Numbered from the stretch's first letter, positions 1-64,000 are shown. The stretch: DNA of 64,000 nucleotides from Phyllobates terribilis (GCF_046119375.1 NW_027362768.1:90272001-90336000); one strand, 5' to 3'. Translations and numbers: made by a program. The notes: generated from the letters alone by a model not told the origin.

Positions 1-378
1 TACGGCTAGGGATGAAAGGAGATGAGCCCTAGTCAACCTCCACTAAACACTAAATTCAACAAGGGAAGACAAAACAGGGGGAAATTGCTTAGCTTTTAGA
101 AGACTCCAAATATGCACACGGCCACAGGCTCCAGAGAGGACGAAGTACTGCTCCTGCTAAGCCACACAAGTAAAAACGAATATAGCCGGCGACTCCCTCT
201 CAGACACACTAGGTATATATACATCCAGGTCAGAGAGCTAATTAGCAACAGGGAGGAGCTGCTCGGTCCTAAAGATAGCCTGTTATCTAAGAAGCTGTCT
301 GCAATACCAAATGTAGAGATCTCTTGCAATCAACCGCAGGGCGACTGTCATCTCTGACACACCTGTGATACCCTGACA
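1..378 (-). mobile_element. Partial LTR-like repeat cut by the window edge
   Basis: Ends in GATACCCTGACA, which reads as an LTR start TGTCAGGGTATC on the minus strand. The composition is LTR-like. The other end is not in the window. Confidence 0.3.
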
Positions 379-449
379 CTGCAGCCCCAGACACCGAAGC
401 CGCATCCCGTCCACATCTCTGGGACCCGCTCCACCGCAGGCCGGTAAGG

Positions 450-532
450 TACTTTCGCTTTCTAAGGCGCACCCCTATTTTCCCCCTATTTGCGGGAAAA
501 AAAGTGCCTCTTATAAAGCGAAAAATACAGTA
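450..532. mobile_element. Short Tc2/pogo-type MITE remnant
   Basis: Imperfect inverted termini TACTTTCGCTTTCTAAGGCGCAC and GTGCCTCTTATAAAGCGAAAAATACAGTA. Confidence 0.4.
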
Positions 533-539
533 ACTCCCT

Positions 540-808
540 GATTAAAGGGCATGAAAATTCAAAGTTTGAAAATTGCTAAATTTTCAAAATGTTTGCCAAA
601 TTTCCATTTTTTTCCCAAAGTAATGCAAGTCATATCAGAGAAATTTTATCACTATAATGAAGCATAATATGTCATGAAAACACAATCTCAGTATCAGGGG
701 GATCCGTTGAAGCGTTCCAGAGTAATTACCTCATAAAGTGGCAATGGTCAGAATTGTAAAAATTGGCCTGGTCAATGTGCAAACCACCTTCGGGGATAAA
801 GGGGTTAA
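540..808. mobile_element. Terminal fragment of a TTAA-targeting (piggyBac-like) non-autonomous element
   Basis: Terminates in AAGGGG followed by TTAA (805-808). Only one end is recognisable. Confidence 0.3.
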
Positions 809-811
809 GAT

Positions 812-1050
812 CAATGGTACCAAATACTAATGAAATGCATGTAAACTTTTGACTTTACAGTAAGTAATAAAAATGCCTTAAAACATTCTCTCTCTCTCTC
901 ATTATTCTGGCATTTGGCAAATATTAAAAATTATGGTAATACTAATTGACCTAAAATGGGAAAGGTTTATTCTGATTTCATGTCAGATATTGAGAAAAAC
1001 ATGTATATGTGTCTTTTTACATAGTGTATGTAAACTTCTGGTTTCAACTG
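812..1050. mobile_element. Right end of a Sleeping Beauty-like Tc1 element
   Basis: The terminal sequence reverse-complements to CAGTTGAAACCAGAAGTTTACATACAC (SB/Tdr1-type TIR) and is followed by TA. Confidence 0.7.
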
Positions 1051-1374
1051 TATATAGTATGATGATTCCACAGCCTTTCTATATACAGTACTGTATCATG
1101 TCCCTACAGCCCCCAATACAAAATATGATGGTCCCCAAAGCCCTTTATTATACATTGAGGACCCCAAAGCTCCTATATATAGTAAAATGGCTACAGAGCC
1201 CCCTATATACAATATGTTGTTCCCACTGCCCCTCTATATATAGTATGAAGCTCTGTAGTTTTCTATATATACCATGATGGTGCCCACAGCTCCCAACAAG
1301 TAGTATGCCCACAGCCCCCTTATAATAATCCCAACAGTTCCTTTCTATATGGTATAAGAGGGCTCCACTACCGC

Positions 1375-1404
<30 letters not shown>
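1051..1404. repeat. Degenerate ~30-bp minisatellite followed by (TA)n
   Basis: Decayed TATATAGTATGATGGTCCCCACAGCCC units, with a TA run at ~1376-1404. Confidence 0.7.
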
Positions 1405-1406
<2 letters not shown>

Positions 1407-1938
1407 GCGACAAAAAATCCCAAAGGCATATTGCCCAGGAGCACACAGTAAACGCCACTAACTGTGTGCAACTATGAATGTAAAACTCCAAAGACATGCA
1501 TGACAGAAAAGAAATAAAGGAGTTTTTTTGGATATTATAAAAATTGTATAAATTTTATTAACAAGAAATTAGAGCAAGACAAAACACATCATAAAAGAAA
1601 GGACATGTGCCAGAGGGCTGGAAAAAATAGCAGCAGGGCACAAGCAGTGCCGGGGGAAGGCTACAGAAAATCGCATGCTATAATTGCAGTCACACATTGG
1701 CAAATGCAGATAACACCCATGGATCCCATAATATAGTTGCTGTTGCAAACTAGCTCAACTGAATTTGCCTCTGTAGGTTAAATATTAAGTATGGCAATTT
1801 CATAACTATTCAGTAACTGATGAATTTAGTAATGTGATAGAAAACCACTTCAGCATTCAGCAGCAACAGCATAAAATGGATGGAAGGTGACAACGCTTAC
1901 CCCAGGCCGATGTGCCAAGAAATAAAAAGTGTAAGCCG

Positions 1939-1988
1939 CTTCCCAACGCGCGTTTCGCGTGTAATCTAGTCGGCTTTCTCAAGGGAAG
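1939..1988 (-). ncRNA. Minimal type I hammerhead ribozyme motif (U3-A8 variant)
   Basis: The minus strand reads CTTCCC-TTGAGAA-AG..stem II..C-GAAA-CGCGCG-TT-GGGAAG, giving a 6-bp stem I and a palindromic helix III. Confidence 0.6.
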
Positions 1989-3137
1989 ATAGATTTGTGT
2001 GGCTAGAGGACCTTAAAATACATCCGGTGGGCGGTCACATGGTGCACCATGTGACCGTCAAACCACCAATAGCATCCATAGTACAGCGCGTGCGCAATGG
2101 AACAGGCAGGTCCCGCAGCAGCTACACGGCGGTCACTTCCGGGAGCACGCAGCAAGGGGCTGCGTGGTCACAAAAGGGAGAACGTCGGGCGCCGCAGCTC
2201 GGAACATGACCGCGCCAAGCGCACGCGCACAGGATGCTGGTAGAATGGTTAACACAAAATGTTTTAAAGCAACAAAGCACCATGTCACCCCATAAATAAC
2301 CTGCATGCATATAAATAGAACATATCAACACATTTATAAGTGTACATACACAGCAGTAATAAATGCAAAAAGTCAAGAAATAAATTCTGAAGTAAAATAG
2401 GTGCATATCTTGGGAAGATGAAAGACACCTGGACAGAAAATAAGTGGATAGTCACACTGGATACACTGTCCCCAAAGGGATTGAATGAGACCCTTAGTTT
2501 TGCTTCGTTCTTATGAAAAGCCACGTGCGTTCCTTCTCCTGATGAAATTATATCATGGTCTGAACCGAAGACCCGTTGGGTGATACGTTAGCAGCTTTTA
2601 TTCATATTTTTTATTATCTTCTTTTTTCTTGTGTGGTGTTTATGGTGTTTAGTAACTTCTGCATTTTGTTCTGTTTATTTTCTGTCCAGGTGTCTTTCAT
2701 CTTCCCAAGATATGCAGCTTTGCACCTATTTTACTTCAGAATTTATTTCTTGACTTTTTGCATGTATTACTGCTGTGTATGTACACTTATAAATGTGTTG
2801 ATATGTTCTATTTATATGCATGCAGGTTATTTATGGGGTGACATGGTGCTTTGTTGCTTTAAAACATTTTGTGTTTACCTTTCTACCAGCATCCTGTGCG
2901 CGTGCGCTTGGCGCGGTCATGTTCCGAGCTGCGGCGCCCGACGTTCTCCCTTCTGTGACCACGCTGCCCCTTGCTGCGTGCTCCCGAAAGTGACCGCCGT
3001 GTAGCTGCTGCGGGTCCTGCCTGTTCCATTGCGCACGCGCCGTACTATGGATGCTATTGGTGGTTTAACGGTCACATGGTGCACCATGTGACTGCCCACC
3101 TGATGTATTTTAAGGTCCTCTAGCCACACAAATCTAC

Positions 3138-3187
3138 CTTCCCTTGAGAAAGCTGACTAGATTACACACGAAACGCTCGTTGGGAAG
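3138..3187 (+). ncRNA. Minimal hammerhead motif, second arm (helix II and III mutated)
   Basis: CTTCCC-TTGAGAA-AGCTGACTAGATTACACAC-GAAA-CGCTCG-TT-GGGAAG. Confidence 0.45.
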
Positions 3188-3641
3188 CGGCTTACACTTT
3201 TTATTTCTTGGCACATCGGCCTGGGGTAAGCGTTGTCACCTTCCATCCATTTTATGCTGTTGCTGCTGAATGCTGAAGTGGTTTTCTATCACATTACTAA
3301 TTCATCATGGCTGATATACTCCTCAGTTACTGAATAGTTATGAAATTGCCATACTTAATATTTAACCTACAGAGGCAAATTCAGTTGAGCTAGTTTGCAA
3401 CAGCAACTATATTATGGGATCCATGGGTGTTATCTGCATGTGCCAATGTGTGACTGCAATTATAGCATGTGATTTTCTGTAGCCTTCCCCCGGCACTGCT
3501 TGTGCCCTGCTGCTATTTTTTCCAGCCCTCTGGCACATGTCCTTTCTTTTATGATGTGTTTTGTCTTGCTCTAATTTCTTGTTAATAAAATTTATACAAT
3601 TTTTATAATATCCAAAAAAACTCCTTTTTTTCTTTTCTGTG

Positions 3642-3644
<3 letters not shown>

Positions 3645-3685
<41 letters not shown>

Positions 3686-4868
3686 TGTATAAAAAGAGAT
3701 CATATATATATATATATATATATTATGATGGCCCCACTGTCCCATATATATAGGTATGACAGTCCCTACTGCTCACATATATAGTATGATGGTCCCCACA
3801 GCCCACATATATATAGTATGATGGTCTCCACAGCCCACATGTATAGTATGATGGTCCCCACTACTACATATATAGTAATGATGGTCCCCACAGCCCAATA
3901 TAAAGTATGATGGTCTCCACAGCCCACATATATAGTATGTTGGTCCCCACAGCCCCATGTATAGTAAAATGGTCCCCACAGTCCTATATCTAGTATGATG
4001 ATGCCCACAGACCCATATATAGTATGAAGGTTTCCACAGCCCACATATATAATATGATGGTCCCCACAGCCCCATATGTAGTATGATGGTCCCCACAGCC
4101 CCATATATAGTATGATGGTCCCCACTGCCCACATATATAGTATAATGGTCACTATAGCCCACATATATAGTATGACGGTTCTCAAAGCCTCATATATAGC
4201 ATGATGGTCCCCACGGCCCACATATAAAATATGATGGTCACTATAGCCCACATATATAATATGATGGTTCTCAAAGCCTCATATATAGTATGATGGTCCC
4301 CACGGCCCACATATAAAATATGATTGTTCCCATAGCCTACATATAAAGAATGATGGTTCCCACTGCTTCATATATAGTTTAATGGCCCCCACTGCTCCAT
4401 ATATAGTATGATGGTCCCCACATAGATAGTATGATGGTCCCCAAAGCCCAATATATAGTATGATGGTCCCCACAGCTCCATATATAGTATAATGGTCCCC
4501 ACAGCCCCATATCTAGTATGATGGTTCCCACAGCCCCATATATAGTGTGATGGTCCCCACAGCCCACATATATAATATGATGATCCCCACAGCCCCATAT
4601 ATAGTATGATGGTCCCCACTGCCCACATATACTGTATAGTATGATGGTTACCACAGCCCACATATATAGTATGATGGTTCCAACAGCCTCACATATAGTA
4701 TGATGGTCCAACTGCCCACATATATAATATGATCGTTCCCATAGCCCACATACATAACATGATGATTCCCACAGCCTCATATATAGTATGATGGTCCCCA
4801 CAGCCCACATATATAGTATGATGGTCCCCACTGCTCCATATATAGTATGATAGTTCCCACAGCCCATA
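3645..4868. repeat. (TA)n plus 29-31-bp minisatellite array
   Basis: Tandem units CACAGCCC(C/A)CATATATAGTATGATGGTCCC are directly visible. Confidence 0.95.
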
Positions 4869-7205
4869 TACAAGTGCATCTCACTAAATTAGAATATCAT
4901 CGAAAAGGTAATTTATTTCAGTTCTTCAATACAAAAAGTGAAACTCATATATAATATAGAGTCATTACAAACAAAGTGATCTATTTCAAGTGTTTATTTC
5001 TGTTAATGTTGATGATTATAGCTTATAGCCAATGAAAACACAAAAGTCATTATCTCAGTAAATTAGTATACTTTATAACAACAGCTTGAAAAATGTTTTT
5101 AAAATCCGAAATGTTGGCCTACTGAAATGTATGTTCAGTAAATGCACTCAATACTTGGTCGAGACTCTTTTTGCATCAAGTTACTGAATCAATGTGGCAT
5201 GGCATGGAGGTGTGGCGCCCCTGAGGGTTCAGTCGCCACAGAGGTACTGCATCTCAACCAAAGTGTGGTATCCCACTCTCAGGTAAGGATAGAGTGCTGC
5301 CCGGGACCCTAACACCTGCATCCAAGACATCCACTTCAGTAGGGCAGGGCGAGATTGCTCCTGAGGGAGAGCACAATCCCTGGTCCCTGGCTGGAGTAGA
5401 GGGGAACCAAGTGAGGGGGAACCATGTAGTGGGTGTGGTTGGAGGAAGCAGATTAGAGGAGCATGAAAGGAAGCTGTATAAAAAGGGGAGCCATCTTAGA
5501 AAGACAAGCCAGTTGGAGGAGGAAAGTGAGGGGAGCAGAGGCACTCCAGGAGCTCTGCTCCAGAGGCGGGCCTAGTGAGAGGCCGAGGAGAAGGAGAGAG
5601 AGAAGAGAGGAGAGGGAGCAGGAGAAAGGCTCCAGGAACAGAAGGGATCCCAGGGGTATGGGCAGTGCTGGAGGCCACCCGTACGCCCGAATCTACCTGG
5701 TGTGGAGGGATCAAGCCGCAGAGGGGACCGGCCCCTAAACTAGTGGAGAACTACAAGGCTCAGCTAGGAACCGGAGGCTGCTGTACTTGTAAGGTTCAGT
5801 GGCCACATCCGCAATTATATCGCTGAAAAGGTGGCCACAGAGGGTCCAGGGGACTGCAGGTTGTCCGACAAGACCTGAGGCTACCGGATTGGGACATTGA
5901 TTGCGAGGCGCAGGGCAGGAGGGCGAGAGCCAGCGCAGGAAGACGACTGAGGAAGGCACATAGAAAGGGGTCCTGTCAAGCACTCTTGAACTACCTGAGG
6001 GATTGCTGAATCCCTGCTTGGTGAACGCAGCGCGACGTGGGAGGTTGTAGTCCTGAACCTGTAACCTGAGGAACTTAACAACTGTGAGTAAACTCGGAAG
6101 ACTGCACCCCACTGTCTCTGTGATTATTATCTGCGCCATCACCCCTGCACTACAACGCCCAGCATTACCTATATCTTCTACAACATCTACACTGTCCTGG
6201 AGGTAAGCTCTACCTGTGGAGAGCCACACCAGCTTTGCTGCACTAACATCAGCTCCAGGGGACCTGCTCCGCAGCGGCTGCTCCCTTTTAGAGATGAGCG
6301 TTGTTCTACTCGAACTGTTCGCCAATCTCAAATTCGAGCTGTTTTGGGCGGTGTTCGAGCCGTTCGGCGAACACGAACAATTTGAGAAAAATTCGGCTGT
6401 TCGAGGTTATGTTCGATAACTGTTCGTGCACCAAAATCATAACTGGATTTTTTCTCAGTAATGATGAAAATTAATGTTAATACGCAGTTTGAGTGTACAG
6501 CGGGGCGGGGGGAGGGGCAGGGAATGGATCTCTGCAGGAACAATGAAGATCTCCATTTTTTTTTCTCTTTCCCGCATTTGCAGTGGGGAGGTGCAATCTG
6601 TCAGCCTATCAGCAGCGCACACACGGAGCGAAGTGCTTTTTTTCACACAAGCAAGGGCATGTGTCATTGGCAGTGTATGTCACATGTCCTTGCCCTATAA
6701 GACCAAGCCATTTTCCCCGTCGCCACCATTTTCTCACTGCTGCAGCTGCGTGTTAGACGGCACCGCTGTTGCTGTGTGCGCTATACCTTGTTAATTTCAA
6801 GCCAATTTTCGCACAAATATACAGATAGCTTGGGAGTAGGGAATAGTTGTGATTGCAGTCCTTTTAAGGACTAGGTTACAGCATTTCCTACGACTTTTAT
6901 CAGGCAGGTCTGTGCTCTTAAATAGATAGATTGTGGGAGTAAAGACTAATTGTAATTGGAGTCCTTTTCAGGACTAGGTTACATCAGTTCCTATCAGTTT
7001 TTGCCAGGCAGGTCTGTGCCAGTGCTGTGCAAGTTTTTTTCACAGCATTTGGCTGAATCTAGCAAAGCTAATCCTTTTTGGCCTATTGCAGAGTGTGTTA
7101 GTCAGTGGAGTAGCCTATCTGTGTTGCAAGATATACCACCTGTGTATAGAATACCAATTTTTTTACTGCACCTAGTGAAGTAAAATCTTTTGGGCATAGC
7201 ATCAT

Positions 7206-7931
7206 TCTATTAGTCCATCTATACTGACCTCCATCAGGTTGCAAACTGAATATAATTTTTTTCTGCATCTAGCTCTGAAAAAATATTTGGGCTTCTAGCA
7301 GTGTGTGGGACTTGGTCTATTAGTCCATCTATACTGACCTCCATCAGGTTGCAAATTAAAAATAATTTTTTTCTTCATTTAGCTCTGAAAAAATATTTGG
7401 GCTTCTAGCAGTGTGTGGGACTTGTTCTATTAGTCCTTCTATACTGACCTCCAGCAGGTTGCAAATTGAATATAATTTTTTTCTGCATCTAGCTCTGAAA
7501 AAATATTTGGGCTTCTAGCGGTGTGTGGGACTTGGTCTATTAGTCCATCTATACTGACCTCCATCAGGTTGCAAATTAAAAATAATTTTTTTCTGCATCT
7601 AGCTCTGAAAAAATATTTGGGCTTCTAGCAGTGTGTGGGACTTGGTCTATTAGTCCATCTATACTGACCTCCATCAGGTTGCAAATTAAAAATAATTTTT
7701 TTCTGCATCTAGCTCTGAAAAAATATTTGGGCTTCTAGCAGTGTGTGGGACTTGGTCTATTAGTCCATCTATACTGACCTCCATCAGGTTGCAAATTGAA
7801 TAAAAAAATTTTCTGCATCTAGCTCTGAAAAAATATTTGGGCTTCTAGCGGTGTGTGGGACTTGGTCTATTAGTCCATCTATACTGACCTCCATCAGGTT
7901 GCAAATTAAAAATAATTTTTTTCTGCATCTA
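7206..7931. repeat. 110-bp tandem array (~6.6 copies) upstream of the hAT1 ORF
   Basis: TCTATTAGTCC recurs at 7206, 7316, 7426, 7536, 7646, 7756 and 7866. Confidence 0.95.
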
Positions 7932-8047
7932 ACCCAGCCAATAGTTTTGGCCTAATACCACAGTTTGGCCACTCAGCTCTGCTCGGTTACCATCCATTGT
8001 TTTTTTGTGCAAACAACTCCAGAGTTGTGAATTAGTTAACCACCAAA

Positions 8048-11000
8048 ATGAGTGGAAAAAGGCCTGCTGCTGGTGGAAAGGGGAATAGGCGTGTTGGGAA
8101 GGGGAAAAAAGGTTGTGTCCGTGGGGTAGGTGCAGAAGAAAGAACATCTTCCAGCCAAACTAAAATGTCTACTTCTTTTAGCGGACAATGTGATAAGATC
8201 CCTTTCTTACGGCCACGCCAATCGCTACAAATTCCAGATGAGGCACAAAAACAGCAGGTGCTTCAACGGATATCAAGTGCTCCTTTAAGTGGGCTCTCCT
8301 CCACATCAACTTCAACATCACAAATACTCCAGTCCTCAAAGGTGTCACCCAAATCGCACTTGCTTCCTCACAGCTCCCAAATCTCCAGCTGCCCGTCTGA
8401 GTATGAGGTAGAACAGATGGTTGAGTCTGCAGAGCTGTTTACTCATACTATAGCCTGGGAATCAGAGGTCAACTCCAGCGCTTCTGTGAATCCAGACGAG
8501 GAAATGATCTGCACTGATGCCCAGAATCTTTATGAGTCGGATCCAGGACCAGACGCAGAAGGTTCTGACCATAATGTAGACCCTCATTCCCAAACTGTAA
8601 CTCCTGTTGGTGGAGACAATGAGGAAGACGATGATAAGACTCAAATACCTGATTGGAGCGACAACTTTAGTTTTTTGTCAGGGCAGGAACAGGTTGGCTC
8701 TGAGGACGACGGGTGTGATAACGCACAGGGTGATGATGATGAGGTCGGAGATCCCACTTACTGTCAACCCACAGTCAGCCAAGAGATGAGGTCAGCAGAG
8801 GAGGTGGAGGAAGATGCTAGTGACGACGAGGTCAGGTTGCGCCTTCCTGGACAGAGACGTAGTACTGGAAGCACGTCAACAACTGCATCCTCAAACACAA
8901 CTCTGCCTCTCACCACAAGTCGTGGTGGCTCTTCAGGTCGCATGGGTGCTAAGCCTTGCATAGCCTGGGCATTTTTTCAGATCGATAAAGATGACCCAAC
9001 TCGTGTTATCTGTAACATTTGTCAGCAAAAGCTAAGTAGAGGCCAAAAAATACATAGTTTGAGTACTTCATGCATGAACCGGCATATGGACATGAAGCAT
9101 AAGTTGCAGTGGGAAGCTCAGTGTGCTACAATGCGGTCTAGCCGGCCGGGCCAACCACCGTCTGCCATATCTTGTGCATCCGCGGCCTCTTCATCCTCTG
9201 TGACTGGGGGGACAGCAGTCACACCTGTTTTGGGGCGCAGACCTGCCACCTCTTTACCCGCAACAGCCAGCGTGATTGGCAGGTCATCATTTTCTTTGGA
9301 GGTGGTAACACCAGCTGGTCTTGAGCGCTGTCCGACATCGATAGCACCACCTTTGGATCAAGGCAACCTAACATGTCCGCCTGCATCTTCCTCACAGACC
9401 GGCAGTTTGCCGGGGACACCCTTATCAACCCCGTCTAAGCACAATAGCCAGCCCTCGGTCCCTCAGATGTGGACAAGTAAAAGACCATTTCCTCCTAGCC
9501 ATGAGAAAGCTAAGAGGTTGAATTTCACCATCTGCAAGCTCTTGGCTACAGAAATGCTGCCTTTCCGCCTGGTGGACACAGAGGATTTTCGAGACCTTAT
9601 GTCCGTCGCAGTGCCCCAGTACCAGATGCCCAGTCGGCACTACTTCTCAAAGAAAGGTGTGCCTGCGCTCCACCAGCATGTCGCACACAACATCACCGCT
9701 TCTTTGAGAAACTCTGTGTGTGACAGGGTGCATTTCACCACAGACACTTGGACGAGTAGGCATGGACAGGGGCGTTACATGTCGCTGACTGGGCACTGGG
9801 TAACTATGGTGACAGCAGGACAAGGGGCTGCTGTCCAAGTCTTGCCGTCCCCACGAGTTGTGCGTCAATCCTCTTTATGTCATTTTTCCTCCACTGCTTC
9901 TGCCTCCTCAACCTCCTCTCGGTCTTCCACCTGCACCCAAAGCCTGTCTGGTCATGCCACAAGCTTTCTAACTGCGCAGAAGGGATCCTGCACACCTCCT
10001 TACTATGCTGGCAGTAGGGCTCAACGTCATCAGGCGGTTTTTACATTGAAATGTCTGGGAAATGTGAGTCACACAGCTGAGGAGTTGTGGTCAGCTCTGG
10101 AGAACCAATTTCATGAATGGTTGTCTCCACTGGACCTGAAACCAGGGAAGGCCGTGTGCGACAATGCTGCAAACCTGGGTGCGGCCCTTCGCCGGGGCAA
10201 TGTCACACACGTGCCTTGTATGGCTCACGTGTTGAACCTGGTTGTCCAGCAATTTTTAGCCCACTATCCCAGACTAGATGGCCTTCTGCAGAGGGCACGG
10301 TTGCTGTGTGCTCACTTCCGCCGTTCGCATCCCGCAGCTCAGCGACTTACATCTCTACAGAAGTCGTTGGGCCTGCCACTTCACCGGCTAAAATGCGATG
10401 TGCCTACCCGGTGGAATTCAACTCTGCACATGTTGCACCGACTGTGGCAGCACCGACAAGCCCTGGTGCAATACGTTCTGACGTATAGCCTGGGCCAACG
10501 AGATTCAGAGGTGGGGCAAATCACGCTGGAGGAGTGGTCTCAGATCAGGGACCTATGCACCCTTCTGCACAGTTTTGAAATGGCGACGAAGATGTTTAGT
10601 GCTGACGATGCCATTATCAGCATGACTATTCCGGTGATTTACATGCTGGAGCACATGTTAAACAGAATTCGGAGTCAGGTGGTGGCACAAGAGGAGGTGG
10701 AGGAAGTAGAGGAGGAGTTGTATGCGGAAGGGCTAACATCTGCAAGGTCCAGACGGTCGGCAGCACCAGGGCGGCAGGCATGTGAGGGTGGGGGAGATGA
10801 TTTTACCAGGGCGCATGGTAGCAGCCAAACTAGTGAGGAAGGTGCAGGAGCCCAGGAAGAAGTGGAGGACGAACTGATGGAAGACTCATCAGATGAGGGA
10901 GACCTTGATCACATTTCTGTTGTGCGAGGTTGGGGGGAGAGGACAGAGGAAGGAAGCATGATTGTTACCTCGCCACCAACACAACAGGGACTTGGTGCTC

Positions 11001-11320
11001 CTGGATGCGCAACACACATGAGTGCCTTCTTGCTGCACTACCTGCAACATGACCCTCGAATTGTGAGAATTAGAAATAATCCTGACTACTGGGTTGCCAC
11101 ACTGTTAGATCCCCGGTACAAAAGTAAATTTGCAGAAATTATTCCTGCCATAGAAAGGGATGCACGCATGCAGGAGTATCAGCAGAGACTGTTGCAGAAT
11201 CTTACATGTGCTTTTCCACAAAATACCAGTGGTGCACGTAGTGAATCTCACAGTTCCAACTTGCCAACCGTGGTCTGTATGGAATTGTTCAATAAAGGGC
11301 CCAAAATTAAGATAACATAG
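8048..11320 (+). CDS. BED-finger hAT transposase, open for 1090 codons but C-terminally truncated
   Basis: BED finger (WAFF..CNIC..RHMDMKH), TTDTW, CDNAANL, CMAH and PTRWNST are present. The hATC dimerisation domain and SERxFS glutamate are absent. The last ~17 codons run into an antisense L1 fragment. Confidence 0.9.
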   Translation: MSGKRPAAGGKGNRRVGKGKKGCVRGVGAEERTSSSQTKMSTSFSGQCDKIPFLRPRQSLQIPDEAQKQQVLQRISSAPLSGLSSTSTSTSQILQSSKVSPKSHLLPHSSQISSCPSEYEVEQMVESAELFTHTIAWESEVNSSASVNPDEEMICTDAQNLYESDPGPDAEGSDHNVDPHSQTVTPVGGDNEEDDDKTQIPDWSDNFSFLSGQEQVGSEDDGCDNAQGDDDEVGDPTYCQPTVSQEMRSAEEVEEDASDDEVRLRLPGQRRSTGSTSTTASSNTTLPLTTSRGGSSGRMGAKPCIAWAFFQIDKDDPTRVICNICQQKLSRGQKIHSLSTSCMNRHMDMKHKLQWEAQCATMRSSRPGQPPSAISCASAASSSSVTGGTAVTPVLGRRPATSLPATASVIGRSSFSLEVVTPAGLERCPTSIAPPLDQGNLTCPPASSSQTGSLPGTPLSTPSKHNSQPSVPQMWTSKRPFPPSHEKAKRLNFTICKLLATEMLPFRLVDTEDFRDLMSVAVPQYQMPSRHYFSKKGVPALHQHVAHNITASLRNSVCDRVHFTTDTWTSRHGQGRYMSLTGHWVTMVTAGQGAAVQVLPSPRVVRQSSLCHFSSTASASSTSSRSSTCTQSLSGHATSFLTAQKGSCTPPYYAGSRAQRHQAVFTLKCLGNVSHTAEELWSALENQFHEWLSPLDLKPGKAVCDNAANLGAALRRGNVTHVPCMAHVLNLVVQQFLAHYPRLDGLLQRARLLCAHFRRSHPAAQRLTSLQKSLGLPLHRLKCDVPTRWNSTLHMLHRLWQHRQALVQYVLTYSLGQRDSEVGQITLEEWSQIRDLCTLLHSFEMATKMFSADDAIISMTIPVIYMLEHMLNRIRSQVVAQEEVEEVEEELYAEGLTSARSRRSAAPGRQACEGGGDDFTRAHGSSQTSEEGAGAQEEVEDELMEDSSDEGDLDHISVVRGWGERTEEGSMIVTSPPTQQGLGAPGCATHMSAFLLHYLQHDPRIVRIRNNPDYWVATLLDPRYKSKFAEIIPAIERDARMQEYQQRLLQNLTCAFPQNTSGARSESHSSNLPTVVCMELFNKGPKIKIT

Positions 11321-13096
11321 ATGGGAGAGGTCTCTATGAATAGGAATTCCTAAGTATTTGATACCCTGTGAGGGCCAGGCAAAGGGAAAGTTGGACTGGA
11401 TGGAATCCTATATGGATTTAGGGAGGGAGACATCGAGGGCCTCAGACTTCGCTGCATTGATTTTAAAATTTTACCATGTAACAAAGTGATCTATTTCAGC
11501 CATAACAGCAGGGATGGATATATGTGATTGAGTGATATATACTAGGACATCATCAGCAAATAGAGAGCACTTGTACTCGGTGCCTCCCACCTCAATCCAC
11601 CTAATATTGGGGTTATGGCGAATTGATGAGAGCAGGTGCTCCGTCACTAGGATGTATAAGAGAGGGGACAGAGGACATCCCTGCCTTGTCCCATTGGTGA
11701 TTGTGAAAGGTGATGAAAATGTTCTGACGCACCCCCTGGGCCTTGGGACACCCGGAGCCGGACCCTTTTTGGTGGATGCTGGTGGTTGTAGTCTTCGTGG
11801 CGGCGATCCGGTTCCGTGGCTCAGGGCGGTCAAACCAGTGGCGGAACTATTTATGTGGTTTTGATGTTTAAATGTCCGACTACGCCACCCGTGGATTGCG
11901 GTCAGAGTGAACCGCCGCTACAGGGCAGACCGCTAAGGCTGGTGTTGTGGGTGCAGCAGAGCGTAGCATAACTCCCCACGGGAGGAGTATAGCCTCAGGG
12001 CAGTGTATGCGGAGGATGGGGGTGATGGTGCAGGGCAGCAGCAGTAACGACACGGAGTCAGTGATGCAGTTCAGGGCCTTTACTCACAGTTCTTATTATC
12101 CAGACCACGTCTGCAGGTAACGGCTGCCCACGTCGTACTGTGCTCACCAGGTGAGGGGCTCAGACAACTCCCAGATAACTTTGGAGCGCTTCACAGGACC
12201 CCCTTTGTGTGTCCTTTGTCTGGCCTTTCTTACCAACACTTCTGTCCGGCTGCCTCGGGCCTCCTCTTGGTAAACTTGGCGCCAGTTTCCCTGACCCTAT
12301 GTGGTGCCTTCCTAGCGGGTGGAGCAAGGGGCTGCGCCACATAAAATGTCAGAGCCTCCGGTTTCTAGCTGAGGGTCGTTTCCTGCCTCCACTAGTTCGG
12401 GGACCGGTCTCCCCCTTTGGCCTGACCCCTCCACGCAGGTGGATTCGGGCGTGCGGTGGCGACTCGCCCGTCCGCACCCCTGGGATCCCTTCATTCCTCG
12501 TTCCTGGAGCCTTCTCCGCTCCTCTTCCTTCCTTCTCCCTCTTGCAGGCCTGGGCCTCTGTTACTAGGCCCGCCTCTGGAGCAGAGCTCATGCAGAGCCC
12601 CTGCTCCCTGCCACTTCTGCTCAGACTTCTCTGCACTGAACTAAGATGGTGCCCACCTTTTATACTCCCTTCTCAATGCACCCAGGAACTGCTTCCTCCC
12701 TGCTCCTGCACTGCAGGGTTCCCCTTCCTCAGTGTTCCCTCCCCCCACTCCAGCCAGGGACAGGGACTGTCGTGCCCATCTCAGGGGCATATTGGTCGCC
12801 CTGCCCCACGGCAATGTGGTGTAATGCATGCAGGTGTCGGGTCCTGATCCACACTCCATCCTTATCTGAGAGTGAGATATCACACCTCTGGGTGAGGTGC
12901 AATACGTCTGTAGCAACCGAGCCCTCGGTGCTACAGTTCCATTTATCTTCAGCCTAGGTGACGTATTGTGATACAGGGCCGTGATTTTGGCTATAAAAGG
13001 GTCCCCTAGACCCCTACCCCAAGCTTTTTAAGAGAATCATATATGGCGTGCCAGGAGACTCTATGGAATGCTTTCTCAGCATCCAACGAGAGTATC
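11269..13096 (-). mobile_element. Internal L1/Tx1-type RT fragment (~0.6 kb net), split by solo LTR B
   Basis: Minus-strand translation gives LSLDAEKAFHRVSW, TRQGCPLSPLLY, LFADDVLVY and IKYLGI. There is no poly(A) tail. Confidence 0.85.
11725..12935 (-). mobile_element. Gypsy-family solo LTR B
   Basis: Reverse-oriented homolog of LTR A and C. 4-bp TSD GTTC (11721-11724 and 12936-12939). The L1 reading frame rejoins across it. Confidence 0.9.
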
Positions 13097-13315
13097 TACT
13101 TACAAATTTTTAACTGCATCTAGCCCAGGAAATACTTTGTGCCTAGTAGCAGTGTCTGCTAGTCAGCGGATTATCCCGGCTGTTAAGCAAGCTACACCAC
13201 CTGTAGTTTGGACACTTAATTTTTTCAAAGGAAATGCTTCGGGACCACGGGATACTTAGTGAAGAGCATCAGGAGGCACCCCAAGGCATAGGGGCTGGGA
13301 CTGGCACTAGGATGT

Positions 13316-13476
13316 CTTGCGGTGGACAGCCGAGCTCGATCCTTATAAAAGCTTTTTAACTGCAGCAGCTTTAGTGGACGCTACTGGAGCTGGAATTACG
13401 CGGCTGCTGGCATGAGACTTGCCCTCCAATAGATCCTTGTAAATGGATTTAAAGTGTATTCATTCAAATTAGAGGG
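13316..13476 (-). pseudogene. 18S rRNA fragment (530-loop region), degraded
   Basis: Matches the reverse complement of conserved 18S sequence: GCTTTTTAACTGCAGCA...GGAGCTGGAATTAC(C)GCGGCTGCTGGCA...ACTTGCCCTCCAAT...GGATTTAAAGTG. Confidence 0.85.
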
Positions 13477-14981
13477 ACAATTTAAATTAAAAAGCTTAGA
13501 GCTGCCTCCACCACAGGGGGGCTCTCTCGACCCACCAGCGGACAGGCACCAGTATTGGGAGAGGGGGGCTGGCCGTCAGGGTTCACCGCGGCTCTGGCAC
13601 AAACCCGGCGACACGGAGGTGGCACGGGCAGGAGCGGACTGGCCGTCTCGGCTTCTCACTTTTTGGATTTTAGAAGGGCATGACATGCCTATATCTGTGT
13701 CTCCCCCTCCTTTTACTCCTCCACCTCTTTTCTTTTCGCATGACTATATGTACTTGTCACTTTTCCATGTGTTAGTTGTGTCTTCTGAGCAGTTTGTCAG
13801 CTTTTGGACACCTTTGAAGGTGTTTTCTATGTGTTTCTATGTGTTTTTGTTTGCCTGCCATTGGTTTTAACGGTGTTCGAAGGTGTTCGACGAACAGTTC
13901 GACGAACAGTTCGGCGAACACACGGGTGTTCGACGAACCGAACCGAACTCGAACACTACGGGGGTGGCTCAACACTACTCCCTTTAGCCGCATACCACAG
14001 GTGGCGTCACAAACTATATATACAAAAACTATAAATCCCCTGTAAATAAATAATCCCCTTTTGATTGACCGCCCTTGGTCACGGACCGGGTCACCGCCAC
14101 TGTGACATCTCCCCTAGCAATGACCGGCCCGGCACTGAGTACCCCACGGCCCAGGGGGCGCGACAGAGGCGATCAGCCTGTGGCACTGCTGAGGTGTTAT
14201 GGAAGCCCAGGTTGCTTTGATAGCAGCCTTCAGCTCGTCTGCATTGTTAGGTCTGGTGTCTCTCATAGATCCTCTATGGGGTTAAGGTTAGGCGAGTTTG
14301 CTCGACAGTCAAGCACAGTGATACTGTTGTTTTTAAACCAGGTATTGGTACTTTTGGCAGTGTGGTCAGGTGCCAAGTCCTGCTGGATAATGAAATTTCC
14401 ATCTCCAAAAAGCTTGTCGGCAGAGGGAAGCATGAAGTGCTTTAAAATTTCCTGGTAGACAGCTGCGCTGACTGGTATTGATAAAACACAGTGGACCTAC
14501 ACCAGCAGATGACATAGCTCCCCAAACCGTCATTGATTGTGAAAACTTCACACTAGACCTCAAGCAGCTTGGATTGTGTGCCTCTCCACTCTTCCTGCAG
14601 ACTGTGGGACCTTGATTTCCAAATAAAAATTGGAACTCTGGGACCTTGTGGAGTGTATCAATGACTGCCTTCTGGACATCTGTCAAGTGAGCAGTCTTCC
14701 CCATGAGTGTGGAGCCTGCTAAAACAGACTAAGGGACCTTTTTAAACGCTTAGAAAGCCTTTGCAGGTGTGTTTTTTTAATTATTTTAATGTACTGAGAT
14801 AATGACTTTTGTGTTTTTATTGGCTATAAGCCATAATCATCAACATTAACAGAAATAAACACTTGAAATAGATCACTCTGTTTGTAATGACTCTATATAA
14901 TATATGATTTTCACTTTTTGTATTGAAGAAGTGAAATAAATTAACTTTTTGATGATATTCTAATTTAGTGAGATGCACCTG

Positions 14982-15249
14982 TATATAGTATGATGGTCCC
15001 GACAGCAAAGTGTATAGTAAAATGGTCCCCACAGTTCTATATCTAATATGATGGTCCCCACAGCCCCATATATAGTATGATGGTCCCCACAGCCCCAAAT
15101 ATAGTGTGATGGTCCCCACAGCCCACATATATAATATGATGATCCCCACAGCCCCATATCTAGTATCATGGTCCCCACAGCCCCATTTCTAGTATGATGG
15201 TCCCCACTGCCCACATATATAGTATGATGGTTCCCACAGCCTCATATAT
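14982..15249. repeat. 29-31-bp minisatellite (same family)
   Basis: Same unit as 3725-4868. Confidence 0.9.
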
Positions 15250-16788
15250 AAGTGCGTCTCACTAAATGAGAATATCATCAAAAAGTTAATTCATTTCAGT
15301 TCTTCAATACAAAAAGTGAAACGCATATATTATATAGAGTCATTACAAACAGAGTGATCTATTTTAAGTGTTTATTTCTGTTAATGGTGATGATTATGAA
15401 AACACAAAAGTCAGTATCTCAGTAAATTAGAATACTTTATAACAACAGCTTGAAAAATGTTTTTAAAATCCAAATGTTGGCCTACTGAAATGTATGTTCA
15501 GTAAATACACTCAATACTTGGTCGGGGCTCCTTTTCATCAATTACTGCATCAATGTGGCGTGGCATGGAGGCGATCAGCCTTTGGCACTGCTGAGGTGTT
15601 ATGGAAGCCCAGGTTGCTTTAATAGCAGCCTTCAGCTCATCTCTATTGTTGGGTCTGATGTCTCTCATCTTCCTCTTAACAATACCCCATAGATTCTCTA
15701 TGGTTAAGGTCAGGCGAGTTTTCTGGCCAATCAAGCACAGTGATACTGTTGTTTTTAAACCAGGTATTGGTACTTTTGGCAGTGTGACAGGTGCCAAGTC
15801 CTGCTGGATAATGAAATTTCCATCTCCAAAAAGCTTGTCGGCAGAGGGAAGCATGAATTGCTCTAAAATGTCCTGGTAGACGGCTGTGCTGACTTTGGTC
15901 TTGATAAAACACAGTGGACCTACACCAGCAGATGACATGGCTCCCCAAACCATCACTGATTGTGGAAACTTCACACTAGACCTCAAGCAGCTTGGATTGT
16001 GGCCTCTCCACTCTTCCTCCAGACTCTGGGACCTTGATTTACAAATGAAATGCAAAATTTTCTTTCATCTGAAAACAGCACCTTGGACCACTGAGCATCA
16101 GTCCAGGTCTTTTTCTCTTTGGCCCAGGTAAGCCGCTTCTGCCATTGTCTATTGGTCCATGAGTGGCTTGACACAAGGAATGCGACACTTGTAGCCCATG
16201 TCCTGCATACGTCTGTGTGTGGTGGCTCTTGAAGCAATGACTCCAGTAGCAGTCCACTCCTTGTGAATGTCCCCCAAATTTTTTAATGGACTTTTCTTAA
16301 CAATCCTTTCAAGGCTGCGGTTATCCTGGTTGCTTGTGCGCCTTTTTCTACTACACTTTTTCCTTCCACTCAACTTTCCATTAATATGCTTGCATACAGC
16401 ACTCTGTGAACAGACAGCTTATTAAGCAATGACCTTTTGAGCCTTAACCTCCTTATGGAGTGTGTCAATGACTGCCTTCCGGACATCTGTCAAGTCAGCA
16501 GTCTTCCCCATGATCGTGGAGCCTACTGAAACTCACTAAGGGACCTTTTTAAATGCATCGGAAGCCTTTGCAGGTGTTTTTTGATAATTATTCTAATTTA
16601 CTGAGATAACGACTTTTGTGTTTTCATTGACTGTAAGCCATATTCATCAACATTAACAGAAATAAACACTTGAAATAGATCACTCTGTTTGTAATGACTC
16701 TATATAATATATGAGTTTCACTTTTTGTAATGAAGAACTGAAATCTAATAACTTGTTGATGATATTCTAATTTAGTGAGAAGCACTTG
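15250..16788 (-). mobile_element. Tc1/mariner element B (same family as A), near full length
   Basis: Same TIR as element A at both ends, with TA flanks. Confidence 0.9.
15498..16512 (-). pseudogene. Frameshifted Tc1 transposase
   Basis: Pieces in several frames: MGKTADLTDV start, WSKVLFSDE, VMVWGAMS, IQQDLAP and SPDLN. Confidence 0.85.
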
Positions 16789-18590
16789 TATAGTATGATG
16801 GTCCATACAGCCCCATATATAGTATGATGGTCGCCACTGCCTGCATATAAATTATGATGGTCCCACAGCCCACATATATTATATGATGGTCCCCACAGCC
16901 CCATATCTAGTATGATGGTCCCCACAGCCCCATATATAGTATGATGATCCCCACAGCCTCATATATATTATGATGGTCCACACAGCCCACATATATTATA
17001 TGATGGCCCCCACAGCCCCATATCTAGTATGATGGTCCCCACAGCCCCATATATAGTATGATGATCCCCACAGCCTCATATATATTATGATGGTCCCCAC
17101 AGCCCACATATATTATATGATGGTCCCCACAGCCCACATATATAGTATGATGGTCCCCACTGCTCCATATAAAGTATGATGAGCCCCACAGCCCACATAC
17201 TGTATATAGTATAATGTCCCCACAGCCCCATACATAGTATGATGGTCCCCACAGCCCATATATATAATATTATGGTCCCCGCTGCCCATATATATAGTAT
17301 GATGGTCCACACAGCCTCATGTATAGTATAATTGTCCCCATAGCCAACAAATATAGTATGAGGGTCCCCTCAGCCTACATATATACTATAATGGTCCCCA
17401 CAGCCCACATACATAGTATGATGGTCCCCACAGCCCAGATATATAGTATGATGATCCCCACTAACCACATATATAATATGATGGTCCCCACAACCCACAT
17501 ATATAGTATGATGGCCCCACTGCCCACATATATAGTATGATGGTCTCCACAGCCCCGTGTGTAGTAAAATGGTCCCCACAGCCCCATATATAGTATGATG
17601 GTTCCCACAGCCCACATATCTAGTATGATGGTCCCCACAGCCCCATATATAGTATGATGGTCCCCACAGCCTCATATATAATATGATGGTCCCCACTGCC
17701 CACATATATAGTATGATGGTCCCCAAAGCCCCATATATAATTTGATGGTCACCACTGCCTGTGTATATAATATGATGGTCCCCATGTCATGTAGTCCGGC
17801 CCCCAAGAATATTTTGGGGACCTCAGTGCTTGGGCTGTGGTTCACAGATTTCAGACTGGCGGACATCACCGGTCCTTTATTTGCTTCTGACCCTCACTAC
17901 TGAACACTGCGGTGCTTGCAATGAAGGATTACGTCCTCAAAGCCCCATATATAGTATGATGGTCCCCACTGCTTACATATATAATATGATGGTCTCCACA
18001 ACCTACATATATAGTATGATGGCCCCACTGCCCTCATATATAGTATGATGGTCCCCAAAGCCCCATATATAGTATGATAGTCGCCACTGCCTGCATATAA
18101 AATATGATGGTCCCCACAACCCACATATATAGTATGATAGCCCCACTGCCCATATATATAGTATGATGGTTCCCACAGCCTCATATATAGTATGATGGTT
18201 CCCACAGCCTCATATATAGTATGATGGTCCCCACAGCCCACATATATAGTATGATGGTCCCCACAGCCCCATATATAGTATTATGGTCCCCACAGCCCCA
18301 TATATAGTATGATGGTCCCCACAGCCCACATATATAATATGATAGTCCCCACAGCCCCATATCTAGTATGATGGTCCCTACAGCCCCATATATGGTATGA
18401 TGGTCCCCACAGCCTCATATATAATATAATGGTCCCCACAGCCCCATATCTAGTATGATGGTCCCCACAGCCCCATATATAGTATGATGGTCCCCACAGT
18501 CTCTTTATATATATAGTATGATGGTCCCCAAAGCCCCATATATAGTATGATGGTTGCCACTACCTGTATATATAATATGATGGTCCCCAC
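16789..18590. repeat. 29-31-bp minisatellite array with a unique ~155-bp spacer
   Basis: Tandem units. The spacer at ~17785-17940 recurs at ~18591-18770. Confidence 0.95.
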
Positions 18591-18839
18591 ACGCAACGTC
18601 ATGTTCTCTGGCCCCCAGGAAGATTCTGGGGACCACAGTGCTTGGGCTGTAGTTCGCAGGGTTCAGACCGGCGGATGCCAAAACGCCGGCCACTGGTCCT
18701 TTATTTGCTTCTGACCCTCACTACTCAACACTGCGGTGCTTGTAATGAAGGATTACATCCCCAGCATCAAGACGTACTTTGTTGGCGATGTCAGCGTGCT
18801 CTGCGTTCCAGTTTCGACAATGACAGCAGCAGCAGCCCC

Positions 18840-19876
18840 AACCCCCTGTGATGTATATGCCCCAGCACCTCCTGTGATGTATATGCCCTAGCTCTTCCTG
18901 TGATGTATATGCCCAGCATCTCCTATGATGGGGGGTGCATTATACTACATGGAAAGCTATATGGGTCCATTATAATATATGGGGGTCCATTATACAGTAT
19001 GCAAGAAATTTTACAGTGTGAAGGTTTGTGTGGGGTCCGTCACATGGTGTGGGGGCCATTATACTATTTGGAAGGCTAGTGCGGGCCATTATACTGGATG
19101 TAGGCCCATTATAGTGCATGGAGGGCTGTGTGTGGGTCACAGTTGGGGAATCATACTGTGTTGGGTCACAATGCTTTGCTTTGGGAGTTGAGGTAGGGCA
19201 CAGTAGGGTCATCATACTGTGCATGTGGAGAAATTAACCATGGGGATATCATACTGTGTATGGGGGGGAGACTTTTGTTTGCATAATAATTTATGGGGGC
19301 AATGAAAGAGGAATCTGGGACTTCAGCAGCAGGAAAATTACTATGTAAAGGCTGGAAAGTTGTGAGATATGCTCTTCTGTGACCCGACAATTATTATTTT
19401 TTGTTTGGGGGGGGGGGCAATTACAACTTTTGCTATGGGGCCCCATGATTTCTATGTACACCCCTGCCTGTGATGTATATGCACCAGCGTCTCCTGTGAT
19501 GAATATGCCTCAACCCCAGTGTATCCTACATGATGTATATGCTACAATCCCAGCATCTCCTGTTTAATGTATATGTTCCAGCCTCAGCATCTCCTCTGTT
19601 ATGTATATGCTGCGAGCCCAGTTTCTCCTATGTGATGTATATGCTCCAGCCCCAGAGTCTCCTATGCCATGTATATGCTGCAGCCCCAGTGCCTACTCAT
19701 CACATCCCAGCCTCAGTAAAGAGAAGCAGTTCCAGCCATCACATTAGAGGCGAGTTCATTAAATGTTTGACAAAATATAGCAGGATAAATTTCAAGTTGA
19801 TAATTTTGTACGGTCCCCAAATGATGGTATAAATATCCAAATGGCCCCTTGCAGAGAAAAAGGTTCCTCACCCCTG
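18840..19876. mobile_element. Minisatellite-bearing non-autonomous hAT-like element (right part)
   Basis: Internal CCTGTGATGTATATG repeats. Ends in AAAAAGGTTCCTCACCCCTG, the reverse complement of a CAGGGGTGGGGAACC-type hAT MITE terminus. The left end was not located. Confidence 0.4.
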
Positions 19877-19964
19877 GTCTAAGTGCTTATAAAGGATGCC
19901 AGTCATGTTATCGGTGCCATTGCCTTAATGAATTGTACTTCACTATGCTGCTGGACTTTACCTT

Positions 19965-20009
19965 ATGCTCTCTGAAGGTCTACGAATAGCAGAGAAACGC
20001 GTTGGAGTA
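19965..20009 (+). ncRNA. Degenerate hammerhead-like motif in a short Penelope-type relic
   Basis: ATGCTCT-CTGAAGG-TCT..AGA-GAAA-CGCG-TT-GGAGTA. The stems are intact but the core lacks A9. Confidence 0.3.
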
Positions 20010-20604
20010 GAAATCATGAGGGATGATTAGGAATGGAGCTAGCAATTGTAAATAAGGGATTTTAGTTAGTGCAGAATGACTATATTCTGTAGGGAAAGTA
20101 AAATAGGGGAATCAATGTGACACAAATATGAAATTACACAAGGTATAATAGTTGAATAGGAGCATCAACTGTGGATCTAGGTATTACCAATCAAGGAGTG
20201 CAAAATATTTTAGGAGGAAATTACTCTATAACTTACCAGGACAAATTACAACACTATTAGTGATATACATAAGTGGGAATCAATATTAAACCTCATGTTA
20301 CGGAATATGGTAGTAAATATAAAGGGCCATGAAAATAAATGACAGGTATTAAATTAAATACTCTGATAGTTAATAAAAGTGCACATAAATAAAAACTGAG
20401 CTCTGTCCATGTAAAATAAACATAATTTTTTATATACAAAATACAAGAGGATGTTCTATGAAATGAAATATTTTTATTTAAAGTGGTAGATTAAATTAAG
20501 AATAAAAGTTGTATTTTATTGTGAAAATATCCCTCTGTTTGGAGATTTGTAATTTGGATGAAAAAAACAAGCTAGGTCACGATTGGTTCAAAAAGCCAAA
20601 TAAC

Positions 20605-20885
20605 AGATGTTGCAGGAGCGTCATCATCAGATCACCGGTGGTGTGGCAGGAGCGGCATCATCAGGAAATGATTGGTGGCGTTGCAGGAACGGCATCTTCA
20701 GAAATTGTTTTGGTGTGGAGCCAGGTGCAGCCTCTTCACAAGTTGTTTGGTGTTTCAGGAGCAGTATCTTCAGAAGTTGTTTGGTGATATGTTAAGAAAC
20801 GCATCTTCAGTAGTTTTTGGTTCTTGTGTCAGGAGCAGCAACATTAAATGTACATTGGTGGTGTGGCAGGAGCAATATCACTGTC
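20605..20885. repeat. Degenerate 34-37-bp tandem repeats downstream of the RING gene (unit 1)
   Basis: Recurrent TGGTG...CAGGAGC(A/G)GCATC(T/A)TCAG. Confidence 0.7.
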
Positions 20886-21835
20886 ATCTGAAAATAAGCA
20901 CACAAATCTGTCAGCGGGCATTTTTGTTTTTGCTATTTAAACGAATTCTTCCCATCACATCAGGGACTAACAACTGATGTGAATTCCTTTCTTACAATTT
21001 ACAGTAGAAGATGGATGCCTATACATATTAGATAATACCAAAGAATTTATGCAGAATTTAGCAACTTTCTAATGTGACGTTTGGCCGCTGAATTCTCTCC
21101 TTGCTGGAAAAGTTGATGAAAGCAGAGTTGGATTTTACATGCCCCATTTTTGGTGCCCACTGAAAATATTTTTTAGATTACACCATAAGTTATATTAGTG
21201 AACTTATAATACTTCTATGTATCCCAATGAAAATGTAGCATTGTTAAACATTGATTTCCTGGCGATATGTTTTGTTTTTAGCCAAACACGTTGGTTTGCT
21301 TTTTACAATTGTGAATCTGTGGAGGACAATACGGACATTTTTAGAACAGTAAAGAAGAGACAACTCCCTTAATGTGTATGGCAACCTAGATTGCCTGAAA
21401 CATAATAAATATGGTGAAATCTGCAACAAGTGGACTGTAGAGAAAGATTTAAATTAGTAAAGACAAAGTTACTCATTGAGGAGACTTATAACCAGACAAT
21501 GCTTCCCAGGAAAAAGGGTGTGCAAATTATCCTCTCTCAAAAGAAAGAAAGGGAACTCTCTTATGCCACATATAGGCCTCAAAGGTCATTGTCGATTCCA
21601 GAATGAGTCTTGCCACATGACTTAGGAAAAAGGAAAATATCATAATCTGCACACAGCTGTTTCACTTCAATGGAGCTAAGCTGCAATACCAGACACAACC
21701 ATGGACAGATGGGGCGCTGCACTACAATAACTTATAAACTACCAGATTTTTTCAGATCAAAATATTTGTAGCATTTACAATATTTATACTGTTGATATGT
21801 TGTATCATATTTACAATGTATATAAGTACATGTAC

Positions 21836-22256
21836 CTAACTCTGTCTGGTGACAGGGGCTCGGCAAATAGGGCAGGTATGAGTTTGTTGAAGCCATGTGT
21901 TTATGCATCCTCTGTGAAATGCGTGCCGGCAACATAAATATCTGATGTCTCTTTGCAGGACATCCATACATATGGGGCAATTATCACACTCATTTTGTGT
22001 GTTGATGGCCGTGGTGGTGGTTTCGGGTTCTCCTCCTGTGGTGTCAGAGTTCTCTAGCTCAGTCCTGCCTGACTGGCTGTTTGTAGGAATGTCAATATTA
22101 TATTCAATATCAATGGTTAGTCTCAGATATCCAGTCGTCTCTGATGACTCGATTCTTTGATGTGCCATGTAATTGTTGTAAATTGATGCAATAAGGGGGC
22201 CAACGTCCTCGATTAGCTGTTGATCACTTGGCACAGCAGAATAGTCTGTCCTTCTC
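21836..22256 (-). CDS. RING-H2 finger protein, main coding exon (copy 1); probable small E3 ubiquitin ligase
   Basis: CPIC-x11-C-x-H-x2-H-x2-C-x10-CPIC at the C-terminus. Acceptor CTTCCAG at 22257-22263 with branch point TACTAAC at 22274-22280. In frame with the phase-2 mini-exon at 22682-22716. Confidence 0.8.
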
Positions 22257-22681
22257 CTGGAAGGTGCATCAGTGTTAGTAATGGGTCTTGAAAAAGAAAT
22301 AGCACAGATGTAATCAACCTATAACAGATCTCTATGGGACTATAACATCAACTAAATGGTACCAATGTCTGGGAAGTCTTATTGGTCCTCACCCTGAGTC
22401 AGTGAGTGTAATGTAGAGGTGTGATTTGTATGGAAATGCTATATGAAGTGTATATTGTGTATGAAACCACTGTGTCCTTTCATCCAGGATCTACATATTA
22501 TCGGGCTAGAAATGTATAGTAGACAAACTACAGTAAGAGAATGGAATAAAGCACGTGACACGTTTTACGGATGTCACAACTCTATATATAGTATACACAT
22601 TGTATTCTTATGTCTTTGATGTAGGTTGAGAATTTGGGGAGGAAGCACTTGGATGGTTGAAATTATCGGAATTTCCGAAAC

Positions 22682-22716
22682 CTGTCGCTCCTCCTGTCTC
22701 TCCTCCTAGGCGGCAT
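22682..22716 (-). CDS. Predicted first coding exon (MPPRRRDRRSD+AG) of RING gene copy 1
   Basis: ATG followed by 35 nt ending AG|GT. Splicing over a 425-nt intron gives a 151-aa ORF. The donor GTTTCG is weak. Confidence 0.5.
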
Positions 22717-23779
22717 GTCGCTAAGTCTCTCTTCTTTACAAATCCTTGTAAAACAAGGGAGCCAAAACACTACGAATGTCTCAATGAGAAGCGGCAGCGG
22801 GATGCTGATGTGGAAGGGTTTAATGCTGAGAATTCTAGATGTCACACTCACCAAAGATCCTTTGTCATGGCGACATTTTCGACACCAGAATCGATATACA
22901 CTGATATTATAACACTAGTGACTAGGAGAACTGGTGTTATATTAGTTATTGCTTTCACTGCACATAGAGAAAAATGGCAATACATGACCAAAACCGCTGA
23001 CCAGTAACGGGACTTTAAGTCCGTACAATCTATGAACCCTAATAATCTGTCTATTCTAACTTTTATACTCTACTAAATGAAATTGTTAAGTTGTCATTAT
23101 CTGAATTTACTTTTTTGGGGGGGTTATTTTCTTTTCTGGGGAGATTATTGTAGGATTTTCATTGGTGGTGTTGCAGGGAGTTGTAGCACTACAGTATTTG
23201 ATAAAAACCCATAATTCAGTCTTCATGCTCTTTTTCTACAATTACTACTTTGAGCGCCCTCATCTGGGACTGACTGACTAAGTTCTGAGTGAGCAACACG
23301 GGTAATGTGTTTAGGAAAATGACATTTAAATATGGAGATTGATTTTACTGGTTTTAAGGAGATTTCCGTTTGTACTGTTTTGAATAAAAATGCAAAAACA
23401 TATAAGGGAAAAAAGTAGCAAGATAACACAGCTCTGGGCCCATTTATATGGTGGGGAGACCCACTATGATAGTGCAGGAGAGAAGGGCAGGACATGAGAA
23501 AAACTGGACAATATAAAGGGGGACATATTGGAAACAAAGAGTAGGGGACAACACACAGGTCAGGTACAATCACCAGCATTCTACTACTACCAGGAAAACG
23601 TGCCAGTTCTTCAGAGGATCTACTATGAGAAGTAGCTTAGGACTAAGGCTGGGGTATTAGTATTTTTAAGAGCACAGAAGGGGGGCACAAAGAGAGATTA
23701 ATAATTTGGAGGTACAAGGAGGTTATTAGCCATCCTCAACTGCATATCTTTTTTTAATTGAAGAAAGCTGGTGGACATA

Positions 23780-25365
23780 CAGTGCCTACAAGTAGTATTC
23801 AACCCCCTGCAGATTTAGCTGGTTTGATAAGATGCAAATAAGTTGGAGCCTTCAAACTGCAAACGAGAGTAGGATTTATGAACAGAAGCATAAATCTTAC
23901 AAACCAAAAAGTTATGTTGCTCAGTTGAATTTTATTAAATTTTAAACATAAAAGTGTGGGTCAATTATTATACAACCCCTATGTTTAATATTTTGTGGAA
24001 TAACCCTTGTTTGCAATTACAGCTAATAATCGTCTTTTATAAGACCTGATCAGGCCGGCACAGGTCTGTGGAGTTATCTTGGCCCACTACTCCATGCAGA
24101 TCTTCTCCAAGTTATCTAGGTTCTTTGGGTGTCTCATGTGGACTTTATTCTTGAGCTCCTTCCACAAGTTTTCAATTGGGTTAAGGTCAGGAGACTGACT
24201 AGGCCACTCCAACACCTTGACTTTTTCCCTCTTGAACCAGGCCTTGGTTTTCTTGGCTGTGTGCTTTGGGTCATTGTCTTGTTGGAAGATGAAATTACGA
24301 CCCATCTTAAGATCCTTGATGGAGGAGCGGAGGTTCTTGGCCAAAATCTCCAGGTAGGCCGTGTTATCCATCTTCCCATGGATGCGGACCAGATGGCCAG
24401 GCCCCTTAGTTGAGAAACAGCCCCACAGCATGATGCTGCCACCACCATGCTTGACTATAGGGATGGTATTCTTGGGGTCGTATGCAGTGTCATCCAGTCT
24501 CCAAACGTCACGTGCATGGTTGGCACCAAAGATCTCGATCTTGGTCTCATCAGACCATAGAACCTTGAACCAGTCTGTCTCAGAGTCCTCCAAGTGATCA
24601 TGAGCAAACTGTAGACGAGCCTTGACATGACGCTTTGAAAGTAAAGGTACCTTACGGGCTCGTCTGGAACGGAGACCATTGCGGAGGAGTACGTTACTTA
24701 TGGTATTGACTGAAACCAATGTCCCCACTGCCATGAGATCTTCCCAGAGCTCCTTCCTTGTTGTCCTTGGGTTAGCCTTGACTCTTCGGACAAGCCTGGC
24801 CTCGGCATGGGAGGACACTTTCAAAGGCTGTCCAGGCCGTGGAAGGCTAACAGTAGTTCCATAAGCCTTCCACTTACGGATGATGCTCCCAACAATGGAG
24901 ACAGGTAGGCCCAACTCCTTGGAAAGGGTTTTGTACGCCTTGCCAGCCTTGTGACCCTCCATGATCTTGTCTCTGATGGCCTTGGAATGCTCCTTTGTCT
25001 TTCCCATGTTGACCATGTCTGAGTGCTGTTCACAAGTTTGGGGAGGGTCTTAAATAGTCAGAAAAGGCTGGCAAAAGAGATCTTTAATCCACATATGTGA
25101 AGCTCATTATTCTTGGTGCCTGAACTACTTCTTAATACTTTAGGGGGACCAAACAGAATTCTTGTGATTTGAGGGGTTGAATAATAAATGACACTCTGAA
25201 TTAACTTTTAACGTTTAAAAAAAACAACAAAAAAAAACAATATTTGCTGCAGTGCATTTCCCACTTCCAGGCTGATCTACAGTACAAATGTCACAATGCC
25301 AAGTTAATTCCGCATGTGTCAACCAGCTAAATCTGCAGGGGGTTGAATACTACTTGTAGGCACTG
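23780..25365 (-). mobile_element. Tc1/mariner element C
   Basis: TIR CAGTGCCTACAAGTAGTATTCAACCCCCTGCAGATTTAG at both ends with TA duplication. The empty site GGACATATCTG is present in unit 2 (~56188). Confidence 0.97.
24087..25016 (-). pseudogene. DD34E Tc1 transposase with one premature stop near the C-terminus
   Basis: [14 protein letters not shown] and SPDLNPIE with 34-residue spacing. TAG replaces the second Glu of MEEWAK. Confidence 0.9.
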
Positions 25366-25507
25366 TATCTGCGGCCATGATCCGCCATCAACTGGCATTT
25401 TGAGAACAGGGGATCGGTGCAGTCTATTAGGAAGTTGTATTAACAAGTGCAGGAGGAGAACCTGTCAATTGAAAAATCAAAGGTTGAATTTACCGGAAAT
25501 CCGGAAC

Positions 25508-25542
25508 CTATTGTTTCTTCTTTCTCTCCTCCTACGCGGCAT
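25508..25542 (-). other. Paralogous 35-nt Arg-rich mini-exon candidate (MPRRRRERRNN+AG), unit 1
   Basis: Lies in a ~400-bp diverged paralog of 22650-23010, with the same length and the same AG|GT position. Confidence 0.35.
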
Positions 25543-25751
25543 GTCTCTCTTCTTTGTGAATCCTTGTAAGACAAGGGAGCCAAAACTCTACAATCCAATA
25601 ATGTCTCAATGAGAAATGGCAGCAGAATCCTGATGTGGAAGGGTTTTGTGCTGAGAATTCTAGATGTCACAAAATCACCAAAGTTCCATTTGTCATGGCG
25701 ACATCTCTGACACCAGAAACGGTGTGCAATTGTATGATAACACTAGTGACT

Positions 25752-28124
25752 AATAATAATAATAATAATAATAATGATAATTTTTATTTATATAGTGCCA
25801 ACATATTCCGCAGCACTTTACAATTAAGTGGGGACATGTACAGACAATAAATCCAATACAAGTTAAGACAGTTTAAACAGTTACATTAGGAATGAGTCCC
25901 TGCGGTCCCTGCTCACAAGCTTACAATCTTTAAGGATATGGGAGGACACAATAGGTGAAAAGTGCTTGTCATTTCAGGTCTGGCAATTATGATTAATAGG
26001 GATTTTCATATAAGGCTGCATGATCCGGTCATCAATCAGTATGTTTAAGTGCAATAATCAAGTATCGAGTGCAGTTATCGTGTGCGTGGAGGGTGTGGAG
26101 ACAGATGAATAGTATGGAGCAGATTCAGAATAATATTTACAAGGAGGGAACAGGGGAAAGTTAGTTTACTGAGTAGTTGAGGTGGTAGGCTTGTTTAAAG
26201 AGATGGGCTGTTAAAGCGCACTTGAAGACATGGGGGCTAGGCATCCGTCAGATCGTCTGGGGTAGGGCATTCCAGAGAACTGGTGCAGCACGAGAGAAGT
26301 ATAGGAGACGGAGGTGCGAGGTTCGAATTATGGGGGATGTTAGTCTTAGGTCATTTGTAGAATGGAGGGCACGTGTAGGGCGATAGACAGAGATGAGAGA
26401 GGAGATATGTGGCGCCCCAGAGGGTTCGGTCGCCACAGAGGTATTGCAGCTCATCCACAAGTGTGGTATCTCACTCTCAGGTAAAGAAGGAATATGGGTC
26501 AGGACCCTAACACTACATCCACTACACCACATTTCCGGGGGACAGGGCGAGATTGCTCCTACGGGAGAGCACAGTCCCTGATCCCTGGCTGGAGTGGGGG
26601 GGAACCACCTAGAGAGGGGGAACTATGTAGTGGATGGGTGGAGAACGTAGATCCTGGGAGCACTGGAGTAGAAGATATAAAAGTAAGGAGCCATCTTAGA
26701 TCAGGCAGACACTCTGTGGAGAAGTGACAGGAGCGCAGGCTCTGCGCGAGCTCTGCTCCACAGGCAGGCCTAGACAGGAGGCCTGAGCCTGAAGGAGGGA
26801 GAAGGGGAGCAGGAGAGGCTCCAGGACGAGAAGAGAAGGGACCCCAGGGGTACGGGCCGTGCAGTAAGCCACCCGTACGCCCGCCGCTGCCAGGAGGTAG
26901 GGGGGTCAGGCCAGAGAAGGGGAACCGGGTCCCCAAGCCAGCAGAGACTACAGGACTCAACTGGGAACCGGAGGCTGCAGCACTTCAAGTACAGCAGGCC
27001 GTCCCCACACCAGCCACCAGGAAGGTAGCCGCATAGGGCCAGGGGACGGAACACACGTCGCCCGCCAAGGCCCGAGGACACTGGACAGAGGTTCCGCTAG
27101 GTGTGAGGTACAAGGAGAGAGGCCAGAGAGGACACACAAAAGGGGGTCCTGCTAAATGCTCCAGAGATACCTGAGGGTCGACCGAGCCCCTTACTGCGTG
27201 AGCACAGGACCCCGTGGGCTCTTACACTGGCCCTGTAACTGGAACTGATTTAACCGTGAGTAAAAGACTTGGGACTGCACTGCAACGTCTCCGTGTTATC
27301 ACTACTGACCCCGGCACTATCACCACCATCATCCTTACACTCTGCCCTGAAGCTCCACTCTACCTGTGGGGAGTTACATCACCTTGCTGCACATACCATC
27401 AGCTTCAGTGGACTGCTCCCCAGCGGTGGTTCCCAATAACCACATTCCACAGGTGGCGTAGTCGGACTATTTAAAACAGATACACATAGACTACCCCTGG
27501 TTTGACCGCCCTGGGTCACGGACCGGGTCGCAGCCACGGTGACTACAACCCCCAGCATTTACAAGGCCCGGCTCCGGGTATCCCCACGGCCCAGGGGGCG
27601 CGTCAGATATAAGGCGGTGCAGAACTGTGGAGAACTTTGTGGGTGAGAGCGATGAGTTTATATTGGACCCTTTAGCGAATGGGTAACCAGTATAATAACT
27701 GGCACAAGATGGAGGCATTGGTGATGTGGCTGGACAGAAATACGATCCTGGCTGCCACATTCAAGACGGATTGGAGAGGAGAAAGTTTGGTGAGAGGGAG
27801 ACTGATCAGAAGGGAGTTGCAGTAGTCCAGATGGGAGTGAATAAGAGCGACAGTAAGAGTTTTAGCAATTTCAAAAGTGAGAAAAGGTCGGATTCTGGAG
27901 ATGTTTTTAAGATGCAGGTGACAAGAGTGAGTGAGTGATCAGATGTAGGGAGTAAAGGAAAGGTTAGTGTCGAATATGACCCCAGGGCAGCGGGCATGCT
28001 GCTTGGGAGTTATTGTTGAACCCTCCAAGGTAATTTCGATGTTAGGTAGAGTTAGGCTAGTAGAGGGGAGAAACACAAGTAGTTCAGTTTTGGAGAGATT
28101 CAGTTTAAGATAGAGGGAGAACAT
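25752..28124 (-). mobile_element. 5'-truncated L2 (CR1-clade) LINE, copy 1, interrupted by solo LTR C
   Basis: LKLNLSKTE, SRLDYCNSLL and LHWLP-type RT C-terminal motifs in the unit 2 copy. (ATT)n tail. Shared by both units. Confidence 0.9.
26408..27605 (+). mobile_element. Gypsy-family solo LTR C
   Basis: TGTGGCGCCCC...GGGGCGCGTCA termini with 4-bp TSD GATA. The empty site is in unit 2 (~57225). Confidence 0.95.
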
Positions 28125-28739
28125 GACTAGTGTAATTGATATATTAGTTATCCCTTTCACTGTATATCGAGGAAAGTGGCAATAAAAGACCAAAACCGCT
28201 GATTAGCAATAGCTTCTGGTATTTTAGGACAGAATTAGCGCAGCAGACTGCAGAATAGGTGTGAATGTGGTCATAGCAATCTGTGATGTAGTTTATCTCT
28301 TACAATAATATAACTATAAAAAACATTAAAGGCAAACTATTTCTATTGTTCATTGCAGGACTTTCTTCTTAATATCCTTATATTAAAATATCATCAATCA
28401 TTTGTATTTAATAATTTAAAGTTAAAGTCCTGCTAAAGAATAGGAAAAATCTTGTGGTATCTTTACAAAGCATTCATGGACAAAAAACGCATATCAGGAC
28501 TGGACCAGTGTCTTCCTTAGGCCACATTATGTAAAAAGAAAAAGAGAAAGGGCGCATGTGTAGACACACAGGGCTGTTTGTATAAATTAAGAGTGCCAGT
28601 GCACTCACCTATAATGGTTGTGTACGTCTACACAACCAAGATTAAGCGTGTAGTTAGAAGGGCTCCGGGTTGCCTCTCACTGTTTATAATGCCGTCCTGT
28701 CTGTGTTTGTGTCGCAACTCCGTGCTCCTTGGATGGGCA

Positions 28740-29873
28740 TGTGGCGCCCTGCTGTTCATTGGTGCCACAGATCCTAGAGGGGTGCATGGACGGATTCCCC
28801 CACAAGAGGCCCTCATAGCATCCACACACCTCCACCTTCCACCTCAGACCACCAGAAGGAGCCCATTTGGGATATAAATAGGGAAGGTGGAGCTAGGCAG
28901 TTCAGTTCCTGAAGTAGATGAGCCTGAGAGAGGTCAGTCTGCAGTGGAGCTCAGTCTAGAGAACAGTTTCCTCAGGGGACAGAGGTAGTTCCAGTCCCTC
29001 TAGAGAGAGTTCAGACTCATAGAGCTCAGGTTAGTGAGCCTAAGGCGTGCCGACGCCATAAGAGCGGTGAAGAGTAGCGAGGCCTACTGCCAGTGTGAAG
29101 CCTAGTGAGGGCCCCGAGCGGCCGAAGGCAAGTGGAGTAAGCGAGCTACATAGGGGGCAGAGGAGCTTAGCCAGCTCACCCCAAGACCATTTACCGGACA
29201 CTGGGTTTGTGTCTGCAAGGATCTCTAGGACCAGCAGAAACAACCGGAACCCCTGGCGAACTATATGTCCCAGGAACACCAGAAGCTGACCGTTATACCA
29301 GGGTCAGGAGTCACTGAGGCCCAAGAAACCTGGGAGTGTGATCTCTAACAGAAGGCCCTACCACCAGGTCAGCCGGTGCAAGACAGAGACCAAGTTAGGC
29401 CTAGCTTCAGGCAGGTCATAAACTTACCAGGAAAAGGCAAGAAGCAGGAGGCCCAACACCTGCTCACTGGGGAGAGTTCTGAAATGCACCCTTCACCCTA
29501 CAGTGCCCTGGATCGTGCCTGAAACACCACCAGTAAAGGTATTGAAGTGAACCGTTGTGAGTGTGCCTAGTCTTCTTCTGACCCGGCTGGGTCCCCTCTG
29601 TCCTGCATCCCTTTTCCTATGCTGCCCTGAGGCCCTGCTCCACCTGTGGGGAGCCGCGCCAACCAAGCTGCCTGACCACCGGCCTCAGAGGACTGTAGCA
29701 GCGCTGGTGATCCTCACCTGACACCATGGGTGGCGTCACGAACTATTACCTATCCCATACACCTTTTCCCCATTCCTTCTTCGCCTTTTAAAGAGTGACC
29801 CCAGGGTACGGGCCCAGGAGCCGGCCACCGCAGCAACCCCCAAAACTAACAGCAAGGCCCGGGCGCCGAGTCA
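28740..29873 (+). mobile_element. Gypsy-family solo LTR D (divergent subfamily)
   Basis: Starts TGTGGCGCCC and ends ..GGGCGCCGAGTCA, with a related 3' block. No TSD was found. Confidence 0.6.
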
Positions 29874-30168
29874 AAATCCCCATCCCCTGTGCACGTCAGT
29901 CACACGATTCTGCCGGACCGGATACCACGTTACCGCAGGTCCTCAGTCGTTTTTCCCGGTGGCTGGGTAACCGCAGGTCTTCAAACCTCCAAATATGCCA
30001 GGCTGCTCCTGCCGCTTAGGCTCCGTGTGGAGATGTCTCACATGTAAACAATGGTACAGCGGTCTCAGGGAGCGCCAAAGGAATACTGGACAAGTAAATG
30101 GATAATAACCGACCTTTATTCTTCCTCCAATGCCACTGCCACAACGCGTTTCAACGGTCTAAGCCGTC

Positions 30169-30211
30169 TTTACCTGATGAAGACCGCTTAGACCGTCGAA
30201 ACACGTTGTGG
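30169..30211 (+). ncRNA. Minimal hammerhead ribozyme motif
   Basis: TTTAC-CTGATGA-A-GAC..GTC-GAAA-CACG-TT-GTGG. The opposite arm preserves CGCG at helix III. Confidence 0.6.
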
Positions 30212-30689
30212 CAGTGGCATTGGAGGAAGAATAAAGGTCGGTTATTATCCATTTACTTGTCCAGTATTCCTTTGGCGCTCCCTGAGACCGCTGTACCATT
30301 GTTTACATATTAGGCCACATTATGGGATGGAGAAGACACTGGTTCAGTGCCAAAACACGTAGCTGGTTTACTGTTTTCCCTAATATCTCATTAAATGTTT
30401 GAAAGACTTAGACAATAGTAAAGGGTTTCTTCCACTGCTTTTCTTTTATTGATCTATTGTAAGGATAGTTCATCATTATTAGATCAGTGGTGGTCTGACA
30501 TCCAACTATCAGCTATTGAAAATGCTGGTGACAGCCAGATGTTAGCAGTTGTAGAGCTGAACAGCACAGTTATGTCAACCATGTAGTGGCTGTTGTCGGG
30601 TACTACACATATACCTCTATTTAAATGAATGGAGGCGGATATGTAGTACCCGGCCATAGTCATGTCCTGGTTTAGTTCTTGCAAAATTC

Positions 30690-31068
30690 AATGACGCAAT
30701 TCGCAAAAAAGTCATTGTACGTTCTGGCGCATTCAGGCATCTGCTAACACAAGAAAGAAAGACATTAGCAATGATCTTAGAGAAGCAATTATTGTTGCAC
30801 ACCAATATGGGAAGGGTTATAAGTTAATTTCCAGACAACTTGCAGTCCATTATTCCACAGTGGAAAGAATATTCACATATGGAAAACATTCAAGACAGCA
30901 TACAATCTTTCCAAGAGAAGACTTCCCACCAAAATCACCCCAACATCAGACCATGCAATGTTCAGAGAAATTGCAAAAAAAAAAAAAACATCAAGAGCTA
31001 CAACTCAGATTCTACAAGCCTTAGTTAACTCGTTAAATGCTCAAGTTTTTGAAAGTACAATTATAATA
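30690..31068 (+). mobile_element. Old degraded Tc1 relic (5' part), shared with unit 2
   Basis: RKDISNDLREAII.AHQ.GKGYK.ISRQLAVHYS-like translation. The counterpart in unit 2 runs ~58540-61740. Confidence 0.7.
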
Positions 31069-32685
<1,617 letters not shown>

Positions 32686-35361
32686 TACAGAATTTAGTTG
32701 CTCACCTTTCCCCTTCGCTCTCAGCTGTTCACAGTGCTGCTATTAGTCCTGCGTAATCACAATCCGACCCCCCATTCTGGGCACACATCATTGGCAGTTT
32801 CCATAGCAATTCTCCCAATCATAGCACTCACTTTCCTGAGCAGTGTGCTTGTTCAAATGCAGTTATTGCTATATGTAACCATAGTGAAAAAAATGTAGAC
32901 TACAACAAACACTGATAGACCAGTAATGTATAGTAGCAATAGTAGAGAATAAAGCTGCTCACCAGTACTGTCACTCAAGGAGGAGCACCTTCCCCCCACA
33001 ACAAGGTGCTTGCATAATAATTTATGGGGGCAATGAAAGAGGAATCTGGGACTTAAGCAGGTGGAAAATTACTATGTAAAGGCTGGAAAGTTGTGAGATA
33101 TGCTCTTCTTTGACCCGACAATTATTATTTTTTGTTTTGGGGGGGCAATTACAACTACTGCTATGGGGCCCCATTATTTCTATGTACGCCCCTGCCTGTG
33201 ATGTATATGCACCAGCGTCTCCTGAGATGTGTATGCCTCAACCCCAGTGTATCCTATGTGATGTATATGCTACAGTCCGAGCATCTCCTGCTTAATGTAT
33301 ATGCTCCAGCCCCAGCATCTCCTCTGCTATGTATATGCTGCAAGCCCAGTGTCTCCTATGCGATGTATATTCTCCAGCCCCAGTGTTTCCTATGCCATGT
33401 ATATGCTGCAGCCCCAGTGTCTACTCATCACATCCCAGCCTCAGTAAAGAGAAGCAGTTCCAGCCATCACATTAGGGGCGAGTTAATTAAATGTTTGACA
33501 AAATATAGCAGGATAAATTTCAAGTTGATAATTTTGTAGTATGAGTATGAGTATATACTGTAGGGAAAGTAAAACAAGGGAATTAATGTGACACAAATAT
33601 GAAATTAAACAAGGTTTAATAGTTGAATAGGAGCATCAACTGTGGATCTAGGTATTACCAATCAAAGAGTGGAAAATATTTAAGGAGAAAATTGCTCTAT
33701 AACTTACCAGGAAAAATTACAACACTAATAGTGATATACATAAGTGGGAATCAATAATAAACCCCATGTTACGGAATATGGTAGTAAATAGTGATGAGCG
33801 AGCACTAAAATGCTCGGGTACTCGTTGCTCAGGTTCAGCAAATTGGAATACTCGGGTGCTCGACCCGAGCAACGAGCCCAATGTAAGTCTATGGGAAACT
33901 CGAGCATTTTTCAGGCGGCTCCCCTCCGGCAGTCTGCAGAGGGTCTAAAAATTGCCCAAATCGATGGGAACAGTGCTCAAATGACGTGGGGACAGCATGG
34001 GCAAGACCCCTGGAAGCATTTCTGACTCCCAGGTCACTTCTGACAACAACGCCACTATATTTCCCGGTATCGCCTCCGCCTTCCACAAGCACGGGTCCCA
34101 CAACATTACCCGTGCCCTCCCCAGTGCACTTACTGGAAAGGCCCGCCTAACCACAAACACGTGGACAGGTGAATGTGGACAGGGATGGTACGGAGCCAGT
34201 CCACAACTTTTTTTGCTGACAGTAGTATTTAGCTCAGTGAAAGGACTGGCATTGAGGGAAACCCTATCTACCCTGCATGTCATTTCTCCCAGGAAGTCCT
34301 GTAATGCAGCTTGTTGCAGAAGCAATGGCAGCCCATCCAACATCAACTCGCCCTTGTCGGTGATGCTTTGACACACAAACATCTTTCTTTGAGCATTTAA
34401 TTTCTTGGATACAGAGTTGGACAATAGCCTGATCTGTAATGCGGTTTGAGAAATAACATGCATAAGCATGGCCAATCCTCATTAAAAAAGCAGCCGTAAA
34501 GTGTCCGGGAACCTTCCCCCACACTTTTCTTAGCCAGGGCTGCTTTTCGGCAGGGTTGGACGGGCCCACCAGAGAACCGGAGACTCCTCCGGCGGGTCCT
34601 GGCTTCTCCTTCAGGAGAGTTCATAGTGCCGAGGTGAGGCCATGATGATGATAGAGGCCACCATCTGCTTAGTTTCCTGTTACTTGGAATGCAATTGCAA
34701 GTATGCAGCCAGAAACCCACCCACCCACAGGCCGCAACACTAAACTGCCAGATTTCTGGGCAGCTTTTTGCACTTGAAATATGGCCTTTTAAGCTCCTGG
34801 AGGAGGAAGCTTTTCACAACCTCATGCCGGCGGCAGTCGGGTGTCCATACTCGGTCCCCAGCCGCCGCTATATTTCCCAGTGTTGCCTCCGCCTTCCACA
34901 AGCACGGGTCCCACAACATTACCCGTGCCCTCCCCATTGCACTCTCCCAGGAAGTCCTGTAAAGCTGCTTGCACTTGAAATGTGGCCTTTTAGGCTCGTG
35001 GAGGCAGAAGCTTTTCACAACCACATGCCTCATGTCCATACTCGGTCCCCAGCCGTCACTATTTCTCCCGGTGTTGTCTCCGTCTTCTACAAGCGTGGGT
35101 CCCTGAACATTACTGCTGGTAGTTTTCTGTGGGAATTTGCTTGCCTCCTACCAGCCTGGAATATTTCCAGCAAACTATGGTATGACTCCATGGTATTAGC
35201 ACTGCCCCCAGTACCAGTAGCAAAGCCATCCCCAATTTCCTTCTCAGGAATTTTATTTGGTAGACTGAGTGGCTGCCCAAATACATTTTCTCACAAAGGA
35301 GCTGAAGATAAAGTGGCAGTAGGTGCAAGTTTCTCCAGCCTGTTAGATATTAGAGGGTGAA

Positions 35362-35486
35362 CGGCAGCACATTGGATCAGTGGTTAGCACTGAAGACTTG
35401 TAGCGCTGGGATCCTGGGTTCAAATCCCAGCAAGGACATCATCTGCAAGGAATTTGTATGTTCTCCCCATGTTTGCATGGGCTTCC
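35362..35486 (+). mobile_element. 5' part of a tRNA-derived SINE (V-SINE-like)
   Basis: A box TGGATCAGTGG and B box GGTTCAAATCC, followed by TTTGTATGTTCTCCCC.TGTTTGC.TGGG.TTCC. Confidence 0.7.
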
Positions 35487-38149
35487 ACCAGAGAATCCTC
35501 TGGTGTGCCTTGGCTTCTACCTCAGGAGAGTTCAGGATAGCGCTAACTTTGCAGCTGCAATGGGGCTCTTGAGCGGGGGAGAAAGGTTAGCCCTCAGAAT
35601 CAAATCCTCTGGTGGGCACAATGTTTTTCAATCTGAAACAGCTTCTCAGTGGGAGTTGTATTTCACCACAGCCATATTCTTTTGCTCGGTGAAAGGACCG
35701 GCATAGAGGGAAACCGTATGTACCCTGGCTGTCATTTCTCCGTCACCAGGTTCTGCCCATTGTCACACACGACCATGCCTGGCTGTATGTTCAGCGGTGA
35801 GAGCCACAGATCAGGCTGCTGTGTTACAGCTTTCAACAACTCTGCAGCGCTGGGCGGTTCGTCAATTAAGCATTAAGCATGTTATCTTCAGCACAGCCTG
35901 TTGCTGCTTGGCCAAGGCAGTGCTGCAGTGCTGTCAGCTTGTGACTGATGTGGTAATTTCGGAGATGGAGGAGGAGATTCATGAGCTGAACAATGTGATT
36001 ACATTGTTGTTAAATTGGTGACGCTGTTTTTTATACTAAAGAAAGATCCTATTGTTTTGGTTTTTTTACATTTTTTTTTAAGACAAATGCATTCACCGGG
36101 AAATGTCATTTTAACATTTTACAACCTTAGCTGGCAATGTGGTGTGTGACACATCATTAGATACTTCCTGTTTTATTTATGATGGAGGGACTCTGAAAGT
36201 CATAAAGCCTATTTTTATAGAGACATCAGACGGCCCTTACTATTCTTAAAAGGCCAGCAGTCGGCCCTAGCTATTGTTAGAGAGCCATCAGCCGGCTATG
36301 CTTTGTTGTTCCCATTATTAACAAGTGGGTCTCCTATACTGTTATTGCGTATCCAGTGACTGCAAGGGCTGCCAAAAATTTGGACGCAACCCAATACCCC
36401 TTTGAAGAGACATAGAAGAGGGTCTCAGTAAAAAAAATGTTCCCATTATAAAGGAGCGGGTCTCCTATAATGGTAATGCCCATGCTGTGACTCCAAGGGC
36501 TGCCAAAATTTGGGAAAAACCCCACTAAGAATTTAAAGACACATATAGCAGGGCCCCACAGTAACAAGGTATGACATTCCCATTAGAAAGGAGAGGGTCT
36601 GCTATATAGTTATAGGGTATGCAGTGAGTCCAATGGCTGACAATTTTAGAAAAAACCCCACTAAGAATTTGAAGATGCATAGAACAGGGCCACAGTAACG
36701 ACAAATTCCCATTAGAAAGGAGAGAGTCTTCCATAGTGTTGGCCTATGCAGTGAATGCAAGGGCTGCCAAAAATTTGGAGGCACTTCATTGCCCCTTGGA
36801 AGAGACGTGGGGGAGGGCTTCATAAAAAAAATGTTCCCATTAGAAAGGAGCTGGCCTCCTATACTTGTAATGCCCATGCACTAAGTGTTTGGGCTGACAA
36901 ACATTTACCCCTGGGGGGTATACGTGAACATAGTGTATAATTTTTTTTTTTTTTACGGGCATCATAAACACCCTTTAAAAAAATTAGGTGGGTGTTGCAT
37001 CACGGACCACAGTCACCCTGGTGATATGGTGGTGGAGGATGAGGAGAAGATGGAGGACAAGAGCAAATAGCCAAAATCAGGAAGCGTATACCCATGTGTG
37101 GGTGTGAAAAGGTGCATGGGAATACACCTCCCAAGAAAAGACACTGGATTCGAGTTTATGTTACGCTGCTATTTTGTCACCCCAGGCCTGGATGCCACAA
37201 ACTTGTAAGGCTGTGTCTGAGAGCAGGAGGGAGGTTCTCTGGTCATTGACCATTTGCATGCAGCACTTCCTGTCCCAGGCCAGTAGGGGGAGCAGGCTGC
37301 CCCTATAAAAACTGGTACTGAGGGCAGGGTTAGGGAGACCAGGACCCACTTCTGAAGCATCCAGAAGGGTTCCCAGAAGAGAGGGACAGGTCAGCCGCAG
37401 CTGAGGAGTCCAGGAGGCAAAGGAGGAACAGAAAGCCAGGGACAGAGGCGACAAGAGCTGGTCCTGGCAGAGAGAGACTACACAACCGGACACTGGGGTC
37501 CAAGGCTGTCAGGGTTGCAAGCCCTGCAGCAGTTAACCAACCCGCAAGGGATTTCAGGTCCCTTGGCCAAGAAGCCTGGAGGCTCCGCCACACAGAGGGA
37601 CCGGTACAGAACGGAGAAGCTACAGGTACCTAAGGCCCGAGTCGCAAGCCATACAGGCGTAGTACACGGCAAGGTCAGGGACGTGGGCTATCATACCACT
37701 AAAGGGGGAGATAGTCAGCAAGGGCAGAGAGAGAACGGTAGGCCTACCCACTCACCCTGACCAGCGGAGCTCGCCCTCAGACACCCAGGTCCATTCCTAC
37801 CCTGTACTCCTGGTGGGTCTGTGATAAGATCTGCAGTAAAAGACCCTGGACTGCATTATTGGACTCTGTGTGGTTACTGCTGCGCCTGCCCTGAGGCTAC
37901 ACTCGTCCCGTGGGGAGTTGTACTATTCCCTGCTGCATCCCCAACACCAGCCTCAGCGGTCTGCCTTGCAGCGGCGGTCCTCCCTGACCGCAATCCATGG
38001 GTGGCGTAGTCGGACATTACCTAAAACATATAAAAGACTGCCACTGGTCTGACCACCCTGAGCCACGGGACCAGGTCGCCACTACTACTCCCAGCATTGC
38101 CCTGAGGTCCGGTCCCGAGTGCCCCACGGCCCAGGGGGCGAGTCAGCTT

Positions 38150-38168
38150 TGGCGTAGTCGGCAGGATT
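38150..38168 (+). promoter_or_regulatory. Primer binding site complementary to the tRNA-Ser 3' end
   Basis: TGGCGTAGTCGGCAGGATT is the reverse complement of ..AATCCTGCCGACTACGCCA, the vertebrate tRNA-Ser 3' end as recalled from the human sequence. Confidence 0.85.
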
Positions 38169-38233
38169 GTGACCAACCCGCCACAAACGGGTACTGCGTG
38201 CCTGAAAAAGACTGTACACGTACCTTAAAAAGA

Positions 38234-38362
38234 AGTTTCCCGCCATCCGGAGCCGTTTCCCGTCATTTTCAGCCGTCTCCCGCCATCTTCAGCAGTTTCC
38301 CGCCATCTTCAGCTGTTTTTCCGCCATCTTCAGCCGTTTTCCCGCCATCGGAAGCCATCTTC
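38234..38362. repeat. ~21-bp tandem repeat in the Gypsy 5' leader
   Basis: About six copies of GTTTCCCGCCATCTTCAGCC variants. Confidence 0.8.
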
Positions 38363-38587
38363 AGGACGCCGCGCGGGAAGAAGAGGTGCGTGGACGTCCA
38401 AAGCGCGCGAGACTTGAAGCCCCGCCCTTCGCACCGACGCTGCACAAGGTCCTGGAAGGGAGAGAGAGCGACGCTGACGTCACCAGGACGCGACGCAAGG
38501 TCCTCACACGGAGCAGCACCAGCGGAGCCGCGGCCTACAGAAGAGGATCGTCGGAAGGTAGGCCACGCTTAACTAGGGGGGAGGAAG

Positions 38588-39580
38588 ATGACGGACACGG
38601 AGGGGTCTTCTACAACCAGCGGGGCTGCAGCAGCGGTGATGCCGTTCTCTATGCCCTACATCCCCGGAGCAGCCTGGCTACCCCAATACTCAGGGGACCC
38701 CCATACCTTAACTGACTTGAGGGAAAGACTGCACAGTTTATTCAAAGTTTATCCCCTGACAGAAGAACAGAAAGTGAGCATTCTGACGGGGCAGCTCACT
38801 GGTGCAGCCCAGCGGGAAGTGAAATCATGGTCAGATGAGGAGAAAAGGACAGTAAAGGACATTCTGACCCGGCTGCGGAGTATCTTTGATACCCGTACCT
38901 CAGCAGAAATCAAAATGCGGTTCTATGGCTGTAAGCAGCAGGCCCAGGATAGTATCAGAGACTATGCCTTGAACCTGCAAGAAGCCCTGAGAGCTATCAA
39001 ACAAGCTGACCCTGGTAGCATGCAGGACTCTGATAAACTGTTGACTGACCAGTTCATAGAAGTTCTGCTGTCCAACGCCCACAGAACCCAGCTGCGCCTC
39101 ATGGCCCTACAGAACCCCCATTTGACTTTTGCGCAGTTCAAGGATCGTGCCATCCGGGTGCTCAGAGAACCCGCAGCAGGTGGCGCTGTAGCTTCCCGGC
39201 GCCCTGCCATCACTTACCACCAGGGGGCAGCGCCCTACCCCGCAGACCTTGTGGGGGCTGATGCACAGGCCCTAAATCCATCCCAGCCTGCAGACCCGCA
39301 CCATCAGTTCCAGGAGCTAACAAAGAGTGTGGCCGCATTTACCAGGACCGTACAGTCGTTGCAGGTGGAACCGTCAAGACCAATTGAGCTGGCTTCCAGT
39401 CCGGAGGATGTCCCGTGGCGTCGACAGAGGAGGATCCCGCCGTTCAGAGGGAGGCCCGCCGACCGCTACACTGAGGATGGACAGCCGATTTTCCGCCGTT
39501 GCAGTCAGCCAGGACACATAGCAAGATACTGTACTTTAAATGGGTCCGACCTGGGGCAGAGGGCCAACCCCCAGGCATAA
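38588..39580 (+). CDS. gag: Gypsy Gag (330 aa)
   Basis: Position after the PBS and leader. C-terminal knuckle RRCSQPGHIARYC, with the first Cys lost. Confidence 0.8.
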   Translation: MTDTEGSSTTSGAAAAVMPFSMPYIPGAAWLPQYSGDPHTLTDLRERLHSLFKVYPLTEEQKVSILTGQLTGAAQREVKSWSDEEKRTVKDILTRLRSIFDTRTSAEIKMRFYGCKQQAQDSIRDYALNLQEALRAIKQADPGSMQDSDKLLTDQFIEVLLSNAHRTQLRLMALQNPHLTFAQFKDRAIRVLREPAAGGAVASRRPAITYHQGAAPYPADLVGADAQALNPSQPADPHHQFQELTKSVAAFTRTVQSLQVEPSRPIELASSPEDVPWRRQRRIPPFRGRPADRYTEDGQPIFRRCSQPGHIARYCTLNGSDLGQRANPQA

Positions 39581-42500
39581 GGTCATCAGGCCCGTCTAAT
39601 TGGCGTGATAAGTATGTGGGGGGATGCCCGGTCTTACCCATTGTGATCATTGTGGACATTGACCGTTGCGAAAGTCACCCTAAAATAACTGTGGGTAGTA
39701 ATGTAATTGAAAACTGTCTTTCAGAAGTAATTGTGATTTTACAGCAGGTGGCGATGAATGCGAGCTCCAGGCAACAGAGGGTCCTCCAGGAAGAGATAAG
39801 AGCCCTGATGAGACAGCAGCAGGTAGAACTGTCTGGTGGTGAGATCGGTAGTGTAAGAATGAGTGACCCATTCCCCATTTCCATGCCTCCCAAAAGTGAA
39901 ATGATGATCTGGTGTCGGACTGCAATCGGGTTGAGCGGCAGAGACTACCAAGCCATGGTAGAACCAGTGTACTCAGACAGCAGGCCCACCATTTTGACAG
40001 CCCGGGGGGTGGTTGATGTCCGTCATGGGAGGGTGCCTGTTCGCATTCTCAATATTGGGGAGAGGGAGGTACACTTACCCAGGTACGCTACACTTGCCAA
40101 ACTGTTCGCTGTTGAGCACAAAGCTATCAGGGCCGTGTAGCCGTTGCCTCCATCTCCACAGGCGGAGGGTAATGGCTCCCAGAAACAAAAGGAGGACTGC
40201 TGCCAGAAACTCCATGTGGGTGCTGACTCCACTCCCCTGCACCAAAACCAAGGAGTCTACCGGGTGGTTCAGGAGTACGAGAGAATCTTTAGTAAGCACC
40301 CGCTAGACTTCAGCAGAGTAAAAGGGATAGAACACCATATCCCCATGGGGAGCCACCCATCAATAAAAGAGAGACACAGGCCTGTACCCCCTGCACATTA
40401 TCAGAACGCCAAAGGTATGCTGAGAGAGATGAAAGAAGCTGGGGTCATTAGAGATAGCTGTAGCCCCTGGGCAGCTCCCTTGGTTTTGGTAAAAAAGAAA
40501 GACGGTACCATGAGAATGTGCGTGGACTATAGACAAATCAATCGTATCACCCATAAGGATGCGTACCCATTACCTAGGATAGAGGAGTCTTTAGCAGCTC
40601 TAAAATCAGCTAATTTCTTCTCTACTTTGGACCTTACTAGCGGATACTGGCAGGTTCCTGTGGCAGAGGCTGACAAGGAGAAGACCGCCTTCACCACCCC
40701 GATGGGACTGAGTGAGTTCAACTGTATGCCCTTCGGGCTCTGCAACGCACCAGGGACCTTCCAGAGGCTGATGGAATGCTGTCTAGGGCACCGAAACTTC
40801 GAGACGGTCCTCCTTTACCTGGACGACGTGATCGTCTATTCGAAGACTTACGAGGACCATCTAAAGCACCTGGCCGAGGTGTTCGAAGCCCTGGCAGGCT
40901 ACGGCCTGAAAGTGAAGCCTTCAAAGTGCCACCTGTTAAAACCGAAGGTCCAATACCTAGGACACGTGGTGAGTGCAGAGGGAGTAGCCCCCGACCCCGA
41001 CAAAGTTACAGCCATCAAGAGCTGGCCAATCCCCTCTAACATCAAGGAAGTGAGGCAATTCCTCGGGTTGGTAGGCTACTACCGAAGGTTCATCCCCAGC
41101 TTCACTAAGATGGCTGCCCCTATGCAGGACCTCCTGATAGGGCAATGTAAATCCAGAAGTCACAAGCCACCCTTCAAGTGGGACAAGCCGGAAGAGGAAT
41201 CCTTCCGCAAGTTGAAGATGGCCCTCACGGGGGTATGAGGTCCTGGCCTACCCCGATTATGGCCAGCCTTTTATCCTCCACACAGATGCCAGTAATGTGG
41301 GGCTGGGAGCCATACTGTCACAGAACCAACAGGGCAGAGAAATGGTGATCGCATATGCCAGTCGGAAGCTGAGGCCCACTGAAAGGAACCCGGAGAACTA
41401 CAGCTCCTTCAAGCTAGAATTCTTGGCAGTGGTATGGGCCGTCACAGAGCGGTTTAAGCATTACCTGGCCTCCGCAAAGTTCACCGTGTACATGGACAGC
41501 AACCTGTTGACACATCTGGACAATGCAAGACTAGGTGCCCTAGAACAGCGGTGGATGGCCCGGCTATCCAATTATGACTTCACAATCAAATACCGGGCGG
41601 GCAGAACCAACACCAACGCAGATGCCCTATCAAGAATGCCCCACCTACCTGAAGGAGAAGACGACTCGGAAGAGCTGGAGGAAATAGAGCTCCCTGCGTT
41701 CCACCGGTATGGGGCCACTCAGCATTCTCACCGGGAAAGAGACAAAGACTTAACCACTGTCATGTTCAACCCCTTACCCCACCAGGGCTGGGCTGAAACG
41801 CAAGATTGTGACCCTGCAATACGCCTGGTGAAAGACATGTTAACCCAGGAAGACGCTAACCCTGGCCCGGACGCTCCAGAGGAAGCCAAGCAGATATGGA
41901 AGGAGAAATGCAGGCTATTCCTCTACGAGAGTAAGCTGTGCAGAAGGCTTGTCAACCACCGGACGCACGAGCTGACCTGGCAGATAGTGGTCCCAAGGCG
42001 AGATGTAGCAATGGTCCTGGAGGTTACCATGACAGAGCGGGACACTTCGGGTGGAAGAAACTGGAGTTCCTACTGAGAGAGCGGTTCTACTGGGTCGGCA
42101 TGAGAAGGGCCATCGAGAAGTGGAGCAGGGACTGCGGCCCATGTCACCTCAGAAGGAAGGACCGTACCAGCCAGCAGACACCCTTGAGGCCCATCGTCAC
42201 CAGGCAGCCTCTTGAGCTGGTAGCTCTGGACCATGTGAAATTGGCTCCAAGCCGGTCGGGCTACGTCTATGCCCTGACAATTGTGGACCATTACTCCCGG
42301 TTCCTGGTGGTGGTTCCTGTTAAAGACCTGACAGCCCAAACAGCGGCCAGAGCCTTCCAGCAACACTTCTGCCGTCCACATGGGTATCCGGAACAAGTCT
42401 TGACAGATCAAGGTCCAGCGTTTGAGGCTGAAGTATTCCAGGAGTTCTGCAACCTCTACGGCTGTAGGAAGATTCGGACAACGCCTTACCACCCGCAAAC

Positions 42501-43309
42501 CAGAGAAAATGAACAATATCGTCATTGATCTCCTCAAGACGTTACCCCTGGAAGAACGCAGCCTGTGGCCGGAGAAGCTGCCAGATCTGATTGACTTGTA
42601 CAACCACATCCCGGTGAATGCTACAAATTGCACCCCGGCTTACCTGATGCGAGCAAGACCAGGTAAGCTGCTGATCGACCTGGAGATGGGAGTCCTGACA
42701 CCCGAGGACACCTCCCCAGATGTGGACTGGGATACGGAACGGCGGCTACAGTACAAGAAGGTACAGGAGAGTGGGGAGAGGAGTCTGGCTCAAGCGAGAG
42801 AAAAGCAAGAGAGGCTCTTCAACCAACACGCTCCTGCTGGTCCCCTGGAACCTGGTGAGCAGGTTCTGAAGCGGAAGAGAAGGTTACACAAGCTGGATGA
42901 CCAGTGGGAGAGAGACCCGTACACAGTACTGCAGTCCGACCATGACAACCTGAAGGTATGTGTGATTACCAAGGATGGAGGAGAAACCACTAGCACCGTC
43001 TCAAGAGACCACCTAAAACGGTGCCCCGAGCAACTACAGAGTCCAAGTGAAGATCAAGATGACCTTGAACCCGCAGAGGACAAGGAAGAGATGATCAGCA
43101 CAGTTCTCGGAGAGTTCCCCCGGACCTGGACTCAGATAAATGGCGCAATAGTGGTACCTGTCCTACACTTCCTTCAGCCTACCCAGCAGGAGCCTACAGG
43201 AGGACAGGAAGAACAAGAAGAGCAAGTGGCCCAGAGGCGGAAGAACCCACGCCAGCAGCCCAGGATAGTCAACCCTCTGCTGACAGTGAGCCTGCCATGC
43301 CTGCGGTAA
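39581..43309 (+). pseudogene. pol: Gypsy pol (RT, RNase H, integrase) with stops and frameshifts; no protease DTG motif
   Basis: SPWAAPLVLV, CVDYR, LDLTSGYWQ, MPFGLCNAPGTFQR, YLDD, TDAS, LEFLAVVW, VALDH, LTDQGPAFE. Confidence 0.92.
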
Positions 43310-44945
43310 GCCAAAGGACCCGCAGACAGCTGCCTGCCCTGCCTGTATGCCCAGCTGGTAGCTGTACCCTCAATGATAGTGGGGAAAGCCAGGTTGGTCC
43401 ACCACCAGACAGTGGGTTAAGGAGGTCAACCAGGAGCACTAGGGGTCAAACACCAGCTCGCTGGAGGATATAGGTACAAGATCTAAATGTACCATGTATA
43501 TATTTAATATGTTTGTTACCTGTAACTAATAGTGTTTTCTCCAGTTTGTCTAGATATATGGACTGACAGGTTATGAACTTTGGATAACCGGAACTACATT
43601 GTAAATAGTTGCACTTGGTGCCTCTTGCGAAGACGGCCACGGAAGAAAAACCTGTCTGGCGTGGTCCCGAGTGGTCCAAAGTAGTTTGCTTCGCCTTGCA
43701 GCCATGCCCAGGGCCAACGTTTGGGGTTTGCTTTGGACAGGTCCCCGCACCGGTTGAGACTTCGCCTTATTGGGTGAAATGGACACCCGGTCACAGGCCA
43801 TACTGTGACCTAAAGAACTCAATATGTGGTGTGTTTGTTTGTTATTTCTTTCTCTGTTGTGTTTATGTTATAATTTATACCCTGTATCGTGTTTCTTGTT
43901 TAGTCCCGGGGTACTAAGCTTTCCTAGGGGGGAATGTGTCACCCCAGGCCTGGATGCCACAAACTTGTAAGGCTGTGTCTGAGAGCAGGAGGGAGGTTCT
44001 CTGGTCATGGACCATTTGCATGCAGCACCTCCTGTCCCAGGCCAGTAGGGGAAGCAGGCTGCCCCTATAAAAACTGGTACTGAGGGCAGGGTTAGGGAGA
44101 CCAAGACCCACTTCTGAAGCATCCAGAAGGGTTCCCAGAAGAGAGGGACAGGTCAGCCGCAGCTGAGGAGTCCAGGAGGCAAAGGAGGAACAGAAAGCCA
44201 GGGACAGAGGTGACGAGAGCTGGTCCTGGCAGAGAGAGACTACACAACCGGACACTGGGGTCCGAGGCTGTCAGGGTTGCAAGCCCTGCAGCAGATAACC
44301 AACCCGCAAGGGATTTCAGGTCCCTTGGCCAAGAAGCCTGGAGGCTCCGCCACACAGAGGGACCGGTACAGCACGGAGAAGCTACAGGTACCTAAGGCCC
44401 GAGTCCCAAGCCATACAGGCGTAGTACACGGCAAGCTCAGGGACGTGGGCTATCATACCACTAAAGGGGGAGATAGTCAGCAAGGGCAGAGAGAGAACGG
44501 TAGGCCTACCCTCTCACCCTGACCAGCGGAGCTCGCCCGAATGCCCTCAGACACCCAGGTCCATTCCTACCCTGTACTCCTGGTGGGTCTGTGATAAGAT
44601 CTGCAGTAAAAGATCCTGGACTGCATTATTGGACTTTGTGTGGGTACTGCTGCGCCTGCACCATCACCCCCAGCATCCTATTACACTGCCCTGAGGCTAC
44701 ACTCCTCCCGTGGGGAGTTGTACTATTCCCTGCTGCATCCCCAACACCAGCCTCAGCGGTCTGCCTTGCAGCGGCGGTCCTCCCTGGCAGCAATCCACAG
44801 GTGGCGTAGTCGGACATTACCTAAAACATATAAAAGACTGCCACTGGTCTGACCATCCTGAGCCACGGGACCGGGTCGCCACTACTTCTCCCAGCATTGC
44901 CCTGAAGTCCGGTGCCAAGTGCCCCACGGCCCAGGGGGCGAGTCA

Positions 44946-47900
44946 CTATCATTCGGTGGTGTTGAGAAGTCTGGCCCAATCCAGCCCTTGTACATTTTTA
45001 TAAGAGTCAGCCTGTCAGCATTTTCAGTTGACAGGCGGATGCGCTTATCAGTTCTAATTCCACCAGCGGTACTAAAAGCCCGCTCTGATAAAACGCTTGC
45101 GGCAGGGCAGGCCAGGACCTCCAAGGCATAGAGAGCCAGTTCATTCCACGTATCCAGCTTGGATACCCAATAATTATAAGACACAGTGGAATCACGGAGG
45201 ACGTTGGTACGGTCGCAGTGTACTCCCTCAGCATCTTCCCAAACTTTGCTCTCCTCGTGAGAGTACCCCGCGCCTCAGGGTCCGATGGGAGGGTCTGAGA
45301 AAACTCTCCTAGAACTTTGACAGTGTTCCCCTGCCTCTGCTGGATTGAAGTTGTGTCTCTCACACCTGTACTCCTTGGTTGTCCAACGAAGTGTGCCCTC
45401 TGCCGCCAGAGTTTTCAAATGGGAATTTTTTTAATAGTTCCGCAACAAGGGCCTTCTGGTACAGCCCTATTTTTGTAGACCTGTCCGCCTCAGGAATAAG
45501 AGATATAAAGTTCTCCTTGTAGCGTGGCTCTAGAAGTGTAACCAACCAGTAATGACTGTCACCCAAAATTTTGAGAATGCGAGGGTCATGGGAAAGGCAG
45601 CGTAACATAAACTCGGCCATGCGTGCTAGACTACTAACAGGCAAGACTTCCGTGTCCTCACCAAGAGGATGACTGACCATGCTCTCCTCCTCCTCCTCTC
45701 TATCCTCTGGCCATCCACTCTGAACAGACGGTATGACAGCTGTGCAGGTAGTACCATCTATAGTGCATGAAACTAGCTCCTGTCCTTCCTCCTCCTCCTC
45801 CTCTTCATCATTGTCACCCAATACACGTTGGGATGAGATAAGGCTTGGCTGTGTGTAATCACCCTGTATGGTTCCTTTCTCCATCTCATCGTGCTCCGCC
45901 TGCAATGCATCCTCTTTGATTGTGAGCAGAGAGCATTTCAGAAGACAGAGAAGCGGGATGGTGACTCTAATTATGGCGTCATCGCCGCTCACCATCTTGG
46001 TGGAGTCCTCAACGTTTTGGAGGATAGTAAATATGTCTGACATCCATGTCTACTCCTCAGGTCTTATGTGTGGAGTCTGAACAGAATATCGACGGCCTTG
46101 TTGATGCTGGTAGTCAACAACTGCCCTTTTCTGCTCACAAATCCTTCCCAACATCTGCAGTGTAGAGTTCCAACGCATGGGGATATCACACACCAGTCTG
46201 TGAGCCGGAAGCTGCAAATGCTGCTGAAACACTGCAAGGGCGGCGGAAGCTGTAGTTGACTTTCTAAAATGGGCACACAGGCGGCGTACTTTAACAAGCA
46301 GATCTGGCAGCTCTGGGTAGGATTTGAGAAACCGCTGAACCACAAGGTTAAGCACATGGGCCAGGCATGGTACGTGTGTGAGCTCCCCTCGCCTCAGAGC
46401 CGCCACAAGGCTCCGGCCATTGTCACACACGACCATGCCTGGCTGTAGGTTCAGCGGTGTGAGCCACAGATCTGCCTGCTCTTTCAGAGCTGTTCACAAC
46501 TCTTCAGCATTGTGCGTTTTTTCACCTAAGCATATTAGCTTCAGCACAGCCTGTTGCCGCTTGGCCGAGGCAGTGCTGCAGTGCTTTCAGCTTGTGACTG
46601 ATGTGGTCATTTCGGAGATGGAGGTTGAAGAGGAGGAGGAGGCTGAGGAGGATGAGGTGCAGGAGCTGTAGACCGTGGGGGCAACCCTGATAGACCAATC
46701 CTTGGCGTCGGGAGGATGTGTTCCGTCCCAAGGTCCGACTGGGTCCCGGCTTCCACTATGTTAACCCAGTGTGCCGTCAGCGAGATGTACCGTCCCTGCC
46801 CACAAGCACTTTTCCACGTGTCCGTGGTTAGGTGGACTTTACCGGTAGCTATGTTGTTGAGAGCGCGGCTAATGTTTTGGGACATGTGATTGTGTAATGC
46901 GGGGACGGCACACCGGGAGAAATAGTGGCGGCTGGGGACGGAGTACCAAGGGACGGCCGCCGCCGTCAGGTTGCAGAATGCTTCCGTCTCCACGAGCCTA
47001 AAAGGCAACATTTCGAGCGCAAGCAGTCGTGAAATGTGAGAATTTAGTAGTGTGGCCTGTGGGGCGTTGGCTGCATATTTGTGCTTGCGTTCCAAGGACT
47101 GGGGTATGGACAACTGAACGCTGCGCTGGGACAAGGACATGGACTTGCTTCCTGATGCTGCTACTTGAGAGTGTGCAACAACAGGTGCAGGGCAGGAGGC
47201 ATCTTCTCATGCACCATGGACAGGGGATTGGCTTGCATGCATAACAGTTTAAGACGCAATGGTGCCACCAGCAGACACTGTTCCTGGACCCTGGGGTTCG
47301 GCCCACAAAGTCGGGTATTTTGCTGCCATGTGCCTGATCATGTTGGTGATGGTCAGGCTGGTCGTTTTGCCACCCCTGCTGATGCTGGCCTGACAGGTCT
47401 TGCAAATGGCCTTTTTGGGGTTATCGGCAGAGTCTTTAAAAAACAACCAGACTCGGGAAGACCTAACTGTTGTACTGGCAACTTCCTTCGTGTTGGTGTT
47501 ACAGGGAACGGTTGCCTGCCTTCTGTCTGCGGCCACCACCCTGTTTCTTCCTGCCTGTTGGGGTGCTCTGCCTCCCTCCCCCTGTGTGCTGCTGTCCTCG
47601 CTCTGCATGTCCTCCTGCCAGGTTGGGTCAGTTACTATATCATCCACCACTTCGTCTTCCACTTTCTCACCCTGGTCCTCCTCCTGACTTTCTGGCAATT
47701 GTGTCTCATCATCGTCCACCTCTTGTGACACTTTCCCACTGTCGCCTTCGTGTGACGGTGTCTGCTCAAATATTTGGGCATCGCTACACGCGATCTCCTC
47801 TTGCCCCGCTACAAGTGGACCGGGCAAGAGGCCCGAATGTATAAATGGAAAAGTGAACAGCTCTTCAGAGTGTCCACGTGTGGGATCAGTTGTCTCTGGG

Positions 47901-48238
47901 TACTCGGCATGGTGGAAGGAAGGATTATCAGGGTGAGGTATATGCGGTCCAGACTCAAGGCTACTGAGACTTGACCGTGTGGAAGACAGGGTGGTGGTGG
48001 TGGTGGCTAAGTGATTGGAAACATTATCTGCTATCCAACCAACAACCTTTTGACACTGCTCTGGGTTCAATAGTGGTGTGCTGCTGTCCCCTAGAAATTG
48101 GGACAGGAAGGTCAGGCGAGAAGATGTGGGTGTTTGTTGTGGCACAATTTTGGCTTGCCCACGGCCTTGTCCTCGGCCTCTGCATGCACCATTACCATCA
48201 CGTCCAGTTTCCCGTCCCTTGCCACGTGCCTTGCCCAT
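44946..48238 (-). pseudogene. BED-finger hAT transposase of hAT2, frameshifted
   Basis: VWLFF..CKTC BED finger, HLTTDTW, VVCDNGRSL, CLAHVLNL, MRWNST and hATC ASVLSERAFS, spread over six ORF pieces. Confidence 0.92.
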
Positions 48239-48289
48239 TTTAAATGGAGGACAGTATCTTCCACGCTCACTACAAATGACTGAGTTTGG

Positions 48290-49095
48290 AGCGAACTTAT
48301 ATGTGATCCTTGTGACGGAGAAAACAGAGTTTTAAATACCTGGCCTGTAGGTAAGTAGTTTGAACAGCAATCTGGTGTCAATTGCTTCACTGACACACTG
48401 AAATTTTTTTTTAATGGAGGCCAGAAATGGCAGTATTTTCTGAAAATGTATATGTAATCCGTGTGATGGAGAAAAACAGTTTTAAATACCTGGCCTGTAG
48501 GTAACTGTTTTGAACAGCAAACCAGGGTCAAAAACTTTGCTGACACGCTGAAAAAAAAATTTAATGGAGGCCAGAAATGGCAGTATTTTCTGAGAACATA
48601 TATGTGAGCAGTGTGACAAAGAAAACACAGTTTTAAATACCTGGCCTGTAGGTAACTATTTTGAACAGCAAACCAGTGTTAAAAATTTGGCTGACACACT
48701 GAAAATTTTTTTTAATGGAGGCCAGAAATGGCAGTATTTTCTGACAACGTATATGTGATCCGTGTGACGGAGAAAACACAGTTTTAAATACCTGGCCTGT
48801 AGGTAACTATTCTGAACAGCAATCTGGTGTCAATTGCTTCACGGACACACTGAAAATTTTTTTTTAATGGAGGCCAGAAATGGCAGTATTTTCTGAAAAC
48901 ATATATGTAATCCGTGTGACGGAGAAAACACAGTTTTAAATACCTGGCCTGTAGGTAACTATTTTCAACAGCAAACCAGGGTCAAAAACTTTGCTGACAC
49001 ACTGAAAATTTTTTTTAATGGAGGCCAGAAATGGCAGTATTTTCTGAAAACGTATATGTGATCCGTTTGACGGAGAAAATACAGTTTTAAATAGA
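48290..49095. repeat. ~151-bp tandem array (~5.3 copies) upstream of the hAT2 ORF
   Basis: TTTAAATA recurs at 48331, 48481, 48632, 48783, 48935 and 49086. Confidence 0.92.
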
Positions 49096-49775
49096 TGGAT
49101 TTTTAGCGCTGTAATATGGAAAGGACCTGGCTGTATTCTGCAGTGCCAACAAGCAAATGGCGCAGAAAAACCATGTTCTCTGGAATGCTTTTTATGCAAA
49201 TAATGAGGATTAAGATCCAAAGAAAAGTATTCCTGGCCCCTGAGACCTGGGCCTTTGTATAGAAATATCTAACAGCAGCAGAAGGCAGAATGGAGCCTCT
49301 TGTGCTATATGCACTGCAGTCTGCTATATACACTGCCTGCCTATATACCCTGCCTGCCTGATATCTCTGCAGATGGATTAGTCCTCAGAAGGACTGTTTG
49401 TTAAGATGGATATGTGTAATGTATGGTTTTTCTCCCTACACTACATAATACACAAGCAAATCTCTCCCTAGCTCTGCAGCACCTCTCCCTACACTGTGTG
49501 ATCCGGAGTGACTGTGGCGAGCATGGCGGTGCCAGGTTTGATATAGACCTGATGACGCTGGGTGGCTAGCCAATCACTGTAATGCCCACAACCAATATGG
49601 CTACGGCATTACAGTGCATGGCAGGCAATCCCTGTATGTTCATTGCAGGGAGGGGACCCGAGTTCCTGCCCGAGCAACCTGGAAATACTCGGCGAACGCC
49701 GAGCTTGTCGAGCACCATGATGCTCGGGCGAGTACCGAGTAGTGGCGAGCACGTTCGCTTATCACTAGTAGTAAA

Positions 49776-49975
49776 TAGTGATGAGCAAGTATGTTTTGTT
49801 AACCCTTTCACCGATTATGCTCGGGCGAGCAGAGAATATTTACAGCTGCTCGGTGTTATGTTTGAATCACTCCCATGTGCATTATTTGACACTGTTTGAC
49901 AGCTTTAATACATGTGAGGAATGTGTAAGAAATAGACATTCCTCACATGTATTAAAGCTGTCAAACAGTCACAAA
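49776..49975. mobile_element. Stub of a second hAT-family (MITE-like) element abutting the hAT2 TSD
   Basis: Starts TAGTGATGAGC immediately after the TSD. Contains a perfect 34-bp hairpin (49891-49924 and 49936-49969). The right end is lost. Confidence 0.55.
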
Positions 49976-50039
49976 TCAACAGTACTATATTGTTGCTATA
50001 CTATACAGTCCCAGTCGCCCCTATGTTCCTCTAAATACA

Positions 50040-51246
50040 GCAACAATATAGTACTGTACAAGCGCTATATAGATGACCTATTCGTGATGTGGAGGGGCAG
50101 TAAAGAGGATGCTCAGTCTCTAGTCAATGAATTGAATGAGAATACCTGGGGTATTACTTTTCTTTTCTAGTATCGAATCAAAAAAAGCAGTTTTTCTTGA
50201 TTGAGAAATTACACATGACGAAAAGAAAATAATAACGAAAACTCATTTCAAATCTGTTGATGTGAATGGCTACTTGGGGCTATCAAAGTGCCCATTACAT
50301 CAAATGAAAAAATAACATCCCTTTCAGCCAATTCCATCGAATTAGAAAAAATAATACTAAGGATTCGGATTACATCCGACAATCGGATATACTCAAAAAG
50401 AGATTTAAAGAGAAAAAGTACCCCAAGCAAATTATCGATGAGGCATATCGTATAAATTTGACTAAAACCCAAAACTGTTTGGGGAATAAGGATCAATTGC
50501 CCCATAAGGAATCCAGGGATAGTGACACTAAGAATATGAATAAATGGAACCATAATTTTATTACCTCTTATAATAAGGGGAACCAATTGTTTAGGAACAT
50601 TTTGCAAAAGCATTGGCATATCTTGAAACAAGATCCTCTCCTACGAGATATATTGCCAAAAAAAACAGGCATTACATTTAGGAGAGGAAAAACTTTAAGA
50701 AACCTCCTTGCACCGAGTCGTTTAAAAAAACTAAAACCAGGAGGCCAACCAGGGTTTTCTCAATCCAAAAACGTCTGTCCCTTGATTAGTACAAATAGAT
50801 TCACACAGAATGGCACTTATAGGTGCTTTCAGAAAAAATGTCAGTGCTGCCATATAATAACTCATGGGTCCCATTCCATTACATCGAATAGCACAGGCGA
50901 GACTTTTAATATCAAGGATCACCTGACCTGTACTAGTGACTATGTAATCTACGTTATCACATGTGATTGCGGTCTCCAGTACGTGGGTAGGACCACACAA
51001 ATGGTGAGATCCCGACTCAATGCCCACAGACATAACGCTAAAAATGGCTTATTAACACATAGCCTCTCCAGACATCTTCTTACTACCCATAACAAAAAAT
51101 TTAAAGTGAGACTTACACCGGTGGAGCAGATACCGGCTGATATTCCTAACAGGATCCAACAACTTAACAAGAAGGAGGCCTTCTGGATATATAGACTATG
51201 TTGTTTGTATCGTGATGGCCTCAACGATAAATTGGAGAATGTATAG
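50040..51246 (+). pseudogene. Penelope RT C-terminus plus GIY-YIG endonuclease (frameshifted)
   Basis: YKRYIDDLFVMW, then in ORF 50458-51246 ITFRRGKTLRNLL and YVIYVITCDCGLQYVGRT..R.NAH. Confidence 0.9.
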
Positions 51247-51933
51247 AGTTCACGGAGATATCTCAACAATCAATGTTTCATTCACTATAAATAATAATAA
51301 CCACTCCTATTAGCTCTTTTTTTTTTTTATTTTTTGAGGCGGTTTTTAGTGCGTTTTTTGATGCGTTTTTTGGTGCGTTTTTTTGGTGCTTTTTTTTTTA
51401 TGCGTTTTTTGATGCGCTTTTTGGAGCGTTTTTTTGGTGCATTTTTTTGGTGCTTTTTTTTTTTCTCTCTGCATTCCGTTCTATTACCTCTAGCATACTT
51501 ACTAATGTGAATGAAACTCCCCTTATATCTGGATTTATGAATAGATCCTTTTATTGATATACTTATTGAATGAAACTCTTCTTATATCTGGGTCTTTGAA
51601 TAGATTTTTCTACCAATGCACTTATTTTCTCCTTTCAAAGGGTAAGAAAGTGAAAGGGAAATGAAAGAAAGGGAAGGAGAAAGTATAATACCTTCTCTAC
51701 TAAAAATTTTTATTATGACAAGTATAGCTGTTTTACAATCAATATATTTTACATAATTTGTTTCTTTTACAATCAGAGGGAAATGTTGGAAAATCCTAAC
51801 TCTGAGAAAGCTGAGTCTCTATAGAATGGGATTTGGGTGTTCCAACTAAAACTAATTTACATATGGTTAGAATTATTTCATTAGGTAGGTTTTTATAGTG
51901 ACTATATAACCACCACTATTGACTCTCTTACAC

Positions 51934-51988
51934 TAGACCTGAGGAAGGCTATACATCTTTCATTTTAATAGCCGAAACGCATTGTTTT
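51934..51988 (+). ncRNA. Hammerhead ribozyme motif in the Penelope pseudo-LTR
   Basis: TAGAC-CTGAGGA-A-GGCTA(loop)TAGCC-GAAA-CGCA-TT-GTTT with a 5-bp stem II. Helix III has a G>A change. Confidence 0.6.
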
Positions 51989-52571
51989 ATATATCAGTTT
52001 TATCTATTTATGAACTTGAATAAATCTTTTGAAGAAGAAAACCCCTTTTTTTGGATAATCATTTCCTGTGACCCTGGGAGCGCTCAATCAGCCGAATACA
52101 CACTCTGAACCAAATTAAATACTCTGATAGTTAATAAATGTGCACATAAATAAAAAACTGAGCTCTGTCCATGTAAAATATACATAATTTTTTATATACA
52201 AAATACAAGAGGATGTTCTATGAAATGAAATATTTTTATTTAAAGTGGTAGATTAAATTAAGAATAAAAATTGTATTTTATTGTGAAAGTATCCCTCTAA
52301 TTGGAGATTTGTAATTTGGATGAAAAAAACAAGCTAGGTCACGATTTGTTCAAAAGGCCAAATAATAGATGTTGCAGGAGCGGCATCATCAGATCACCGG
52401 TGGTGTGGCAGGATCGGCATCATCAGGAAATGATTGGTGGCGTTGCAGGAACGGCATCTTCAGAAATTGTTTTGGTGTGGAGCCAGGTGCAGCCTCTTCA
52501 CAAGTTGTTTGGTGTTTCAGGAGCAGTATCTTCAGAAGTTTGTTTGGAAACATGTTAGAAGAAGCATTTTC

Positions 52572-52980
52572 AAATGTTATTTAGTGGTAAGTTAGGAGTG
52601 TAATTTTCAGATGTTGTTTGGTGGTAAGTTAAGAGCGGCATTTTCAGATGTTCTTTGGTGGTAAGTTAGGAGCGGCATTTTCAGATGTTCTTTGGTGGTA
52701 AGTTAGAAGCGGCATTTTCAGATGTTCTTTGGTGGTAAGTTAAGAGCGGAATTTTCAGATGTTCTTTGGTGGTAAGTTAGGAGCGGCATTTTCAGATGTT
52801 CTTTGGTGGTAAGTTAGGAGCGGAATTTTCAGATGTTCTTTGGTGGTAAGTTAGGAGCGGAATTTTCAGATGTTCTTTGGTGGTAAGTTAGGAGCGGCAT
52901 TTTCAGATGTTCTTCGGTGGTAAGTTAGGAGCGGAATTTTCAGATGTTCTTTGGTGGTAAGTTAGGAGCAGCATTTTCAC
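52572..52980. repeat. 37-bp tandem array (~11 copies) present only in unit 2
   Basis: GATGTTCTTTGGTGGTAAGTTAGGAGCGGCATTTTCA repeated head to tail with no spacers. Confidence 0.95.
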
Positions 52981-54181
52981 TAGTTGTTTAGTGTCATATT
53001 AGAAATGGCTTATTTAGAAGTTGTTTGGTGGTATATTAAGAGCAGTATCTTCAGAAGTTGTTTGGTGTTTCAGGAGCAGTATCTTCAGAAGTTGTTTGGT
53101 GTTTCAGGAGCAGCATCTTCAGAAGTTGTTTGGTGATATGTTAAGAAACGCATCTTCAGTAGTTTTTTGTTCTTGTGTCGGGAGCAGCAACATTAAATGT
53201 ACATTGGTGGTGTGGCAGGAGCAATATCACTGTCATCTGAAAATAAGCACACAAATCTGTCAGCGGGCATTTTTGTTTTTGCTATTTAAACGAATTCTTC
53301 CCATCACATCAGGGACTAACAACTGATGTGAATTCCTTCTTACAATTTACAGTAGAAGATGGATGCCTATACATATTAGATAAAACCAAAGAATTTATGT
53401 AGAATTTAGCAACTTTCTAATGTGACGTTTGGCCGCTGAATTCTCTCCTTGCTGGAAAAGTTGATGAAAGCAGAGTTGGATTTTACATGCCCCATTTTTG
53501 GTGCCCACTGAAAATATTTTTTAGATTACACCATAAGTTATATTAGTGAACTTATAATACTTCTATGTATCTCAATGAAAATGTAGCATTGTTAAACATT
53601 GATTTCCTGGCGATATGTTTTGTTTTTAGCCAAACACGTTGGTTTGCTTTTTACAATTGTGAATCTGTGGAGGACAATACGGACATTTTTAGAACAGTAA
53701 AGAAGAGACAACTCCCTTAATGTGTATGGCAACCTAGATTGCCTGAAACATAATAAATATGGTGAAATCTGCAACAAGTGGACTGTAGAGAAAGATTTAA
53801 ATTAGTAAAGACAAAGTTACTCATTGAGGAGACTTATAACCAGACAATGCTTCCCAGGAAAAAGGGTGTGCAAATTATCCTCTCTCAAAAGAAAGAAAGG
53901 GAACTCTCTTATGCCACATATAGGCCTCAAAGGTCATTGTCAATTCCAGAATGAGTCTTGCCACATGACTTAGGAAAAAGGAAAATATCATAATCTGCAC
54001 ACAGCTGTTTCACTTCAATGCAGCTAAGCTGCAATACCAGACACAACCATGGACAGATGGGGCACTGCACTACACTAACCTATAAACTACCAGATTTTTT
54101 CACATCAAAATATTTGCAGCATTTACTATACATACTGTTGATATATTGTATCATATTTACAATGTATATAAGTACACGTAC

Positions 54182-54605
54182 CTAATTCTGTCTGGTGACA
54201 GGGGCTCGGCAAATAGGGCAGGTATGAGTTTGTTGTAGCCATGTGTTTATGCATCCTCTGTGAAATGCGTGCCGGCAAGATAAATATCTGATGTCTCTTT
54301 GCAGGACATCCATACATATGGGGCAATTATCACACTCATTTTGTGTGTTGATGGCAGTGGTGGTGGTGGTTTCGGGTTCTCCTCCCGTGGTGTCAGAGTT
54401 CTCTAGCTCAGTCCTGCCTGACTGGCTGTTTGTAGGAATGTTAATATTATATTCAATATCAATAGTTAGTCTCAGATATCCAGTCGTCTCTGATGACTCG
54501 ATTCTTTGATGTGCCATGTAGTTGTTGTAAATTGATGCAATAAGGGGGCCAACGTCCTCGATTAGCTGTTGATTACTTGGCACAGCAGAATAGTCTGTCC
54601 TTCTC
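54182..54605 (-). CDS. RING-H2 finger protein, main coding exon (copy 2)
   Basis: All eight Zn ligands are conserved. Same CTTCCAG acceptor and TACTAAC branch point (54623-54629). Predicted 152 aa with exon 55031-55065. Confidence 0.8.
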
Positions 54606-55030
54606 CTGGAAGGTGCATCAGTGTTAGTAATGGGCCCTGAAAAAGAAATAGTACAGATGTAATCAACCTATAACAGATCTCTATGGGACTATAACATCAG
54701 CTAAATGGTACCATTGTCTGGGAAGTCTTATTGGTCCTCACCCTGAGCCAGTGAGTGTAATGTAGAGGTGTGATTTGTATGGAAATGCTATATGAAGTGT
54801 ATATTGTGTATGAAACCACTGTGTCCTTTCATCCAGGATCTAAATATTATCGGGTTAGAAATGTATAGTAGACAAACTACAGAAAGAGAATGGAATAAAG
54901 CACGTGACACGTTTTAGTGATGTCACAACTCTATATATAGTATACACATTGTATTCTTTTGCCTTTGATGTAGGTTGAGAATTTGGGGAGGAAGCACCTG
55001 GATGGTTGAAATTATCGGAATTTCCGAAAC

Positions 55031-55065
55031 CTGTTGCTCCTCCTGTCTCTCCTCCTAGGTGGCAT
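55031..55065 (-). CDS. Predicted first coding exon (MPPRRRDRRSN+AG) of RING gene copy 2
   Basis: 35 nt ending AG|GT, with a 425-nt intron identical in length to copy 1. Confidence 0.5.
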
Positions 55066-56334
55066 GTCGCTAAGTCTCTCTTCTTTACAAATCCTTGTAA
55101 AACAAGGGAGCCAAAACACTACGAATGTCCAATGAGAAGCGGCAGCGGGATGCTGATGTGGAAGGGTTTAATGCTGAGAATTCTATATGTCACACTCACC
55201 AAAGATCCTTTTGTCATGGCGACATTTCCAACACCAGAATCGATATACACTGATATTATAACACTAGTGACTAGCAGAACTGGTGTTATATTAGTTATTG
55301 CTTTCACTGCACATAGAGAAAAATGGCAATAAACGACCAAAACCGCTGACCAGTAATGGGACTTTAAGACCGTACAATCTATAAACCCTAATAATCTGCA
55401 CATGTAAAGATATGGAATAAATGGCGCTATAATAATAAATTATATTAATAATAATAATAATCTGTCTATTCTAACTCTTATACTCTACTAAATGAAATTG
55501 TTAAGTTGTCATTATCTGAATTTACTTTTTTGTGGGGTTATTTTCTTTTTGGGGGAGATTATTGTAGGATTTTCATTGGTGATGTTGCAGGGAGTTGTAG
55601 CACTACAGTATTTGATAAAAACCCATAATTCAGTCTTCATGCTCTTTTTCTACAATTACTACTTTGAGCGCCCTCATCTGGGACTGACTGACTAAGTTCT
55701 GAGTGAGCAACACGGGTAATGTGTTTAGGAAAATGACATCTAAATATGGAGATTGATTTTACTGGTTTTAAGGAGATTTCCATTTGTACTGTTTTGAATA
55801 AAAATGCAAAAACATATAAGGGAAAAAAGTAGCAAGAGAACACAGCTCCGGGCCCATTTATATGGTGGGGAGACCCACTATGATAGTGCAGGAGAGAAGG
55901 GCAGGACATGAGAAAAACTGGACAATATAAAGGGGGACATATTGGAAACAAAAGAGTAGGGGACAACACACAGGTCAGGTACAATCACCAGCATTCTACT
56001 ACTACCAGGAAAACGTGCCAGTTCTTCAGAGGATTTACAATGAGAAGTAGCTTAGGACTAAGGCTGGGGTATTAGTATTTTTAAGAGCACAGAAGGGGGG
56101 CACAAAGAGAGATTAATAATTTGGAGGTACAAGGGGGTTATTAGCTGTCCTCAACTGCATATCTTTTTTCAATTGAAGAAAGCTGGTGGACATATCTGGG
56201 GCCATGATCCGCCATCAACTGGCATTTTGAGAACAGGAGATCGGTGCAGTCTATTAGGAAGTTGTATTAACAAGTGCAGGAGGTGAACCTGTCAATTGAA
56301 AAATCAATGGTTGAATTTACCGGAAATCCGGAAC

Positions 56335-56369
56335 CTATTGTTTCTTCTTTCTCTCCTCCTACGCGGCAT
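56335..56369 (-). other. Paralogous 35-nt Arg-rich mini-exon candidate, unit 2
   Basis: Identical to 25508-25542. Confidence 0.35.
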
Positions 56370-56577
56370 GTCTCTCGTCTTTGTGAATCCTTGTAAGACA
56401 AGGGAGCCAAAACTCTACTATCCAATAATGTCTCAATGAGAAATGGCAGCAGAATCCTGATGTGGAAGGGTTTTGTGCTGAGAATTCTAGATGTCACAAT
56501 CACCAAAGTTCCATTCGTCATGGCGACATATCTGACACCAGAACCGGTGTGCAATTATATTATAACACTAGTGACTA

Positions 56578-57744
56578 ATAATAATAATAATAATAATAAT
56601 AATTTTTATTTATATAGTGTCAACATATTCCGCAGCACTTTATAATTAAGCGGCGACATGTACAGACAATAAATCCAATACAAGTTAAGACAGTTTAAAC
56701 AGTTACATTAGGAGTGAGTCCCTGCGGTCCCTGCTCACAAGCTTACAATCTACAAGGATATGGGAGGACACAATAGGTGAAAAGTGCTTGTTATTTCAGG
56801 TTTGGCAATTATGATTAATAGGGATTTTCATATAAGGCTGCATGATCCGGTCATCAGTCAGTATGTTTAAGTGCAATAATCAAGTATCGAGTGCAGTTAT
56901 CGTGTGCGTGGAGGGTGTGGAGACAGATGAATAGTAGGGAGCAGATTCAGAATAATATTTAGAAGGAGAGAACAGGGGAAAGTTAGTTACTGAGTAGTTG
57001 AGGTGGTAGGCTTGTTTAAAGAGATGGGTTTTTAAAGCGCACTTGAACACATGGGGGCTAGGCATCCGTCAGATCGTCTGTGGTAGTGTATTCCTGAAAA
57101 CTGGTGGAGCACGAGAAGAAGTCTTGGAGACGGAGGTGCGAGGTTCGGATTATGGGGGATGTTAGTCTTAGGTCATTTGTAGAATGGAGGGCACGTGTAG
57201 GGCGATAGACAGAAATGAGAGAAGAGATATAAGGTGGTGCAGAACTGTGAAGAGCTTTGTGGGTGAGAGCGATGAGTTTATATTGGACCCTGTAGCGAAT
57301 GGGTAACCAGTGTAGTGACTGGCACAAGATGGAGGCATTGGTGAAGCGGCTGGACAGAAATACGATCCTGGCTGCCACATTCAAGACGGATTGGAGAGGA
57401 TAAAGTTTGGTGAGAGGGAGACTGATCAGAAGAGAGTTGCAGTAGTCCAGACGGGAGTAAATAAGAGTGACAGTAAGAGTTTTAGCAATTTCAAAGGTGA
57501 GAAAAGGTTGAATTCTGGAGATGTTTGTAAGATGCAGGTGACAAGAGTGAGTGAGTGATCGGATGTAGGGAGTAAAGGAAAGGTTAGTATCGAATATGAC
57601 CCCAGGGCAGTGGGCGTGCTGCTTGGGAGTTATTGTTGAACCCTCCAAGGTAATTTCGATGTTAGGTAGAATTAGGTTAGTTGAGGGGAGAAACACAAGA
57701 AGTTCAGTTTTGGAGAGATTCAGTTTAAGATAGAGGGAGGACAT
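56578..57744 (-). mobile_element. 5'-truncated L2 LINE, copy 2 (uninterrupted)
   Basis: ORF 57058-57822 contains LKLNLSKTE, SRLDYCNSLL and SLHWLPIRYRVQYK. (ATT)n tail. Confidence 0.92.
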
Positions 57745-58799
57745 GACTAGTATAATTGATGTGATATTAGTTATCCCTTTCACTGTATATCGAGGAAAGT
57801 GGCAATAAAAGACCAAAACCACTGATTAGCAATAGCTTCTGGTATTTTAGCACAGAATTAGAGCAGCAGACTGCAGAATAGGTGTGAATGTGGTCATAGC
57901 AATCTGATGTAGTTTATCTCTTACAATAATATAACTATGAAAAAACATTAAAGAAGAACTATTTCTATTGTTCATTGCAGGACTTTCTTCTTAATACACT
58001 TATATTAAAATATCATCATTTGTATTTAATAATTTAAAGTTAAATGAGTGGGAGAAACGCAGTCCTGCTAAAGAATAGGAAAAATCTTGTGGTATCTTTA
58101 CAAAGCATTCTCTGGTACATGGACAAAAAACGCATATCAGGACTGGACCAGTGTCTTCCTTAGGCCACATTATGGGATGAGGAAGACACTGGTTCAGTGC
58201 CAAAACACATAGCTGGTTTACTGTTTTCCCTAATATCTCATTAAATGTTTGAAAGACTTAGACAATAGTAAAGGGTTGCTTCCACTGCTTTTCTTTTATT
58301 GATCTATTGTAAGGATAGTTCATCATTATTAGATCAGTGGTGGTCTGACATCCAACTATCAGCTGTTGAAAATGCTGGTGACAGCCAGATGTTAGCAGTT
58401 GTAGAGCTGAACAGCACAGTTATGTCAACCATGTAGTGGCTGTTGTCGGGTACTACACATATACCTCTATTTAAATGAATGGATGCGGATATCTAGTACC
58501 CGGCCAAAGTCATGTTCTGGTGTAAATCTTGCAAAATTTAATGACTCAATTCGCAAAAAAGTAATTGTACGTTCTTGAGCATTCAGGCATCTGCTAACAC
58601 AAGAAGGAAAGACATTAGCAATGATCTTAGAGAAGCAATTATTGCTGCACACCAATCTGGGAAGGGTTATAAGGTAATTTCCAGACAACTTGCAGTCCAT
58701 TATTACACAGCAAACAATATTCATATATGGAAAACATTCAAGACAGCAGACAATCTTCCCAAGAGAAGACATCCCACCAAAATCACCCCAACAACAGAC

Positions 58800-60905
58800 T
58801 GTTAGAATCTACAGTACAGACCAAAAGTTTGGACACACCTTTTCATTTAAAGATTTTTCTGTATTTTCATGACTATGAAAATTGTACATTCACACTGAAG
58901 GCATCAAAACTATGAATTAACACATGTGGAATTATATACTTAACAAAAAAGTGTGAAACAGCTGAAAATATGTCTTATATTCTAGGTTCTTCAAAGTAGC
59001 CACCTTTTGCTTTGATGATTGCTTTGCATACTCTTGGCATTCTCTTGATGAGCTTCAAGAGGTAGTCACCAGAAATGGTCTTCCAGCAATCTTGAAGGAG
59101 TTCCCAGAGATGCTTAGCACTTGTTGGCCCTTTTGCCTTCACTCTGCGGTCCAGCTCACCACAAACCATCTCGATTGGGTTCAGGTCTGGTGACTGTGGA
59201 GGCCAGGTCATCTGGCGTAGCACCCCATGACTCTCCTTCTTGGTCAAATAGCCCTTACACAGCCTGGAGGTGTGTTTGGGGTCATTGTCCTGTTGAAAAA
59301 TAAATGATGATCCAACTAAACGCAAACCGGATTGAATAGCATGCCGCTGCAAGATGCTGTGGTAGCCATGCTGGTTCAGTATGCCTTCAATTTTGAATAA
59401 ATCTCCAACAGTGTCACCAGCAAAGCACCCCCACACCATCACACCTCCTCCTCCATGCTTCACGGTGGGAACCAGGCATGTAGAGTTCACCTTTTCTGCA
59501 TCGCACAAAGACACGGTGGTTGGAACCAAAGATCTCAAATTTGGACTCATCAGACCAAAGCACAGATTTCCACTGCTCTAATGTCCATTCCTTGTGTTCT
59601 TTAGCCCAAACTTGTCTCTTCTGCTTGTTGCCTGTCCTTAGCAGTGATTTCCTAGCAGCTATATTACCATGAAGGCCTGTTGCACAAAGTCTCCTCTTAA
59701 CAGTTGTTGTAGAGATGTGTCTGCTGCTAGAACTCTGTGTGGTATTGACCTGGTCTCTAATCTGAGCTGCTGTTAACCTGCGATTTCTGAGGCTGGTGAC
59801 TTGGATAAACTTATCCTCACAAGCAGAGGTGACTCTTGGTCTTCCTTTCCTGCGGCGGTCCTCATGTGAGCCAGTTTCTTTGTAGCGCTTGATGGTTTTT
59901 GCAACTGAACTTGGGGACACTTTCAAAGTTTGCCCAATTTTTCAGACTGACTGACCTTCATTTCTTAAAGTAATGATGGCCACTCGTTTTACTTTACTTA
60001 GCTGCTTTTTTCTTGCCATAATACAAATTCTAACAGTCTGTTCAGTAGGACTATCAGCTGTGTATCCACCTGACTTCTGCACAACACAACTTATGGTCCC
60101 AACCCCATTTATAAGGCAAGAAATCCCACTTATTAAACCTGACAGGGCACACCTGTGAAGTGAAAACCATTTCCGGTGACTACCTCTTGAAGCTCATCAA
60201 GAGAATGCCAAGAGTGTGCAAAGCAGTCATCAAAGCAAAAGGTGGCTAATTTGAAGAACCTAGACTATAAGACATATTTTCAGTTGTTTCACACTTTTTT
60301 GTTAAGTATATAATTCCACATGTGTTAATTCATAGTTCTGATGCCTTCAGTGTGAATGTACAATTTTCATAGTCAAGAAAATACAGAAAAATCTTTAAAT
60401 GAGAAGGTGTGTCCAAACTTTTGGTCTGTACTGTATGTTGTTTTACTTTTGGCCATCTTTTTGTGGTTTGCTGGCTTCTAGTCTTTTCCTCTGGTGCTGG
60501 GTTTCTTGATCACGTGATCTCCTCAGTCTTTAATACTCAGCACCTGTCTCCCATTCCTCGCTGGACAACAGTATTGTTTCGCTTGTGCTCTGGCTAAGTT
60601 GCCTTGTTAGTTCTCTGAGCTTTGGTTAAATTGACATCCTGGGACTTATTATTCCACAAGTTTTGTTTCCTTTCATTTTCGTTTCTGCAACTTACTTTTC
60701 TTTTGGAGGTAACTTATTTTTGCTCCCAGTCCTTAGATCTTTTAGGGACTCCCTTTCCCCTTCCTTCAGGTCTTCGTTTGAGTTCAGTGCAGGAGCGTTG
60801 GTGGGGCTATTCACAAGAAATAGGGCACCCATCCATAAAGCTGAGTCTCAGTGCAGGGACAGCTTCTCCCCCTATTCCTTAGTTCTAAGTTGCAGTATCC
60901 TAACA
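58800..60905. mobile_element. ~480-bp solo LTR E, interrupted by Tc1 E
   Basis: TGTTAGAAT...ATCCTAACA termini with 5-bp TSD CAGAC (58795-58799 and 60906-60910). The empty site is in unit 1 (~30948). Confidence 0.85.
58812..60433 (-). mobile_element. Tc1/mariner element E with ~265-bp TIRs and a frameshifted transposase
   Basis: TIR CAGTACAGACCAAAAGTTTGGACACACC with TA flanks. ORFs 59414-59926 and 58975-59550 carry [14 protein letters not shown] and SPDLNPIE. Confidence 0.95.
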
Positions 60906-63900
60906 CAGACCATGCAATGTTGAGAGAAATTGCAAAAAAAAAACCACCAAGAGCTACAACTCAGATTCTACAAGCCTTAGTTAACTTGTTAAATGCTCAA
61001 GTTTTTGAAAGTACAATCATAATAAAACTGTTTGGATGGGGTGGCAGTAGAAAACCTGTTTTTTCTATTAAAAAAAAGCATGGCATGACAGCTAAGCTTT
61101 GCAAAGTTTCATCTAAACAAATTACAAAACTTGTAGAGCAATGTCCCTTGAACAGATGAGACCAAATTGGAGACGTTCAGCTATATTGCTCTGTGCCACG
61201 TTTGGTGACCTAAACACAGCATATCAGTACTAACATCTAATACCAACTGTCAAGCACGCTGGTGGAGGTGTAATGATTTGGGCTTATTTTGCAGTCACAG
61301 GTGCAGTCATTGAGTTGACCATGGACTCCTTTGTGTACCAACATATTCTAGAGTCAAATGAGAGGCAATATAACCATAAGCTAAAGGTTGGGCAAAAGTA
61401 GGTCATGCAACAGGACCATAATCCCACGCACAGCAGTAAATCTACATTTAAATGGCTGAAAAATAAAAGAATCAAGGTAATGCTCTGGCCCAGTCAGAGT
61501 TCAGACCTCAGCCCAATTGAAATAGTATGGTGAGACTTTAAGAGAGCTGTGCATAAACAAAGGCTGTGAATAAATGAATAAACGTTATCTATGTTGTAAA
61601 GAACAAGAGACTGATAAAGTCATACTGAAATTGATTACTTCAAGTTATTGCTGCTAAAGTTAATTCTAAAAATCAATTCATTCATGGGGTGTACTTAATT
61701 TTTCCACATAATGCATTTTTGCCTAGTTTTACTTAAATAAATATTGTTGCATTTACCTAATTGCAGGACCTTAGTAAATTAGTATTCTCATGTTAATAAA
61801 TTATTTTAGATTAACAGCATGAAAATAAGAATGAAAATGACTTGCTTTTTCTATCCACTGTCATTCTTCTGCAATGAGAGCTTTTATCTTATGAAATGTA
61901 CAGCTGGTTTTCATGGAGCTTAGCCACCAACTGCCTGGCTGAGTACCCAGTAGCTACATTCTAGGAGAGATGTTAGCTCCTAACATATGAGCCACTTCCT
62001 TCCAGCCCTTTGATTTTTGTACAGAATTTAGTTGCTCACCTTTCCCCCTTGCTCTCAGCTGTTCACAGTGCTGCTATTAGTCCTGTGTAATCACAATCTG
62101 ACCCCCATTCTGGGCACACATCATTGGCAGTTTCCATAGCAATTCTCCCAATCATAGCTCTCACTTTCCTGAGCAGTGTGCTTGTTCAAATGCAGTTATC
62201 GCTATATGTAACCATAGTGAAAACAATGTAGACTAGAACAAGCACTGATAGACCATTAATGTATAGTAGCAATAGTAGAGAACAAAGCTGCTCACCAGAA
62301 CTGTCACTCAAGGAGGAGCACCTTCCCCAAACAACAAGGTGTTTGCATAATAATTTATGGGGGCAATGAAAGAGGAATCTGGGACTTCAGCGGGAGGAAA
62401 ATTACTATGTAAAGGCTGGAAAGTTGTGAGATATACTCTTCTGTGTCCCGACAATTATAATTTTTTGTTTTGGGGGGGCAATTACAACTTCTGCTATGGG
62501 GCCCCATGATTTCTATGTACGCCACTGCCTGTGATGTATATGCACCAGCGTCTCCTCTGATATATATGCCTCAACCCCAGTGTATCCTATGTGATGTATA
62601 TGCTACAGTCCCAGCATCTCCTGGTTAATGTATATGCTCCAGCCCCAGCATCTCCTCTGTAATGTATATGCTGCGAGACCAGTGTCTCCTATGCAATGTA
62701 TATTCTCCAGCCCCAGTGTTTCCTATGCCATGTATATGATGCAGCCCCAGTGTCTACTCATCACATCCCAGCCTCAGTAAAGAGAAGCAGCTCCAGCCAT
62801 CACATTAGGGGCGAGTTAATTAAATTGACTGAAATAGCTGTGTATCAATTTAAAATTTAACTTTTAATCAAAGACTTATAAAATAAGGTGCAAGTGCTCA
62901 CAGACTGACATATACACAATAAAAGAGTGATCCACTCATACACTCCTTTTCTCCAGTTATCACACCCAATAACATCAGGTGTTCACATGACCTTTCACGT
63001 GTATAAATGGTTACCCCACCTATACTCAATGCAGGAAAATTTACCCAGAAAGATCCTGCTCAGATGCAATAATGGTCATACAACAAACAGCATCTAATGG
63101 TACACTTCAGTGACAATCTTATTTTAATACTAACTAGATAAGGGTCAGTGTAAAAGATATATTGAAAGATGCTTGTTGGATAGGAGAAAATATAAAGGTA
63201 ACATATTTATTTACCCATAAAGCAGCAATTTGTAGTGTTAGAGTCTTCCAAAAATAAATAACCCTCTTTCATGGTTATGATACTTAAATTGTACACATAC
63301 ACCTAGGGCCAGGGACAGGACTCGCTTAATTTATAACCCTACACCACATATCCCCAGTTTAAATAGACCTGGGAAAAAGAAAGGGAATATAAATGGAATG
63401 ATCTCACCCATAAATATTAGAGACTTCTATTATTCATTCTCATTGAGGTGAGCATCATCATAATACGAACCACCCCGACGCATTTCTTCAAATTGAGTCT
63501 TCAGGGGGAACAGAGGTTCAGAAGTTTCCACTCAGGGGCAAAAGTTTCCTTAGTTTGCGCTGCTACAGCACATGGGAAGGTCCCTCTTTTAAACATCACG
63601 CGCTGCACCTGGACTGGTTGCAGCCTATCACATACTGCCATTCCAAACCTATGATAAAACCACTTCCTCCTTCGTGGAACGCTGACTGACACTTCCGGGG
63701 GTGTGGCTATAACGCACCTCCGGGTTTTCTATGATGCACTTCCGGGTTTGAGTGGAACGCATATTAAATGCGCTCCAAAGAGTGCTTGTCACACCCAGGT
63801 GTGCGGCAATGGGTCCAAACAAAAGCGCTCAGGTCCATAGCCCTAGAACAACCCCTATTGCCAGGGAGATAGGCGGTCCCTGCGGACATATGCATTCCCC

Positions 63901-64000
63901 CGTAGCCTATGCGGGGCGTCTCGTGGAACCCTTATGTAAACTCTATAAAGGAGCTCCACATGCCCTTTCTCAGCATGTACAGAGTCAAAAATTACATTAA

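Follow-up and report, generated by a model that had tools for sequence, protein, structure and literature searches.

A tandemly duplicated RING-H2 exon in Phyllobates terribilis: candidate main coding exon of a small E3 ubiquitin-ligase gene

Introduction

Two minus-strand copies of a short open reading frame with a RING-H2 finger at its end lie in a 64,000-nucleotide stretch of the Phyllobates terribilis genome (GCF_046119375.1 NW_027362768.1:90272001-90336000; hereafter the window, with positions counted from its first letter). This locus raises the question of whether the copies form complete minimal E3 ligase genes, as an earlier note on this DNA proposed, or coding exons of a gene with further exons, or something other than a working gene. 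On balance, we lean towards the second answer, in which each copy provides the main coding exon of a small RING-H2 E3 ubiquitin-ligase gene that carries no annotation, is so far found in hyloid frogs only and was recently duplicated in tandem. The kind of gene is ordinary, namely a new member of the RING-H2 E3s, so far in two hyloid frogs.

The two copies of the RING exon

Both open reading frames described in the earlier note were recovered from the sequence on the minus strand, with their motifs in place, and both are open in the frame it gave. The parts of the two copies are as follows.

21836-22287, minus strand: RING exon of copy 1, 452 nt, consisting of 2 nt closing a codon, 149 codons and TAG
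21860-21985, minus strand: RING-H2 domain of copy 1 (zf-RING_2, E 1.6e-11; residues 91-132 of translated 21839-22255)
21838-21836, minus strand: stop codon TAG of copy 1, from sequence and translation
21835-21834, minus strand: donor GT of copy 1, directly 3' of the stop TAG
54182-54636, minus strand: RING exon of copy 2, 455 nt, with one Thr codon more than copy 1
54206-54331, minus strand: RING-H2 domain of copy 2 (zf-RING_2, E 9.8e-13; residues 92-133 of translated 54185-54604)
54184-54182, minus strand: stop codon of copy 2, from sequence and translation

These are the only two copies within the 64-kb window. Both frames are open, 97% identical and furnished with a C-terminal RING-H2. Over the 139/140 codons compared, they differ by 5 synonymous and 4 non-synonymous changes (D>N, D>N, C>S and S>N) and by the extra Thr codon, a whole-codon, in-frame indel; the counts made by eye in the earlier note were exact. 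All eight zinc ligands are present in both copies, as had been claimed, and the C>S change adjoins ligand C3 and leaves the ligand itself unaffected. Copy 2 looks intact, with an acceptor tttttcag/GG (AG at 54638-54637) and a donor TAG/GTACGT (GT at 54181-54180). Copy 1, in this assembly, is without the canonical acceptor AG (caA/G at 22289-22288); its nearest AG, at 22288-22287, is shifted by 1 nt relative to the canonical acceptor, and its donor is weaker (+5 G>A).

The RING-H2 domain

The Pfam zf-RING_2 profile (PF13639) scored 44.7 bits for copy 1 and 48.6 bits for copy 2, above the gathering threshold of 27.3, which bears out the claim of an intact RING-H2 coding sequence. The ligands follow the order C-C-C-H-H-C-C-C (C3H2C3) with distances within the allowed range, and the spacing C-X2-C-X12-C-X1-H-X2-H-X2-C-X10-C-X2-C is the same in both copies and in the Litoria homolog described below. 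Residues for E2 contact are present (Ile in C-P-I-C, Trp in T-W-L and Pro in the second C-P-I-C), together with a ‘linchpin’ Arg directly after the last Cys, and the three contact residues and the Arg are also kept in Litoria. The roles of these positions are established from RNF4, RNF38 and c-Cbl. The nearest solved RINGs are those of active E3s, namely ZNRF3, RNF38, Arkadia/RNF111, RNF126 and RNF165. By analogy with the family, the C-terminal RING-H2 would hold two zinc ions and would recruit and activate an E2~ubiquitin conjugate, and the N-terminal ~95 residues, which are variable, acidic and beta-prone, are probably the substrate-binding side. Structure prediction was uninformative (pLDDT 36), and neither a transmembrane helix nor a PY motif was seen in this protein.

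With the PF13639 E3s named above, the frog protein has in common the C3H2C3 pattern, the E2-contact positions, the Arg after the last Cys and the C-terminal position of the domain, whereas its first loop, with 12 residues between C2 and C3, is shorter by two. It is far smaller than ZNRF3, RNF38 and Arkadia, and the likeness is confined to the RING. The earlier note had likened the protein to RLIM, RNF6 and Praja. This holds for the similar spacing of their C-terminal RING-H2 (E 2e-7 for the RLIM RING and 3e-8 for that of Praja-1), but the RINGs of RLIM and Praja match less well than those of ZNRF3 and RNF38, and the RLIM-type proteins are several hundred residues longer and have no N-terminal region in common with the frog protein. 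An identity of the RLIM/RNF6/Praja type was rejected, with no match over the N-terminal 90 residues. The remark that such proteins are far longer overlooks RNF11, RNF181 and RNF24/RNF122, small vertebrate RING-H2 proteins of ~150 residues with one C-terminal RING-H2, and because these exist, a ‘mini’ E3 is not unusual. The RNF24 RING matches the frog RING at E 1.2e-8, although the sequence relation of all these small proteins to the frog protein is limited to the RING. Predicted multi-RING proteins (e.g., Nymphaea KAF3773437.1, with eight RING repeats) head the HMMER list because each of their repeated RINGs adds to the score; found in plants, spiders and metagenomes, they are not specific relatives. 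Like the tandem plant ATL genes, they illustrate how commonly small RING-H2 units are amplified in tandem.

A homolog in Litoria

Among 1.84 billion representative proteins, no annotated ortholog was found, in line with the earlier note, which had recognised none, and the only specific relative was P0017, a 131-aa open reading frame on contig L001. This contig belongs to genomic data of the tree frog Litoria verreauxii alpina (PMC12171712). It has the same tttttcag/G acceptor, a frame open from the acceptor onwards and TAG/GTAGGT at the end. P0017 has the RING spacing in common with the Phyllobates copies, as well as a C-terminal C-R-A-P-x-T-R-Q tail, but overall identity is 39%, and its N-terminal part is ~25 codons shorter and barely alignable. 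The ATG with which the frame opens as called falls within the pyrimidine tract and is unlikely to be the true start. Because the exon on L001 lacks an in-frame ATG ahead of the RING, translation must begin further upstream. The gene is so far from two hyloid frogs, representing at least two hyloid frog families. The description of the family as lineage-specific has to be widened accordingly from a single species.

Selection

Between the two copies, dN/dS is 0.22 (p about 0.03; 5 synonymous changes over 92 sites and 4 non-synonymous over 325 sites). Compared with Litoria, the 54 ungapped codons of the RING show 15/9/29 differences at the three codon positions (p 0.003). The third-position excess has p 0.003 for copy 1 and 0.0008 for copy 2, and dN/dS of the RING is 0.20-0.25, with dS above 1. 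Shuffles left the non-RING part open in 0.5% of cases for copy 1 and 4.4% for L001. The family is under constraint, and the signs of purifying selection that the earlier note had suspected are present. For the two window copies themselves, the sequence comparison gives constraint that is marginal: coding divergence between them (2.1%) equals, as we treat it, that of the flanks (2.4-3.3%), and recent constraint thus rests on the split of only 9 changes.

Tandem duplication

The two exons have the same orientation, are 32.35 kb apart and lie within larger duplicated blocks.

20351-33492: duplicated unit U1, collinear with U2
52112-62825: duplicated unit U2, 93-98% identical to U1 and collinear with it
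33007-33790: repeat R, with further copies at 19276-20319 and 62340-62825, 93-94% identical

U1 is interrupted by stretches absent from U2, among them a Tc1/mariner element (ORF 24087-25016) and another at 31387-32466. The units are not strictly adjacent, being separated by ~18 kb of transposon sequence, and the layout can be written R-U1-R-(18 kb transposons)-U2-R. Collinear blocks on the same strand, bracketed by direct repeats, identify a tandem segmental duplication, as had been proposed. The duplication is recent, judging from the non-coding divergence of 2.4-3.3%, and probably arose by unequal recombination between the flanking R repeats, with transposon insertion after duplication. The region is dense in Tc1, LTR and BED-finger elements.

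Exon boundaries and transcripts

Transcript data consisted of assembled contigs, not reads, from four runs guessed to be RNA, with a depth of 2-4. In these four runs, RNA-type contigs cover only 21835-22286, and none was found on 22338-22680, on 22680-22793 or on the flanks. Three contigs cross position 22257, the acceptor of the earlier note, unspliced and end at 22284-22286, coinciding with a pyrimidine tract and AG (ttctttttcaag / tttttcag); on the other side, contig junctions lie at 21835/6, adjoining TAG/GT. The RING exon in these contigs is spliced at both ends, and 22287/22288 (54637/54638 in copy 2) is a better acceptor than 22257. The earlier note had let the transcript end with the RING exon, whereas the GT immediately after the exon's stop codon is used as a donor.

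According to the exon structure that we propose, the RING exon would start in phase 1 behind the pyrimidine tract and AG, would be coding throughout and would carry its stop codon directly before the GT donor. As it would be coding along its whole length, from phase 1 at the acceptor, the start codon would sit upstream, in an exon that is short, and one or more non-coding exons would come after the RING exon; no supported exon with a start codon turned up.

Transcripts are rare and heterogeneous. The contigs are identical to neither window copy, with some letters in neither, and as far as letters can tell, they show expression of the exon family and may derive from other paralogs or alleles. 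Seven variants were seen in them, all of which keep the frame and four of which are synonymous. One contig joins the RING exon to an upstream exon that is absent from the window and matches a Tc1 transposase ORF over 12 nt (E 0.06). Another (one run, depth 3.2) joins exon end to exon start at 21835/22286 (‘goes back 452’, side 41 nt, 1 ambiguous letter), and its body carries letters of the copy-2 type, its start piece the letter of the copy-1 type at 22286. Most simply, the exon of the upstream copy would have been spliced to that of the downstream copy in a read-through transcript; otherwise the contig would represent a circular RNA. As for the junction itself, linear splicing from the exon of one tandem copy to that of the other explains it as well as back-splicing does.

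The candidate first exon

The features that had led to a model with a short ATG exon are the following.

22682-22716, minus strand: candidate exon 1 of copy 1, 35 nt, with ATG at 22716-22714 and GT at 22681-22680, ending in phase 2
55031-55065, minus strand: candidate exon 1 of copy 2, 35 nt, with ATG at 55065-55063
22280-22274 and ending at 22257, minus strand: intron motifs TACTAAC and CTTCCAG of copy 1, read from the sequence
22653-22924, minus strand: module holding candidate exon 1, 272 nt

In the model of the earlier note, a complete mini gene for 151/152 aa would consist of the 35-nt ATG exon, a 425-nt intron, an acceptor at 22257 (54606 in copy 2) and the RING exon as the last exon, a structure that we regard as improbable. 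None of ATG, GT, TACTAAC and CTTCCAG is missing, and joining the exons preserves the frame in either copy. Moreover, ~80% identical older paralogs of the module (25482-25752 and 56307-56577) have ATG and GT at the same places, and in Litoria the 10-nt GCGACATGCC of the candidate exon precedes a possible mini exon located 67 nt ahead of the acceptor there. However, the Litoria match is not significant (p about 0.08; 25/300 shuffles), and conservation of the 35 nt in the module paralog is no higher than around them. The three contigs mentioned above run through 22257 into 22258-22285/6, the junction 22681/22257, looked for in the RNA-type contigs of the four runs, is in none of them, and the ATG exon is without any contig. 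The exon end serves as a donor, and the acceptor conserved in copy 2 and Litoria lies 30 nt further upstream, where the frame is open. This canonical acceptor needs phase 1, whereas candidate exon 1 ends in phase 2. The frame of the candidate agrees with 22257 and, in copy 1, with the shifted AG, but not with the canonical acceptor of copy 2, so that the join there would reach a stop after four codons. The nuclear assignment of the gene hangs on this candidate exon. The open reading frame with its RING-H2, the duplication and the signs of selection proposed in the earlier note were supported, and its exon model was not.

Alternative explanations

It is unlikely, but by no means far-fetched, that the window copies are young, transcribed and non-functional duplicates on their way to pseudogenes, with intact frames that reflect youth and a working member elsewhere in the 12.6-Gb genome. 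Equal divergence of coding sequence and flanks would be expected in that case, as would the missing acceptor AG, the weaker donor and the private S>C beside a zinc ligand in copy 1 and the three private changes to Asn in copy 2. Contig letters found in neither copy imply that other paralogs or alleles are seen expressed, and the Tc1 match of the out-of-window upstream exon suggests chimeric transcripts. A 150-codon frame is often intact by chance at 3% divergence, which makes this explanation a serious rival. The synonymous excess between the copies, the whole-codon nature of the sole indel and the intact splice sites of copy 2 nevertheless argue against it. We consider it very improbable that a mobile element carries the exon as cargo, for instance as a gene fragment captured in a non-autonomous DNA transposon or similar element, and that the copies spread by transposition rather than segmental duplication. 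The ends of L001 do carry 25-nt arms, which are weakly complementary (72-75%), a patch of 66-82 nt that precedes the exon in the window follows it in Litoria, and mobile elements pack the region. In the window, however, no convincing inverted or direct terminal repeats surround the exon; only two copies occur in 64 kb, inside 11-13 kb collinear blocks that fit segmental duplication, and both the conservation of the splice sites and the codon-position pattern are in keeping with a host gene.

There is equally little reason to expect that the locus mainly makes a back-spliced circular RNA of a single exon, about 452 nt long, and that its coding capacity is secondary. The end-to-start contig is what such a circle would give, and ~452 nt is a size typical of single-exon circles. 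Yet the junction comes from a single contig in a single run, at depth 3, and the contig's copy-2-type body with a copy-1-type letter fits linear read-through splicing from the upstream-copy to the downstream-copy exon; no strong reverse-complementary repeats flank the exon, and the coding sequence is under selection. If the exon does belong to a small E3 gene, as we favour, a bolder and improbable extension would be an orphan E3 family restricted to hyloid frogs. Its fast-evolving N-terminal part, with SIM-like stretches, would turn it into an RNF4-like SUMO-targeted ligase in miniature, or into one engaged in an arms race against viruses or transposons. Its tandem copies would be co-transcribed and spliced exon to exon, or circularised, as their regular expression. 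Alternating hydrophobic-acidic stretches occur in both frogs, T-I-D-I-E..N-I-D-I in Phyllobates terribilis and L-V-V-H-I-D-N-D in Litoria.

RING-H2 Exon and Its Homolog in Litoria

The earlier note had described an intact, small RING-H2 gene in two copies, and the description proved right in kind: both minus-strand copies hold open ORFs, read from the sequence and its translation, with a C-terminal RING-H2 finger (Pfam zf-RING_2, 44.7 and 48.6 bits; cut-off 27.3).

21836–22287, minus strand: coding exon, copy 1; stop codon TAG at 21838–21836
54182–54636, minus strand: coding exon, copy 2; stop codon TAG at 54184–54182

The ligand spacing in both copies is C-X2-C-X12-C-X-H-X2-H-X2-C-X10-C-X2-C. 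Work on RNF4, RNF38 and c-Cbl has established that an Ile, a Trp, a Pro and an Arg hold and activate E2~ubiquitin in active RING-H2 ligases. All four are present in the RING, namely Ile (C-P-I-C), Trp (T-W-L), Pro (second C-P-I-C) and an Arg following the final Cys, and all are retained in P0017, a 131-aa ORF on a contig (L001) of Litoria verreauxii alpina. Judged from sequence, E3 ubiquitin-ligase function is likely. The nearest solved RING domains are those of ZNRF3, RNF38, Arkadia, RNF126 and RNF165, whereas the RINGs of RLIM and Praja are more distant from the frog RING than the ZNRF3/RNF38 group. The N-terminal 95 residues, which are acidic, fast-evolving and built of alternating hydrophobic–acidic stretches, we take for the substrate side; AlphaFold2, run on a three-sequence alignment, gave a pLDDT of 36 and no usable model.

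The absence of an annotated ortholog, already remarked upon in the earlier note, was confirmed. The 139-aa exon translation gave no match in a word search, and HMMER against 1.84 billion representatives returned 15,374, all confined to the RING and with the N-terminal 90 residues covered by none. The top matches (P0001–P0005) were rejected as relatives, being multi-RING proteins with scores summed over repeats; the top multi-RING entries came from water lily, spider and metagenomes. P0017 shares with the window copies the short first loop and the C-terminal tail, C-R-A-P-(V/I)-T-R-Q-x-stop; among all proteins fetched, P0017 alone carried this tail in a motif scan, and a profile built from it and the two window copies brought in no further member. 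The same short first loop also occurs in P0114, a 136-aa RING-H2 ORF at 150–560 of a Logan contig (L002, SRR12404963), which was taken for a generic RING because this contig is compact and AT-rich and carries an RPB10-like ORF (about 600–835) adjoining the RING-H2 ORF; L002 is from an unrelated small-genome organism or virus.

The Litoria contig, from run SRR32377442, was treated as genomic DNA because intron-like sequence flanks the exon on both sides. It aligns with both copies from the pyrimidine tract and CAG/G acceptor through the ORF to TTAG/GTA (slashes mark exon boundaries), its donor being GTAGGT. Across the RING and tail (54 ungapped codons), differences numbered 15, 9 and 29 at codon positions 1, 2 and 3 (chi-square p 0.003), and the Nei–Gojobori dN/dS was 0.20–0.25 with dS above 1. 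The N-terminal parts, which align poorly, read open onward from the acceptor in each species; composition-matched shuffles do so in just 0.5% (copy 1) and 4.4% (L001) of cases. This comparison is the strongest evidence that we have. It indicates that the family is a real protein-coding gene whose exon architecture has been kept, and that it predates the split between dendrobatid and pelodryadid frogs, both of which are hyloids. The lineage-specific scope proposed earlier was thus too narrow.

Transcript Evidence and Exon Bounds

The runs listed for the same organism comprised eight of DNA and four small ones guessed to be RNA; contigs from these four were aligned to window positions 20400–23800. 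In the four runs the longest records (17–18 kb) are as long as a mitochondrial genome and the contigs total about 150 Mb; both figures fit transcriptomes. At a depth of 2–4, the contigs are confined to 21835–22286, barring a 40-nt abundant repeat at 21661–21700 and one 57-nt piece at 20608–20664 in a single run. The former, downstream of the copy 1 exon, recurs as a 32–40-nt piece with differing flanks in many RNA-type contigs (depth 20–630) and belongs to a repeat that is expressed and very common.

The contig bounds match a pyrimidine tract and AG (tttttcag/GG in copy 2; tttttcaA/G in copy 1) on one side and TAG/GT on the other; therefore, what is transcribed is an internal exon, 452 nt long in copy 1 and 455 nt in copy 2, and the stop codon forms its last three bases. 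The earlier gene model had instead joined a 35-nt ATG exon (22682–22716 and 55031–55065) over a 425-nt intron to an acceptor at 22257 or 54606. Its motifs (ATG, GT, TACTAAC and CTTCCAG) are all present in the sequence, but the contigs do not support the model itself: three of them run unspliced across 22257, ending at 22284–22286, and within 20400–23800 no contig of the four runs lies on 22338–22680, on the ATG exon or on the rest of the flanks. The contig letters are a mosaic of copy-1, copy-2 and private states (all seven variants in frame, four of them synonymous), so the expressed sequences are other paralogs or alleles.

In run X9, one of the three contigs that cross 22257 links 21835/6 to 22286/7, going back 452 with one ambiguous letter. 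Placed as TAG/GACCC, the junction is canonical provided that the expressed copy reads CAG in place of the CAA of copy 1 in this assembly. The body of this contig is copy-2-type (Ser codon, extra Thr codon), and the piece at its start bears the copy-1-type A at 22286. Since the minus strand runs from copy 2 to copy 1, a read-through transcript with the copy 2 exon spliced to the copy 1 exon over 32 kb would explain the junction letters. Alternatively, such a junction could come from a single-exon circular RNA, but no strong reverse-complementary repeats flank the exon.

Upstream Exon

The canonical acceptor of copy 2 and Litoria opens the exon with two codon bases, and therefore the exon before it has to end in phase 1. 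Another of the three contigs that cross 22257 extends past the exon start into 66 letters absent from the window. The upstream exon in the RNA-type contig ends in ACT G/ (phase 1), its frame is open over the 30 letters shown, and a 29-mer of it is absent from the window. Since L001 is without an in-frame ATG in the exon before the RING, the start codon must sit in some exon further upstream.

The ATG exon of the earlier note ends in phase 2; joined to the canonical acceptor of copy 2, it reads into a stop after four codons, and it is in frame only with the acceptor at 22257, unused by contigs, or with the AG of copy 1 displaced by one base. An older paralog of the surrounding 272-nt module, 80% identical and with the ATG and GT kept, lies 2.8 kb upstream in each unit, and against this paralog the 35 nt are conserved no better than the surrounding module.

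The best partial match of the 29-mer spans 12 nt of a Tc1 ORF (59388–59377, E 0.06), and the fit to the Tc1 protein frame is unconvincing. A possible mini exon of 13 nt in Litoria (L001 133–145; phase 1, in frame, 67 nt before the acceptor) has the string GCGACATGCC in common with the ATG exon, but this match is not significant, 25 of 300 shuffles doing as well. No convincing phase-1 ATG mini exon emerged when the window was scanned upstream of both copies.

Tandem Duplication and State of the Two Copies

The tandem duplication was borne out by self-comparison of the window, in which units U1 (20351–33492) and U2 (52112–62825) are collinear, on the same strand and 93–98% identical. By tblastn the 64 kb hold two copies of the exon only, and the copies differ by 2.4–3.3% in non-coding sequence around the exon versus 2.1% in coding sequence. 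Extra stretches of U1 are missing from U2.

24087–25016, minus strand: Tc1/mariner, 309-codon transposase ORF, in a stretch present only in U1
31387–32466, plus strand: Tc1/mariner (Sleeping Beauty-like) transposase copy, in an extra stretch of U1
58975–59926, minus strand: Tc1/mariner transposase copy, split into two overlapping frames
Starts at 19276, 33007 and 62340: repeat R, about 0.5–1 kb, bracketing the units

All three transposase copies are Sleeping Beauty-like. The element at 24087–25016 arrived after the duplication, because its stretch is present only in U1. The layout of the locus is R-U1-R-(18 kb)-U2-R, the 18-kb spacer containing a Ty3-type LTR element, a BED-finger ORF and satellites; unequal recombination between copies of R, followed by transposon insertions, would give this arrangement.

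Between the copies, the earlier counts of five synonymous and four non-synonymous changes plus one inserted Thr codon were exact, and a C>S difference adjoins ligand C3, the ligand itself being unchanged. When Litoria and the RNA-type contigs serve as outgroups, three changes in copy 1 are derived: the acceptor AG is gone (22288 G>A), the donor is weakened (+5 G>A), and S>C has arisen next to ligand C3. In copy 2 the splice sites are intact, and three changes to Asn are private to it. Some constraint, as suggested earlier, is seen here as in the Litoria comparison, with a dN/dS of 0.22 (Fisher p 0.028) that is based on nine changes only; the two copies could also be a young pair drifting towards pseudogenes.

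Implications

The gene is a new, unannotated member of the very well-known RING-H2 E3 class, to which, large as that class is, it adds a frog-restricted member. Tandem duplication of RING-H2 genes and orphan N-terminal regions are both common, and no long-standing question is opened. The locus offers a worked example of small genes multiplying in a 12.6-Gb, transposon-rich genome. A stop codon that directly precedes a donor, conserved from the poison frog to the tree frog, and the exon-to-exon junction offer a modest case, open to testing, of read-through or circular splicing among tandemly arrayed copies.

Other Elements in the Window

The window also contains the following elements.

8048–11320, plus strand: BED zinc finger ORF (Pfam E 3e-10), 1090 codons, with ATG, uninterrupted and without other Pfam domain
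47249–48238, minus strand: second BED-finger ORF, 329 codons
37175–44659: Ty3-type LTR retrotransposon; LTRs 37175–37889 and 43937–44659, about 97% identical
13378–13497, minus strand: 120-nt match to the eukaryotic small-subunit rRNA model, 63 bits, above the gathering score
3713–4870, 16783–18591, 7096–8055, 48259–49098 and 52429–53131: satellite arrays
1503–2443 and 2675–3640: inverted repeat pair, about 950 nt, 95.5% identical, close together
11723–12926 and 26420–27607: inverted repeat pair, about 1.2 kb, 73% identical, 13.5 kb apart

The BED-finger ORFs may be intact or domesticated BED/hAT-type transposases. The reading frame of the Ty3-type element is fragmented, with separate ORFs for PNMA-like gag, reverse transcriptase, RNase H and integrase. 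The rRNA match covers model positions 28–600 with a large internal gap; it is an isolated fragment within a GC-rich stretch. The satellite arrays at 3713–4870 and 16783–18591, 13 kb apart, have a unit of about 29–30 bp in common, and the other arrays repeat units of 110 bp, about 151 bp and 37 bp. The last of these sits within U2, at a position where U1 holds no more than a short stretch. Both inverted repeat pairs we take for transposon copies.
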